DNA of 64,000 bases, taken from the NCBI GenBank assembly GCA_046290465.1, contig JBKAGP010000001.1, positions 1 to 64,000 of the forward strand, written 5' to 3'. A program made the position numbers and the translations under genes. The DNA is from Planctomycetota bacterium. GTDB taxonomy: Bacteria; Planctomycetota; UBA1135; UBA2386. A model generated the notes under the pieces. That model had not been told where the DNA came from. It made no database searches and worked only from the letters and a program-made list of their open reading frames with translations. Each line of letters starts with the position of its first letter. The stretch's first letter is position 1. Of this stretch, positions 1 to 64,000 are shown piece after piece.

Positions 1-1177
1 CTGATCACTTGGCTGTTGGTGCCCTCGCGCGAGTGGCACCAAGAGGCGCACATTGGTCCGCATTCAAACCGATCGCGTCCCGCTCAGGCTCATCGGATGG
101 ATGCTGCGCGGACCCAGTCCTGCTGCCAGCGCAGCACCTCGACCGACCGCAGCCGGCGCGGCAGCAACCCGAGCACGACCGCGGACGCCAGCATCGGATG
201 GTCGCGGTTGAATCGCTTGCGCACGTAGTTGCGGTGACGGCGAACAGGTCGAGCTGCGCCTTGAGCCAGCGCGCGGCCTTGGACACCAGCCACGACTTGC
301 GCCGCAGGCGGCCGCAGTTGTCGCGCGACATCGCGATCGTCGCGTTGATCGGGAACAGCGGGTTGCGGATCGTGCGCGCCTCGGTGCCGGAGGTGGTCGT
401 GTGGGTGGCGCGGTCGCCGAACACCTTCTTGCACGACCTCGCGTAACTCGCCTTCTTGTCGGTGTGTAGCCCGAGCTGCCCGGTGCACCGCCGGTCGAGC
501 TCGCGCAGCACGCCTTCGACGCACTCGCGGCTGCGGTCGGGCCGGCGGCCGTGCTGCTGTTCGTGGGCGTCCTGCCATGCCCGCCGGGTCGTGCCGCGTC
601 GGGCGAGCCGGCGGATCGGCGCCGTGTCGGCTGCGACCAGGAACCACGACTTCCGCTCGATCAGGATCGGCACCGTCAGGGTGCGGATCGACGAGCCTTC
701 GTACGTCTCCTCCTCGTCGAGCACGTAGTCGCCGCCCGACGGCAGGCGCTGCGAGAGGTTGCGGTGCAGGCCCGCGCAGGTGCGGGCGATCTTGCGCATC
801 TTGCGCTGCACCCCGGAGCACGACAGCTCGAGCAGGCGCCCGCCTGGCGCAGGCCGATGCCGCTCGTCAGCAGGTCGAACAGGCGGGCGTTGGTAGCGGG
901 CCTGCGGTCGCGGTAGTCGTGACGGAACGTCTGGCGTGAGAACGTTCTACGGCAGGCGGGGCAGCGATAGCGCTGCTCCGGCGCGGTGCGGCAGGCGGCG
1001 CGGAACGAGCCCCATCGGGCGAATCGCCGGGGCGGGGTGGTGAAGGCTGAGCAGTCCTGGTGCGGACAACGGGGTGGCTCGAAGGTCATGCGGTGTCGTG
1101 GCGATGCGCCACGACACTGGGGCCCGCGTTCGCTGGCGGTGGCAGCGAATCTCCGGGACCAACAACCAGGTGATCAG
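1..1177 (-). mobile_element. IS1-like element bounded by imperfect inverted repeats (left end may extend beyond the window)
   Basis: 1-20 ctgatcacttggctgttggt is the reverse complement (18/20) of 1158-1177 accaacaaccaggtgatcag; encloses a transposase-like ORF. Confidence 0.6.
64..1089 (-). pseudogene. IS1-family-like transposase (Zn ribbon-HTH-DDE fold) broken by three 1-nt deletions (real or sequencing artefact)
   Basis: CPHQDC...QRYRCPACRRTFS zinc ribbon; LRQAG helix-turn-helix start; LDEEETY and LHTDKKASY acidic motifs; RLRRKSWLVSK. Frame switches at ~839, ~235 and ~110 join ORFs 676..1089, 5..811 and 90..821. Confidence 0.7.
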
Positions 1178-1473
1178 TCGGAGCGGTGGCACGGGGGTCT
1201 GGGGGCCTTCTTCAAGAACCCCGAACCCCGCGTCGATGCTGCCCGTGCGCGCCGATGGTCGTTCGGGGGGATGGCCTTGGCGTTGTGCGAACCGTGCGGG
1301 ATCAGGGGGTTCGTGCACTGTCGTAGCGCGGGTGGGGGCCCGCCGACGGCAGGTGAGCATCGCTGGAGCCATGGGGGTGGCGCTGGCGGTCGGGCGCCCG
1401 CGGTGCCTCGCAACACCGTGGGATGCCTTTTTCTTCTCGCGACGGACGGACGCGCGCCGGTATCACGCCACCT

Positions 1474-3747
1474 ATGCGTCCTTCGTCGTGCGCCGGTCTG
1501 CTCGCCTTCCTGCTGGCTGCCTGCCACGCGATTGGGCCGGGACTGCCGCCGGATGTCGTGCGTGGGCTGCCGTGGGGCGAACGGCCGGCCGACCAGATGG
1601 CCTGGACCGCGCGGCAGGCGGTCGAGCGCGGCATGCCCGAGCGCGCGCTGGTCGAACTGGAGACCATCCTGCGGCTCGAGCCCCAGCACGTCGACGCGCA
1701 CCGCCTGCGCCAGGACCTGATGCGCACGCGGGGGCGCCGCGGGCGCCTGCTCGACGAGGCGCGGCGTCGGGTCGCGAAGCGGCCCGAGGACGGCCATGCG
1801 CACTACCTGCTGGCGCGCATCAGCGACGATCCGCAGCAGAAGCTCGCCGGCTTCCGCCGGGCGGCCGAGCTGGCGCCGGAGTCGGTCTGGCCGTGGCTCG
1901 GGCTGGCGCACACGCTGCGCGCGACGGACCGTTCGCGGGCGCTGCAGATCTACGAACGGCTGTTCGCGGCCAGCGGCCAGCATCCGCTGGTGGGGGTCGC
2001 GTTCGCCGCGGCGCTGCGTGAGGACGAACGCTACGAGGCGGCGGCGCTGGTCTACCAGGCGCTGCGCAGCGACCGCCGGGTCCCCGGCGTCGGCGACCTC
2101 GGGCTGGCGCAGGTCGCGATCGAGCGCGAGCGCCGCGACGCGGCTTGGGGCGCGCTGATGGAGGCGCTGCGCCACCGTCCGTTCGACCCCGGCGTGCAGG
2201 GGCTCGTGCACGGTTGGACCGAGACCAACGCGACCCGCGACCAGCGCCGGCAGGTCGCCGACGTCTTGCGCGAACACGGCGACCGGCTGCGCGCGTTCGG
2301 CGACCAGGCTGGCGCCCAGGTGCTGGCCGACCTGCTGGAGGACAACGGCCAGGTGCTGGCCGCGCGCCGGGTGCTCGAGCGACGCCTGGCCGAGCGGCCG
2401 AGTCCGGCGCTGCAGCGCGCGCACCGGCGGCTGGTGCTGGCGATGGGGGACGTCGAGGCGTTCTTGCAGCGCCTGCGCAGCGACGTGCCTCGCCATGTCG
2501 TCGCGGCGGAGGACAGCGAACTGCGCGGCCGCTGGCTGACGCTGCTCGACGGGCCGTGGATGGACGGCGCGCCGCTCGTCGACGCGGCCGGCACGCTGGC
2601 GCTGCTCGCGGCGTTGCGCGACGTCGGCATGCTGGTCGAGGTCGAGCGCCTCGCCGAGGTCGCGATGCAGCGCTTCCCGGAGGCCGAGGCGGACTGGCTG
2701 CAGCGCCAGGACGAGGCCCGGCGCGAACTGGCGTTCGAAGCGGGGCTGCGGCGGCTGCTCTACCGCGGCTACCGGGCGGGCGATGCCGCCGACCTCGCGA
2801 CGGTCGTCGAACGCATCCGCGAACTGTCGCTGCGGGTGCTCGGTGAGGACGTCGTCGGCGAGCCGCAGAGCTTTGCCGTGCCGCTCGTCGGCGAGATGCT
2901 CGACCCGTTCTCCGGCGGCGGGCTGTGCGAACACCTGGCGCGCTACAACCGCCACCTGGTGCTCGGCCGCCGCGCCGGCGGCACCGCCGAGGGCCTGCTG
3001 GTGACGCGGCTGTCGCTGCGCGAGCTGCCGGACACCGAGCGCCAGCGGCTGCCCGGCCGCTGCTTCGAGGTGGTCGGCACCGACCGCGACATCCGCGCAC
3101 TCGGCGGCGTGCTCGGCTCGGACCTGGCCGGGGTCGCGCTGCTCAACCACTTCCTGGTCGACCACGACGCGGTCGTCGACTGGGCGCTCGGCCTGCTCGA
3201 TCGCCGCCGCATCGCGCGCCGCGACCAGCTGCAGCTGACGCGCGATCCGATCCCCGGCGACGTCGGCCTCGACCCGCTCGACGTCTCGTGGCGGTTGGCG
3301 CTGCGCTCACCGGTCGCCGACGAGGATCTCGCCGAGGCGGTGCTCGGGATGATCCGTGACCACGAACGGCGGCACCTGGTCGACTCGTTCCACTACATGC
3401 CGATCGAGTGGAACCTGCTGCGCGGCGCCGGGCTGCTGCTCCGGTTCGGTCTGTCGCCGGCGCAGATCGAGGCCGAGATGGAGCGGCGGGCGGAGCTCGC
3501 GGCGTTGGCGCTGTCGCCGCACACCGAGCTGGTGCTGGCGCACATCGTCGACTTCTACGGCGACCCGCCGCTGCACTCGCCGCACCACATCGGCTTCAGC
3601 CGGCTGCACCAGCAGCTGTACGCCGAACTGCTCGAACTCGGCGTCGCGCCGGCGCAGGCGGCGCCGAGCCGATGGCACGAACTCGACATGGCGCTGGTCC
3701 GCGAGGCGGCGTCGCGGTTGCTGGATCGCCTGCCCGGGGGAAGGTAG
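1474..3747 (+). CDS. TPR-repeat lipoprotein with C-terminal HExxH (zincin-like) motif
   Basis: Lipobox LLAAC after ATG 1474; TPR-like helices (ALVELETILRLEPQHVDAH, FRRAAELAPESVWPWLGLA); HERRH at 3361-3375. Confidence 0.7.
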   Translation: MRPSSCAGLLAFLLAACHAIGPGLPPDVVRGLPWGERPADQMAWTARQAVERGMPERALVELETILRLEPQHVDAHRLRQDLMRTRGRRGRLLDEARRRVAKRPEDGHAHYLLARISDDPQQKLAGFRRAAELAPESVWPWLGLAHTLRATDRSRALQIYERLFAASGQHPLVGVAFAAALREDERYEAAALVYQALRSDRRVPGVGDLGLAQVAIERERRDAAWGALMEALRHRPFDPGVQGLVHGWTETNATRDQRRQVADVLREHGDRLRAFGDQAGAQVLADLLEDNGQVLAARRVLERRLAERPSPALQRAHRRLVLAMGDVEAFLQRLRSDVPRHVVAAEDSELRGRWLTLLDGPWMDGAPLVDAAGTLALLAALRDVGMLVEVERLAEVAMQRFPEAEADWLQRQDEARRELAFEAGLRRLLYRGYRAGDAADLATVVERIRELSLRVLGEDVVGEPQSFAVPLVGEMLDPFSGGGLCEHLARYNRHLVLGRRAGGTAEGLLVTRLSLRELPDTERQRLPGRCFEVVGTDRDIRALGGVLGSDLAGVALLNHFLVDHDAVVDWALGLLDRRRIARRDQLQLTRDPIPGDVGLDPLDVSWRLALRSPVADEDLAEAVLGMIRDHERRHLVDSFHYMPIEWNLLRGAGLLLRFGLSPAQIEAEMERRAELAALALSPHTELVLAHIVDFYGDPPLHSPHHIGFSRLHQQLYAELLELGVAPAQAAPSRWHELDMALVREAASRLLDRLPGGR

Positions 3748-3791
3748 CCGGGGGAAGGTAGCCGGGGGACGATAGCCCGGGCGACGAGAGC
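3734..3791. repeat. Short degenerate tandem repeat (14-15 nt x4)
   Basis: ccgggggaaggtag x2, then ccgggggacgatagc and ccgggcgacgagagc, overlapping the upstream stop codon. Confidence 0.8.
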
Positions 3792-3929
3792 CCGGTGGCA
3801 GCGGCGGGTTGCGTGCACGGGCACGACATTTGTTATGGTAGAGGTCGCTTGCGGCACGCTGTCGCCCGTCCGATACGCCTCGGGCTGCGGCTGCCCAGAC
3901 CCCTCAGCCGATAACCAAGGGAGCATTCG

Positions 3930-4727
3930 ATGACGACATCCCGCAATCCGATTCTGTTCACGACGGCCCTGCTGGCCGCGGCGTTTGCGATGGCGCCGTC
4001 CGCGACCGCCCAGAAGCCCAAGAAGATCGCTCCCGACAAGGAGGTCGCCGAGAAGGTCAAGGTGCTCAAGGAGGTCGCCAAGGACAAGAAGTTCACGCGC
4101 GACGCCGAGGGCATCGGGATCATCGACGTGCTGATGCAGAAGAACGAGAAGGGCCTCAACGACAAGGACAAGAAGTCGATCGTCAAGGCTCTCGACGGCG
4201 TGCTCAACAAGGGCAAGGTGCGGCCGGCCAACAAGGCGCAGATCTACAATGCGACCGCCGAGGCGCTGGGCCGCCACGGCGAGCCGGGCGCCAAGGCGCT
4301 GAAGACCGCCTACGAGAAGAAGCGCTTTCCCGACAAGCCCGAGTGGGTGCCGTTGCGCGAGAAGCTGCTGACCAACATCGGTCGGACCAAGGACGAGGAC
4401 ATGGTCAAGTTCCTGCTCGACGAGGCCCGGCGCAGCCCCGAGGCCGCGCTGCAGGCCGCGGCCGGCAAGGCGCTCGGCAACTTCCGCGAGTCCGACCAGA
4501 AGCTGCGCCGCGACATCGTCAGCGGCATGATCATCAAGTGGGGGTCGCTGTCGGAGGCGGCGTCGCAGCTCGGCGGCGCCAACGTCGAGGCGCAGAACGC
4601 CCGCGACCGGCTGGCCGCCATCGTCGGCCCGTGGAACGAGACCCTCAAGGCGCTGACCGGCCAGGACCAGGATACGTTCCGCAAGTGGCAGGCCTGGTGG
4701 AACAAGAACAAGAACGAGAAGTGGTAG
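3930..4727 (+). CDS. Secreted helical (HEAT-repeat-like) hypothetical protein
   Basis: Signal peptide (ILFTTALLAAAFAMAPSATA); AAGKALG/ATAEALG HEAT-like motifs; C-terminal LKALTGQ...WQAWW; GGGAG RBS; strong GC3 bias. Confidence 0.75.
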   Translation: MTTSRNPILFTTALLAAAFAMAPSATAQKPKKIAPDKEVAEKVKVLKEVAKDKKFTRDAEGIGIIDVLMQKNEKGLNDKDKKSIVKALDGVLNKGKVRPANKAQIYNATAEALGRHGEPGAKALKTAYEKKRFPDKPEWVPLREKLLTNIGRTKDEDMVKFLLDEARRSPEAALQAAAGKALGNFRESDQKLRRDIVSGMIIKWGSLSEAASQLGGANVEAQNARDRLAAIVGPWNETLKALTGQDQDTFRKWQAWWNKNKNEKW

Positions 4728-4813
4728 GCTGACGCGGCACGGCGTCGGCGCGCGACGGCACCCGCGTCGGGTGCCTGGGAAGGGCCGGGCGTCTGCCCCG
4801 TCTGACGTGCCCC

Positions 4814-6010
4814 ATGCGCTGGCCCCACTACGTCGTCCTGTTCGCCCTGCTCGGCGCGGTCGTGATGCTCGCGCTCGAGACGCTGCGCCTCGCCGAGCTG
4901 GCGGGGGACTTCGAACGTCGCGCCGTGCTGGCGGAGCGCGGGCTCGCCCAGCGGGTGGATCCCGACCAGGTGGCCTCTCGGCCCGCGGGCCGGCAGGGGG
5001 TGGATCCGAGCCGGGAGGACCCGAAGGCCGACGCGCAGCCGGCGACTTCGCCCGGTGAAGGGGCACCGGGGTCGACGACGGACTCCGACGACGGCGGCGT
5101 CGGCCTCGCCGAATACAGCCGCCTGCAGCTCGAGCTGCACACCACGCGCGAGCGGTTGGCCGCCGTCCGCACGCTGCTCGACGCGCGCAACGCCGAACTC
5201 GCGCGCCGCGCCGCGGAGTCGAAGCAGCGGGTCGCCGATGCGCTCAAGCCGATGCCGGCGGGCGTGCGCGAGTGCCTGCACGCGCTGCACCAGTGCCTGC
5301 GGCTCGAGGGCTTCACGGCGCAGCGGTTCCTGCGGGCGACCGCGGTCGACGCCGAGGGCCTGCACGACGTCGAACTGCTCGAGACCGCGGCCGACGGCCT
5401 CGGTGTGGTGTTCGTGACCGCCGCGCGCATGACCGCGTCGCTCGATCGCACGACCGGCCGCCTCGAACTGCGCTTCTTCGAAGGCCACCGCAGCGTCGAC
5501 GGCGAACGTGCGGCGCTGCCCGAGGATGGCTTCGCGGTGGTGTTCGACGACGTCGACGGCCAGCTGTTCGAACGGCGTCTGCCCTACCTGGTGCGCGCCA
5601 GCGGCGCCTACCCGGTCGAGCGCGAGACCAGCGACGACCAGCCCGGCGACCTCGATCCGGCCTCGCGGCGGCAGTGGGCGCGGCGCCTGTCGCGGCTGCT
5701 GGCGCAAGCGCGCACCGACATCCACTGGAGCGCGTCGCGTCTGCGCGGCCAGCTGGACGGCCACTTCCTGCAGGTCGAACTGGTCGGCACCAACGACAAG
5801 GGGCTGGTGCTCGGCAGTGCGCACTGCGACCGGGTCGCGGTCGAGATCGACGAGCGACGCAACGTCGTTTCGCTGTTGCTGCTCGACGGTGTCTTGCGTC
5901 GCGACGGCGTCGAGTCGACGATCACCGACCGAGGCTTCCGCATGCTGCTGCCAGGTTTGACCCCCAAGGACTGTTCCGATGCCATGCTCGGCATCGTCGT
6001 GAAGAGATGA
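4814..6010 (+). CDS. Membrane-anchored hypothetical protein
   Basis: N-terminal hydrophobic segment, coiled-coil region, stop overlaps the next ATG (ATGA). Confidence 0.7.
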   Translation: MRWPHYVVLFALLGAVVMLALETLRLAELAGDFERRAVLAERGLAQRVDPDQVASRPAGRQGVDPSREDPKADAQPATSPGEGAPGSTTDSDDGGVGLAEYSRLQLELHTTRERLAAVRTLLDARNAELARRAAESKQRVADALKPMPAGVRECLHALHQCLRLEGFTAQRFLRATAVDAEGLHDVELLETAADGLGVVFVTAARMTASLDRTTGRLELRFFEGHRSVDGERAALPEDGFAVVFDDVDGQLFERRLPYLVRASGAYPVERETSDDQPGDLDPASRRQWARRLSRLLAQARTDIHWSASRLRGQLDGHFLQVELVGTNDKGLVLGSAHCDRVAVEIDERRNVVSLLLLDGVLRRDGVESTITDRGFRMLLPGLTPKDCSDAMLGIVVKR

Positions 6011-7047
6011 GCGAACGCCACTCTGCCGGCGCGTTCCGTTCGTTCGTCGGCGAGCACCAGCAGGCGGTCGAGGCGGCCCTGCGCGACCTGCTGCCCGATC
6101 CCTCCGCGCAGCCGACCCGGCTGCACGAGGCGATGCACTACGCGATGTTTCCGGGCGGCAAGCGGCTGCGGCCGATGCTGACGCTGCTCGGCTGCGTGGC
6201 GACCGGCGGCCGTCTCGAGCAGGCGCTGCGCCCGGCGGCCGCGCTCGAATGCCTGCACACCTACAGCCTCGTGCACGACGACCTGCCGTGCATGGACGAC
6301 GACGACCTGCGGCGCGGCCGCGCGACCTGCCACAAGGTCTACGGGGAGTCGCTGGCGCTGCTCGCTGGGGACGCGCTGCTGACGCTGGCGTTCGAAGGCG
6401 TCGCCGCCGCCGGCGGCCCTGCGGTCGCGGCGCTGGCGCGCGCCTCGGGCAGCGTCGGCATGGTCGGCGGCCAGGTCGAGGACCTCGCGGCCGAGGGCGC
6501 GCTTGGCGACGCCGGGGGCGCGCTTGGCGACGCCGCGGTGGCGCCGCTGGGGCTTGGCGCGGCGCCTGGCCGGTCCAGGCCGTCGGCCCAGGACGGAGGC
6601 CCGGGGCAGACCCTCGAGCGGCTGCGCTGGATCCACGACCACAAGACCGGCGCGCTGATCACCGCCTCGCTGGTGGTGGGCGCGCACGCCGGGGCCGGTC
6701 CGGATGCCGTTCCGGCGGAACTCCTGCAACTGCTTACCGGATACGGGGATCGGTTGGGCCGCGCGTTCCAGATCGCCGACGACTGCCTCGATGTCACCGG
6801 CTCGGCGGAGGAACTCGGCAAGAATCCCGGGGCCGATGTCGCGCTCGGCAAGCTGACCTGGCCGGCTCTGCTCGGCCTCGACCAGAGCCTGCAGGCGGCC
6901 GGCGAACTCGCGCAGGAAGCCGCAGGTCTCGCCAGCGAAGTGGTTTCCGCCGCTGCCAGCTGGCGGGGGGTTGGCCGGAGTTCGCTGGACGAAGCCGCGC
7001 TGCTGCTGCAAGATGTCGCGTTCTACACCGTCGAGCGCCGAACCTGA
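6007..7047 (+). CDS. ispA: Polyprenyl (FPP/GGPP) diphosphate synthase
   Basis: GGKRLRP, HDDLPCMDDDDLRRG, GQVEDL, KTGAL and FQIADD motifs; directly upstream of dxs. Confidence 0.93.
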   Translation: MSERHSAGAFRSFVGEHQQAVEAALRDLLPDPSAQPTRLHEAMHYAMFPGGKRLRPMLTLLGCVATGGRLEQALRPAAALECLHTYSLVHDDLPCMDDDDLRRGRATCHKVYGESLALLAGDALLTLAFEGVAAAGGPAVAALARASGSVGMVGGQVEDLAAEGALGDAGGALGDAAVAPLGLGAAPGRSRPSAQDGGPGQTLERLRWIHDHKTGALITASLVVGAHAGAGPDAVPAELLQLLTGYGDRLGRAFQIADDCLDVTGSAEELGKNPGADVALGKLTWPALLGLDQSLQAAGELAQEAAGLASEVVSAAASWRGVGRSSLDEAALLLQDVAFYTVERRT

Positions 7048-7119
7048 GGCACCGGAACGTCCGGAGGGCTTGGGTCGTGCGCCGTGCGGTCGTAACGAAC
7101 CAGCTGCCCGGAGCAGACA

Positions 7120-9063
7120 TTGGACCAACCGTCGCCTACCCCTCTCTTCGATCAGGTCGATACCCCCGCGGACCTCAAGAAGCTTCCTCGTGAGAAGCTG
7201 ACCGAGCTCTGCGCCGAACTGCGCAAGGTCATCATGGACACCGTCTCGGTGACCGGCGGCCACCTCGGTTCGGGCATGGGCGTCGTCGAGCTGACGGTGG
7301 CCCTGCACTACCTGTACGACTTCTCCGACGACCGCCTCGTCTGGGACGTCGGCCACCAGTGCTACCCGCACAAGCTGCTGACCGGCCGCAAGGATCGCTT
7401 CCACACGCTGCGGCAGAAGGACGGGCTGAGCGGCTTCTCCAACAAATGGGAGAGCGAGTACGACGCCTACCTGATGGGCCACGCCGGCACCGCCGCGTCG
7501 GCCGCGCTCGGCATCGCGATGGGCGACAAGATGCAGGGCAACACCAGCCGCCATTCGGTCGCCGTCGTCGGCGACGCGGCGATGGGTTGCGGGGTCGCGT
7601 TCGAGGCGCTGAACCACGCCGGTTCGCTCGAGGACACCAAGCTGCTGGTGATCCTCAACGACAACCGCTGGTCGATCGCCAAGACCGTCGGCGCGCTGTC
7701 GCGCCACCTCAACAAGCTGCGCAGCGGCGCGTTCTACAACCGTGCCAAGGAGTCGATCCATCACCTGATCCAGTCGATCCCGGTGGTCGGCAAGGACCTC
7801 GACCAGCGCCTCGGCGATGCGGTCGACATGGTCAAGAACATGGTGGTGCCCGGCCATCTGTTCGAGGAGCTCGGCTTCCGCTACTTCGGCCCGGTCGACG
7901 GCCACAACATGCAGGAGACGCTCGAGGCGGTCGAGAACTGCAAGCAGCTCGACGGCGTCACGCTGCTGCACGTCATGACCGAGAAGGGCAAGGGCGTGCC
8001 AGGCAGCGAGGAGCGCTACGACCGCGCCCACGCCGCCAAGCCGAAGCCCAAGAAGGTCCCGGTCGAGCCGGCGGTGCTGCAGCCGATGGTGCCCGAGAAG
8101 CCGAAGGGCCAGGCCTGGACCAAGTGGTTCAGCCAGAGCATCGAGAAGCTCGCCGAGCAGAACGACAAGGTGATCGCGATCACCGCCGCGATGCCGGACG
8201 GAACCGGCCTGATGGAGTTCCGCGATCGCTTCCCGGAGCGCTTCGTCGACGCCGGCATCGCCGAGCAGCACGCGGTCGCGATGGCGTCGGGCATGGCCAC
8301 GGCCGGCATGAAGCCGGTGTGCGCGATCTACTCGACGTTCCTGCAGCGCGGCTACGACCAGGTGTTCCAGGAGGTCATCCTGCAGCGCCTGCCGGTCGTG
8401 TTCGCGATGGACCGCGCCGGCCTGGTCGGCGAGGACGGCGCGACCCACAACGGCATCTACGACATCAGCTACCTGCGCTGCATGCCGGGCATCACGCTGA
8501 TGGCGCCGATGGACGGCAAGGAACTGCACGAGATGATGCAGTTCTCGCTGACGCTCGACGGCCCGAGCGGGGTGCGCTACGCGCGCGGCAACGCGCCCGA
8601 GGAGCACGACCTGGTGGGCTGGGACGGCAAGCGTGAGCCGATCCGCCTCGGCAAGGCGCAGACGCTGCGGCAGGGCTCCGACGGCGCAATCCTCGCCTAC
8701 GGTCACATGGTGCAGACCGCGCTCGAGGCAGCCGCGCAGCTCGCCGAGCAGGGCGTCCAGATCGAAGTCGTCAACGCGCGTTTCTGCAAGCCGCTCGACG
8801 AGGAGTTCGTCGTCGACCTGTGCAACCGCCACGAGCGCGTCGTGACCCTCGAGGACCACGTCAAGGTCGGCGGCTTCGGCAGCGCGGTGCTCGAGTGCCT
8901 CGCCGCCCACGGCCCGGTGCGCGCCGAGGTGCAGGTGGTGGGCGTTCCGGACGACATCCACGTGCACATGTCCCGCGGCCAGATCCTCGATCACTGCGGC
9001 ATGACCGCGAGGCACGTCGCCGATCGCTTTCGCGTCGACAAGGACGCGGCGGTCACCTCCTGA
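7120..9063 (+). CDS. dxs: 1-deoxy-D-xylulose-5-phosphate synthase
   Basis: GGHLGSGMGVVELT, WDVGHQCYPHK, GIAEQHAV, YSTFLQRGYDQ, DRAGLVGEDGATH. Confidence 0.97.
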   Translation: MDQPSPTPLFDQVDTPADLKKLPREKLTELCAELRKVIMDTVSVTGGHLGSGMGVVELTVALHYLYDFSDDRLVWDVGHQCYPHKLLTGRKDRFHTLRQKDGLSGFSNKWESEYDAYLMGHAGTAASAALGIAMGDKMQGNTSRHSVAVVGDAAMGCGVAFEALNHAGSLEDTKLLVILNDNRWSIAKTVGALSRHLNKLRSGAFYNRAKESIHHLIQSIPVVGKDLDQRLGDAVDMVKNMVVPGHLFEELGFRYFGPVDGHNMQETLEAVENCKQLDGVTLLHVMTEKGKGVPGSEERYDRAHAAKPKPKKVPVEPAVLQPMVPEKPKGQAWTKWFSQSIEKLAEQNDKVIAITAAMPDGTGLMEFRDRFPERFVDAGIAEQHAVAMASGMATAGMKPVCAIYSTFLQRGYDQVFQEVILQRLPVVFAMDRAGLVGEDGATHNGIYDISYLRCMPGITLMAPMDGKELHEMMQFSLTLDGPSGVRYARGNAPEEHDLVGWDGKREPIRLGKAQTLRQGSDGAILAYGHMVQTALEAAAQLAEQGVQIEVVNARFCKPLDEEFVVDLCNRHERVVTLEDHVKVGGFGSAVLECLAAHGPVRAEVQVVGVPDDIHVHMSRGQILDHCGMTARHVADRFRVDKDAAVTS

Positions 9064-9130
9064 TCGGCAACCCTGATCCAGAGCGCCCGCCGGGACTCGC
9101 GGCGGGCAGTCCAGGCCCATGGAGGCGGCG

Positions 9131-9994
9131 ATGGCGGAACGAACGATCCGGCGGGTGTTGTTGGTGGGGGACGCCAAGAAGGGCGGCACCGCCGACGTCA
9201 TCGCCCGCTACGCCGCGTGGTTCGAGCGGCACGGCATCGAGACCGCCGAGGTGACCGACCGCGAGGCGTCACTGCACGACCAGGACGCCGACGTCGTGGT
9301 GGTCTGGGGTGGCGACGGTTCGCTGCTCGCCGCCGCGCGTCGGATGGCCGAGAACCAGCGCCCGACGCTCGGCATCAACCGTGGCCGCCTCGGCTTCCTG
9401 ACCGCGTTCGAGGACGAGCAGAGCGAGCTGGCGCTGCAGAAGCTGGTCGACGGCGACCTCTGCGAGGAGACCCGGCTGATGTTCCGCTGCCAGGTCGACC
9501 TCGGCGAAGGGGCGGCCGGCAACGTGCTCGGCCTCAACGACATCGTCGTCAGCCGCGCCGGTGCCGGCGGCATGATCATCGTGCGCGTGCGCCGTGGGGA
9601 CGCCGAGATCGGCACCTACCGCGGCGACGGCGTGATCGCCGCCACCGCGACCGGTTCGACCGCCTACTCGATGGCCGCCGGTGGCCCGGTGCTGGCACCG
9701 GACCTCGACGCGGTCGCGCTGACGCCGCTCGCCTCGCACTCGCTGAGCGCGCACCCGCTGGTGCTGTCGATCGGCAGCGGCCTCGAGTTCGAGATCGTCG
9801 AGACCGGCGACATGCCGTACGCGTACTGCGTCGTCGACGGCCAGGTGCAGATGCAGGTCCAGGTCGGCACGCGCATCACGATGCGCACCGCGCCGATGCG
9901 CTTCCGCCACCTGACCCAGAGCCCGAAGCAGTTCTTCGACGTGCTGGTGGCCAAGTTCGGCTTCGCCGGCATGGCGCGCTCGCGCGGCGAGTGA
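9131..9994 (+). CDS. nadK: NAD(+) kinase
   Basis: GGDGS, GINRGRLGFL, LND, GDGVIAATATGSTAYSMAAGGP. Confidence 0.95.
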   Translation: MAERTIRRVLLVGDAKKGGTADVIARYAAWFERHGIETAEVTDREASLHDQDADVVVVWGGDGSLLAAARRMAENQRPTLGINRGRLGFLTAFEDEQSELALQKLVDGDLCEETRLMFRCQVDLGEGAAGNVLGLNDIVVSRAGAGGMIIVRVRRGDAEIGTYRGDGVIAATATGSTAYSMAAGGPVLAPDLDAVALTPLASHSLSAHPLVLSIGSGLEFEIVETGDMPYAYCVVDGQVQMQVQVGTRITMRTAPMRFRHLTQSPKQFFDVLVAKFGFAGMARSRGE

Positions 9995-10001
9995 ACGGCC
10001 G

Positions 10002-10108
10002 CGGTCGGCGGGTTCCCCGTCGGCGGTTTCCCGTCGGCGGTTTCTCGTCGGCTGGGTCGTCGTCGGCCAGCTTCTCCATCGGCCAACTTCGCCGTCGGCC
10101 GGATTCCT
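10002..10108. repeat. Degenerate 14-15 nt tandem repeat (cgtcggc core) between convergent genes
   Basis: About 7 copies of (c/g)gtcggc/catcggc at 14-15 nt spacing. Confidence 0.7.
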
Positions 10109-10125
10109 GATCGACCGGTTCCCGC

Positions 10126-12207
10126 TCAGCCGAGTTCGAACTGCCGCTTGGCGTCGACGACGTCGCGGTTGATCGCGACGATCGCCTCCTCGAGGCGCGC
10201 GCCGAGCTGTTCGTGCTTGCCGACCTGCTGCGCGACCTGGCGCATCATCTGGATCGCCATGCGCAGCGTGCGCACGACGTCGCCGGCGTGGCCGTTGGTG
10301 AGCCGTTCCAGGTCCTCGACGTCGCCGCCGCGGCTCCAGCAGTCGACCGCGGGCGCGATGCCCCAGTCGGGTTCCTTGATCGGGTTGGCGACACCCTGCT
10401 TCGACTCGACGTCACGGAAGCGCCGGACCGCCTGGGTCGCCTTGCGCATCAGCGGCCCGGTCTCACGACCCTGCTGGTGCGGGTCGGCGCGGCGCCGTTC
10501 TTCGTGGATCAGCGACGTGAACGTCGCCGAGAGCTGGTGGATGTCCATCTCGTCGAGCACACCGCTGAACAGCAGCTCCGCCGCCTGGATCTCGTAGCCG
10601 TTGATGCGCTGCGCGATCTTGCCGCGCGGCAGCAGGCCGCCGTCCTCGAGGTAGCCGGCCTGCCGCAGCACGTTGACGCGGCTGGCCAGCGCCGCGTGCG
10701 CCGCCGCGCGCTTCTTCTGCCGCGCCGAGGCCGAACCCTTCAGCGCCTGGAAGGCCGCGAACGAGCTGTCGTAGGCCTCCTGCAGCCCCTTGCTGCCGAG
10801 GCGGTCGTAGAGGTTGAGGATCGTCGAGTACGACAGGTTGAAGCGCGACGTGATCGCCTCGACCTTGCCCGAGTGGTAGCGCGCCAGCGGCGCCTCGAGC
10901 AGGTCCTCGTCCTCGAGGATCGAGATCACCAGCCCGGTCTTGTCGAGGCCCTGGCGACCGGCGCGGCCCGCCATCTGCAGGTAGTCGCGCGCCTTCATGT
11001 AGTTCATCTGCACGCCGTCGAACTTGCGCAGCAGGTCGAAGATCGCGGTGCGCGCCGGCATGTTGATGCCGAGGGCGAACGTCTCGGTCGTGAACAGCAG
11101 CTTCAGCAGGCCCGACGTGAACAGCCGTTCGACCACCTCCTTGTGGATCGGCAGCATGCCGGCGTGGTGGTAGCCGACGCCGACCAGCGCGCGGCCGAGG
11201 ATTGCCAGCAGCCCGGGGTCCTGTTCGGGGTCGAGTTCGAAGCGGTCGCAGATCTCGTAGAACAGGTCCTCGATCTCGCGCCGTTCGCGTCGGTCGAGCA
11301 GCCGGCGGCCCATGCTCTTCTCCGCCTTGATCTCGCACTCCTTGCGCGAGAAGCAGAAGTAGAGCGCCGGCAGCAGCTGGCGGTTCTGGATCTCGTCGAG
11401 CAGCATCACGTACGGCCGCGGGCCGAAGCGGTTGCGGCGGCCGCGGGCGCGCTCGCGCTTGTCGCCCCACTTGGAGCGCTGCCGTTCGCGCTTGCTGACC
11501 CGCTGGTCGCGATCGTGGTGCTGCTTCTCGCGCGCCACCGCGCGTTCGTGGAACGTGATCGCACGCGAGCGCTGCGCCAGCTGGAAGACGCCGGCGTCCT
11601 GGTGGAACAGCCGGTGCGACAGCGGCACCGGCCGCTTCTTGTGCTCGATGACCGTCAGGTCCTGGTGGCGGACCTCGCGGATCCACTCGCCGAACTCGTG
11701 CAGGTTCGCGATGGTCGCGCTGAGCCCGACGAAGCGCACGTGCTCGGGTGCGAAGATCAGGCTCTCCTCCCAGACCGTGCCGCGGTCGACGTCGTCGACG
11801 AAGTGCACCTCGTCGAAGATCGCGAAGTCGGTGTCCTGGAACCGCTCGGGATCCTCGAACACGGCGTTGCGGAAGATCTCGGTCGTCATGATGACGAGCG
11901 GCGCGTCCGGGTCGAGCGTCAGGTCGCCGGTCATCAGGCCGACGCGCAGGCCGTCGTTCTTGAAGTCGCGGAACTTCTGGTTGCTCAGGGCCTTGATCGG
12001 GCTGGTGTAGATGGCGCGCTTGCCCTGTTGCACCGCGTGCTCGATCGCATACTCGGCGACCAGCGTCTTGCCGGCGCCGGTCGGTGCGGCGAGCAGCACG
12101 TTGTGGCCGGCTTCGATCGCCTCCGCTGCTTCGACCTGGAACGGATTGAGCGTGTAGCCCTTGAACGTGATGGGCTCTTCGGGGCGGGTCGGCACGCGGC
12201 GCAGCAT
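10126..12207 (-). CDS. Ski2/HelY-like DEAD/DEAH-box RNA helicase
   Basis: APTGAGKT, PIKALSNQK, DEVH, LSAT, HHAGMLP, TETFALGINMPA, QMAGRAGR; DSHCT-like C-terminus. Confidence 0.93.
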   Translation of the reverse strand: MLRRVPTRPEEPITFKGYTLNPFQVEAAEAIEAGHNVLLAAPTGAGKTLVAEYAIEHAVQQGKRAIYTSPIKALSNQKFRDFKNDGLRVGLMTGDLTLDPDAPLVIMTTEIFRNAVFEDPERFQDTDFAIFDEVHFVDDVDRGTVWEESLIFAPEHVRFVGLSATIANLHEFGEWIREVRHQDLTVIEHKKRPVPLSHRLFHQDAGVFQLAQRSRAITFHERAVAREKQHHDRDQRVSKRERQRSKWGDKRERARGRRNRFGPRPYVMLLDEIQNRQLLPALYFCFSRKECEIKAEKSMGRRLLDRRERREIEDLFYEICDRFELDPEQDPGLLAILGRALVGVGYHHAGMLPIHKEVVERLFTSGLLKLLFTTETFALGINMPARTAIFDLLRKFDGVQMNYMKARDYLQMAGRAGRQGLDKTGLVISILEDEDLLEAPLARYHSGKVEAITSRFNLSYSTILNLYDRLGSKGLQEAYDSSFAAFQALKGSASARQKKRAAAHAALASRVNVLRQAGYLEDGGLLPRGKIAQRINGYEIQAAELLFSGVLDEMDIHQLSATFTSLIHEERRRADPHQQGRETGPLMRKATQAVRRFRDVESKQGVANPIKEPDWGIAPAVDCWSRGGDVEDLERLTNGHAGDVVRTLRMAIQMMRQVAQQVGKHEQLGARLEEAIVAINRDVVDAKRQFELG

Positions 12208-12511
12208 GGCACACGGGTGCCGCGGTTGGAATCGTGCAGGTCGTTCACTTTGGCCTGCCTGACCGTCACGACTTCACAGCCGTGTGCACGTTTGTCCACA
12301 GCGAGGAGGTCGATCTGCACGAAGCGCTCTCTTTTTTGCGAATGATCCCCTCGCTATGCTCGCGCTCGTTCCGCAGGTCAGCGGAGCATTTCGCAAGCGG
12401 CTGCGAGGGGCGACATCGTCGATTCGCGGCCGTTCCGGTCTACCAGCGGTGGGGGTCACCACCGCTCCTCCCTCAACCAGGCTGCCGCGTGGCAGCGCTT
12501 GGAGCCAAGCA

Positions 12512-12769
12512 ATGGAAAGCAAGTCCGAAGTCAACGTCGGCAAGTTCGTCGGCCGTCACCTCTCGCAGCTCAAGATCCTGACCCGCCTGCTCGACCACGA
12601 GCTCGAGGCCGCCAAGGGCGCGCGCGAGATCACCCTGGATCGCGACCTGGTCGAGAACGTCATCGACACGCTCGAGATCTTCACCGACGACTGCGAGGTC
12701 GCCAGCGGCGGCACGCGCGAGCGCGCCGGCAAGGGCGAGCAGAAGCCGGTCGTCGCCCGCCTGAACTGA
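12512..12769 (+). CDS. Small hypothetical protein (85 aa)
   Basis: GGAG RBS upstream of ATG 12512; strong GC3 codon bias. Confidence 0.7.
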   Translation: MESKSEVNVGKFVGRHLSQLKILTRLLDHELEAAKGAREITLDRDLVENVIDTLEIFTDDCEVASGGTRERAGKGEQKPVVARLN

Positions 12770-12834
12770 TCGCGCCGAGCTCGGTCCCCGAGTCGGTCCC
12801 CTAGGTCTGCTCCGGCGTCGCCGCCGGAGTCTGC

Positions 12835-13797
12835 GTGATGAGTTCGAACCCGTCCATGTGGGCGGTCCGCGTGTTCGTGCTGGGCGCGTTCGCCGCGACC
12901 GTCTGGTTCTGTGGGCCGCGCGCCGCGAAGGTGCTCGCTGCCAAGTTCGGCAACGGCGCCCAGCCGGGGCCCAAGGTGGCCCTCGACCGGGTCGGGTTCG
13001 TCGAGCGCCCTGATTGGATGAGCGACGAGATGCTCGTCTCGGTCTCCGAGACGCTCTCGCCGTGGCTGTCCGACGAGGTCGGCATCCTCGACGAAGCGAC
13101 CGCGATGCGGTTGCGCGACGGGTTGCAGTCGACCCCGTGGGTTCGCGAGGTGCGCGTCGAGCGCGCCTTCCCGGACCGCTTCCGCCTGCACCTCGAGCTG
13201 CGCCGGCCGCGGCTCGCGGTGCATGCCGGCGACGACCGGCCGCTGTGCCTGGTCGACGACGCCGGCTACATGCTGCCGTGGATGCAGACGCGCCTGCCGC
13301 TGCTGCGCCTCTACCGCGAGGGCGGCATCCCGACGATGGAGGTCCGCTACGGCGAACGCGCGCGCGAGCCGCGGGTGCGCGCCGGGGCGATGGTCGCTGC
13401 CGAGTGGCGCGACGAGATCGCGCCGCAGGTGCGCGACTGCCCGACGTTGCTCGAGATCGACGCGACCAACCTCGGCGAGCGGTGGCTGCGCGGCGTCCAG
13501 TATCCCGAGGTGCGCGTCGTGCTCGCGCGCGGCGACGGCGAGCCGGTCAGCTTCCTGTTCGGTCGGCCGCCCGAAAGCAACCTGCCGCGCGTGCCGGCGA
13601 GCACCAAGGCGACGGTCTTGAGCAAGGTGCTGGCCAGCCATCCCGGCCTCGAGGGCCTGACCGCCGGCGACCTGCGCCTCTCGCGGCGCTGGGCCGACTA
13701 CCTGCAGCCGCGCGCCTCGAACCTCCCCGATCCGATCCAGCACTGGCGCGACCTCGACGAGCAGTTCCCCGAGCCGCGCACCACCCGCGGCCGCTGA
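12835..13797 (+). CDS. FtsQ/DivIB-like POTRA-domain membrane protein
   Basis: Single N-terminal TM helix; LQSTPWVREVRVERAFPDRFRLHLELRRP followed by LVDDAGYML resembles the FtsQ POTRA/beta junction. Confidence 0.65.
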   Translation: MMSSNPSMWAVRVFVLGAFAATVWFCGPRAAKVLAAKFGNGAQPGPKVALDRVGFVERPDWMSDEMLVSVSETLSPWLSDEVGILDEATAMRLRDGLQSTPWVREVRVERAFPDRFRLHLELRRPRLAVHAGDDRPLCLVDDAGYMLPWMQTRLPLLRLYREGGIPTMEVRYGERAREPRVRAGAMVAAEWRDEIAPQVRDCPTLLEIDATNLGERWLRGVQYPEVRVVLARGDGEPVSFLFGRPPESNLPRVPASTKATVLSKVLASHPGLEGLTAGDLRLSRRWADYLQPRASNLPDPIQHWRDLDEQFPEPRTTRGR

Positions 13798-13805
13798 CCA
13801 ACCAC

Positions 13806-13875
13806 CGCATACCGAACCCGGTTCGGTATGCGCCCCCAAACGCCGCATACCGAACCCGGTTCATCCTGCGCCACT
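13806..13875. repeat. REP-like palindromic element (27-nt palindrome plus one copy of the 34-nt family motif)
   Basis: cgcataccgaacc-c-ggttcggtatgcg; 13835-13875 matches 31513-31553 with 1 mismatch. Confidence 0.85.
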
Positions 13876-14374
13876 AGGAGCGCGTCCATGTAGTGGACGC
13901 GCTGCCAACCGTGATCGCGGAAGCAGCGTGTACGCGTGCGGACGGGGCTTTGCCCGCTAGGAGCGCGTCCATGTAGTGGACGCGCTGCCAACCGTGATCG
14001 CGGAAGCGGCGTGTACGCGTGCGGACGGGGCTTTGCCCGCTAGGAGCGCGTCCATGGCGTGGACGCGCTGCCAACCGTGATCGCGGAAGCGGCGTGTACG
14101 CGTGCGGACGGGGCTTTGCCCGCTAGGAGCGCGTCCATGTAGTGGACGCGCTGCCAACCGTGATCGCGGAAGCGGCGTGTACGCGTGCGGACGGGGCTTT
14201 GCCCGCTAGGAGCGCGTCCATGTAGTGGACGCGCTGCCAACCGTGATCGCGGAAGCGGCGTGTACGCGTGCGGACGGGGCTTTGCCCGCTGGCGCGCGTC
14301 CATGTAGTGGACGCGCTGCCAACCGTGATCGCGGAAGCAGCGTGTACGCGTGCGGACGGGGCCTTGCCCGCTAG
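13874..14374. repeat. Tandem array of 6 x 83-bp palindromic units
   Basis: Units start at 13874, 13957, 14040, 14123, 14206 and 14289 (last one 82 bp); each has the hairpin agcgcgtcca-tgtag-tggacgcgct; CTAG at the junctions. Confidence 0.97.
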
Positions 14375-15780
14375 CTGGCGGCGTCGAGCACGGCGCGAAC
14401 GAACGTGGTCAACGGGAAGCCGCCGGCCTTGGTGCAGCCGAGCCGCACGATCACCAGTTGCTGGCTCGGTGCGACGATCACGTATTGGCCTTCGTGGCCG
14501 TCCATGTGGAACAGGTCTTCCGGCAGGTTGCGCCAGCGGCGCTGCTTCGGGCCATCGCCGTCGGGGTCGCGGTTGAGCCACAGCTGCCAGCCGAAGCGGC
14601 CGTCGCTCGCCGGTGAGGCCGCCAGCGACGTCGACCGCCGCACCCAGCCCGCCGGCAGCACGCGCGTGCCGTCGACGATGCCGTCCTGCAGGTAGAGCAG
14701 TCCGAACCGGGCCCAGTCGCGCGCCGACGCATAGCAGTACGAACTGCCGACGAACGTGCCCGAAGGGTCGGTCTCGAGCACCGCGGTGCGCATGCCGACC
14801 CGCTGGAAGAAGCGGCTCGGCATCTGCCAGTATCGCAGCGTGCTGTCGTAGGCCGCGCGCAGCTCGCGGCACAGCAGGTTGCTCGCGCCGCTCGCGTACT
14901 GGTAGCGCGCACCCGGCGCGGCCGTCGACGGCCGCCGTGCGTAGACCTCGGCGTGGTCGCGCGAGGCCAGCAGCATGCGCAGCGCGTCGGAGTGCGGGTC
15001 GGCGTAGTCCTCGTTCCAGTCGAGCCCGGCGCTCATCGCCAGCAGGTGGTGGTGGCGGATCCCGGCGCGCGGATCGCCCTCCTCGCGCCAGCCGGACACC
15101 GCCGGCCGGCCGTCGACGTCGAAGCTGCCGGCGCCGACGTGCAGGCCGACCAGCGCATTGGTCAACGTCTTGCTCATCGACCAGCCGGGTAGTGGCATCT
15201 GCGCGTCGAAGCCATCGGCATAGCGCTCGGCGACCAGCCGACCCCGGTGCACGACGACGACCGCGCGCGTGAACACCGGCTTCTTCGGGTTCGGCTCGGC
15301 GAACGCCAGATCCAGAGCCTGCTGCAGGGCCGCGTGGTCGATGCCGGTCTCGGCTGCGGCCGCGACCGCCTGCCCGCGCGGCCACGGCAGCTCGGGCGAG
15401 GCCTTCGCCAGATCGAACGCGGGCAGCGGCTTGCTGTAGCGCGTCCGGTTGCCGTCGACCCTGCCCTGCACCAGCGAGCAACCGAGCCCGGGGTGGTAGA
15501 CGGCGGTCGCGCGCATCATCCCGAGGCGGCAGGTCACGCTGCGGCGCCGTCGGTCGACGTCGAAGCGCAGCAGCGGTCGGATCATCGCGTCGAGCGGCCG
15601 CGACGGCGCGAACTCCTGCTCGAGCACCGACTCGAGCGTGCGCCCGCTGACGAAGATCGCCGACGCGGTGACCTTGGCCGCATACGCGGCGGCGGCCTGC
15701 GCCATCTCCTTGCTGGGGACCTGCGCCGGCGCGGCCGCGGCGAGGGACAGGACGGCCGCTGCGGCCCACGTGCTTCGCAT
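14371..15780 (-). CDS. Secreted serine hydrolase, beta-lactamase (AmpC/esterase) family
   Basis: Signal peptide MRSTWAAAAVLSLAAAAPA; SMSK (SxxK), YASG, LLAMSAGL, ARDWARFG, GHEGQ. Confidence 0.9.
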   Translation of the reverse strand: MRSTWAAAAVLSLAAAAPAQVPSKEMAQAAAAYAAKVTASAIFVSGRTLESVLEQEFAPSRPLDAMIRPLLRFDVDRRRRSVTCRLGMMRATAVYHPGLGCSLVQGRVDGNRTRYSKPLPAFDLAKASPELPWPRGQAVAAAAETGIDHAALQQALDLAFAEPNPKKPVFTRAVVVVHRGRLVAERYADGFDAQMPLPGWSMSKTLTNALVGLHVGAGSFDVDGRPAVSGWREEGDPRAGIRHHHLLAMSAGLDWNEDYADPHSDALRMLLASRDHAEVYARRPSTAAPGARYQYASGASNLLCRELRAAYDSTLRYWQMPSRFFQRVGMRTAVLETDPSGTFVGSSYCYASARDWARFGLLYLQDGIVDGTRVLPAGWVRRSTSLAASPASDGRFGWQLWLNRDPDGDGPKQRRWRNLPEDLFHMDGHEGQYVIVAPSQQLVIVRLGCTKAGGFPLTTFVRAVLDAAS

Positions 15781-15823
15781 CCCGGGATGGTAGCGTCGCC
15801 GCGCCGCGATACCGTGCTCGTCC

Positions 15824-16297
15824 ATGCGCTGGCCGCTCCTTGCCCTGCTCTTGCTCGGATGCTCATCGCCGCAGCCGACGTTCCCGATCCGCGTGGTCGG
15901 CGACGGCGAACGCGGCGTTGTGCGTTCGCACGAAGAACTGTGGCCGGCGCACGTGCCGGCGAAGCCGCGACGCATCGTCGACCGCAGCGAGTGGCGCGCG
16001 ATCTGCCAGCACTTCGGCGGCGCGCTGCAGGGGCGCGAGGAGCCGGGCCTCGACTGGTACGACGAATACCTGGTGGTGGTGCCGATCGCGCTCGGCGTCA
16101 AGCCCTGCGGCTTGGTGGTCAGCAGCGAGGAAGGGGTCGACGTGGTGACGATCGACGTCGCCCATCGGCCGGGGCCGGAGCCGGTCGCGTGCATCAGCCT
16201 GCTTCGCCTGCAGCACCGCGAGCACCAACTCGCGGTGGTAGTGCGGAATGAGCAGCTCGGCGAGGAACGCACGGTGGCGGTGTTCGATCCGTATTGA
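15824..16297 (+). CDS. Small hypothetical lipoprotein (possibly PrcB C-terminal-like)
   Basis: Lipobox LLLGC; SEWRAIC...PGLDWYDEYLVVV pattern. Confidence 0.55.
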   Translation: MRWPLLALLLLGCSSPQPTFPIRVVGDGERGVVRSHEELWPAHVPAKPRRIVDRSEWRAICQHFGGALQGREEPGLDWYDEYLVVVPIALGVKPCGLVVSSEEGVDVVTIDVAHRPGPEPVACISLLRLQHREHQLAVVVRNEQLGEERTVAVFDPY

Positions 16298-16339
16298 CGC
16301 GGCGTTGAGTCGCCGGCGCCGAACGGTCGATGACATGGC

Positions 16340-17620
16340 GTGCGCCCAGCAGAACGTGCCGTCCTGATCAGCATCGTCGTCGTCGTCGCGGCGGCGCTGC
16401 GCATCGCCTTCGTCAGCACGGCCGACGTGCAGGCGCCGCTGCGCGTCGACGCCGGCCAGTACGCGCAGTACGCGCAGAACCTGGTCGATCGCGGGGTCTA
16501 CTCGCTGTCGGAGCAGGTGGAGCCGCTGCCCGACTCGTTCCGTTCGCCGGGCTACCCGCTGTTCCTGGCTATGTGCCGGCTGTTCGGGGGCGAGCACGGT
16601 TGGTATGCGCTGGCGCGCTGGCTGCAGGTCCTGCTGTCGACGGTGACCGTGCTGGTCGCCTACCGGCTGGCGCGGCAGGTCGCCGGCTTCTGGCCGTCGT
16701 GTGCGGCGGCGGCGCTGGTGGCGCTCAGTCCACACCTGGTGGTGTCACCGGCGTTCGTGCTGACCGAGTGCCTGGCGGCGTTCGTCGTGACCACGGCGCT
16801 GTGGCTGCTCGCCTCGGCGAAGTCCGTCCGTACCGCCCTGCTCGGGGCCGCCGTGCTCGGCTTCGCGCCACTCTGCAACGAGACGCTGGTGTTCCTGCCG
16901 CTGGTCGTGACCGTGGCGCTGTGGCGACGCGACCGACGCCGCGCCGTGATGGTGCTGGCGGTGGCGCTGTTGCCGCTGTTGGCGTGGAATGTGCGCAACC
17001 AGACCACCGAGCTGGCACGCAAGGGCAGCGAACGTGCGACCGCGTCGATCAGCCACGGCAGCTACCCGGGCATGGTGTTCGAGGACCCGCGCTACTTCGG
17101 GTTCCCGTATCGCGAAGATCCGGCGCAGCCCGAGTTCGGTCGTTCGTGGTCGAGCCTGTTCGAAGTGCTTGGGCCGCGGGTGGCCGACGAGCCCTGGACC
17201 TATGCGCGATGGTACCTGCTCGACAAGCCGATCTGGCTGTGGAGCTGGCCGCTGGTTCAGGGCAACGACGTCAACGTCTATCCGGTCGGCAACTCACCGT
17301 ACGAACGCCAGCCGGTGATGGCGGCGACGCACACCGCGATGCGGTGGCTGCACGGGCCGGTGATGCTGCTGGCGGCGGCCGGGGCCCTGCTGGCGCTGCT
17401 GCGCGCCCGCCGCGGCGGCGATGGCGACGCGCACTGGGTTCGGTTCGCGCTCGGGGCGACGGCGCTGCTCGGCACGCTGGCCTACCTGCCGGTGATCCCC
17501 GACCCGCGCTACCTGCAGCCGTTCCGCCCGGTCCTGTTCGTGCTCGCCGGCGCTGCCTTGCCGATGGTGTTCGCTCGGCTGCGCCACCGCCGGCCCGAAC
17601 CCGCCGCCAGCCCCGCCTGA
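16340..17620 (+). CDS. GT-C fold membrane glycosyltransferase (ArnT/GT39-like)
   Basis: DAGQY...AQNL, FRSPGYPLFLA, VLTECL, PRYLQP; many TM helices. Confidence 0.8.
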   Translation: MRPAERAVLISIVVVVAAALRIAFVSTADVQAPLRVDAGQYAQYAQNLVDRGVYSLSEQVEPLPDSFRSPGYPLFLAMCRLFGGEHGWYALARWLQVLLSTVTVLVAYRLARQVAGFWPSCAAAALVALSPHLVVSPAFVLTECLAAFVVTTALWLLASAKSVRTALLGAAVLGFAPLCNETLVFLPLVVTVALWRRDRRRAVMVLAVALLPLLAWNVRNQTTELARKGSERATASISHGSYPGMVFEDPRYFGFPYREDPAQPEFGRSWSSLFEVLGPRVADEPWTYARWYLLDKPIWLWSWPLVQGNDVNVYPVGNSPYERQPVMAATHTAMRWLHGPVMLLAAAGALLALLRARRGGDGDAHWVRFALGATALLGTLAYLPVIPDPRYLQPFRPVLFVLAGAALPMVFARLRHRRPEPAASPA

Positions 17621-17648
17621 GAGCCCCCGAACGGTCGCCCGGTTCCAG

Positions 17649-17741
17649 AGTTGCGGTACGGTACGCGGTTCAACCTCCAACTTTCGCGGCGGCGCTGCCG
17701 CCGCGAAAGTTGGAGGATGAACCGCGTACCGTACCGCAACT
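17649..17741. repeat. Long inverted repeat (45-bp arms, 3-nt loop), REPIN-like
   Basis: 17649-17693 pairs with 17697-17741 with one mismatch; lies between convergent genes. Confidence 0.95.
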
Positions 17742-17742
17742 T

Positions 17743-18420
17743 CTAGCGGCAAAGGCGGTGGAGTTGGGCGAACGGGGTGGGGTCGTCTTCGGCGGGCCAG
17801 TCGAGGGTGGCGATGCCGTTGCCGTTCGCGTTCTGCGGCAGGGCGAGTACCGCGACGACGGCGCGCACACAGGCGTCGCGGCCGGCCGCGGGTTCGCGCA
17901 GCGCGTCGGCGACGCCGGCGACGACGAACGGGACGTCCTCTGCGGCCAGCATGCGCAACGCCTCGCGCAGGCTCTCGCCGGGCGCGCTCTCGAGCACCGA
18001 CATGCTGATCGTCGGGCCGCGCAGCTTGTAGCGCAGCGCGACCTCGCCGAGGCTCGTGCTGGTCAGCGAATACGGGAAGATGCCGGCGTGCACGACCTCG
18101 TCCTCCAGCGACAGCTGGAAGTCGACGTCGGTCGTCAGCGAGCCGACGTCGGTCTCGACGCAGATCGCGGCCTCGTTGCGCTGCGGCTCGGTCAGCACCT
18201 GGTCGAGTCCAGCCGCTTCGCACGCCAGCACCAGGGCGCGCGCCGGCAGGTCGATGCGGCGGAACGTCGCGTCGGACTTGCCGAACACGGCCTTCAGCGT
18301 GCGGCCGGTGCCGGGCGGGGCGGTCTCGAGCTCCTGCCAGGTGGCGGTGACGCCGCGCGTGCCGGAGATGCCGTGCTCGTCGACGACGCCGCAGGCCAGG
18401 ACGGTGGCGGTGAGGCTCAT
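17743..18420 (-). CDS. Short ketosynthase-like / chain-length-factor protein
   Basis: FRRIDLPAR, GSLTTD, IFPYSLTSTSLGEVALRYKLRGP (KS N-terminal fold, no catalytic Cys); coupled to the upstream KS. Confidence 0.8.
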   Translation of the reverse strand: MSLTATVLACGVVDEHGISGTRGVTATWQELETAPPGTGRTLKAVFGKSDATFRRIDLPARALVLACEAAGLDQVLTEPQRNEAAICVETDVGSLTTDVDFQLSLEDEVVHAGIFPYSLTSTSLGEVALRYKLRGPTISMSVLESAPGESLREALRMLAAEDVPFVVAGVADALREPAAGRDACVRAVVAVLALPQNANGNGIATLDWPAEDDPTPFAQLHRLCR

Positions 18421-19547
18421 GCCGAGAACACCGCTGCGCCCTGGACGCCTCCGAAGCCGCTGGCGACCTTCAGGGCGGTGTTGGCGCGCGCCAGGCGACG
18501 CGGCCGTTCGCACACGTCGAGCCGCGGGTCGCAGTCGCTCTCGCGCAGACCGTGGTTGCCCGGCACTTCCGAACGTTCGAGCGCGGCGATCGCGAGCAAA
18601 GACTCGAGCACGCCGGCGGCGCCGAGCGTGTGCCCGGTCTGGCCCTTGCTGCCGAACGCCGGCGGCGTGCGGTCGGCGACGTCGGCCCAGGCGTTGGCGA
18701 GGCCGATCGCCTCGCTCTTGTCGTTGGCGCGCGTGCCGGTGGCGTGCAGGTGCAGCAGGTCGACGTCGTCCAGGCGCAGGCCGGCGTGCGCGACGGCGCG
18801 GCGCGCGGCGAGCCCGACGCCCAGGCCCTCGTAGTCGGGACCGGTCACGTGGCAGGCGTCGTTGGCGCCGCTGTAGCCGCGCACGCGCACGCCGACCGAC
18901 TCGGCTTCGGCGGCCGTCAGCACGATCGCGCCGGCGCCGTCGCCGAGCGACACGCCGCGGCGCTCGCGGTCGAACGGTCGGCAGGCCGCCGGGTCGAGGG
19001 CGCCCATGCCGCCGAAGCCGCGCAGGATGAACTCGTTGACCGCGTCGGCCGCGACCACCAGCAGGCGGTCGCACTCGCCGCTGGCGATGCGTCGCGCGGC
19101 CGAGGCGATGCCGATCACGCCCGATGCGCACGCGCACGACAGCGCCGTCGGCTGCAGGCCGAACCCGAACGCCTCGCTGACCATCACGCCGAGCCGGATC
19201 GGCGAGCCGAGGCCGGCGCCGCGGCCGCAGATGCCGGACATGTCGCCCTTGGTGGTGGCGAGCACGACGCCCATGCTCCGCACGTCGGGCCGGCCGGCCT
19301 CGTCGAGCGCCTCCTCGGCGGCCAGCATCGCCGCCCGCAGCGGCAGGTCGCGTTCGGGCAGTTCGAGCTCGTCGAGCGTGCCCGCCGGGAACTCGCCGCA
19401 GACCGTCGTCTCGGCGCGGAACGGCGCTGTGCGACGACGTTCGCGCAGCGCGGTCTCCCCGGCGAACACCGCGTCGCACAGCGCCGCGACGCCCCGGCCG
19501 AAGCCGGTGACCGCGCCGCGGCCGGCGACGAACACCGGTCGCCTCAC
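18417..19547 (-). CDS. Beta-ketoacyl-ACP synthase (KS-B)
   Basis: SCACASG (Cys), CRPFDRERRG, HLHATGT, GHTLGAAG, SGFGG; GTG start overlaps the upstream stop. Confidence 0.92.
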   Translation of the reverse strand: MRRPVFVAGRGAVTGFGRGVAALCDAVFAGETALRERRRTAPFRAETTVCGEFPAGTLDELELPERDLPLRAAMLAAEEALDEAGRPDVRSMGVVLATTKGDMSGICGRGAGLGSPIRLGVMVSEAFGFGLQPTALSCACASGVIGIASAARRIASGECDRLLVVAADAVNEFILRGFGGMGALDPAACRPFDRERRGVSLGDGAGAIVLTAAEAESVGVRVRGYSGANDACHVTGPDYEGLGVGLAARRAVAHAGLRLDDVDLLHLHATGTRANDKSEAIGLANAWADVADRTPPAFGSKGQTGHTLGAAGVLESLLAIAALERSEVPGNHGLRESDCDPRLDVCERPRRLARANTALKVASGFGGVQGAAVFSA

Positions 19548-20248
19548 TTCGGGGCCTCCGTCGGCAGGCGGGTCTCGCTGCTGGTGTCGATCGTCAGGCG
19601 GTAGCCGAACCACGCGTTGTCGAGCACGGCGTGCGGCGGCAGGGCCCACTCCGAATCGGCCCACTCCGGATCGGCCCATTGCGGATCGGCGTCGCCGGAC
19701 CGGGTCCATCGGTACGAGATCCGGATGGTGCCGTCGCGGGCGCCGTCGAGCCGCGTGAACGTGCGTTCGCGCAGCCTGCCGTCGGCCCAGCGCTCGGTGA
19801 TGCGTTCGCCGTCGCGGTCGGCGCTGCGCTCACCGTCCTGCATGTCGTCGTCGAACCACGGGAAGAACGCGCGCTGCACGTCGAGCAGGATGAATCGCGG
19901 CGGGATCACCATCTGCTCGGGGATGTTGTTGACGACGTCGATGCCGTCGGGGCCCTGCTCGATCGAGAACCCGATCGAGCCCATCGGCGACAGCCCGATC
20001 ACGGTCAGCGTGTCGCCGCGTCGCTGCACGGCGGCGTCGAAGCCGCGCTCCTGCGGTGGCTGGCCGGGCGCCTGCCACGACGCGGTCACGCGCTGCTGCC
20101 AGACGGCCTCGACCGGCAGCGTCGCCGGCGCCTGCAGCGTGCCCGGGTAGTCGGCATCGCGCAGGACGACGGGTCGGGGGGTTCGGCACGCGGCGAACGC
20201 CAGGCAGACGCCGAGCGTCGTCAGCAACGGGATGGGGGAGCGGGTCAC
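19544..20248 (-). CDS. DUF3261-like lipoprotein
   Basis: Lipobox AFAAC; LTVIGLSPMG, PPRFILLDVQ, NAWFGYRLTI; this family is typical of aryl polyene clusters. Confidence 0.75.
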   Translation of the reverse strand: MTRSPIPLLTTLGVCLAFAACRTPRPVVLRDADYPGTLQAPATLPVEAVWQQRVTASWQAPGQPPQERGFDAAVQRRGDTLTVIGLSPMGSIGFSIEQGPDGIDVVNNIPEQMVIPPRFILLDVQRAFFPWFDDDMQDGERSADRDGERITERWADGRLRERTFTRLDGARDGTIRISYRWTRSGDADPQWADPEWADSEWALPPHAVLDNAWFGYRLTIDTSSETRLPTEAPK

Positions 20249-22626
20249 GGGTGCGTTCCAGGCGCGGTGCGCGAGGCGAGCGCGCAGACGGTCGGGGCCA
20301 GGACGAGGCACAGTAGCACGCCGACCGCGGATGTCAGCCCGATGTGGAACAACGGCGGCTGCGACGACAGCGACAGCAGGCCGAAGCCGAGCATCGTCGA
20401 CGCGCCGGCGAGCGTCACCGCCAGCAGCGTCGCGTCGCGCTGCACTTCGTCGTCGCGGTGTTCGGCCAAGAACACGCCGTAGTCGACCCCCATGCTGACG
20501 ACCATCAGCAGCGCGACCAGCGACAGCATGTTGAGTTCGAGGCCGAGCAGCGTCAGCACGGCCGCGGTGCCGGCCGCGCCGAGCACCGCCGGCACGTACG
20601 CGATCAGCGTCGGACGGAGCGCGCGGTGGCGCACCGCGACCAGCAGCAGCACCGCGCCGAGCCCGAGCATCCACAGCTGCAGCAGCCGCTGTCGGTAGGC
20701 GCCGTAGGCGCCGCCCAGCGTGCCGGCGATGTCGATCAGCCGGCCGCCGTCGACGTCGGCGAGAGCCGCGCGCAACGCCGTCTCGTCGTGCAGGTCGTGC
20801 AGGAACGTCACGAAGCCGACGCCGCCGCTCCACGTGAACCGGAACGGCTCGACCATCTGCGCGAGCGGGCCGCCGGCCAGGTCGCGGTAGCGCAGCGGTG
20901 CGGGCGGCTCCTGGGCGACGAAGGCCTGCCAGCGCGCGAACGCGGCCGGCACGAATTGGTGCGCCCGCAGCGCCCGCTCGAGCCGCGGCCACAGCGTCTC
21001 GTCGCCGCGCACGGCCGCGTCGACCGCGCGCTGGGTCGCGGCCGACGGCAGCATCGGCGCCAGGCTGCGGAAGCCGGACAGCGCGCCGTCGGCGACCAGC
21101 GGCGCGAGCGCTCTCTCGACCCGTTCGTTGGCCTGCAGCGCGGCCTCCTCGTCGGCGCCCGTGGCGACCACCAGGCGGCGCTGTTCGAAGCGCACCACGC
21201 GGGCGCGCACCGCCTCGTCCCGGGCCTGGATCTCCGGGTCGATCTTGTTCAGGTCGGCGAGGCCGTCGTTCCAGCGCAGCTGCGGCAGGCCGACGGCGAC
21301 GGCGAGCAGCACCAGTACGATCGGAGCGGCGAGCGCGATCCGGCTGCGGTCCGGGGCGAAGAACGTGCGGCGCAGCAGCGCGGCGAGGCCGCTGGCGATC
21401 GCGGTCGGCCGGGCGCGCCGGCTGGCCAGCGCCGGCAGGAACAACCAGGTCGACAGCGCCGCTGCGGCGATGCCGAAGGTCGCGAACACCGCCAGCTGCC
21501 GCAGACCGGGAAAGCTCGACGCGACCAGCGCCAGGAACCCGGTGATCGTCGTCAGCGCGCCGAGCCCGAGCCCCGGCCAGACCCGTCGCAGCGACGCACG
21601 TGGCGAACTGCCGTCACCGGCGTGCAGGTGGTGGCAGTGGAAGTGCACGCCGTAGTCGACGCTGACGCCGATCAAGGCGGCGCCGAACGCCAGCGTCAGG
21701 CCGTGCACCGAGTCGAACCACAACAGGCACGCGGTGGTGCCGCACAGAAAGCCCATGCCGAGGATCGGCAGCACCAGCAGCAGCAGACGCAGCGATCGGA
21801 ACAACAGCAGGAACAGCGTCGTCAGGCCGATCGCCGAGCCGATGCTGACGCGCTGGATGTCGGAACGGATGCCCGCCTCGGCAGCCAGCGCGAACAGGTG
21901 GGTGCCGCTCTGGTGCAGCGTCAGCCCGCCGCCGGAGCGCTGCTCGGCGCGCGCGAACGCCGCGTCGATGCCGGCCAGCAGCGGCCGCATCGCGGTCGCG
22001 TTGGTCATCGGGATCGTCGTCGTCAGGAACAGCACCGCGCCGTCCTCGGCCTCGGTGACGAACCGACCGTCGACCAGCTTCAGGCCCTCGCCGCGGCCGG
22101 CCATCAGCCGTTCGAACAGCTGCGGCAGCAGCCGCAGCGGGTCCTCGGGCACGACCTTGACCAGCAGCGTCGACATCGGCGTCTGCAGCTTGCGCTTGAG
22201 CTCGGCGATCGACGCATCGAGCGCATCGTCGGTCAGCTGTCTTTGGGCGGCGTCGGCGTCGGGCGCGGCGAACGCGACGCGGTGCCGCCGGTAGGTCTGC
22301 CACATCGCGTCCTCGACCGCCTCGCCGGAGCCGGTCACCAGCCGCTGCAGGTGCTCGGCGACGACCGGCTCGGCGCGCAGTTCCTGCTCGAACCGGCGGC
22401 TCGCCGCGGCCGCCGCGCTGGCGTCCTCGGCGTCGACCAGCAGCACCATCGTGCGGCTCAGTTCGCCGGCCGCGAGTTCGCGCGCCAGGTGCACGTCGTC
22501 GTGGTCCGCGCCCCGAGGCAGGAAGTGGGTGATGTCGGTCGCGACGTCGATGCGCAGCGCCACGACGGTGGCGAGCAACGCCAGCAGTGCGGTGCCGACC
22601 AGCAGGAAGCGTCGCTCGCGGCTCAC
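20245..22626 (-). CDS. MMPL/RND-family exporter (ApeN-like)
   Basis: TDITHFLP, LIGVSVDYGVH and MGVDYGVF repeats; two TM bundles. Confidence 0.9.
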   Translation of the reverse strand: MSRERRFLLVGTALLALLATVVALRIDVATDITHFLPRGADHDDVHLARELAAGELSRTMVLLVDAEDASAAAAASRRFEQELRAEPVVAEHLQRLVTGSGEAVEDAMWQTYRRHRVAFAAPDADAAQRQLTDDALDASIAELKRKLQTPMSTLLVKVVPEDPLRLLPQLFERLMAGRGEGLKLVDGRFVTEAEDGAVLFLTTTIPMTNATAMRPLLAGIDAAFARAEQRSGGGLTLHQSGTHLFALAAEAGIRSDIQRVSIGSAIGLTTLFLLLFRSLRLLLLVLPILGMGFLCGTTACLLWFDSVHGLTLAFGAALIGVSVDYGVHFHCHHLHAGDGSSPRASLRRVWPGLGLGALTTITGFLALVASSFPGLRQLAVFATFGIAAAALSTWLFLPALASRRARPTAIASGLAALLRRTFFAPDRSRIALAAPIVLVLLAVAVGLPQLRWNDGLADLNKIDPEIQARDEAVRARVVRFEQRRLVVATGADEEAALQANERVERALAPLVADGALSGFRSLAPMLPSAATQRAVDAAVRGDETLWPRLERALRAHQFVPAAFARWQAFVAQEPPAPLRYRDLAGGPLAQMVEPFRFTWSGGVGFVTFLHDLHDETALRAALADVDGGRLIDIAGTLGGAYGAYRQRLLQLWMLGLGAVLLLVAVRHRALRPTLIAYVPAVLGAAGTAAVLTLLGLELNMLSLVALLMVVSMGVDYGVFLAEHRDDEVQRDATLLAVTLAGASTMLGFGLLSLSSQPPLFHIGLTSAVGVLLCLVLAPTVCALASRTAPGTHP

Positions 22627-23468
22627 TTGGTCTTGGACGTGGCGGCCGGTCGGATGCCGAAGATCTCGCGCTTCTCCGCTGCGGTGAACGTGCGCTCGGG
22701 ATCGACCTCGTCGATCGTCGTCACGGTGCGGTCGCCGCTCGGCTCGAGCAGTTCGATACGGGTGACGGCCTCGCCGTCGCCGAACAGCGACAGCTGCGCG
22801 AGGATCTTGTCGAGCGGGGCTTTCTTCGGGACCAGCTCGAGGTGCCAGCGCGTCGCGTGCTCCGCGTCGAGCACGTAGCGGACCCGATAGTGCTGCTGCA
22901 GCGCCTTCTGGTCGCCCTGGAAGATGCGCATCAGCGAGGTCACGAACAGCCGCACCCGATCGCTCTGGCGCAGATCGATGACCTCGGTGCCGTTGGCGTC
23001 GGCCATGCGCAGCTCGTCCTCGGTGATCGTCAGCTTGCTCTTCTCGGGCTTCTCGACGCTGCGCACCAGGTGGCCCTTCTTCTGCTTGCCTTCGGCGAGG
23101 AAGTGCAGCTTGCCACGGCTCTGCAGCGGCACGGCCAGCAGGCTCAGGTGCTTCTTCTCGGTGTAGCTGGCGGACATGCCGCGCAGCTTGCCGAACATCG
23201 CGAACAGGGCCGCGCGGTCCTTGGGGCGCGCCGGTTCGTCGCCCTGCGGCTCGGCCGCCTTCTGGTCCTTCGCCGCCTTCTGGTCGTTCGCGTGCTCCTG
23301 GCCCTTCGCGGGATCTTGGCCCTTCGCGGGATCTTGGCCCGTGGCCTTCTCCTGGGTGCGCACCTGCGGCTTCTGCACCGTCGCGGCTGCGGCCAACAGC
23401 GACGACGTCGTCGTGCCGGACATCACGACCGCCAGCAGCGACAGCACCGAGGTCGCGGCTCTCGCCAT
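22623..23468 (-). CDS. LolA-like lipoprotein/lipid carrier (ApeM-like)
   Basis: Signal peptide; YTEKKHLSLLAVPLQSRG, WHLELVPK, IELLEPSGDRT; start uncertain (23522 is an alternative). Confidence 0.82.
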   Translation of the reverse strand: MARAATSVLSLLAVVMSGTTTSSLLAAAATVQKPQVRTQEKATGQDPAKGQDPAKGQEHANDQKAAKDQKAAEPQGDEPARPKDRAALFAMFGKLRGMSASYTEKKHLSLLAVPLQSRGKLHFLAEGKQKKGHLVRSVEKPEKSKLTITEDELRMADANGTEVIDLRQSDRVRLFVTSLMRIFQGDQKALQQHYRVRYVLDAEHATRWHLELVPKKAPLDKILAQLSLFGDGEAVTRIELLEPSGDRTVTTIDEVDPERTFTAAEKREIFGIRPAATSKTK

Positions 23469-23490
23469 CGTGGCAGTGGCCGACAGACCG

Positions 23491-23991
23491 TTACGAGACC
23501 GGCAGACGTTCGAGGATGCCATCGGGGGTGTTGGTGTGGAGGTTGCCCTGCACGTCGGTGGTCGCGAGCACGGTCACCGCGCGCGCGCTCCAGCGATCGG
23601 TGTCGAGGTTGTGCACGTCGTAGGCGACCTTGATCAGCGGCGAGGCCTGCAGGAACCAGGCGGTCACGGACAGGTGCTGATCGTAGAGGATCGGCGCCAT
23701 GTAGCGACAGCTGGCGTCGACGACGAACATCTTGCAGCCGAGCGCCATCATCGCCGGCACCGCCAGGTCGACGCTGCGGAACAGCTCCGTGCGCGCCTGC
23801 TCGAGCCATTCGAAGTAGCGGCCGTGCCAGACGACCGCCAGCGGATCGCACTGGTGCAGCCCGGCGCGGAAGCGCACCGTGACCGCGTGATCGGGGCGCT
23901 TGGGTCGGCCGCCGCTACTCGGTGGGCTGCTCGGTGCGCTCGCGCTCGCCTGCGGATCCGTCCCCGGAGGTGTCGTCTTGCCAGAAGTCAT
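23491..23991 (-). CDS. 4HBT-like acyl-CoA thioesterase (ApeK-like)
   Basis: CDPLAVVWHGRYFEWLEQAR hot-dog motif; start uncertain (77-nt overlap with the upstream gene). Confidence 0.87.
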   Translation of the reverse strand: MTSGKTTPPGTDPQASASAPSSPPSSGGRPKRPDHAVTVRFRAGLHQCDPLAVVWHGRYFEWLEQARTELFRSVDLAVPAMMALGCKMFVVDASCRYMAPILYDQHLSVTAWFLQASPLIKVAYDVHNLDTDRWSARAVTVLATTDVQGNLHTNTPDGILERLPVS

Positions 23992-24901
23992 AGAAGTTGA
24001 ACCAGTTGTCGGGCGCAGAACGCGCGTAGTGCTCGAGCCGGTCGGCGTAGCGCTGCACGACCTCCTGCAGCGCGGCTTCGCGCGTGCGACGCGGTAGATG
24101 CAGGCGGTCGGCGAACGGCTCGCACGACAGGTCGTAGCGGTTGGGCCGGCGATACAGGCCGAAGGTCAGGTAGACCGGGCACTTCATCAGCGACGCCAGC
24201 AGGAACGGGCCGGCCGGGAAGCGCGCCTGCTGGCCGAAGAACGTCGCCTCGACGGTGCGCTCGTTGAGTCCGGTGCGGTCGCCGAGCAGCGCGACGAAGT
24301 CGCCGGCCTCGATCCGGTCGTGCACGCGCGCCATCTGGCCGACTGGGTCGTCGCCGATGTGGATCACGGTCGCCGCGCGTTCGGGATCGAGCTTCTCGAG
24401 CAGCGCGTTGATCATGCGGGCGTTGGCGAAGTGGCCGAGGATGTTGATCCGGATGCGATCCTCTTCGCCGCCGCTGCGCATCGCCTCGAAGCTGCCGAGG
24501 TGGCCACCGAGCAGCACGGCGCCGCGGCCGGTCGCGAACTGCTCGGCCAGGAAGTGGTCGCCGGTGCGCGTGAACGTGAACGCGCGCGCCTTGCCGCTGA
24601 CCAGGAAGACGCGATCGAGCGTGACCTGCGCAAACGTGTGGATGTGGCGGAACGTCTGCCAGAAGGTCGGTTCGGCGCCGTGCACGCGACGCAGCCAGTC
24701 GCGCGATGCGGCCACCGCCTGCTTGTCGGTCAGCCGGTAGAACAGTGCGATCACGTACACCAGCGGCTTCATCAGCGTGCGCCCGATCAGCTGCGCCAGC
24801 CGGAACGTCGCGTGGATCAAGAACACCGTGCCGCGCTCGCCCTGGCTCAGCCAGGTGTCGCGTTCGTCCGCGTTCGCCGCCTCGACGGGCTGCGCGCTCA
24901 A
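23915..24901 (-). CDS. LpxL-like lipid acyltransferase
   Basis: HLGSFE, VALLGDR, FFGQQARFPAGP, PDNWFNFYDFW; TTG start overlaps the upstream stop. Confidence 0.9.
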   Translation of the reverse strand: MSAQPVEAANADERDTWLSQGERGTVFLIHATFRLAQLIGRTLMKPLVYVIALFYRLTDKQAVAASRDWLRRVHGAEPTFWQTFRHIHTFAQVTLDRVFLVSGKARAFTFTRTGDHFLAEQFATGRGAVLLGGHLGSFEAMRSGGEEDRIRINILGHFANARMINALLEKLDPERAATVIHIGDDPVGQMARVHDRIEAGDFVALLGDRTGLNERTVEATFFGQQARFPAGPFLLASLMKCPVYLTFGLYRRPNRYDLSCEPFADRLHLPRRTREAALQEVVQRYADRLEHYARSAPDNWFNFYDFWQDDTSGDGSAGERERTEQPTE

Positions 24902-25656
24902 CGGGCCACCTCCGCGCGGCGGCCGCGGCCGAACGGCCACAGCCGGCGGAACGTCCAGCGCATGCAGCCGAGCGTGCACAGCTTGCTGTGCATCCACGCG
25001 AAGCGCAGGTTGTCGCGCAGCGGGTGGAAGTGCGAGACGCCGCCTTCGTCGACGCTCAGGTAGCGCACCGCGACCGGCAGGTTGACGGTGGGGGCGCCGC
25101 GCCGGACCGCCTCGACGGCGACTTCGATGTCGAAGTCCATGCGGTCGCCGACGTGCTCGAGATCGGCGACGACCGCCAGCGGGTAGATGCGGAAGCCGAT
25201 CATCGCGTCGCGGATCTTGCCGCGTCCGCCGACTTCGACCGCGACCCAGAAGTCGGTCAGGCCGCGCGCGATCCGGCGCGAGCGCGGCGCGGTCGCGTCG
25301 TACTCGGGGTAGCCGAGGATCAGCGCGTCGGGGTTGCTGCGCGCCGCCTCGGCGAACGCCTCGATCCGGTCCAGGTCGTGCTGGCCGTCGGCGTCGATCT
25401 GGAACGCGTGGCTGTAGCCGAGCTCGCGCGCCTTGCGAAAGCCGTGCTTGCAGGCCGCACCCTTGCCGCCGTTGTCGGGGCGGTGCAGCACCGTCGCGAG
25501 ACCGTCGGCCGCGATCGCCTCACAGGCGGCGCGGCCATCGGGGCCGCTGCCGTCGTCGACGACGAGCACGTCGAGCCCGCGCGCGCGGATCCGTTCGACC
25601 ACACCGCGCACCGTGCGCGGGTTGTCGTAGGTCGGCACCAGCGCGACCAGCTTCAC
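24898..25656 (-). CDS. Glycosyltransferase family 2
   Basis: VPTYD, VVDDGS, NGGKGAA, QIDADGQHD, GFRIYPL, GGVSHF. Confidence 0.93.
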   Translation of the reverse strand: MKLVALVPTYDNPRTVRGVVERIRARGLDVLVVDDGSGPDGRAACEAIAADGLATVLHRPDNGGKGAACKHGFRKARELGYSHAFQIDADGQHDLDRIEAFAEAARSNPDALILGYPEYDATAPRSRRIARGLTDFWVAVEVGGRGKIRDAMIGFRIYPLAVVADLEHVGDRMDFDIEVAVEAVRRGAPTVNLPVAVRYLSVDEGGVSHFHPLRDNLRFAWMHSKLCTLGCMRWTFRRLWPFGRGRRAEVAR

Positions 25657-26930
25657 GAGGTCGGACCTCCGGCCGTCGTCAGCGGCGGCACCTCGGCGGC
25701 GAACACCAGTCGCCCGGCCGTGCAGCGGGTCTCGCCGCGACGGACCTCGAAGGTGACCTTGCTGCGGTCCTGCTGGCGCTGCAGCGCGACGTCGATGGTC
25801 TCACCGGGCACGAACCGGGCCAGGAACTTGATGCCGTCGAGCTGCTGCAGCTGCGGCAGCTCGCCGACCAGCGCGCGCAGCCGCGGTAGCACCAGTTCGT
25901 GCAGCTGCACACCCCCGGCGAGCACCGGGTAGCCGGTGAAGTGGCCTTCGTAGAACAGGTAGTCGGCCGGCAGCTCGGTGCGGAACGTCGCGTCGTCGTC
26001 GCGGCGGCAGACCTCGGTCCAGTCCAGCTCGCGCTGGACCGGCTGGCCGTCGCGGCCGAGGCCGAAGCGCAGGCAAAGCTCGGCGCGCAGCGGCTGGCCG
26101 TTGGGGTCGCGCGGGATCGACTCCAGCGCCACCGTGTCGGCCACCGTGTCGGACATCGTGTTGGCCACCGCGTCTGCCATCGTGGCGGCGAGCTCGGCGG
26201 CGCCGTCGCCGACCACGGCGACCAGGGCCCGGCCCTGGCGATCGTGCACGATCGCCGCGTCGTCGATGCCCGGATGCGCCAACAGCTGCTGCAGGCGTTC
26301 GGTGTGTCGGCTGGTCGTCGGCGGCACCCCGGGCAGCTCCAGCGTCGCGACCCGGCGGGCGTCGGCGGCGAGTTTGGCGTGGCCGCGCAGGGCCGCCAGC
26401 GTGTCGAGGAACAGCGACGAGGCCAGGCCCGGCGTGGCCGGGCCGTCGCCGCGTTCGGGGCGCTGCCGGGCGACGGTGTCGGTCGCGTCGGCGAGCTGCT
26501 GCGGGTCCCAGCTGCACCAGTGCAGGTCGCCGTCGTCGGTCTGCACGTGCACGGCCAGCATCGGCTTCGGCAGCGGAGCTTCCGCCGGCGGCTCGGCGCC
26601 GGCGTCGCGGCCTTGGTCGTCGCGCGCCAGCAGCTGCGGCACCTGCAGCGTGCGCCCCGAGTCGGTGTCGTGCAGCAGGTGGCGGACCGCCTCGTGTTCG
26701 AGCACGGGCATGATGCGTTCGCGCAGGGTGTTCTCGACGACGGCGGCGCCGTGGCCGCGCAGCCAGCAGGCGAGCAGCGACGCGGCGAAGGCGTGGCGGT
26801 CGCGACCGAACGCGAGCGCCACCATCGAGCCCGGCGTCGCCGCCGGCAGGTGGGCGGCGATGCGCTGCGCATCGCGCAGCAGGCGGTCGCGCAGGTCGCC
26901 CTGCAGCTGGATCCAGTCGTGCAGCTTCAT
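25653..26930 (-). CDS. Degenerate AMP-ligase-like region fused to an ApeI/FabZ-like dehydratase
   Basis: FAASLLACW, LLAHPGIDDA and ESIPRDPNGQ are ANL-fold remnants with no TSGSTG P-loop; C-terminal FYEGHFTGYPVLAG...IKF hot-dog domain. Confidence 0.78.
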   Translation of the reverse strand: MKLHDWIQLQGDLRDRLLRDAQRIAAHLPAATPGSMVALAFGRDRHAFAASLLACWLRGHGAAVVENTLRERIMPVLEHEAVRHLLHDTDSGRTLQVPQLLARDDQGRDAGAEPPAEAPLPKPMLAVHVQTDDGDLHWCSWDPQQLADATDTVARQRPERGDGPATPGLASSLFLDTLAALRGHAKLAADARRVATLELPGVPPTTSRHTERLQQLLAHPGIDDAAIVHDRQGRALVAVVGDGAAELAATMADAVANTMSDTVADTVALESIPRDPNGQPLRAELCLRFGLGRDGQPVQRELDWTEVCRRDDDATFRTELPADYLFYEGHFTGYPVLAGGVQLHELVLPRLRALVGELPQLQQLDGIKFLARFVPGETIDVALQRQQDRSKVTFEVRRGETRCTAGRLVFAAEVPPLTTAGGPTS

Positions 26931-26934
26931 CCGT

Positions 26935-27543
26935 TCAGGCGGTCTCGTCGGGGGTCTTGCGCTTGCGCACGTCGGGGAAGCGCACGCGCCGCAGCAGCCA
27001 TTCGATCGCGAACAGGCTGCCGATCAACGCGTAGCACAAGAGGCCGTTGTAGAGCGCCCACCACTTCATGTCGGCGAAGATCGCGAGCAGGGCTGCGGTG
27101 GTGCCGTTGGCGACGAAGAAGGCGCACCAGATCCACGTCCACATCCGGCACCAGGCCTGCTTGTCGCGGTCGAGTTCCTTCTCCTGCAGGCGCGCGAACC
27201 GTTCGATCATCGGCATGCTGCCGGGACGCAGCGTGATGCCGAACGACAGCAGCAGCACGACGTTGGTGGCGACCGGCGTGGCGAGGATGTATTCGCTGCC
27301 GTCGAGCAGCGCGGCGACCACCAGGATCAGCAGGATCGTCGCCGGCACCGCGGCGAGGCCGCGCACGTTCTTGGGCGCGTTGCCCTTGCCGGCCCGGAAC
27401 AGCATCGCCGGCACCATCACGCACAGCAGCACGATGGCGACCTGGCGCGGCGAGCCCGACGACAGCCCGATCCAGACGAACGCCGGGTAGGCGACCAGCG
27501 CGATCGCCGCGAGCACGCGCACCAGGATGGCCCAGATCTTCAC
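26935..27543 (-). CDS. COG4648-like membrane protein (ApeG-like)
   Basis: PMIERFARL, WCAFFVANG, WALYNGLLCY, FAIEWLLR. Confidence 0.87.
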   Translation of the reverse strand: MKIWAILVRVLAAIALVAYPAFVWIGLSSGSPRQVAIVLLCVMVPAMLFRAGKGNAPKNVRGLAAVPATILLILVVAALLDGSEYILATPVATNVVLLLSFGITLRPGSMPMIERFARLQEKELDRDKQAWCRMWTWIWCAFFVANGTTAALLAIFADMKWWALYNGLLCYALIGSLFAIEWLLRRVRFPDVRKRKTPDETA

Positions 27544-27571
27544 GTCTTGGCCACCACGGCCGGCACCGGGA

Positions 27572-27856
27572 TCAGGACTCGGACGAGGCCGCTTCGGCCT
27601 GCTTCTCCTGGATGAACTTCACCAGCGAACCGACCGAGTGATAGTACTCGCGATTGCGCTCGTCGTTCTCCTGGGTGCGCACGCCGAACTCCTTGTGGAA
27701 CGCGAGCGCCAGCTCGAGCGCGTCGATCGAGTCGAGGCCGAGGCCTTCGCCGAACAGCGGCGCGTCGGTCTCGATGCTCGCGGGTTCGACGTCCTCGAGG
27801 GCGAGCGTCTCGACGATGATCTCCTTGATGCGGGCGGCTAGCTGGTCTTCTGACAT
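27572..27856 (-). CDS. Acyl carrier protein (ApeE-like)
   Basis: PLFGEGLGLDSIDALEL phosphopantetheine motif; AAGGA RBS. Confidence 0.95.
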   Translation of the reverse strand: MSEDQLAARIKEIIVETLALEDVEPASIETDAPLFGEGLGLDSIDALELALAFHKEFGVRTQENDERNREYYHSVGSLVKFIQEKQAEAASSES

Positions 27857-28665
27857 TCGGTTTCCTTTGCGTCGGGATCGTACGAGCGCGACCCGGCAGC
27901 CGCAACCTTGCGGATCCACTCGCGGTAGCGCCGTTCGACCCGGCTGCGCAGCGCGCGGCTGCTGTCGGTGCCGTCGGGTTCGTCGACGGCCAGCACGTCG
28001 ATGCACATCCGCGGGGTCGGATGCGGCGGGCGGAACAGCGGCACCTGCTTGGACAGGTAGACCGGCTCGCACGTGATCGCGAGCGACACCAGCGGCACCC
28101 GGGCGCGGCAGGCGATCTCGAACGCGACGCGCCCGAACGGCATCAGCCCGCCCGGCGGCGAACGGGTGCCCTCGGGGAAGATCACCACCGGGATGCCCCA
28201 GGACAGCCGTTCGACGACGTCGTCGACGACCCGGCCGATCCGGATCGGGTCCGGCCCCGGGCCCTCGACGTGGCCGAGGCCGAGCATCAGCGGGCGGATC
28301 ATCGCGCGGCGGTAGACGCCGGGCTTCACGATCGAGATCGCGCCACCGAGCATCGCGGTGACCGCGGCGACGTCCATCACCGTCGGGTGGTTGGCGATCA
28401 CGACGCAGGCCCCCTGCGGCAGGTCGCCGGCGGTGCGGCGCCAGTCGAAGACCGTGATCCGCGTCCAGGTCAACCAGCGGTGCATGAACCGGTAGGCGCG
28501 CGAGGTCAGGAACTGCAGGCGGCGCGAGCGCTGCATCCGGTCCCGGCGCCATACGAAGCAGAGCAAAGCCAAAATGGCGTAGCCGAACGGCGCGAGGACC
28601 GTGTAGCCGCCGACCGTGATGACGACGTTCACGCGGCGGATCCAGTGCTTCAGGAGGTCGCTCAC
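27838..28665 (-). CDS. PlsC-family lysophospholipid acyltransferase (ApeD-like)
   Basis: NHPTVMD (HxxxxD), IFPEGTRS; start inferred. Confidence 0.9.
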   Translation of the reverse strand: MSDLLKHWIRRVNVVITVGGYTVLAPFGYAILALLCFVWRRDRMQRSRRLQFLTSRAYRFMHRWLTWTRITVFDWRRTAGDLPQGACVVIANHPTVMDVAAVTAMLGGAISIVKPGVYRRAMIRPLMLGLGHVEGPGPDPIRIGRVVDDVVERLSWGIPVVIFPEGTRSPPGGLMPFGRVAFEIACRARVPLVSLAITCEPVYLSKQVPLFRPPHPTPRMCIDVLAVDEPDGTDSSRALRSRVERRYREWIRKVAAAGSRSYDPDAKETECQKTS

Positions 28666-28747
28666 GCCGGGTTGGATCGCCTTCTGGCTGTCGCTAGCAT
28701 TTCGTTCCGGGCAGGCATTGTCCGCGCCCACCAATCGCACGCACCCT

Positions 28748-30505
28748 ATGTCCCAACAGACCGTGTCGTCCACCCAGGACGTCGTCATTTGTGGTGGCGG
28801 GTTCGCCGGCTTGCTGCTGGCCCGCCAACTTCGACAGGAGATGCCGGAGCTGAGCGTAGCCGTCATCGACAAGATGGCGCGGCCGCTGCCGGACGCCGCC
28901 CACAAGGTGGGCGAGTCGTCGGTCGAGCTCGGCTGCCAGTACCTCGAAGGGCTCGGGCTGAAGGACTACCTGCTCGAGCAGCACCTGGTGAAGCTCGGGC
29001 TGCGGTTCTTCCCGGGCGGCGGCAAGCTGCCGCTGCACGAGCGGCTCGAGATCGGCCCGTGCTCGGAGCCGGTGGTGCGCTCCTACCAGATGGACCGCGG
29101 CAAGATCGAGAACGACCTGCGCGAGATGAACGTCGCCGACGGCGTGACGATGATCGAGGGCGCCAAGGTCGAGCACGTCGAGCTGGCGCCGAGCGGCAGC
29201 GACGAGCTGCACCGGGTGACGTTCGCCGGGCAGGTCGATGGCGAGCTGCAGGCGCGCTGGGTGGTCGACGCGACCGGCCGCCAGGCGCTGCTGCGCAAGC
29301 GCATGAAGACCACCCGCGGCTCGCCGCACCAGGCGCACGCCAGCTGGTTTCGGGTCAAGGGCAAGGTCGACCTCGAGGACATGGTGCCCGCGAGCGAGAC
29401 CGAATGGCACGAACGGCCGTGCAACACCGAGCGCTGGCGCTCGACCAACCACTTCATGGGCCACGGCTACTGGGCCTGGCTGATCCCGCTGTCGACCGGC
29501 TACACCAGCGTCGGCCTGGTCATCCACGACGACCCGCACGGCACCGGCCCGATCCAGGGGCTCGCGGCGACGATGGACTTCCTGCGCGAGCACGAACCGC
29601 ACCTGGCAGCACTGTGTGAGCAGTACGAGGCCGTCGACTTCTTGTGCCTGAAGGGCTTCAGCCACAACGTCGCGCGCTGCTGGTCGCCCGATCGCTGGGC
29701 GCTGGTCGGCGAGGCCGGCGCGTTCGTCGATCCGCTCTACAGCCCCGGCACCGACTTCATCGCGACGGCCAACCACTTCACGGTCGAGATGATCCGCGCC
29801 GAGCGCGCCGGCGAGGACCTGCAGGCGAAGTCACAGCACCTCAACCTGCTCTACCGTTCGTTGTTCAACGGCTGCGCCGACCTCTACAAGGAGGCGCAGG
29901 CGGTCTACGGGCACCCGTCGGCGATGGCGACCAAGGTGTTCTGGGACAACATGCTCTACTGGTCGTTCACCTGCCACCTCGTGCACCAGGGCATCTACAA
30001 GCTGTCGGCGCAGGACTACCAGCCCTACGGCGAGATCGGCACGCGCTTCCTCGAGCTCGGCAACTTCATGCAGCGCTTCCTCAAGGAGTGGGCGGAACTG
30101 GTGCCCGAGGAGCAGCGGCCGGAGTTCATCGGCGCGCCGCACTTCCCGTCGATCCTGGTCGACGCGCACGTGTCGACCGGCGAGCGCTACACGCTCGAGG
30201 AGACGCTCGAACTGATGCGCACGCGCATCGAGCAGGGCGAGCAGGCGGTCGGCGAACTGGTGCTGCGCACCGTGCAGCAGATCGGGCCCGAACACGCCAA
30301 GGTGCTGCTCGAGAAGAGCGGCTGGTACGACATCGGCGTCACCATCACCGCGCATCGCCTCGAGGGCGAGGCGAAGGTCGGCAGGGCGCGACGCGACCAC
30401 CTGACCAAGATGGCGCGCGACGTCGAGCGCACGCTCGGCCGGCAGCCGCGCCACCCCGAGGCCGACAAGGCGCGCGAGCTGCTCGCGGCGTCGGCGACCG
30501 TCTGA
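28748..30505 (+). CDS. Flavin-dependent halogenase family protein (Hal-1)
   Basis: GGGFAG, HKVGESSVE, HLVKLGLRFF, DATGR, YWAWLIPL (WxWxIP), GEAGAFVDPLYSPG. Confidence 0.85.
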   Translation: MSQQTVSSTQDVVICGGGFAGLLLARQLRQEMPELSVAVIDKMARPLPDAAHKVGESSVELGCQYLEGLGLKDYLLEQHLVKLGLRFFPGGGKLPLHERLEIGPCSEPVVRSYQMDRGKIENDLREMNVADGVTMIEGAKVEHVELAPSGSDELHRVTFAGQVDGELQARWVVDATGRQALLRKRMKTTRGSPHQAHASWFRVKGKVDLEDMVPASETEWHERPCNTERWRSTNHFMGHGYWAWLIPLSTGYTSVGLVIHDDPHGTGPIQGLAATMDFLREHEPHLAALCEQYEAVDFLCLKGFSHNVARCWSPDRWALVGEAGAFVDPLYSPGTDFIATANHFTVEMIRAERAGEDLQAKSQHLNLLYRSLFNGCADLYKEAQAVYGHPSAMATKVFWDNMLYWSFTCHLVHQGIYKLSAQDYQPYGEIGTRFLELGNFMQRFLKEWAELVPEEQRPEFIGAPHFPSILVDAHVSTGERYTLEETLELMRTRIEQGEQAVGELVLRTVQQIGPEHAKVLLEKSGWYDIGVTITAHRLEGEAKVGRARRDHLTKMARDVERTLGRQPRHPEADKARELLAASATV

Positions 30506-30508
30506 TCG

Positions 30509-31507
30509 GTGGCCGCGTTCGAGCCTGCTGACGACGCCGACTGGTTGCTCTACGAGCTCGGCGGCAAGCACCGGGCGCAGGTCCTGTCGACACTCGCCGC
30601 GGTGCGCGTTCCGGACCTGCTGCAGCAGCACGGCCCGACCACGCTCGGCGACCTCGCCGAGCGCGCCGGCTGCGACGGCGAGGACCTCGAGAGCCTGCTG
30701 CGCGCTGCGGCCGGCCTGGGCTGCCTGCGCGAGGGACCGCCCGGCACGTTCGCGCTGACTGCGCGCGGTGAGCAGCTGTGCGGTGACCGGCTCGGCGCGT
30801 TCGCGTCGTTCCTCGGGTCGCGCTCGCAGTGGGATCCGTGGTCGCGGCTGCGCGACGGCATGCGCGATGAGGCGCGGCGGCCGCCGTTGCAGCACGCGCT
30901 CGGCGCGTCGCTCTACGAGTTCCTGGCCAACACGCCGGCGGCCGCAGCCGAATACGACGCCGCGATCGACGCGTTCACGCAGCACGAGGCGCGCCACCTG
31001 GAGGGCCGTCTCGACCTTACCGGTGCGCGACTGCTGGTCGACGTCGGTGGCGGCCGCGGCACGCTGTTGCGTTCGCTGCTGGCGCAGGCGCCGGAAGCGC
31101 GCGGCGTCCTCTACGACCTGCCGCACGTCGTCGCCGCGGCGCGCCCGGACCTGCCGCCCCAGATCGACGCCGTCGCCGGCGACTTCCAGCACTCGGTCCC
31201 GCCAGGCGCCGACGTCTACCTGATCAAGCACGTGCTGCACAACTGGCCGGACGAGGTCGCCACGCGCATCCTGCAGAACTGCCGCGAGGCCCGCGCCGAA
31301 GGCGGCCGCATCGTCGTCATCGACGCCGTGCTCGCCCCCGACAACCGCCCCGACCTCGCACGCATGCTGGACCTCGAGATGCGCGTGCTCTGCGGCGGCC
31401 GCGAACGCCGCAAGCCCGAACTCCGCCGCCTGCTCCACCAGGCCGGCCTGCAGATCCAACGAGCCGAGGAACTCACCACCTCCAGCTGGCTCTTCGTCTG
31501 CCACTAA
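30509..31507 (+). CDS. SAM-dependent O-methyltransferase (dimerisation domain plus Methyltransf_2)
   Basis: VDVGGGRG, YDLPHV, AGDF, KHVLHNW, GGRER. Confidence 0.92.
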   Translation: MAAFEPADDADWLLYELGGKHRAQVLSTLAAVRVPDLLQQHGPTTLGDLAERAGCDGEDLESLLRAAAGLGCLREGPPGTFALTARGEQLCGDRLGAFASFLGSRSQWDPWSRLRDGMRDEARRPPLQHALGASLYEFLANTPAAAAEYDAAIDAFTQHEARHLEGRLDLTGARLLVDVGGGRGTLLRSLLAQAPEARGVLYDLPHVVAAARPDLPPQIDAVAGDFQHSVPPGADVYLIKHVLHNWPDEVATRILQNCREARAEGGRIVVIDAVLAPDNRPDLARMLDLEMRVLCGGRERRKPELRRLLHQAGLQIQRAEELTTSSWLFVCH

Positions 31508-31520
31508 CCCCACCCAAACG

Positions 31521-31738
31521 CCGCATACCGAACCGGGTTCATCCTGCGCCACTTGGCGCCTGCACGGCTGGGAGCAGGGATCCCGCGCAATCGTTCGGTC
31601 GACGGCGCGGCGCTGTCCGGCTGGGCCGCTCGGCTGGGCCGCTCGGCTGGGCCGCCTGGCTGGGCTGCCCGGTGCCCTCGGTTCGGCCGCCGGCGAACGT
31701 CACGAAGTGGCGCAGCGTGAACCGGGTTCGGTATGCGG
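31521..31738. mobile_element. 218-bp MITE/REPIN-like element with 34-bp inverted ends
   Basis: 31521-31554 and 31705-31738 are inverted repeats (31/34); internal 13-nt ggctgggccgctc repeats; no ORF. Confidence 0.65.
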
Positions 31739-31741
31739 GGG

Positions 31742-32188
31742 TTATTCGGGGGGCTTTTCGCCGTGCACGAGGGTCATGGTGCAGGTGGCGACGGGGGTGC
31801 CGGTGGCGGTCGTGATGGTGCCGTCGTAGTGGGAGATGGCGTCGGTGCCGCGGACCTGGTCGGCGGTGACGTGGTAGGTTTCGCCTAGGTGCAGGTGGGG
31901 CTCGGTGATCTGCATCTGGCGGCAGGCGATGACCATGCCGACGCGCACGTTGCCGCCGCCGACGTAGGCCTCCATGCCGAGGCATGCGGCGACGCACTGC
32001 GCCATGTATTCGAGCGACATGACCGTGTCGATCCTGCCGTCGCGCAGCAACGGATTGTCGGCGCGGATGGTCAGCTCGCCGCGGGCGTGCTCCTGCTGCC
32101 ACGAGGTCAGGCGCTCGAGCGCGAGCACCGGCTTCTGGTGGGGGACGAGTTCGGTGACGGCGGGTAGGGGCTGCATGGTCGCCAGCAA
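31742..32188 (-). CDS. Hot-dog fold dehydratase partner (ApeP-like)
   Basis: ELVPHQKPVLAL, LEYMAQCVAA, VGMVIACR; alternative ATG at 32176. Confidence 0.85.
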   Translation of the reverse strand: MLATMQPLPAVTELVPHQKPVLALERLTSWQQEHARGELTIRADNPLLRDGRIDTVMSLEYMAQCVAACLGMEAYVGGGNVRVGMVIACRQMQITEPHLHLGETYHVTADQVRGTDAISHYDGTITTATGTPVATCTMTLVHGEKPPE

Positions 32189-32191
32189 CGT

Positions 32192-32968
32192 TCAGGCCTC
32201 GAGCCTGGCGAGGTAGCCGCGGCCCTTGCCGCGATCGAGCCGCAGCGCGCCGGTCGCGCCGCGCTGGATCGCGTCGATCAGGTCGACGATGCCGACCTGC
32301 GGATTGTGCGAGAACCCCTCGGCGACGTCCGAGGCGTCGACGTCGGCGCTGCCGTCGGTCGCGACCGTCAGGTGCGCGTGCGCGCCAGCCGCACCCGCGC
32401 GCGTCAGCACGACCGCGCCCGCGAGCATGTCCCAGTGCGGGGCGTGTTCGAGCAAGCTGCGCGGCGACGCCTCGTCGGCGCAGACGCAGCAGACCGCGTC
32501 GTGGCCGGTCGCGAGCAGGCCGATGCCCTCGAGCAGCGCCGCCGCCGGCGTGTCGTAGTCGGCGGCGATCGAGGTCGTGTAGCCCTTGTTCTTCATCGAG
32601 ATCGACAGCAGGCCGCTCGCCGCGTTGTGCACGCTGACGGTGAACACCGCCGGGGACATCGGCTCCTGCTCGCGCCACATCTGGTCGAGCAGGCCGATCA
32701 TCGCCGAGGCCTCGCCGATCGACGAACCGACGATCACCGGCGTCGTCTGCGGATCGACCTCGGCCTGCGCCAGCGCCTCGGCGACGGCGTCGCCGATCGC
32801 GCGGCCCATCTGGCTGGCGCGGCGCCGGTTGACCCGGTTGTAGGCCTGGCCGGTCGGCTTGGTCGGCTCGTCGTCGGGCAGCGGCGTGCGCTCGGCCCAG
32901 GCCGCGGCGTTGGGGAAGCGCGGCATCCACAGGCCGACGCCGGTGACGGCGACTCGGAGGGCGCTCAC
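32192..32968 (-). CDS. Ketosynthase chain-length factor (ApeC-like)
   Basis: RRRAS, SSIGE, MSPAVFTVSVHNAASG, AALLEG, ADE. Confidence 0.88.
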   Translation of the reverse strand: MSALRVAVTGVGLWMPRFPNAAAWAERTPLPDDEPTKPTGQAYNRVNRRRASQMGRAIGDAVAEALAQAEVDPQTTPVIVGSSIGEASAMIGLLDQMWREQEPMSPAVFTVSVHNAASGLLSISMKNKGYTTSIAADYDTPAAALLEGIGLLATGHDAVCCVCADEASPRSLLEHAPHWDMLAGAVVLTRAGAAGAHAHLTVATDGSADVDASDVAEGFSHNPQVGIVDLIDAIQRGATGALRLDRGKGRGYLARLEA

Positions 32969-34170
32969 GGCCTGGCCACCAGCAGCGAGACGTTGTTGCC
33001 GCCGAACGCGAACGAGTTGCTCAGCACGCGCTGATACGTGCCGGTCGTCTTCTGCGTCGGGATGTTCACTTCGATCTGGGGGTCGATGTCGCCGTCGCCG
33101 ATCGCGGGCGGGATCCAGCCCTCCTCGATCGCGCACGCCGAGAACGCCAACTCGAGCGCGGCGGCCGCGCCCAGCGTGTGGCCGGTGTAGGCCTTGGTCG
33201 AGACGGTCGGCACGTCCTTGCCGAGCACGCACTGGATCGCGTTGGCCTCGGCGGTGTCGTTGAGCCGCGTGCCGGTGCCGTGCGCGTTGACGTGGTCGAC
33301 GTCCTCGGGCCTGCGGCCGGCGCGCTGCAGCGCCTCCCGCATCGCGGCCTGCGCGCCGAGCCCCTCGGGGTGCGGCGCCGAGATGTGGTAGGCGTCCGAA
33401 GTCTCGCCGATGCCCTCGATCAGCACGCGCGCGTCGCCTTCGCGTTCGACCAGCGCGAACGCGCCGCCCTCGCCGATGCTGATGCCGTTGCGGTTCTCGC
33501 GGAACGGCCGGCACGGGGCGCTGTCGAGCGCCTGCAGCGAGTGGAACCCGGTCAGCGTCATCGTGCACAGCGTGTCGAGGCCGCCGACGATCGCCGCGTC
33601 GATCGCGCCGGCGGCGATCAGCCGCTGCGCGGTGGCGAACGTCTTGCCCGACGACGTGCAGGCGGTCGACGCCATCCACGACGGCCCCTCGACGCCGGCC
33701 AGCTTGCGCACCACGGACAGCACCGCGCCGAACGTGTGCTGGCGCTGGAAGTCGTAGTCGCGCGGAAAGCTGCCGCCGGCCACGAACTGCTTGTAGGCGA
33801 CCTCGGTGGTCTCGGCGCCGGCCGTCGACGTGCCGAGCAGCACGGCGATGCGCTCGGGACGCCACTTCTCGCGGGCGCGGCGCAGCGGCTCGTCGAGTTC
33901 CTGCAGCAGCGCGTAGGCCATGCGCGCCAGCCGCGTCGACCACGGCTGCAGCTCCGCCGGCAGCTCCGGCAGCTCGTCGCGGACGGCGCCCGCGGCGGTC
34001 TCGAAGTCGAGTCGGATCGGGTGGTCGCCGAGGCCGGAACGTCCGGCCGCGAGCGCCTCGAGGTGCTGCTGGCGGCCCGTTCCGAGCGCGCTGAGCATGC
34101 TGTAGCCGGTCACCAACAGCGGAGCGATCGGCTCCAGCGGTCGGGCTTGCGGCGAAGGGGCGTCGGTCAC
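32965..34170 (-). CDS. Beta-ketoacyl-ACP synthase (KS-A, ApeO-like)
   Basis: LGTSTAG, STACTSS, DTLCTMTLTGF, NAHGTGT, GHTLGAA, SNSFAFGG. Confidence 0.94.
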   Translation of the reverse strand: MTDAPSPQARPLEPIAPLLVTGYSMLSALGTGRQQHLEALAAGRSGLGDHPIRLDFETAAGAVRDELPELPAELQPWSTRLARMAYALLQELDEPLRRAREKWRPERIAVLLGTSTAGAETTEVAYKQFVAGGSFPRDYDFQRQHTFGAVLSVVRKLAGVEGPSWMASTACTSSGKTFATAQRLIAAGAIDAAIVGGLDTLCTMTLTGFHSLQALDSAPCRPFRENRNGISIGEGGAFALVEREGDARVLIEGIGETSDAYHISAPHPEGLGAQAAMREALQRAGRRPEDVDHVNAHGTGTRLNDTAEANAIQCVLGKDVPTVSTKAYTGHTLGAAAALELAFSACAIEEGWIPPAIGDGDIDPQIEVNIPTQKTTGTYQRVLSNSFAFGGNNVSLLVARP

Positions 34171-34184
34171 GATGGGGGCAGCTC

Positions 34185-35429
34185 TCAGTTCTTGGTCGGC
34201 GCGGTGCGGCGCCGGCGGGCGGACAGCAGCATGTCCTGGAAGGCGTTGTCGTGCCGCCAGACATCGCCGGCGAGCACGGACATGACCCCGCGACGCAGGT
34301 CGTCGCCGAGGTCGCCGCCGAGGAAGTAGCTCTCGGCGAAGCGGGTGTTGTAGAAGCGTTCGACCAGGCCCGCGAACGTCGCGTAGGCGCGCTGCATCGA
34401 TCGGTGGTAGTCGTCCAGCAGCGTCGGGTCGGCCTCGCGGCCGTCGCGCAGCGCCGGCGCGACCAGGTCGACCAGGTCGGCGGCGCCGCGCAGCGCGAGC
34501 GTCACGCCGGAGCTGAACACCGGGTCGAGGAAGCAGGCGGCGTCGCCGGCGGCGGCGAAGCGCGCGCCGGACGGGCGCGTGTTGGCGTAGCTGTAGTTGC
34601 CGACCACCTGCGTCTGCAGGCGCGTGGCGCCCTCGGTCAGCGCGGTGCACAGCGGCCCACTGAGCAGGCCGTCGTCGAGGTCGGGCTGCGCGATCTTGCC
34701 CTTGGCGACGATGCCGACGCTGAGGCGCCGCCCCGGCAGCGGGATGATCCAGCCCCAGCCCTCGGGCCGCAGCATGATGCGGATGTCGAAGTCGGGCCCG
34801 AGCAGTTCGACGTTGGCGTCCCGGTAATGCGTGTAGACCGCGCAGTGGCCGAAGCGCGTGTAGGGCTCGACCGCGTCGTGGCGGCGCGCGAGCAGGCGCG
34901 ACTGGCCCGACGAGTCGATCAGGTAGCGGCCCGTGTAGCGCGCGGTGCGGGTCTCGACCCACGCGGCGTGGTCGTCGGCGCCGAGGTCGGTGACGGTCTC
35001 ACCGTGGCGCACGTCGGCGCCGAGTTCGACGGCGCGGTCGCGCAGCTGCATGTCGAAGCGCGCGCGGTCGACGTGCCAGGCGTGCTCGGCGGCGCCCGGC
35101 AGCGCGTGCCGGAACTCGAACGCCTGCTGCCGGTCGGTGTGCTCGCAAACGAACCGCGCACCGCGCTTGTAGACGTAGGTCTCGTCGTTGGGCGTGACAC
35201 CCAGCCGTTCGAGCACCGGCATCAGGCCCGGCAGCAGCGACTCGCCGATCCGCTCACGCGGGAACTGGTCCTTCTCGAGCACGATCACCGAGAAGCCGTG
35301 CTGCGCCAGCAGCGCGGCGGCGGTGGTGCCGCCGGGCCCGGCGCCCGTCACCAGGACGTCGGCGTCGACGCGGTCCAGCCCGTCGCTGGCCGCAGCTGTC
35401 CGGGGCCCGGCTTGGTTCGAGTCGTTCAT
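34185..35429 (-). CDS. FAD-dependent halogenase/oxidoreductase family protein (Hal-2)
   Basis: GAGPGG, FPRERIGESLLP, YKRGARF, GWGWIIPL, GDAACFLDPVFSSG. Confidence 0.85.
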   Translation of the reverse strand: MNDSNQAGPRTAAASDGLDRVDADVLVTGAGPGGTTAAALLAQHGFSVIVLEKDQFPRERIGESLLPGLMPVLERLGVTPNDETYVYKRGARFVCEHTDRQQAFEFRHALPGAAEHAWHVDRARFDMQLRDRAVELGADVRHGETVTDLGADDHAAWVETRTARYTGRYLIDSSGQSRLLARRHDAVEPYTRFGHCAVYTHYRDANVELLGPDFDIRIMLRPEGWGWIIPLPGRRLSVGIVAKGKIAQPDLDDGLLSGPLCTALTEGATRLQTQVVGNYSYANTRPSGARFAAAGDAACFLDPVFSSGVTLALRGAADLVDLVAPALRDGREADPTLLDDYHRSMQRAYATFAGLVERFYNTRFAESYFLGGDLGDDLRRGVMSVLAGDVWRHDNAFQDMLLSARRRRTAPTKN

Positions 35430-35772
35430 CGTGCGGTCCGCTTCGCGCGCTCGCGCCGGGACGATGCGTCGAAATCGGGCCGGGCGAGGTTCATCCAGGA
35501 GACGCTACGCCTCCGATGGCGCCGATCAAGCGCGGCCCGGCGGGGCCTCGCGAGGGGCCGGCCAGGGACCAGCCAGCGAGTCCCGGCGGCGCTGCCGGGG
35601 TTGCGCTGCGGTCCGCGCGGCTCGCCGAACAGGATCCAACCGCCCACGGGCGACGCATCCGACGTCTCGAACCGCGGGCGCGCCGCGCGTAGGCCTTTGC
35701 GTGGCCCTCCCGTGCGACGGCGTCGCGCGGTGGTTGCGCCGCCGGACTCCCGGCGGGCGCGCGAACGGCTGG

Positions 35773-36768
35773 CTACTTGCCGCCGCCCGTCTGTTCGCCG
35801 CCGGCTTCGTCGCCGCCGTCGCCCTTCTCGGCGGCCGCCTTGAGCTGCGGCAGCACCCGGTCGATCTGCTGCGCGATCGGCGTCTTCGGCGCGACCGCCT
35901 TGGCCTGCTCGAGCAGCGCCAGCGCGGCCTTCGCGTCGCCCGACACGTCCATCGTGACCATGCCCTTGAAGTAGAGCGCCATCTGCTTGTGGATCGGGCC
36001 CTTGGTGTTGGCGATCGCGGCGTCGAGCTTCTTCAGCGCGTCCTCGCCCTTGCCGGCCTTCATGTCCTCCGAGATCAGCTCGTTCAGCTCCCGGCCGGCC
36101 TCGTCGATCCGGCGGCGCTGTTCGACTTCCTCGACCTTCTTGGCGTACTTCTCCTTGAGGCCCGCCTTGCCGTCGGCGTCGATCGTGACGATCTCCTTCA
36201 TCAGGTCGAAGTGGTAGGAGGCCGCGACCTGCTCGTCGAGCGCCTTCAGGCAGTCGTCGAGCGCCATCGCGCGGTCGATGCCCTTCTTCTGCTGGGCCGC
36301 CGCGAAGCCGGCCTGGAAGCCCGCACCGGCCTTCTTCTGCTCGGCCAGCTTCTCGACGTAGGGGGCCGGGCCGCCCTGCTCGTAGCCCATCTGGCCGTAG
36401 ACGCGGCCGGCGTGCGACATCAGCAGGATCGTCGGGTAGCCCTGGATGTTGTAGACCTGCTGCAGCTTCTTGTTCTGCTCGATGATCTCCTTGGTCAGGA
36501 TCGACTTGTCCTGCGGGTAGTCGAGCTTGACCAGCACGAAGTGCTTGGGCGCCTCCTGCTGGAACTCCTCCTTGCTGAAGACCTCGTTGTCGAGGCGGAT
36601 GCACCAGCCGCACCAGTCGGAGCCGGTGAAGTCGACCAGCAGGTCCTTGTTCTCCGCCTTGGCCTTGGCCTTGGCGGCTTCGAAGTTCTGCATCCAGAGG
36701 TCCTTTTCCTGGTCCTGCGCGAGGGTCAGGCCGGTGATAAGGGAGAGAGCGATCGCAGTGCGCATCAT
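35773..36768 (-). CDS. Exported thioredoxin-fold protein with a helical C-terminus
   Basis: Signal peptide; LVDFTGSDWCGWC; YNIQGYPT. Confidence 0.9.
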   Translation of the reverse strand: MMRTAIALSLITGLTLAQDQEKDLWMQNFEAAKAKAKAENKDLLVDFTGSDWCGWCIRLDNEVFSKEEFQQEAPKHFVLVKLDYPQDKSILTKEIIEQNKKLQQVYNIQGYPTILLMSHAGRVYGQMGYEQGGPAPYVEKLAEQKKAGAGFQAGFAAAQQKKGIDRAMALDDCLKALDEQVAASYHFDLMKEIVTIDADGKAGLKEKYAKKVEEVEQRRRIDEAGRELNELISEDMKAGKGEDALKKLDAAIANTKGPIHKQMALYFKGMVTMDVSGDAKAALALLEQAKAVAPKTPIAQQIDRVLPQLKAAAEKGDGGDEAGGEQTGGGK

Positions 36769-36910
36769 GATTCGTTCGGGCGGGCAGGCAGCCCGCGGAG
36801 CGCCGCATGCTACGCAGTCGTGCCAGACCGTGCGGGTGGGATCCGCGGAAACGGGCCTTTTCCGGTAGGTCGAACGTGAGCCGCCGACGCCGGTTATCCT
36901 CGCCCGGCGG

Positions 36911-37381
36911 ATGGACGGGCGACGGCAAGGCGCGATCGGTGACGAGCCGGCAGGTTCCGGGCCCGCAGCCTTCCGCGCGGCCCTGCGGCGCGGGATCTGG
37001 CTGGGCTGGTTCGTGGCGGTCGCGACCGTGGCCGCCGTCTTCGCGTTGCTGCACAGCCCCGGCGCGCTGGTGGTGGCGCCGCTGGCGCTGCTGTTTGGAT
37101 TGCCCGCGGCGCTGCTGCAGGAGGTCGCGCTGGTGTTTGCCGGGTGGCTGGCCGCGTCGCGATGGCGCGTGGCGCTGTGCCTGGTCGGGGCGCACGCCGC
37201 CGGCCTGCTGGCCTGGACGGTGCTCTGGGCCAACGCCGGCTACGGCGGCTCCTGGCAAGCGTTCGCCAAGGTGCTGCTGCTCGTTGAGGGGCCGGTCGCC
37301 GTGCTGCAGGTCGCGATCGTCCTGCAGCATCTGCGGCGCGCGCGACGTGCGCCCGCCAACGACCCGACGATCGTGCCATGA
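36911..37381 (+). CDS. Small hypothetical membrane protein
   Basis: About 4 hydrophobic segments; plausible codon usage; start uncertain. Confidence 0.55.
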   Translation: MDGRRQGAIGDEPAGSGPAAFRAALRRGIWLGWFVAVATVAAVFALLHSPGALVVAPLALLFGLPAALLQEVALVFAGWLAASRWRVALCLVGAHAAGLLAWTVLWANAGYGGSWQAFAKVLLLVEGPVAVLQVAIVLQHLRRARRAPANDPTIVP

Positions 37382-37541
37382 CCGGTGGCATGGCAGCAGG
37401 CCAACGGGCGGCTGCTGCACACGGGGACCATCGCGGCCGAAGCGCCGCAGCGCGACGCCGGATCCGACGCCCGATCCGACGTCCGATCGAAAGCCGAAGA
37501 AACACCGTGATGCGCGTCTGCGGATGTCGCTCGGGCCGACC

Positions 37542-40500
37542 ATGCACACCCGTTTCGGAACCGTCGCCGTTCTCGCCCTGGCGCAAGCGATCGCCGCGCA
37601 GGGTCTGGTGGCCAACCTGGTCACCAACGCCAGCGGCCAGCCGTCCAGCGGCTTCGACCCCTATTACGTGATCGGCAGCCGCGCGGTGTTCGTCGCCGAC
37701 GGCCCGTTCGGCGAAGAGCCCTACGTCACCGATGGCACCGTGGCGGGCACCAGGATCCTCGCCGACCTGGTCGCGGTCGGCGAGAGCCGGCCACGGGACC
37801 TGGTGGTGCTGGGCAACGAAGTGCTGTTCTCGGCGGACGTGCCGGGGCTGGGCCGCGAGCTGTGGAAGACCGACGGCACCACGGCCGGCACGGTGCTGGT
37901 CGCCGACCTGCGGGCGGGGGACGTCGCGGGCAATCCACAGGAGCTGGTCGCGTTCGGTGGCTACGTCTGGTTCGCCGCCGACGACGGCAGCAACGGCCGC
38001 GAACTGTGGCGCAGCGACGGCACCGCGGCCGGCACGCAGCTGTACGCGGACGTGTTTCCCGGCGTGGGCGGCTCGGGGCCGCAGCAGCTGACCGTCGCCG
38101 GTGGCCGGCTGTTCTTCGCCGCCGACGCGCCCGGGTTCGGCGTCGAACTGCACGTGTTGGCGGGGCCCAACGGTGCGGTGTCGCTGGTCGAGGACCTGAC
38201 CCCCGGCGGTGCCAGCACCGGCTTCGCGTCGATGGCGCCGTTCGGCGGCAGCGTGCTGTTCGAGGCGTTCACGGCGGCCGGGCGTGAGCCGGCGGTCAGC
38301 GACGGCACGGCCGCCGGAACGTTCGTGCTGGCCGATCTGGAGGCCGGCAGCGGCAGTTCGGTGCCGCGCGGCTTCACGTCGCTCGGCGGGCTCGCCGTGT
38401 TCAGCGCGGTGACCGGCGCGCTCGGCCGCGAGCTCTACGTCACCGACGGCACGGTGGCCGGCACGTCGCTGCTGGCGGACATCCGGGCCGGCGCGCTCGA
38501 CGGTGGTCCCGAGGAGTTCGCCGCATTCGGCGGCGCCGTCTACTTCTCGGCGCGCTCCGATCCCAACGGCCGCGAACTGTGGCGCACCGACGGCACCGCG
38601 GCCGGCACGTTCGAGCTGGCCGACCTCAACCCGGGCTCGCTGCCGTCGAACCCGACCGGGTTCACGGCGTTCGCCGGGCAGCTGTGGTTCGGCGCGACCA
38701 GCCAGTCGGTCGGCACCGAGCTGTTCCGGACCGACGGCACCAGCACGGTGCTGGTCGCCAACCTGGTGGCCTCGTCGTCGTCGTTGCGGCCGCGCGGCCT
38801 GACCCCGTTCGGCGCAGAGCTGCTGTTCCGCGGTTCGTTCGGCAACGCCGGCTCCTTCGAGCCGTGCATCACCGACGGCACGCTCGCCGGCACGCAGCTG
38901 CTGGCCGACCTCGCGCCGGCGACCGCGGACTCGGATCCGGCACTGTTCCAGCGGCTCGGCAGCGAGGTCTGGTTCGTCGCCGACAACGACAACGTCGGTC
39001 GCGAACCGCTGCTGACCGACGGCACGGCGCAGGGCACGCGGCTGCTCGACGACCTCGTGCCGGGCGGCGGGGACAGCAGCCCGACGACGGCCGCGCGCCG
39101 CGGCGGCGAGATCTTCTTCGACGCGCAGCTGCCTGCGCAGGGCAGCCAGCTGCTGGTCAGCGACGGCACCGTCGCCGGCACCGTGCAGCTGACCGCGACC
39201 GCCGCGACGCTGCGGATCCGCAACCTGACGACGTTCGGCAACCTGGTGCTGTTCTCCGGCGACACGCCGGCCAGCGGGCGCGAGCCGTGGGTCAGCGACG
39301 GCACCGTTCCGGGCACGTTCGAACTGGGCGACCTGCGGCCGGGCAGCGCGGACAGTTCGTCCGGGCACCGGTTCGCGGTGGTGAACGGTGTCGCCGTGTT
39401 CGCCGCGAACGACGCCGTCAACGGCACCGAACTGTGGGGGACCGACGGCACCTCGGCCGGAACCCAGCTGCTCGTCGACCTGCGGCCCGGCGCGGGCAAC
39501 GCGAACCCGTCGGAGTTCACCCGGGTCGGCAACGTGCTCTACTTCACCTGCTCGACCCCGGCGTTCGGCCAAGAGCTGTGGCGCACCGACGGCACGGCGG
39601 CGGGCACGGTGCCGGTCGTCGACCTCGCCCCGGGCAGCCTCAGCAGCAGCCCGGCGCAGCTGACCGCGGCGGCAGCGGACCTCTACTTCACGGCCAACGT
39701 CGCCGGCGTGCGCACGATCCTGCGCACCGACGGCACCGCCGCCGGCACGGTCGCCGTGACCGACACCGGCACGACCGATCCGCAGAGCTTCCTCGACCTG
39801 ACGTGGACCCAGGCGGGCCTGTTCTTCCTGCACGACGACGGCCTCGGCAGCGGCCGCGAGCTGTGGCGGACCAGCGGTTCGCTGTCGACCACGCAGCTGG
39901 TGCGCGACATCGCGCCGGGCCTCGCCGACGGTCCGGTGCCGGGCACGCTGCTGTCGGCGATCGGCGGCACCCAGCTGCACTTCGCGGCCAACGACTTCGC
40001 CTCGGGCCTGCAGCTGTGGCTGTCGAACGGCACCGCGGCGACGACCCAGCAGGTGACGGCGTTCGGCGGGCCGGGCTTCGGCGCGGTGGTGCTGCGCGAC
40101 CTCTACTCGGACGGCGCGCGCACGTTCTTCGCGTGCGACGACGGCGTCAGTGGCGTCGAACCGTGGGTCTACGATCCCAGCAGCAGCAGCGTGTCGTTCG
40201 TGCTGCCGTACGGCAGTGCCTGCGCCGGCACGGCCGGCGACCCGCAGATCGGGGCGGTCGGGCTGCCGACGATCGGCAACGGTTCGTTCGCCCTGACCGT
40301 CGCGCAGGCGTTGCCGCAGTCGCTGGCGCTGCCGTTCGGCAGTGAAGGCGCGTCCAACCTGAGCCTGGGCGGCGGCTGCCGGCTGCTGCTCGACGTGCCG
40401 CTGGTGCCGTTCTCGGCGCTGGCCACCGACGCGGCAGGAACCGCCACGTTCGCGCTGCCGATCCCCAACGACCCGATGCTGGTCGGACGCAGCCTGTTCT

Positions 40501-40586
40501 TCCAGTGGGCGGTGCTCGACCCGTTGGGGCCGGTGCTCGGCGACTTCAGCGCGAGCGGCGGCCTGCAGGCGCAGATCGGCAGCTGA
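37542..40586 (+). CDS. Secreted ELWxxDGT-repeat (beta-propeller) protein
   Basis: Signal peptide from ATG 37542; about 18 repeats of the type GRELWRTDGTAAGT..LADL.PG; distinct ~130-aa C-terminal domain. Confidence 0.9.
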   Translation: MHTRFGTVAVLALAQAIAAQGLVANLVTNASGQPSSGFDPYYVIGSRAVFVADGPFGEEPYVTDGTVAGTRILADLVAVGESRPRDLVVLGNEVLFSADVPGLGRELWKTDGTTAGTVLVADLRAGDVAGNPQELVAFGGYVWFAADDGSNGRELWRSDGTAAGTQLYADVFPGVGGSGPQQLTVAGGRLFFAADAPGFGVELHVLAGPNGAVSLVEDLTPGGASTGFASMAPFGGSVLFEAFTAAGREPAVSDGTAAGTFVLADLEAGSGSSVPRGFTSLGGLAVFSAVTGALGRELYVTDGTVAGTSLLADIRAGALDGGPEEFAAFGGAVYFSARSDPNGRELWRTDGTAAGTFELADLNPGSLPSNPTGFTAFAGQLWFGATSQSVGTELFRTDGTSTVLVANLVASSSSLRPRGLTPFGAELLFRGSFGNAGSFEPCITDGTLAGTQLLADLAPATADSDPALFQRLGSEVWFVADNDNVGREPLLTDGTAQGTRLLDDLVPGGGDSSPTTAARRGGEIFFDAQLPAQGSQLLVSDGTVAGTVQLTATAATLRIRNLTTFGNLVLFSGDTPASGREPWVSDGTVPGTFELGDLRPGSADSSSGHRFAVVNGVAVFAANDAVNGTELWGTDGTSAGTQLLVDLRPGAGNANPSEFTRVGNVLYFTCSTPAFGQELWRTDGTAAGTVPVVDLAPGSLSSSPAQLTAAAADLYFTANVAGVRTILRTDGTAAGTVAVTDTGTTDPQSFLDLTWTQAGLFFLHDDGLGSGRELWRTSGSLSTTQLVRDIAPGLADGPVPGTLLSAIGGTQLHFAANDFASGLQLWLSNGTAATTQQVTAFGGPGFGAVVLRDLYSDGARTFFACDDGVSGVEPWVYDPSSSSVSFVLPYGSACAGTAGDPQIGAVGLPTIGNGSFALTVAQALPQSLALPFGSEGASNLSLGGGCRLLLDVPLVPFSALATDAAGTATFALPIPNDPMLVGRSLFFQWAVLDPLGPVLGDFSASGGLQAQIGS

Positions 40587-40607
40587 CGACGGCGATCGCC
40601 CGCGCCG

Positions 40608-42025
<1,418 letters not shown>

Positions 42026-42029
<4 letters not shown>

Positions 42030-43489
42030 GGCTGCGGCCTCCGCTGGTGGTGTGCGGTGTGCTGCTGGAACACGTGCGCGACCTCGAGCACGCGGCCGTC
42101 GGCGCCGTGCGGCGCCATCACCTGCATGCCGACCGGCCGGCCGTCGTCGGTCGGCGCGCACGGCATCGACAGGGCCGGGATCCCGGCGAGGCTCGCCGGC
42201 ACCGTCAGCGCGTCCCACAGGTAGCGCTGCAGCGGGTCGTCGGCAGCTTCGCCGAAGCGCGGTGCCGCGGTCGGCGAGGTCGGACAGACCAGCACGTCGC
42301 AGTCGGTGAACGCGCGCACGAAGTCGCGCTGCACGGCGCGACGGGCCAGCCGCGCCTTGTCGTAGTACTGCGCGCTGTGGCCGATCGACGTCGCGAACGT
42401 GCCGAGCAGGATGCGCAGCTGCACCTCCTCGCCGAAGCCGCTGCTGCGGGTCCGGGTCGTCATCTCGGCCTGGGTCCTGGCGTGCTCGCCGCCGCGCCAG
42501 CCGTAGTGCACGCCGTCGTAGCGGGCAAGGTTGGACGCCGCCTCGGACGTCGCCAGCAGGTAGTAGGCGGCCACCGCGTGCTGGGCGCTCGGCAGGCTCG
42601 CGTCGACGACCTCGGCGCCGCGGTCGCGCAGCGACTCGATCGCGGCACGGGTGCTGCGCAGCACCTGCTCGTCGATGCCGGGGCCGTTGAGTTCGCGCGG
42701 TACGCCGACGCGCACGCCATGCAGGTCCGTTCGTCCGGCGAGGCCGGCGCGCACCGGCGGCAGCGTGGCGATGCTGGTGGCGTCCGCCTCGTGCCGGCCG
42801 CTGGCGCAGTCGAGCCAGAGCGCCAGGTCCTCCGCGGTGCGCGCGATCGCGCCGACGCAGTCGAGCGAGCTGGCGTAGGCGATCAGGCCGTAGCGCGGCA
42901 CGCGGCCGTAGGTCGGCTTGAGGCCGGTGACGCCGCACAGCGCCGCCGGTTGCCGCACCGAGCCGCCGGTGTCGCTGCCGATCGCCAGCGGGCACAGGTC
43001 GGCGGCGACCGCCGCGGCGCTGCCGCCGCTGCTGCCGCCCGGCACCAGGTCGCGGCCGAACGGGTTGCGGGTGCGCTGGCACGACGAGGTCTCGGTGGTG
43101 CTGCCCATGCCGAACTCGTCCATGTTGGTGCGCCCCAGCAGCACCCCGTCGTCGCGCTCGAGCCGCTCGAGCGAGGCGGCCGTGAATGGCGCCGTGAACG
43201 TCGACAGCATGCGGCTGCCGGCGGTGGCGTTCTCGCCGTGCACGAGCAGGTTGTCCTTGATGCCGATCGGGACGCCGGCGAGCGCACCGAGCGGCTCGCC
43301 GGCCTCGCGACGGCGGTCGACCTCGGCGGCGCGGGCACGCGCGCGGTCGGCGAAGGTGCCGCAGAACGCGCCGATCTCGGGGTCGACGGCGGCGATCCGC
43401 GTCAGCTGTGCCTCAAGCACGTCGGTCGCGCTGCGCGCGCCGCTGCGCACGGCGTCGGCGAGCGCGGTTGCGGTGGGGTGGTCCGACAT
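42026..43489 (-). CDS. gatA: Asp/Glu-tRNA amidotransferase subunit A
   Basis: IKDN, NMDEFGMGS, PGGSSGGS, GSDTGGSVRQPA, SNLARYDG. Confidence 0.96.
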
Positions 43490-43493
43490 CGCC

Positions 43494-43802
43494 CTACGGC
43501 TCCACCACGCGCGGCACGACGAAGCTGTCGGCGGCGGTCTGCGGGGCGTTCTGCAGCACGTCGGCCACGCTCGGCACCGGCTCGGGCACGTCCGGGCGCA
43601 GCGTTTCGGGGCGCACCGTGGCGGCGTCCGGCGCGGTCGTTCCGGCCTCGCCCAGCGCCGCGGTTTCGAGTGTCGAAAAAGCCTCGACCAGCGCCTGCAG
43701 CTTGGTGCGTAGGGCTTCCTGGCGCTGCTCGGGCAGGCTGAGACGGGCGAGTTCGCCCAGGTAGGCAACCAGGTCGGCGTCGATCGGCGGTGGGTTCGGC
43801 AT
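43494..43802 (-). CDS. gatC: Asp/Glu-tRNA amidotransferase subunit C
   Basis: LARL, LRPD, LQNAP...FVVPRV; first gene of gatCAB. Confidence 0.9.
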   Translation of the reverse strand: MPNPPPIDADLVAYLGELARLSLPEQRQEALRTKLQALVEAFSTLETAALGEAGTTAPDAATVRPETLRPDVPEPVPSVADVLQNAPQTAADSFVVPRVVEP

Positions 43803-44002
43803 GTGGAAAGCGGACGTAAGTGGACCGTAATTCCCGCCCTGGGGCGAGCGGGCCGGTCGTTTTGCACGCGGATGTTGGCGGAAGGTGCTTTTCAGGGCTA
43901 GCATTCGGCCCTGGCGTGCGCTGACGGGCGCCGCTCTCGTCCGCATCCCGGGATCGGTCAGACCGGGGCGGTGACGGGAGCGTTCGTCATGCCGTCCCGA
44001 TC

Positions 44003-44545
44003 ATGGATAACCCCGAACTAGTCGTCGTCGGACTCACCTGCAACGTGGTGGGCGTGTTCTTCCTGGCGAACTCGATCCGCTTCCGCGAGCCGCGGAAGGC
44101 GCTGCGCGATGCTTTGGGCGTCGCCGGCCGAAGCCTGCTGAAGGTGCGGGACACCGCGCTGAACAACATGCAGGTGATCATCGGATTCCTGTTCTTGACG
44201 ACCGGGTTCCTGCTCCAGATCGTCGCGCACTGGGACATGCGGCTGACCACGCTGCTGTCGTGCGCGGGCATCATCGCGTTCGCCGGCGCGGTCTACGCGA
44301 TCGGCGCCTACAGCAGCCGCCGCGCGTTCCGCCGCCTGCTGCGCGAGTTCTTCCAGAGCCAGGCGTGGTCGTTCCAGGACGACATGGAGCTGACCAAGGA
44401 GATCGGCGAGATCCTCGGGGTGCCGCACACCAAGGACATGACGGTCGAAGCCTACGTGCACCGCGTGCGCCAGGCGCTCGGCGTCAAGGAGCAGAAGTCG
44501 GGCGCCGCCGAGCGGGCCCGCCGCATCGCGCTGCCGGGCAGGTAG
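44003..44545 (+). CDS. Hypothetical membrane protein
   Basis: 3 TM segments; strong GC3 bias. Confidence 0.75.
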   Translation: MDNPELVVVGLTCNVVGVFFLANSIRFREPRKALRDALGVAGRSLLKVRDTALNNMQVIIGFLFLTTGFLLQIVAHWDMRLTTLLSCAGIIAFAGAVYAIGAYSSRRAFRRLLREFFQSQAWSFQDDMELTKEIGEILGVPHTKDMTVEAYVHRVRQALGVKEQKSGAAERARRIALPGR

Positions 44546-44629
44546 CGCGCGCGTTCGGGCCCGGCCCGGGCATCGGCACCTCGCCGCGAACTTCGCGGCG
44601 CAGATTGCGCCGAGCGATGCCACCACGGT

Positions 44630-45355
44630 GTGCATCCGCTCTGGACCCCGCGCGTCCGCCGCTGCGCCCGCGATTTGGTGGGCGCCGGCCTCGACCTGTT
44701 GCTGCCGCCGGTCTGTCCCGCCTGCGGCGACGCGGCGCGCGGGCTGTGCCAACCGTGCCACCGGCAGCTGTCGCGCCGGCCCGAGCTCGGCTGCGTGCGC
44801 TGCGGCGACCCGGTGCTGGCGACGGCGCGCTGTGGCCGCCGTCACGACGACCTGCGCCGGGTCTCGCAGCTGGTGGCGCCGCTGCGGTTCGTCGGCACCG
44901 GCGGGCGGCTGGTGCGGCGCTTCAAGCTCGACGGGGACGCGACGGCCGGGCGCCTGCTGGCGCGCGAGATGGCCGACGCCTGGCGCGTGGCCGGCCGGAT
45001 GCCGCGGCCGCTGCTTGTGCCGGTGCCGCTGCACCGCGCGCGGCTGCGGCGACGCGGCTTCGACCAGGCGCGCTGGCTGGCTTCGGGCGTCGCCGAACGG
45101 CTGCGCCTGCGCGCGCTGGCCGGCGTGCTGGCCAGGGTGCGGGCGACCAGGCCGCAGGGTGACCCCCTGGTGCGTTCGCGCGCCGACAACGTGCGCGGCG
45201 CGTTCGCGGTCCGGCGTCCGAAGGCGATCCGTGGGCGCGACGTGCTGCTGGTCGACGACGTGTTCACGACCGGGGCGACCGCGCGCGCCTGCGCCGGCAT
45301 CCTGCGCGAGGCCGGTGCGCGCTCGGTGTCGCTACTGGTGGCGTGCCGGAGCTGA
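44630..45355 (+). CDS. comF: ComF family protein (zinc ribbon plus PRTase)
   Basis: CPAC, CQPC, CVRCG; VPVPLH, RGFDQA, LLVDDVFTTGAT. Confidence 0.88.
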   Translation: MHPLWTPRVRRCARDLVGAGLDLLLPPVCPACGDAARGLCQPCHRQLSRRPELGCVRCGDPVLATARCGRRHDDLRRVSQLVAPLRFVGTGGRLVRRFKLDGDATAGRLLAREMADAWRVAGRMPRPLLVPVPLHRARLRRRGFDQARWLASGVAERLRLRALAGVLARVRATRPQGDPLVRSRADNVRGAFAVRRPKAIRGRDVLLVDDVFTTGATARACAGILREAGARSVSLLVACRS

Positions 45356-46717
45356 GCGCAGCCGTTCGATGCCGCAGCCGATCGCGAACGCGGCGATCGC
45401 GGCGGCGAGCGAGGTCATGTACGGGTGCGGGATCGCGTCCGGCAGCAGGTGGCGGCCGGTCACCCAGACCCCGAGGCCGGCCAGCAGGGTCAGGTTGGCG
45501 GCGAGGCTGCGGCCGCGGCGGCCGTAGAGGCCGACGCACGCCAGCACGAACACGCCGGCGCTGCCGAAGCCCGAGGCCTCCTCGACCAGGTCGGCCACGT
45601 TCCAGTCCGAACTCGCCAGCAGGTAGGCGGCGAGGCCGCCGCCGACGACGCTCCAGCGCGCCAGCCGCAGGCGGCCGACGGCGGGGTCGTGGGCGGCGCT
45701 GCGTGGCGTCAGGTTGCGGGCCACCAGCGACGACACGACCAGCAGGCAGCTGTCGACCGTCGACAGGATCGCAGCGATCAGCGCGCCGGCGAACACCACG
45801 TTGAGCGCGGTCGGGAGCAGTTCGCGGCTCAGCTGCGGCAGGATGCTCTCGGGGTCGACCAGGTCGGGCAGGAAGCGCGGCCCGACGGCGCCGATCGCCA
45901 GCGGGATCACGCCGACCGCGATGTAGATGGCGCCGCCGGTGATCGCGGCCCGGCGCGCGACCGAGGCGCTGCGGGCCGCGAGCGAGCGCGAGACGACCTC
46001 CTGCGCGACCACCGAGCCGCAGATCGGGATCGCCCACTCCTCGAACTGGGCGAACCAGCCGGACGGCGTGGGTGGGGGAGCGGCAGGTGCGGTCGCGACG
46101 GCGGCGGCTGCGTCGTCGGGCGGCAGGTTCCACCAGACGGCGACGGCCAGCGCGGCCAGGCCGAGCAGCAACGCGCCGCACTGCACGACGTCGGTGTAGA
46201 CGTCGGCGAGCAGGCCACCGGCGACCGTGTAGACGATGGCGATGGCGGCGGCGATCGCGATCGCGGTTTCGACGCCGAGCAGGCCGTCGGAGTTGACCGC
46301 CACGACCTGCCCGAAGGCGCGGATCTGGGCGGCCGCCCACAACAGCGACGACGGCAGCAGCAGCGCAGCGGCCAGCCGTTCGCTCGAAGGGCCGAAGCGG
46401 CGCGACAGGAAGTCGGCCATCGTCGTGATCCGCAGCCGCCACAGCCGGGCCGAGAAGAACAGGCCGGTCAGGACCAGGCACAGGCCGTAGGCGAACGGTT
46501 CCGGGGCGTTCCAGGTCCAGCCGGTGCCGTAGGCGGCGCCGGCCGCACCGACGCAGCTCTCGGCGCCGAACCAGGTCGCGAAGATGCTGGTCGCCGCCAG
46601 CGCAGGACCCAGGCTGCGGCCGGCGACCAGGAAGTCGTCCTCGCTGCGGATCTGGCGCAGGGCCCACAGTGCCACCGCAAGTTGCACGGCGACAAAGGCG
46701 AACAGCAGGAGCAGCAC
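45332..46717 (-). CDS. Sodium:solute symporter family protein
   Basis: DFLVAGRSLG, ATWFGAE, YTVAGGLLADVYTD, AAILSTVDS; start inferred. Confidence 0.9.
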   Translation of the reverse strand: MLLLLFAFVAVQLAVALWALRQIRSEDDFLVAGRSLGPALAATSIFATWFGAESCVGAAGAAYGTGWTWNAPEPFAYGLCLVLTGLFFSARLWRLRITTMADFLSRRFGPSSERLAAALLLPSSLLWAAAQIRAFGQVVAVNSDGLLGVETAIAIAAAIAIVYTVAGGLLADVYTDVVQCGALLLGLAALAVAVWWNLPPDDAAAAVATAPAAPPPTPSGWFAQFEEWAIPICGSVVAQEVVSRSLAARSASVARRAAITGGAIYIAVGVIPLAIGAVGPRFLPDLVDPESILPQLSRELLPTALNVVFAGALIAAILSTVDSCLLVVSSLVARNLTPRSAAHDPAVGRLRLARWSVVGGGLAAYLLASSDWNVADLVEEASGFGSAGVFVLACVGLYGRRGRSLAANLTLLAGLGVWVTGRHLLPDAIPHPYMTSLAAAIAAFAIGCGIERLRSAPARHQ

Positions 46718-46780
46718 GGCGCCTTGGTAGCGGACCAGGGCGCAGGAGCAAGGCCTTGCGGCCGGGCGGGGGCCGAGCCG

Positions 46781-46829
46781 ACAAAAAAAGAGCACGTGGG
46801 CTTGACGTTCTCGGCTGGCTCGCTACCTT
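46781..46829 (+). promoter_or_regulatory. Putative sigma70 rRNA operon promoter
   Basis: TTGACG (46802-46807), 16-nt spacer, TACCTT (46824-46829); A-tract UP-like element upstream; boxA-like gatctttggca at ~46871. Confidence 0.65.
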
Positions 46830-47075
46830 CTCTCGCCGCCGTGAGCGAGCGCAAGCCGCCCAGGGGGAACGATCTTTGGCATTCTGGGTGGCCTCGAAAG
46901 TAAGCGTGTGAGCTTATTGAGGTTGGTTCTCGCGGTTTCCGGCGCTTGCGTCGGGCAGCGGGGACCGGCAAGCCGCTCATGCTCGGAATGCGGTGGGATG
47001 CATCAGCATCTTGTCGTTCGGGTGTGAGTTAGCGACAAAGCCAAAGAGAATGACCCTGTGTTGTTCAACGAACAT

Positions 47076-48633
<1,558 letters not shown>

Positions 48634-48816
48634 TAAGGAACCTTGTCGGTGGACCTCTAATCCACCGATAACCACAGGGGCTTGCACGCTCTTCTCGAGG
48701 CCACCCTATTTTCTTCTCTCTCGGACTGTTCGCAGACGAGTCAGCAGAGCTGCCAGCGCGGACGAGGTTCGTGCCAGGCGCCAGGTGACGAGTCGGCGAT
48801 CGGCCGACCGCAGCCT

Positions 48817-48893
48817 TGGCCTATAGCTCAGCTGGTTAGAGCGTACGCCTGATAAGCGTAAGGTCGGTGGTTCGAATCCACCTAGGCCAACCA
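48817..48893 (+). tRNA. tRNA-Ile(GAT)
   Basis: Cloverleaf; acceptor stem TGGCCTA/TAGGCCA; anticodon loop CTGATAA; encoded CCA. Confidence 0.97.
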
Positions 48894-48917
48894 TTCTGCG
48901 GCCTCTCCGCTCACGGC

Positions 48918-48993
48918 GGGGACGTAGCTCAATTGGTAGAGCACCTGCTTTGCAAGCAGGAAGTTGTGGGTTCAAGTCCCGTCGTCTCCACCA
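48918..48993 (+). tRNA. tRNA-Ala(TGC)
   Basis: Cloverleaf; G3:U70 pair; anticodon loop TTTGCAA; encoded CCA. Confidence 0.97.
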
Positions 48994-49107
48994 GTTCGGA
49001 GCGCCTGATGCAGCTTGCTGGTCGGCAAATTGCTGGTCAGGAGCGAGAGAGATGGAAGCGAACACGACGCGTTCGGTTCGAGCGAAAGCTCACCGTGCGA
49101 GTCGACG

Positions 49108-49119
49108 TGCTCTTTGACA
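49108..49119 (+). promoter_or_regulatory. boxA antitermination element in the ITS
   Basis: tgctctttgaca matches the boxA consensus TGCTCTTTAACA, just before 23S. Confidence 0.85.
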
Positions 49120-49166
49120 AGTAGGGTTGGTGGAACGAGATCGTCGAGGATCTCGAGTGAGAATCA

Positions 49167-52071
<2,905 letters not shown>

Positions 52072-52182
52072 TCATTTTCACTCGCTGGCAGCAGCAGCTG
52101 CAGATTCTCGACGACTCGTTCCACCAACCCTTCTTATCTCCTCGCGGAGGCAGCTCGACTGTCCGCCGCGTGGACAAGCGCC

Positions 52183-52291
52183 TCCCGGTGCCCATACCAG
52201 ACTGGAAATACCCGTTCCCTTTCCGAACACGGCAGTCAAGCAGTCTGGGCCGATGATAGTGCTATGCGCGAAAGTAGGTCAGTGCCGGGTC
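52183..52291 (+). rRNA. rrf: 5S rRNA (short, ~109 nt)
   Basis: Terminal helix cccggtg/tgccggg; ccgaacac...gtcaag; gccgatgatagt; aagtagg. Confidence 0.93.
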
Positions 52292-52299
52292 ATTCTTCC

Positions 52300-52342
52300 A
52301 ACAGCTCCGTCGTCCGTCAGGACGGCGGAGCTGTTTTCATTT
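52300..52342 (+). terminator. Intrinsic terminator of the rRNA operon
   Basis: aacagctccgtcgtcc-gtca-ggacggcggagctgtt followed by a T-rich tail. Confidence 0.88.
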
Positions 52343-52350
52343 GTGGGCCA

Positions 52351-52495
52351 CGTCAGCAAGGCGAGGTCAGCAAGGCCAGAGCAGCAAGGACGGTCCGCGT
52401 TGTGTGGTCAGCTAGGCCTGATCAGCTGGTTCTGGTCAGCTAAGCTCGGTCAGCTTTGGCCAGCTCAGCGACGGTCAGCTCAGCGACGGCCAGGC
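52351..52495. repeat. Degenerate 15-nt periodic repeat (gtcagc core)
   Basis: gtcagcaaggc / gtcagctaggc / gtcagctaagc / cagctcagcgacgg copies at ~15-nt spacing. Confidence 0.7.
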
Positions 52496-52591
52496 CGGCG
52501 GCGTCCAGGTCCGGCGGGCGGCTCCGGCTCGGGACACGTCCGTCGGCCGCGCCATTTACGGACGCGGCCTCGACCTCTAACGTCCCTGGCA

Positions 52592-53362
52592 ATGAGCGAC
52601 GGCGCGCGGATGCCTGGGGTGCCCGAGGCACGCACGGACCCGGTCCTGCGTCGCTATCCCCTGCGCCGAGTGCGCCTTCCTGTCGGACAGGGCCAGCTGT
52701 CGCTGGTGGTTCCGGATGAACGCGCGTGGATGCGCGAGGGCACGTGGGCCCCTTCGGTCGTGCTCGGCAAGGAGCCTCCGTACTGGATCCGGATCTGGCC
52801 GGCCGCGCTGGCGACGGCGCGCGCGGTGCAGCGGGTCACGGATCTCGGTCAGGCGTCGGTTCTCGACCTCGGCTGCGGGCTCGGGATTCCTGGTGTGCTG
52901 GCGGCTGCGGGCGGTGCGAAGGTCACGTTCGCCGATCTGGAGCCGGACGCGCTGGCGTTTGCGTGCTGGAACGGCCGAATCCAGCCCGGTCGGCGATGCG
53001 ATCCAACAGGAGTGGCGTTGGATTGGGCACAGGGGCTCGTGCCCGGTTCGTTCGACCTGCTGCTGCTGTCCGACGTCAGTTACCACCACAAGCACCATGC
53101 TCCACTGCGGCGCCACCTCGAGCATGCCCTGGCTGCGGATGGTGCGGCGCTGCATGCCGATCCGCACCGGGACCTGGCCTCGCGGTTCCTGCAGCAGTTG
53201 CCCGAACCGTTCGTCACGGCGAGCTGGACGCGGCCGACGCTGTGCCAGGACCGGCGCGCGGATGTGCGCCTGACGTTGATCTCCCGCGGCCGCAGCCTGC
53301 TCGACCGCTGGCGCGCCCGCTTCGCCGTTCCCTCCGACAAAGGTCCCGCCGCTGGCGCGTGA
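52592..53362 (+). CDS. Class I SAM methyltransferase (Methyltransf_16-like)
   Basis: PPYWIRIWPAA, VLDLGCGLG, FDLLLLSDVSY. Confidence 0.85.
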   Translation: MSDGARMPGVPEARTDPVLRRYPLRRVRLPVGQGQLSLVVPDERAWMREGTWAPSVVLGKEPPYWIRIWPAALATARAVQRVTDLGQASVLDLGCGLGIPGVLAAAGGAKVTFADLEPDALAFACWNGRIQPGRRCDPTGVALDWAQGLVPGSFDLLLLSDVSYHHKHHAPLRRHLEHALAADGAALHADPHRDLASRFLQQLPEPFVTASWTRPTLCQDRRADVRLTLISRGRSLLDRWRARFAVPSDKGPAAGA

Positions 53363-53439
53363 ATCCCCACGCGGCCGAACCGACGAAGAACGCGGGGCGC
53401 AACCGTCGGTGATCCACCTGCTGCGTCTCGCCCGACCCC

Positions 53440-54546
53440 ATGACCGTGCAACTCGAGAACGTCACCATCCGCTACGGCGAGTTCGTCGCGGTCGACGATT
53501 TGAGCGTCACCTTCGAGCAGGGCTCGGTGGGGCTGCTCGGCCGCAACGGTGCCGGCAAGAGCTCCGTACTCAAGTCGCTGCTCGGGCTGGTCCGCCCGGC
53601 GGCCGGCACAATGCGCTTCCGGGACCTTCCCCCCGACGCATCGCCGGCGGAGATCCGTGGCCACGTCGGCTACATGCCCGAGCGTGACGCCCACCTGCCG
53701 CAGGCCTCGGCGTTCGAGATGGTCAGCCTGCTCGGCATGCTCAGCGGCCTGCCGCGTCGGGACGCGTGGCGCCGCGCCCATGAAGTGCTCTACCTGGTCG
53801 GCCTCGAGGAGCAGCGCTACCGCCCGGTCTCCGGCTACAGCGCCGGCATGCGGCAGAAAGCCAAGCTCGCGTCGGCGCTGGTGCACGATCCGCAGGTGCT
53901 GTTCCTCGACGAACCGACCAACGGGCTCGACCCCGCCGGCCGCCGCGAGATGCTCGGACTGGTCCGCCAGCTGAGTCGGGACCTCGGCAAGTCGGTCGTG
54001 TTCTCGACGCACATCCTGCAGGACGTCGAGGCGGTCTGCGATTCGGCGGTCGTCATGGAGCGAGGGCGCGTCGCCGCACAGGGCGACCTGCAGGAGCTGA
54101 CTGCAGGCGCGGATCGCCAGTTCCGCCTGCGCATCGACCCGACGGCCACCAACGTGCTGGCAGTGCTCGCCGAGCGGTGGCGTGCCGAGTCGCTCGGTGA
54201 CGGCCACTACGCGGTCTGGCTCCCCGAAGACGCGCCAACCAACGGCGTCTTCGAGGCCGTTCGCGGTGCCGGCGCGCGAGTGCGCAGCTTCACGCTCAAG
54301 CGACGCTCGCTCGAGGAGGTGTTCTTGAGCGCGGTGCGCGAACAGCCTGCGGCCACCAACGCCGGTGCCCACAACGGCGGCGCCGCCGCCCCCGATGTCG
54401 CCAACGCCACCGCAGCCGACGCCACCGCAGCCAACCCCACCGCAGCCAACCCCACCGTCGCCAAACCCACCGCAGCCGACGCCGACGCTGCCAGCCGCGA
54501 CCCAGAACGTCCCGGTGCCGTCGACGACCACGAGGCCGATCGATGA
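53440..54546 (+). CDS. ABC transporter ATP-binding protein
   Basis: GRNGAGKS, YSAGMRQ, LDEPTNGLD; low-complexity TAANP tail. Confidence 0.93.
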   Translation: MTVQLENVTIRYGEFVAVDDLSVTFEQGSVGLLGRNGAGKSSVLKSLLGLVRPAAGTMRFRDLPPDASPAEIRGHVGYMPERDAHLPQASAFEMVSLLGMLSGLPRRDAWRRAHEVLYLVGLEEQRYRPVSGYSAGMRQKAKLASALVHDPQVLFLDEPTNGLDPAGRREMLGLVRQLSRDLGKSVVFSTHILQDVEAVCDSAVVMERGRVAAQGDLQELTAGADRQFRLRIDPTATNVLAVLAERWRAESLGDGHYAVWLPEDAPTNGVFEAVRGAGARVRSFTLKRRSLEEVFLSAVREQPAATNAGAHNGGAAAPDVANATAADATAANPTAANPTVAKPTAADADAASRDPERPGAVDDHEADR

Positions 54547-55442
54547 GTCAGGCCCTGCACTACCGACCGCTGTCCTGCCAGCGGGTCACCGGGTTCGCGC
54601 GGCTGTGGCCGCTCGCGCGTCAGGAGATGACGGCGCTGTTCCGCACCAAGTGGGGCGTCGCGCTGTTCTTCGTCTGCCTGTTCCCGTCGCTCGGCCGGCT
54701 GGTGATGCTGCTGATCATGTTCGGCGTGGTCGACTTCGGGCCGCGCGGCCTGCGCGACCGGATGAGCCAGAACCTGCCGCCCAACCTCGACCACCTCAAC
54801 CCCGAACGCGCCGCGTTCTATTTCGAGACCGCGCTGAGCACGATGCCGGGCATGGTGTTCTTCTTGATGCTCACCTCGATGTCGGTCGCGCGCAGCATCG
54901 CCCGCGACCGCGCCACCAACGGCCTCGAACTGTATTGGACCCGCGGCATCTCGCCGTGGGGCTACGTGTTCGCCAAGTGGCTCGGCGGCTTCCTGATCAC
55001 GGCGACGCTGACCGTGCTGATGCCGCTGCTGCTGTGGATCGCCGCAGGCTTCCTCGCCGAGGACTGGACCCTGCTGGCCGACACCTCCGGCCAGGTCGTC
55101 ATCGGCCTGCTCGGACTCGTCATCATGACGGCGATCTGGACCGGCATCGGCACGCTGCTCAGCGCCGTGGCCAACAGCGCCAACCTCGCGATGGTGATGT
55201 GGGCGATGCTGCTGGTCGGCAGCTCGGCGATCGGCTTCGTGTTGTCGAAGGCGCTGCGCGAACCGGAGCTGCGCTCGTGCCTCTCGTTCTGGGACGCCGG
55301 CCGCGTCGTGGTCCGCGACCTCGCGTCGCTGCCGCAGCGCGACGTCTCGGTGTTCGGCGCCTACGCGATGCTGGTGACCGTCGCGACCGTGCTGGTCGTG
55401 CTGGCGCAGCGGCGCATGCGGGTGGTGGAGGCGCTCCAGTGA
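54543..55442 (+). CDS. ABC-2 type permease
   Basis: 6 TM segments; IARDRATNGLELYWTR, YVFAKW. Confidence 0.85.
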   Translation: MSQALHYRPLSCQRVTGFARLWPLARQEMTALFRTKWGVALFFVCLFPSLGRLVMLLIMFGVVDFGPRGLRDRMSQNLPPNLDHLNPERAAFYFETALSTMPGMVFFLMLTSMSVARSIARDRATNGLELYWTRGISPWGYVFAKWLGGFLITATLTVLMPLLLWIAAGFLAEDWTLLADTSGQVVIGLLGLVIMTAIWTGIGTLLSAVANSANLAMVMWAMLLVGSSAIGFVLSKALREPELRSCLSFWDAGRVVVRDLASLPQRDVSVFGAYAMLVTVATVLVVLAQRRMRVVEALQ

Positions 55443-56362
55443 GCGACCCGCAAGCCATCCTGCAGTTCGAATCCGTGACCAAGTGGTACGGCTCGGTCGC
55501 CGCCCTGCTCGACGTCTCGTTCGACGTGCGCACCGAGGTCGTCGGCCTGGTCGGCAAGAACGGCGTCGGCAAGTCGACGTTGATGAAGCTGGCGGTCGGC
55601 CTGCTGCGGCCGAGCCAGGGTCGGGTCGTCGTCTGCGGCCATCCGTCGCAGTCGATCGACGCGCGCGCCCGGATCGGCTTCTGTCCCGACTTCGATCGCC
55701 TCTACGAGCCGCTCTCCGGCGTGCAGTTCGTCGCCTGGATGCTGCGCTACCACGGCTACGGCGGCCGCGCCGCCAGAGAACGCGCCGAGCAGGTGCTGGC
55801 CGAGCTCGGCCTCGCCGAGAACATGCGCCGGCCGATCCGCGAATACAGCAAGGGCATGCGCCAGCGGGTGCGCCTCGGCCAGGCGCTCGCGCACGGCCCG
55901 AGCTTCGTGCTGCTCGACGAGCCGATGACCGGCCTCGACCCGGTCGCACGCGCCGAGCTGTCCGAGCACATCCGCGAATTGCCCCGCCGCGGCGTCGGCG
56001 TACTGGTCTCGAGCCACGTGCTGCACGAACTCGAGGCCGTCGTCGACCGCGTCGTGCTGGTGCACCAGGGCCGCCTGCTCGCCGACGGCAAGATCCACGA
56101 ACTGCGCGACAAGCTGCCCGAACGGCCGCACCGCCTACGCCTGCGCGGCGCGCGCCCGCGCGAACTCGCCGCCGAGTTGACCGGCTGGCCGCAGGTCGAG
56201 GGCCTCGCGATCCACGACGACCAGGTCGAGGTCTCGTTGCTCGGCCAGGGCGACTTCTACGACCGGTTGACGGCGCTCTGCGCGACCTGGCAGGGCGGGG
56301 TGCACGAGGTCGCGCCGCTCGACGACGACCTGGCGGCGGTGTTCGGATACCTGGTGGAGTGA
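55439..56362 (+). CDS. ABC transporter ATP-binding protein
   Basis: GKNGVGKST, YSKGMRQ, LDEPMTGLD, SSH; GTGA overlap. Confidence 0.93.
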   Translation: MSDPQAILQFESVTKWYGSVAALLDVSFDVRTEVVGLVGKNGVGKSTLMKLAVGLLRPSQGRVVVCGHPSQSIDARARIGFCPDFDRLYEPLSGVQFVAWMLRYHGYGGRAARERAEQVLAELGLAENMRRPIREYSKGMRQRVRLGQALAHGPSFVLLDEPMTGLDPVARAELSEHIRELPRRGVGVLVSSHVLHELEAVVDRVVLVHQGRLLADGKIHELRDKLPERPHRLRLRGARPRELAAELTGWPQVEGLAIHDDQVEVSLLGQGDFYDRLTALCATWQGGVHEVAPLDDDLAAVFGYLVE

Positions 56363-56366
56363 CGCG

Positions 56367-57245
56367 ATGACGACGACCCGACCGATGCCCACCGCACCCG
56401 CCCGGATCGGATCGCTGCGCACGCTGCTCGAGTCGGCGCGGCAGACGATCCTGATGCTGCGCCATCGGCGCGTGTTCTGGTACGTGCCGATCGCGCTGGT
56501 GCTGCTGTTCGCGTTCGCGTTCGTGGTCTCCGGCCGCGCCCACGACTCGGTCGACGGCGCCCACCTCTACTGCGTGATCGCCTGGTGGGGGCTCGGCACC
56601 GTGATCGTGCCGTGGACCACGCTCTACCTCGGGGTGCAGGCGGTGCACGGCGAGATCGAGGACCGCACCAGCCAGTACCTGTTCCTGCGTCCGGTGCACC
56701 GGGTGCCGCTGCTGCTCGGCAAGTGGCTGGCGGTGTCGCTGGTCGCGAGCCTGATCGCGTGCGGCGGCGCGGCGGCGCTGTTCGCCGGCGTCGGCGGCCA
56801 CCCGGACATGTGGCTCGACGGCCGCGATCCGGCGCTGCTGGCCACCTACTGCCAGGTCCTGTGCCTCGGCGTCGTCGCCTACGCCGCCACCGCGATGCTG
56901 TTCGGCGCCATGTTCCGCCGACCGCTGGCGTGGGCGGCGTTCTTCGTCGTCGGCGTGCAGATGCTGGCCGCCAACCTGCCGGTTTCGGCGGGCATGCGGC
57001 GCCTGACCATCACCGACCCGCTGCGTCGGGTGCTGCTCGACCAGCTCGAGCCGAGCCGGAAGCTGGCCCGCGACCTGTGGCCGGCCGAACGCGGCGAGGC
57101 GCTCGAGGTCGACGAGCTGGCCGGTTCGTTCGAACTGGAGTTGGGCAGTCCGCTGATCGACCTGCTGATCTTCACCGGCGTCTGCCTCACACTGGGTGCG
57201 TGGCGCTACGCACGGACCGAGTACGAGTCGAGGAACCGCGATTGA
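56367..57245 (+). CDS. ABC-2 type permease
   Basis: EIEDRTSQYLFLRP, LLGKW; multiple TM segments. Confidence 0.85.
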   Translation: MTTTRPMPTAPARIGSLRTLLESARQTILMLRHRRVFWYVPIALVLLFAFAFVVSGRAHDSVDGAHLYCVIAWWGLGTVIVPWTTLYLGVQAVHGEIEDRTSQYLFLRPVHRVPLLLGKWLAVSLVASLIACGGAAALFAGVGGHPDMWLDGRDPALLATYCQVLCLGVVAYAATAMLFGAMFRRPLAWAAFFVVGVQMLAANLPVSAGMRRLTITDPLRRVLLDQLEPSRKLARDLWPAERGEALEVDELAGSFELELGSPLIDLLIFTGVCLTLGAWRYARTEYESRNRD

Positions 57246-58603
57246 GTGCGGCCGGCCCGCTGCCTGGCGGGAGCCTGCTGCTGCCCGAGGAGGCGCGCGA
57301 GCACAGCTCGCTGCTGTCGCAGGTCGGCTGGTTCAACCGTCTGCGGCTGGTGGTGGCGGCCGGCGTGATCTGGCTGTGCGCGCTGGCGACGCACGCGTTC
57401 GACCTGATCGAGGACCCGTGGCCGCTCTACCTGCTCGGCGCGGCGATCGTGCTGGTCGACGGCCTCTACATCGTCGCCTACGCCCGTCTGCAGCGCAGCA
57501 GCCTCGCCGCGGTCCGCCGCCACGTCTACCTGCAGATCGGCGTCGACCTGACGATCCTGACGGCCCTGCTGCACTACGCGGGCGGCATCACCAACCCGCT
57601 GGCGTTGTTCTACCTGTTCCACGCCTTCATCGCGGCGCTGGTGCTGTCGGTGCGCGCCGCGGTGATGGTGGCCCTGGTCAGCATGCTGTCCTTGCTGCTG
57701 CTCGGCTTCTCCGAACGCGAGGGCTGGCTGCCGCACCATCCGCTCGGGGTCGGCATGTTCGACCTGTTCGCGATCGACCCGCTCGGCCTGTGGCTGCTGG
57801 TGTTCGCCTACGCGACGACGCTGGCGTTCTCGATCTACTTCGTCTCGACCGTGCTCGCGCGGCTGCGCCGCCAGGAGCGCGAACTCGTGCGGCTCGGTCG
57901 CCACCTGGCGCTCAGCGAGAAGCTGGCGTCGGTCGGCACGCTCGCCGCTGGGGTCAGCCACGAGATCAACAACCCGATCGGGGTCATCAAGAACAAGGTG
58001 CAGATCCTGCGCTACCGCGTCGAGGACGGCGACGGCAAGGACAAGCTGCTGTCGGAGCTCGACGTCGTCGACAAGCACACGCGGCGGATCTCGAAGATCA
58101 CCGACGGCCTGCTGCAGTTCTCGCGCGAGACGCCGTTCGAGCTGCGGCCGCTCAACCTGCGCAAGCTGCTGCGCGAGGCCGAGGATCTGGTGCGCGTGCC
58201 GTTCCGCCAGGCCGAGGTCGAGCTGAAGCTCGACGACCGCGTGCCGGCCGACGTGGTCGTGCGCGGCTCGACCAACCACCTGCTGCAGGTGCTGATCAAC
58301 ATCCTGCTCAACGCCAAGGACGCGTCGGCCCGCCACGGGGTGGTGGAGCTGACCTGCTCGCTGCGCGGCCACGAGGTCGCGCTCGAGGTGCGCGACCACG
58401 GCAGCGGCATCGAGCCCGACGTGCTCGAGAAGGTGTTCGACCCGTTCTTCACGACCAAGGACGTCGACAAGGGCACCGGCCTGGGCCTGGCGATCAGCCA
58501 CGGCATCGTCGAACGGCACCACGGTCGCATCGAAGTCGAGAGCGAACTGGGCCGCGGGACCTGCTTCTCGATCCTGCTGCCGGCGGTGCCCCGCGACTCT
58601 TGA
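57242..58603 (+). CDS. Membrane sensor histidine kinase
   Basis: GVSHEINNP (H box), NILLNAKDA, DHGSGI, FDPFFTTK, GTGLGL; TTG start overlaps the upstream stop. Confidence 0.93.
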   Translation: MSAAGPLPGGSLLLPEEAREHSSLLSQVGWFNRLRLVVAAGVIWLCALATHAFDLIEDPWPLYLLGAAIVLVDGLYIVAYARLQRSSLAAVRRHVYLQIGVDLTILTALLHYAGGITNPLALFYLFHAFIAALVLSVRAAVMVALVSMLSLLLLGFSEREGWLPHHPLGVGMFDLFAIDPLGLWLLVFAYATTLAFSIYFVSTVLARLRRQERELVRLGRHLALSEKLASVGTLAAGVSHEINNPIGVIKNKVQILRYRVEDGDGKDKLLSELDVVDKHTRRISKITDGLLQFSRETPFELRPLNLRKLLREAEDLVRVPFRQAEVELKLDDRVPADVVVRGSTNHLLQVLINILLNAKDASARHGVVELTCSLRGHEVALEVRDHGSGIEPDVLEKVFDPFFTTKDVDKGTGLGLAISHGIVERHHGRIEVESELGRGTCFSILLPAVPRDS

Positions 58604-58670
58604 CGAAACTAGGGATGGCGCCTTGGCGACCTGTGGACAACAACAGGTAGTCGGTCGCGTCAAGAAACCC

Positions 58671-58699
58671 TTGGCACCGGCCGTTCGCATTGCTATGGT
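58671..58699 (+). promoter_or_regulatory. Putative sigma70 promoter
   Basis: TTGGCA, 17-nt spacer, TATGGT with an extended -10 TG. Confidence 0.45.
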
Positions 58700-58705
58700 G
58701 CGCAT

Positions 58706-58936
58706 CCGTGTTGGGCGGTCACCAAGGGAGGGACCGACAGCACGGGTCACTCGAACTAGGCACTCGGGTGGCCCGACTCTGGTCACTTCGTTCTGCCGCT
58801 GCCCCGACGTGGGTGACTGACGTTGCTGACGGTGCCGCGACCGGCGGGTTGCGGCGTCGGGTTCGTCGGGTGCAGCGGCAGGCGGGGTCCTGAGGTTTCT
58901 GGGCGCCGCCGGCCGTCAGGTCGGCGGCGCTTTTTT
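58706..58936 (+). ncRNA. Candidate structured small RNA (~230 nt)
   Basis: Putative promoter upstream, three stem-loops with plus-strand G.U pairs, an intrinsic terminator, and no credible ORF. Confidence 0.45.
58903..58936 (+). terminator. Intrinsic terminator
   Basis: gcgccgccggcc-gtca-ggtcggcggcgc-tttttt. Confidence 0.85.
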
Positions 58937-59214
58937 GTCGGGCCGCGCCTGCACGGGCCTCGGGGCTTACGCGGCCCGGCTTGCCGAGGTCGGGCCTGCA
59001 GAGCCCAGCCCGCGAAGCCCAGCCTGCAGAGCTCAGCCTGCCAAGGCGGACCGCCAAGGTCCTGGCCCCAAAACCGCCGAAGGCTCGCCTTCTGGCGAGC
59101 CTCCGGTTCTTCCGGGCGATTGCAGCTTACGAGCGGCCGGGAGCTTGGGTCGACCGGTCGGCCGGATGCCGGCCTGAGCTTGCCGACTACAGTTTGCCGG
59201 CTACAGCTTGCCGA

Positions 59215-59436
59215 CTAGAGCTTCACGTTGACGATCTGGTCGACGTTGAAGTCGTAGCTGAACTCTTCGTCCACGTTGATCAGGCGTCCGGTGCCCTTGA
59301 ACTCGTTGAAGATGATCGCGCCGGACATCGAGCGGCCGTCCTCGAGGGACAGCTCGACCCAGTCGGCCTGGCGGGCGTTCATCAGCAGATCGTAGACTTC
59401 GTCGCGCGTGGGGCGTGCGGCTTGCCGGGTGGACAT
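59215..59436 (-). CDS. Small protein (73 aa), possible Sm/Hfq-like fold
   Basis: AGGAG RBS 8 nt before the ATG; GC3 bias; helix followed by VELSLEDGRSMSGAII. Confidence 0.7.
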   Translation of the reverse strand: MSTRQAARPTRDEVYDLLMNARQADWVELSLEDGRSMSGAIIFNEFKGTGRLINVDEEFSYDFNVDQIVNVKL

Positions 59437-59664
59437 AGATTGGTCTCCTGTGCAGCAGTTCCTGGAGAGCGGGAGCTGCATCGGGTGGTTGGGGGCTTCG
59501 GGCTGGCGTGCCGTCGGCTGTCGGGTTGGATGGTAAGGCTGACGCGCCGGCGACCGTGAGACACCGGGGCTGCGGGCTGAGATCCGCAACATCCGGCCTC
59601 TCGAGAGGCAAAGGACGCCATTGCGTTCCAAGGCGACGACCGGCCGGGAGAGGCCAACCGAAAC

Positions 59665-60399
59665 CTAGGATTCGAGCCCGGATCCGTCCTCGGCCGTCGC
59701 CGGACCACTCCAGGACCTACCGCCCATGGCACCGACGATTTCGGCCTGGATCAAGAACTGCGACCAGGACTCGAACTGAGATGGAGTTTGCCATAGTTCG
59801 GCGAACTCGACAAGGTGGGTAAAGCCACCTCGCATCTTCGAGATTTCACGGATTCCGACCATTTCTCGGGCCTGCGCGAGCGGCTGGGGCAGGTCGATGC
59901 AGTAGGCCAGCCCGGCGTGCACCTGGCCGACGTCGGTGCTGTCGTCGTTGATCAGGCCCAGCAGCCTGGGGGCCGGCAGCGCCGCGTCCGGGAGCTGCAG
60001 CTCCTCGGCCAGTTCGCGCTGCAGGGCGGCGCCGAAGAAGGCCCGTGCGTCCGGTGCGCCCTGATCGTCGGCGTCGACCGGCTCGATGTGCCCGCCCAGC
60101 CCGATCGTCCACGACTCGTGCAGGCGCGCCTCGCCGCCCTTGCGGGTCCGCTGGACCAGCAGGATGCCACGGCCGTGCGGATCGCCGCCCGCGCGCCAGT
60201 CGCCGCAGCGCAGCATGCAGTAGGGGATCCACTGCTTCCACGCAGGCGTGCGTTCGGCCTCGTCGCGGTCGACGAAGCGGCCAAGCCGCATCGCCCGGCC
60301 GAGGAACGCGCCGGGCGCGTCGATCGGCTGGTAGCCGTGCGGCCAGTCGCCGCCGAAGAACGCGTCACGGTATACGACGAAGACCTGCTCCGTGGCCAC
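59665..60399 (-). CDS. NUDIX-like predicted phosphoesterase (COG4112-like)
   Basis: AERTPAWKQWIPY, GEARLH...IGLGGHI, RELAEEL, GLINDD...VGQVH, FESWSQ. Confidence 0.82.
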   Translation of the reverse strand: MATEQVFVVYRDAFFGGDWPHGYQPIDAPGAFLGRAMRLGRFVDRDEAERTPAWKQWIPYCMLRCGDWRAGGDPHGRGILLVQRTRKGGEARLHESWTIGLGGHIEPVDADDQGAPDARAFFGAALQRELAEELQLPDAALPAPRLLGLINDDSTDVGQVHAGLAYCIDLPQPLAQAREMVGIREISKMRGGFTHLVEFAELWQTPSQFESWSQFLIQAEIVGAMGGRSWSGPATAEDGSGLES

Positions 60400-60404
60400 C
60401 GTGG

Positions 60405-63400
60405 CTACGCCTTCTTGTTGTCGTCGTCCTGACGGCTGAGCAGGTTGCGCAGGCTCGACAGCGAGGTGACCTCGCCCTTCTCGGTGCGCTGCTCCTCGAC
60501 CTCGCGGGCCGGCTCGACCGTGTAGATCCGCTGCTCGCGCGGACCGCCGCGACGACCGCCGCCGTCGCGACCGCGACCGCCGCCGAAGCCCCGATCGCCG
60601 CCGAAGCCGCGGCCGCCGCCATCCCGGCCGCCACCATCCCGGCCGCCGCCATCGCGACCGCCGCCGGGACCGCCGCGGCGTCCGCCGCCGCCGCCCGGGC
60701 GGCCGCCGGCTGCGCCGGGGCGACGTCCTTCCTGGCCTTCGCCGCGGCCTTGGCCGCGCGGGCCGCGATCCCCGCGTCCGCGCCGGCGACCCTTCTGCTG
60801 CTCCATGCGTTCGCCGAGCGTCGGCAGGCGGCCCTCGGCGAGGTGGCGCGGCTGGTGCATCGACAGCGAGATCTTCTGCTTCTGGGTGTCGACGTTGAGC
60901 ACCCACACGGTCACGACCTCCCCGACGCGCAGCATCTGGTTGGGGTCGCGCAGGCGGTGGCCCGGGATCTGCGAGATGTGCACCAGGCCGTCCTGGCCGA
61001 TGCCGAGGTCGACGAACGCGCCGAACTCGGTCAGGCTCGCGATGCGGCCCTTCAGCTCGCGGTCCTGGTGCAGGTCCGCCAGCGTGTGCACGCCCTCGTT
61101 GGCCGTCGCCATCAGCTCGCCACGGCTGTCGTGGCCGGCGCGGCCGAGCTGCTGCAGCACCGACACCACGCGCGCCTTCGGCAGTTCGTCGCTGCTCAGC
61201 GCGTCGGCGTCGACGTCGCGCAGGTTCTTGCCGATCAGCTCGATCGGCTCGCAGCCCTTGGCCTGGGCGATCGCCCGGACCAGCTCGTAGTCGTCGGGGT
61301 GGATCGGGGTCGCGTCGAGCGGCTCGCTGCCGCCCGTCAGGCGCAGGAAGCCGACGATGTTGCGGTAGCAGGCGTCGTTGATCGACTCGACCTCCTGCAC
61401 GTCGGTGCGCGCCTGGAACCCGCCCTTGCCCTTGCGGTGCTTGACCAGGGCCTGGGCGCGTTCGTGGCCGAGGCCCGGGATCATCTGCAGCACGTCGGCG
61501 CCCGACGTGTTGACGTCGCAGCCGACCTCGGCGAGGCAGCTCGACTTGACCCGGCCGAGCTCGCGCTGCAGCGTGCCCTGGTGCACGTCGTCGAGCGTCT
61601 GGCCGAGGCCGAGCGTGCGGACCTCCATGCGCGCGAGCTCGAGCAGCGGGTCCTGCAGGCGGCGGCCCAGCGAGATCGCCGTGCGCACCCCGACCTCGAC
61701 GCCGGGGATCGCCTTCTTGCCGCCGGTGCTGGTCGCGAAGATCGTCGACGCGGCCTCGTCGACCGGCACGACCATCGGCAGCGGCGTCTCGCCGAGCGCT
61801 TCGCGCAGCCGGGTGACGATCTTCTCGCTGCCCGCCTGGCGCCGGCCATGCGGCACGGCGATCGCGTGCGGCTTCTCGTTCTGGATCCACTCGACCAGCA
61901 GGTTCAGGGCGCCCTGCTTCTGCTCGTCGTTGTCGGTCGGCATCGTCTTGTGCTGGCCGATCGAGCCGTCCTCGTTGAGCAGCACCGCCCAGATCGCCTT
62001 GCCCGACGTGCGCAGCGACAGCACCTTCTTGCTGCCGAGCGGCGGCGCCAGCAGCTGCGAACGCAGGTTGCGGCCGTAGGTGCGCATCGCTTCGCGGTCG
62101 GCCTTCTCCTTCAGGCGGCGACGGACGTCGTTGCCGCAGACCTCCTGCAGGCCCTTGGCGGCGCTGTCGAATACCAGGTCGTAGAAGTCGCCGAGCTGGG
62201 TGCCGGGCACCGCGTCCTTGGCGTGCAGGCTGCGCAGCACGGTGCGGTGGTGGCCCTTCTTGAGGCCGAGCTCGAGCCTGAGGATCTTCTCGCGCTCGGC
62301 GCGGCGCAGCGCCAGCATGCGGTTGGCCGGGATCCGGTTGATTGGCTCGGCGAAGTCGAAGAACTGCTTGTACTTGCCGGGGTCCCCGTCCGGGTTGACC
62401 GGCTTCGCGCGCAGGATGCCGCGGCGCAGCTCGTCGCGGAAGCGCGCGCGCGTGGCCGGATCGTGCAGGATCCGGTCGGCGAGGATCAGCAGCGCGCCCT
62501 CGAGCGCGGCCTCGGGCGTCGGCAGGTCGTTGTCGGCCGACACGTACGGCTCGGCGAGCTTGCGCAGGTCGACGTCCGGAACGGGCTCGCCGGCGGGCTC
62601 GCTGGCGCCAGCGGGGGCATCAGCGGGGGCATCAGCGGGGGCATCAGTCGCGGCGTCACTCGCAGGGGCTTCGCTCGGGGCCTGACCCGCTGCCGGCTCG
62701 GCGGCGGGCTCGGCCACAGGGTCCGGTTCGGACGGCCCATCGGTCGACGACTCGCCGGTCGACGATTCGCCAGTCAACGATTCGCCAGTCGACGATTCGT
62801 CCGTCGACGACTCGACGGTCGACGGGGCCTCGGCCGCCGCGGCTTCCGCTGCAGCCGCCTCGCTCGGCGCGGCCTCGGCCTCGGTGGGAGCCGCCGCTTC
62901 CGCGGGCGTCGGGGCTTCGTCCGAAGGTGCCGCCTCGGCCTGCTCGGCAGCCGGCTCCGTCGGCGCGTCCGCCGCAGCCTCGCCGGCGCCTTCGCCAGCT
63001 GCGGCTTCCTGCGGTTCGGCCGCGGCCGGCTTCGGCGCCCGCTCGGCGACTTCGACCTTCGGTGCCGGCACCGTCGTGATCGCTGCGTCACCGAACTGGC
63101 GGTGCTGGATCGCGAGCGCCAGCGGCAGAAGGCCCTTCTCCTCCATCTGCATCGCGATGCCGCGACGGCGTGGACGCATCGACTGGTAGTAGTCGTCGAG
63201 CAGGTCCTGGTCGGCCGTGTTGGCCAGCGTCTGTTCGAGCTCGTCGGTCTTGCGGCCGCGCTCCTCTGCCTGTTGCAGGATCGTGGCGCGGCGCTGCTCG
63301 AGTTCGTTCAGCAGGTGCAGGCGCTCCGCCAGCGCGACGAGCCGGTCCTCGGGGAGGTTGCCGAGCTCGTAGCGGCGGTAGCGGGACAGGTAGGCGGGGG

Positions 63401-63497
63401 TGGCGTTCTGCTCGAGCAGGGTGACGGCCGCGGCGATGTGCTCGGGCGGGCTGTCGAACTCGGCACAGAGACGATCGAGGGTGGCTTGGGATGCCAT
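60405..63497 (-). CDS. tex: Tex/YhgF-family transcription accessory protein with an S1 domain
   Basis: YLSRYRR, RMLALRRAERE, NLRSQLLAPP, ISLGRRLQDPLLEL, LDATPIHP, FGAFVDLG...DGLVHISQ. Confidence 0.9.
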   Translation of the reverse strand: MASQATLDRLCAEFDSPPEHIAAAVTLLEQNATPAYLSRYRRYELGNLPEDRLVALAERLHLLNELEQRRATILQQAEERGRKTDELEQTLANTADQDLLDDYYQSMRPRRRGIAMQMEEKGLLPLALAIQHRQFGDAAITTVPAPKVEVAERAPKPAAAEPQEAAAGEGAGEAAADAPTEPAAEQAEAAPSDEAPTPAEAAAPTEAEAAPSEAAAAEAAAAEAPSTVESSTDESSTGESLTGESSTGESSTDGPSEPDPVAEPAAEPAAGQAPSEAPASDAATDAPADAPADAPAGASEPAGEPVPDVDLRKLAEPYVSADNDLPTPEAALEGALLILADRILHDPATRARFRDELRRGILRAKPVNPDGDPGKYKQFFDFAEPINRIPANRMLALRRAEREKILRLELGLKKGHHRTVLRSLHAKDAVPGTQLGDFYDLVFDSAAKGLQEVCGNDVRRRLKEKADREAMRTYGRNLRSQLLAPPLGSKKVLSLRTSGKAIWAVLLNEDGSIGQHKTMPTDNDEQKQGALNLLVEWIQNEKPHAIAVPHGRRQAGSEKIVTRLREALGETPLPMVVPVDEAASTIFATSTGGKKAIPGVEVGVRTAISLGRRLQDPLLELARMEVRTLGLGQTLDDVHQGTLQRELGRVKSSCLAEVGCDVNTSGADVLQMIPGLGHERAQALVKHRKGKGGFQARTDVQEVESINDACYRNIVGFLRLTGGSEPLDATPIHPDDYELVRAIAQAKGCEPIELIGKNLRDVDADALSSDELPKARVVSVLQQLGRAGHDSRGELMATANEGVHTLADLHQDRELKGRIASLTEFGAFVDLGIGQDGLVHISQIPGHRLRDPNQMLRVGEVVTVWVLNVDTQKQKISLSMHQPRHLAEGRLPTLGERMEQQKGRRRGRGDRGPRGQGRGEGQEGRRPGAAGGRPGGGGGRRGGPGGGRDGGGRDGGGRDGGGRGFGGDRGFGGGRGRDGGGRRGGPREQRIYTVEPAREVEEQRTEKGEVTSLSSLRNLLSRQDDDNKKA

Positions 63498-63671
63498 GTT
63501 GGAACTGGTGGGCGCCAGGGGATGGTGGCGAATGGGTCGAGCACGATAACAAGCGAGCCGGCGTAGTCGCCCGCGGACGCCAACAAATCCCCGGAAACCC
63601 CGCCGAACGGCTGCGGTGCGCATGCGGCATCTTGGTTGCTCCGCGGGCCCCGAGGCCGCAACATCGTCGCC

Positions 63672-64000
63672 GTGACTCGAGCCGTCGACCGCAGCAAGAT
63701 CGAACGCATCTGGATCCGCACCCCGAACTGGCTCGGGGACTTCGTGATGGCGACGGCGAGCTTCCAGCGGGTGCGCGAGGCGTTTCCGGATGCCCATGTG
63801 ACCGCGGGAATGCGTCCCTACCTGCGCGACATGGTCACCGGCAGCGACTACTTCGACGAGATCGTCGACACGCCGAAGGGCGGCGGCCTGCGCGGCCTGT
63901 GGCGACAGGTCGCCGACATGCGCTCGCGTCGCTTCGACCTCGCGATCGTGCTGCCCAACTCGCCGGCGACCGGCCTGGTGCCGTTCCTTTCGGGGGTGCC
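63672..64000 (+). CDS. GT9 LPS heptosyltransferase (WaaF-like), 3' partial
   Basis: IRTPNWLGDFVMA...FPDAHV...RRFDLAIVLPNS; runs off the window. Confidence 0.85.
   Translation, partial: MTRAVDRSKIERIWIRTPNWLGDFVMATASFQRVREAFPDAHVTAGMRPYLRDMVTGSDYFDEIVDTPKGGGLRGLWRQVADMRSRRFDLAIVLPNSPATGLVPFLSGV

Follow-up and report, generated by a model that had tools for sequence, protein, structure and literature searches.

A conserved aryl-polyene-like gene cluster carrying two halogenase-like flavoproteins in a planctomycete genome

A conserved cluster of 18 genes, located within a window of 64,000 nucleotides (the whole stretch of DNA analyzed), is on balance best read, together with a remote ketoreductase (KR) gene, as a divergent relative of the aryl-polyene clusters, making a polyene lipid, probably halogenated, for export to the cell envelope. 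The reading is built on the gene identities, the intact active-site motifs, the conserved gene order and the history of the KR. A polyene envelope lipid is very likely the product and an aromatic head is reasonably probable, while halogenation, indicated by sequences and structural models, is somewhat favoured. Aryl-polyene clusters are described as more widespread among Gram-negative bacteria than any other biosynthetic family; to our knowledge, full products are known for few of them. No characterised planctomycete example of such a cluster was found in the literature, in agreement with a previous sequence-only reading of the same DNA, which knew of none in the phylum.

The 18 genes listed by that reading are real (Table 1). 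Pfam and NCBIfam profiles support two ketosynthases (KS), two CLF-like proteins, the ACP, the thioesterase, the PlsC and LpxL-type acyltransferases, the GT2, LolA-like, MMPL and DUF3261 proteins, the methyltransferase and two flavoproteins of the Trp_halogenase family. For the "COG4648" gene and the two hot-dog units, which gave no family match above cut-off in this profile search, support comes from BLAST matches to E. coli ApeG (33%), ApeP (27%) and ApeI (32%). Of the two dehydratase units proposed earlier, one is the C-terminal part of a decayed 425-aa ligase-dehydratase fusion. The genes had also been described as contiguous and mostly translationally coupled. Junctions are indeed tight, with 4-nt overlaps at 7 of 17 and all 15 same-strand junctions overlapping or at most 28 nt wide, but the genes form three units on two strands rather than a single operon, flav2 and the methyltransferase lying on the + strand, 82 nt from PlsC, which points away from them, and 234 nt from DH1, which runs towards them. 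No promoter-like sites were found, and terminator-like sites occur at chance level only. Recent horizontal import was ruled out, since the GC3 of the cluster genes (0.90-0.97, genome median 0.95) and their codon scores match those of the genome.

Table 1. Features of the cluster and related loci. Positions refer to the window, except for the two loci elsewhere in the host genome (G000).
Feature	Position	Strand	Support
flav1, 414-aa flavin halogenase/reductase-like, usual ape-accessory type	34185..35429	-	PF04820
KS1, ApeO-type elongating ketosynthase, Cys-His-His	32965..34170	-	PRK09185 above cut-off
CLF1, ApeC-type chain-length factor	32192..32968	-	PF13723
DH1, ApeP-type dehydratase subunit	31742..32188	-	27% to ApeP; PF22817 E=0.0014, below cut-off
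SAM methyltransferase (Methyltransf_2), O or N acceptor	30509..31507	+	Pfam, PDB match
flav2, 585-aa flavin-dependent halogenase-like, best halogenase candidate	28748..30505	+	motifs, fold, profiles
PlsC-type acyltransferase (ApeD-like)	27838..28665	-	PF01553; 25% to ApeD
ACP, ApeE (starter) type	27572..27856	-	PRK09184 above cut-off; 49% to ApeE; LED, GEG motifs
ApeG-like (COG4648) membrane protein	26935..27543	-	33%, 2e-28 to ApeG
Decayed ApeH-ApeI fusion, 425 aa	25653..26930	-	adenylation-fold remnant without P-loop + ApeI-type dehydratase
GT2 glycosyltransferase (ApeJ N-half)	24898..25656	-	PF00535; 39% to ApeJ
LpxL-type acyltransferase (ApeJ C-half)	23915..24901	-	PF03279; 34% to ApeJ
Hot-dog thioesterase (ApeK-like)	23491..23991; start uncertain, possibly 23877	-	PF13279; 26% to ApeK
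LolA-like carrier (ApeL-like)	22623..23468	-	PF19574; 29% to ApeL
MMPL/RND exporter (ApeM-like)	20245..22626	-	PF03176; 26%, 6e-42 to ApeM
DUF3261 lipoprotein (ApeN-like)	19544..20248	-	PF11659
KS2, second ketosynthase, Cys-His-His, own long-branch clade (not ApeR)	18417..19547	-	motifs, tree
CLF2, Cys-less half-KS, predicted KS2 partner	17743..18420	-	PF00109 N-terminal only
Remote ketoreductase (KR, ApeQ-type)	G000:C1:3473256-3473990		48% to ApeQ
Possible ApeH stand-in ligase	G000 C1:1712273-1713613		23% to ApeH
16S rRNA	47076-48633		host phylum marker

The cluster was compared with the canonical ape core, as listed in bioRxiv 2020.12.19.423268 (Fig. 1 legend). For 11 of the 18 E. coli Ape proteins (C, D, E, G, I, J, K, L, M, O and P) the best match in the host proteome lies within the cluster. 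An ApeO-type KS with an ApeC-type CLF is present, as are the ApeI and ApeP dehydratases, with the His motif kept and Pfam matches below cut-off, and all of ApeD, G, J, L, M and N, the proteins for transport and anchoring. Of the two ACPs, ApeE was found, and ApeF has no proteome match at 1e-3; nor does the G000 proteome contain orthologues of ApeA, ApeB or ApeR, the ApeR-type second KS, whose best match is FabF. In the tree, KS1 forms a clade with ApeO (support 99/99), and AU testing speaks against grouping it with FabF instead (p=0.0001, clade rejected). The kinship to ape, xanthomonadin and flexirubin clusters proposed earlier is upheld. The PDB matches of KS1 are 6QSP (6e-71) and 7F28_B (5e-67), the top ones of CLF1 6QSP_B and 7F28_A. 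Among the KS-CLF cavity residues named in PMC8358021, counterparts of A166, C167, F205, H257 and F387 are kept in KS1, and those of F85 and V89, placed here in the CLF, in CLF1. The ACP, 86-97% identical within the genus, keeps LED and GEG, which are starter-ACP motifs (PMC12624758).

For KS2, a clade with ApeR is rejected (AU p=0.0066) and one with FabF is not (AU p=0.069). KS2 is present in all 8 phylum-sample genomes carrying a close KS1. CLF2 is the predicted partner of KS2: the modelled complex scores 0.94, against 0.00 for the best control, with contacts agreeing to at least 95% and a partner pLDDT of at least 89. The mark used for this score is reached by 116 of 157 solved pairs and by 2 of 215 mismatched pairs; as KS-CLF complexes have already been solved, the pass may reflect likeness to them. 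From their motifs, KS2-CLF2 may be akin to the flexirubin KS pairs. No plasmid match was found for CLF2. Elsewhere in the phylum, KS2-CLF2 adjoins C45-family and polysaccharide-deacetylase genes.

The cluster of the host genome contains no ketoreductase gene. The best match of ApeQ is a lone gene 3.4 Mb away, whereas in other genera the KR lies inside the cluster, an orthologue (63-69%) directly preceding flav1 in all 10 other-genus loci showing that site. The genes flanking the lone KR are those that flank both cluster ends in other loci; judged from these neighbours, it sits at the ancestral site of the cluster. It is retained in 14 of 14 genus relatives. Neither this relocation nor the loss of the starter ligase described below had been noticed in the sequence-only reading. 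Three families share the cluster layout, which was found in 8 of 400 sampled genomes of the phylum, with gene order kept at 40-70% identity. PlsC and GT2 are missing from some loci; their co-loss was discarded, as all 5 genomes searched have orthologues at other places. The detached KR, the decayed ligase domain and the patchy methyltransferase could suggest that the cluster is a relic in decay, or a spare copy of the housekeeping fatty-acid synthase, and makes nothing special. Either reading is highly improbable, being already contradicted by the conservation across the three families: all reading frames are open with catalytic motifs intact, KS1 is separated from FabF, and a complete housekeeping locus (plsX-fabH-fabG-acp-fabF) exists separately in G000.

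As judged from sequence, the enzyme which normally loads the aromatic starter, the aryl-acid:ACP ligase ApeH, is here decayed or absent. The P-loop motif (ATP-binding loop) is absent from the 425-aa remnant, whose ApeI-type half keeps its His motif; its Atlas neighbours are 557-571-aa AMP-binding+ApeI fusions (TM 0.69), and it is not among the 12 PF00501 matches of the genome. Remnants without P-loop were found in G000 and in the loci of 7 relatives, while all 5 genomes of family f68 have the dehydratase only; no intact starter ligase was found in any locus examined, the gene being decayed or gone across three families. A second-cluster ligase was dismissed as a general loader, since only generic matches (best 6e-28, 23-37%) were obtained in 5 of 5 f68/f30 genomes. 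E. coli ApeH proved too weak a query, failing to recover even the best candidate ligase of G000 itself. Dedicated sources of an aromatic starter were also sought. Neither chorismate lyase (UbiC; PF04345) nor FkbO/Hyg5-type chorismatase (PF21168), which we take as a stand-in for XanB2, the 3-hydroxybenzoate source of xanthomonadin, was found in the 94%-complete G000 genome. Its sole ammonia-lyase gene (PF00221), with a substrate beyond proof from sequence, adjoins urocanase and was read as histidine catabolism and not as a starter source. The tyrosine ammonia-lyase and coumarate-CoA ligase of flexirubin clusters were not found in G000. In the search for a DarB-like gene, PF08541 matched FabH and one gene resembling a type III PKS, and no others.

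A non-aromatic polyene lipid would be primed by KS2-CLF2 with an acetyl or acyl unit, the lineage having dropped the aryl ligase for that reason, and flav2 would act on a carbon of the chain. Such a product would fit the loss of the ligase, the failure to find an aromatic starter source, the presence of KS2 in all 8 phylum-sample genomes with a close KS1, the dispensable methyltransferase and the position of a flav2 plasmid relative near type I PKS genes. It is nevertheless unlikely, given that the ApeE-type starter motifs and the ApeO/ApeC cavity residues are kept, that most methyltransferase matches act on aromatic rings, and that the 12 other AMP-binding matches of G000 include possible starter loaders.

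GxGxxG, WxWxIP, a conserved lysine and a halogenase fold, to which we assign their usual halogenase roles by assumption, are found in both flavoproteins. In flav1 (GxGxxG, K88, WGWIIP, FLDPVFSSG) the best PDB match is FasV (8ZOP, 2e-49), followed by C. hutchinsonii 3NIX (4e-39); it is 33% identical to a flavoprotein inside a Pseudoalteromonas ape cluster, and its type is also found in ordinary ape clusters and beside lone FabG2. In flav2, K82, WxWxIP and FxDPxxSPG are invariant in 49 homologues, the lysine aligning with that of GFPKKYG in ChlB4. Its model (pLDDT 89.7) has CtcP, MalA' and PltM as top fold matches, the best 15 being all halogenases, and its best profile matches are the carrier-dependent halogenases PltA, ChlB4 and Mpy16. 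It shares with these six enzymes the fold, the FAD motif, WxWxIP and the lysine position, but its identity to solved enzymes is no more than 13-22%, and it has an extra helical C-terminal region. One of its two nearest annotated plasmid relatives (40%) adjoins type I PKS genes. With 91-94% identity in close relatives it is among the most conserved cluster genes. KS1 orthologues were found in 22 genomes, of which 20 also carry a flav2 orthologue; in the other two the contig ends before its site. These features make flav2 the best halogenase candidate of the cluster, with no close solved relative.

The same lipid might carry no halogen, the flavoproteins being reductases or oxygenases, or inactive on the product as ArcA in Azoarcus, where arcA bears a halogenase annotation although the arcuflavin pigment is non-brominated. 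The distribution of the flav1 type is in line with this, as are the NCBIfam matches of the flavoproteins, all below cut-off and including reductases and non-halogenating maturases, and the lack in G000 of a PF01613 flavin reductase, present in 13 of 14 control genomes (G000 has one FMN_red gene, PF03358). This alternative is given a small share of probability, because flav2 belongs to a separate long family with invariant lysine, WxWxIP and halide-loop motifs, matches carrier-dependent halogenases best and is highly conserved, and because the presence of the halogenase gene has been tied to bromination in Xanthomonas versus Lysobacter (PMC3691225). Halogenation, claimed earlier with less reserve, is weakened by the Azoarcus case, and on the evidence of motifs and fold is still plausible. 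Two flavoproteins per cluster are not new, the xanthomonadin cluster of Xanthomonas carrying Xcc4001 and Xcc4013/XanB1; a homologue of one of these belongs to the Azoarcus cluster with the non-brominated pigment. When an Xcc4001 orthologue was sought, a Variovorax KS stood alone and no Xanthomonas appeared among the paralogue matches listed. A suspected likeness of a Janthinobacterium locus to the enacyloxin cluster was not confirmed by comparison.

The best PDB match of the methyltransferase is DtpM, presumably an N-methyltransferase, and of the 17 loci in which the site of the gene is visible, 4 have lost it or retain a stub. Its sequence and distribution suggest a dispensable enzyme that could act on O or N, so that the O-methylation proposed earlier is not secure.

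With the APE/APEL clusters (E. coli CFT073 apeA-R, Xenorhabdus doucetiae) the planctomycete cluster has in common counterparts of C, D, E, G, I, J (as two separate genes) and K-Q, the run ACP-ApeG-H/I-J-K-L-M-N being in the same order; it differs in the lack of ApeA, ApeB, ApeF and ApeR, in the decayed or absent ApeH, in the KR, remote in the host's genus, and in the addition of KS2-CLF2, of both flavoproteins and of a methyltransferase from another family. One ACP, a KS with half-size CLF, two dehydratase units and two halogenase-like genes are shared with the xanthomonadin (Xcc3998-4015) and Azoarcus arc clusters; XanB2 and an intact AMP-ligase are lacking, and a second KS-CLF pair is present. 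Several KS-type genes, LolA, glycosyltransferase and exporter are shared with flexirubin clusters (Chitinophaga flxA-Y, Flavobacterium), and the second-best PDB match of flav1 is a Cytophaga flavoprotein. The search of G000 turned up neither the tyrosine ammonia-lyase nor the coumarate ligase of those clusters, and among its PF08541 matches there was no DarB-like KS III.

By homology with the Xenorhabdus/E. coli pathway, KS1-CLF1 would extend the polyene chain on the ACP, the remote KR would reduce it and the ApeI/ApeP-type pair dehydrate it; PlsC, GT2 and the LpxL-type enzyme would assemble the glycolipid, with the chain on a sugar-phospholipid anchor, and the MMPL, LolA-like, DUF3261 and ApeG-like proteins would export it to the outer membrane. 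The membrane-bound polyene (glyco)lipid foreseen earlier is backed as the likeliest product. More tentatively, the head group may be a phenol, with KS2-CLF2 or a ligase from outside the cluster as its loader; KS2-CLF2 may replace ApeR, priming the chain or making a second conjugated acyl chain; flav2 may halogenate an ACP-bound intermediate with Br or Cl, flav1 may act like XanB1/ArcA, and methylation may be optional. That this branch gave up ATP-dependent starter loading, with KS2-CLF2 priming the carrier and flav2, of a structurally uncharacterised family, halogenating the polyene chain, is a doubtful conjecture; if true, uncultured marine bacteria would make halogenated envelope lipids of a new class. 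The starter-type carrier kept while its ligase is lost across three families raises the question of how such pathways begin.

The host is a planctomycete, as had been thought probable: the 16S rRNA of the window matches PLA886 and Pla46F, which we take to be planctomycete primers, with 0 and 1 mismatch, respectively, and among 10 records with 69-94% identical flav2, 4 bear the title Planctomycetota, 4 "bacterium", and one each Brocadiaceae and Luminiphilus. No RNA datasets are among those listed as sharing the DNA. In alga- and coral-associated planctomycetes, a halogenated envelope lipid would, if real, be a marine organohalogen source and a lineage biomarker. Datasets sharing at least half of the DNA words, a possible source excluded, include marine, coral and aquaculture metagenomes (7 rows from 6 studies), which implies that halide is available to the host.

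Family scans, a listing of ORFs and a codon model trained on the genome together recovered all 18 genes of the cluster. The sequence-only reading had described them as contiguous and mostly coupled; the gene set stands, whereas the single run does not, the genes forming three transcription-direction units on two strands, with a 4-nt overlap at 7 of the 17 junctions. Their codon use is native to the genome (G000), which is 94% complete, has 4854 predicted genes and consists of a single 6.59-Mb contig (C1) that begins with the window. The rRNA operon accounts for the low-GC stretch of the window, and its 16S gene matches two planctomycete primers. Close homologues of the 585-aa flavoprotein (flav2) carry a Planctomycetota label in 4 of 10 records, and, of 9 CLF2 homologues with a taxon in their name, 8 are labelled Planctomycetes or Planctomycetota, in support of the host already proposed.

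Coordinates of the cluster and of other features mentioned in the text
Location	Strand	Feature
window 16340-17620	+	PMT_2-family membrane glycosyltransferase gene
window 17743-35429		18-gene cluster
	-	unit 1: flav1-KS1-CLF1-DH1
	+	unit 2: flav2-methyltransferase
	-	unit 3: PlsC-ACP-ApeG-like-ligase/DH-GT2-LpxL-TE-LolA-MMPL-DUF3261-KS2-CLF2
window ~31520-31740		methyltransferase-DH1 gap
window 37524-40586	+	ELWxxDGT repeat protein gene
window 47076-52290		16S-tRNA-tRNA-23S-5S operon
C1:1709326-1717951		second compact type II cluster (L048/L049)
C1:1712273		ligase, possible starter loader
C1:1936608-1941888		third halogenase-like flavoprotein and LolA-like genes
C1:3473256		ketoreductase, best match of ApeQ
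C1:3627443-3628687		fourth flavoprotein gene
C1:6254302-6260390		type III PKS-like locus
L119:14186-16155		FabG2-flavoprotein pair, Ralstonia wenshanensis

The 18 proteins of the E. coli CFT073 aryl-polyene (APE) cluster were compared with the predicted proteome. For 11 of them the best match lies inside the cluster; the ApeN counterpart is the gene matched through Pfam DUF3261. The best match is a ketoreductase (KR) outside the cluster for ApeQ, the housekeeping FabF for ApeR and a ligase of another cluster for ApeH, while ApeA, ApeB and ApeF have no match in the proteome at 1e-3. A Pseudoalteromonas ape cluster gave the same gene map, plus a match for the 414-aa flavoprotein (flav1). The suggested kinship to ape clusters is supported. 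The cluster nevertheless falls outside the canonical ape core (ApeR, ApeF and ApeH missing), the xanthomonadin set (XanB2 missing) and the flexirubin set (TAL missing), although by analogy it would work like all three. Clusters closer to the canonical ape type, ApeR included, are also present in the phylum (L082-L085). The earlier reading knew of no such characterised pathway in this phylum, and no characterised aryl-polyene pathway in Planctomycetota was found in the literature, surveyed mostly at the level of titles and abstract openings, with few subscription papers; the accessible text of PMC9902471 reports predicted clusters from planctomycete MAGs, without chemistry.

The two best PDB matches of KS1, 6QSP, presumably the Xenorhabdus ApeO/C, and 7F28, are APE KS-CLF complexes. 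The latter is an Acinetobacter entry, whose numbering agrees with PMC8358021. In a tree of 30 sequences KS1 groups with ApeO at 99/99 support, and KS2 forms a long clade of its own. Topology tests on 15 sequences rejected KS1+FabF (p=0.0001) and KS2+ApeR (p=0.0066) clades, but not KS2+FabF (p=0.069); the grouping with FabF that would count against the earlier reading is rejected for KS1 only. Both ketosynthases retain Cys-His-His, which neither CLF has, and KS1/CLF1 retain the cavity residues. KS2 and CLF2 are predicted by modelling to bind each other (score 0.94, best control 0.00); among benchmark pairs the mark used was reached by 116 of the 157 that are solved and by 2 of the 215 that are mismatched, and like complexes are already solved. 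ACP and GT2 directly precede KS2-CLF2 in two comparison loci (L109, L114). In other planctomycetes KS2-CLF2 is found in a different cluster with ApeF-like ACP, C45-family and deacetylase genes. This separate type (L027, L136, L137) has a C45-family gene, a dehydratase (DH), a thioesterase and KS2-CLF2; the ApeF-like ACP was seen in L136 and L137, an additional KS-CLF pair and a polysaccharide deacetylase in L027 and L136.

A KS1 orthologue is present at 80% identity or more in 12 of 14 same-genus genomes and at 70% in 3 of 10 others of the family; none reached 60% in 16 genomes from other families of the order. The proposed survey of the phylum (400 genomes, only 4 candidates scored per genome) gave KS1 matches at 1e-62 in 17 and at 62% or more in 8, from three families. 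KS2 is present in all 8; flav2 is found at 50-60% in 7/7 of those outside the family, and in none of the 8 other genomes queried. Gene order is essentially the same in L076, L078, L080 and L081, with KS2-CLF2 relocated in L079. Since kin genomes are not independent, this conservation shows that the unit is inherited and under selection, but nothing beyond that.

Outside the genus, a KR (63-69% identical) directly precedes flav1. The two genes upstream of the lone KR of G000 precede the cluster in L024-L026, and genes downstream of this KR adjoin the KS2-CLF2 end of the cluster in L099, L102 and L109. Shared flanks and the KR before flav1 in other genera indicate that the cluster moved away, leaving its KR behind in this genus, where the lone KR is retained in 14/14 relatives (77-90%). 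In Ralstonia wenshanensis, a FabG2 and flav1-type gene pair stands alone inside a flagellar gene region, a pairing of KR and flavoprotein that the ancestral planctomycete cluster shares.

In characterised pathways ApeH loads hydroxybenzoate onto ApeE, according to the accessible text of PMC8253772 and PMC12624758. At the ApeH position lies a 425-aa gene product, whose closest Atlas clusters are ligase-dehydratase fusions of 557-571 aa; it has no P-loop motif, present in E. coli ApeH, and is not among the 12 AMP-binding matches of G000. Translation of 12 relatives' loci gave similar remnants of varied length in 7 and the dehydratase alone in 5, all of family f68. The cluster ACP retains the LED and GEG starter motifs. 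Neither a chorismate lyase, nor an FkbO/Hyg5 chorismatase, nor a cluster-linked ammonia-lyase was found in G000. A ligase elsewhere on the contig could act as starter loader in this genus; a search of 5 genomes from the other two families gave no orthologue. The second type II cluster contains a lipoprotein, an MMPL protein, an intact AMP-ligase, an ACP, a KS and a CLF of full length, together with a paralogue of flav2 (37%) that is present in 14/14 genus relatives; the cluster has no KR or DH, and may cross-feed the main one. The type III PKS-like gene lies with genes for a methyltransferase, a membrane protein and a flavoprotein, and might provide a partner of the alkylresorcinol type.

Both cluster flavoproteins carry GxGxxG, WxWxIP, the FxDPxxSxG loop and a lysine placed as in halogenases, motifs with catalytic roles in flavin halogenases. 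While flav1 is of the ordinary short type of ape clusters, flav2 belongs to a longer family (K82 invariant in 49 homologues); its model is confident (pLDDT 89.7), and its fold and profile matches are halogenases of low identity. Two flavoproteins in one cluster are not new, because the Xanthomonas cluster already has two halogenase-like genes, Xcc4001 ('halogenase') and Xcc4013 ('reductase/halogenase'; Table S4 of PMC3949708). Bromination is tied to the presence of a halogenase gene in the accessible text of PMC3691225; the cluster of the 46% identical Azoarcus ArcA makes a non-brominated pigment. G000 has one FMN reductase and no PF01613 reductase. The genes for its third halogenase-like flavoprotein and for the LolA-like protein come directly in the direction of, and after, those for histidine ammonia-lyase and urocanase.

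Every chemical step of the pathway we infer by analogy with the APE lipid structure and model (bioRxiv 2020.12.19.423268). The product would likely be a glycerophospho-sugar lipid with one or two conjugated chains, destined for export to the outer membrane and with a probable protective role against light or oxidants; KS2-CLF2, in place of ApeR, would serve in priming or make the second chain.

The methyltransferase, whose top PDB match is DtpM, followed by CalO6, occurs in 7 of the 14 genus relatives; L021, L023, L033 and L078 either lack its gene or have only a stub. The gap between its gene and the convergent DH1 gene is bounded by a ~21-nt inverted repeat and contains short tandem repeats, possibly a two-way terminator or a small repeat element. 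The PMT_2 gene, convergent with CLF2, adjoins the cluster in L021, L023, L042, L100 and L103; it is absent from L092-L094 and L098, and therefore probably not core. The ELWxxDGT protein, encoded upstream of the cluster, has 16 matched repeats.
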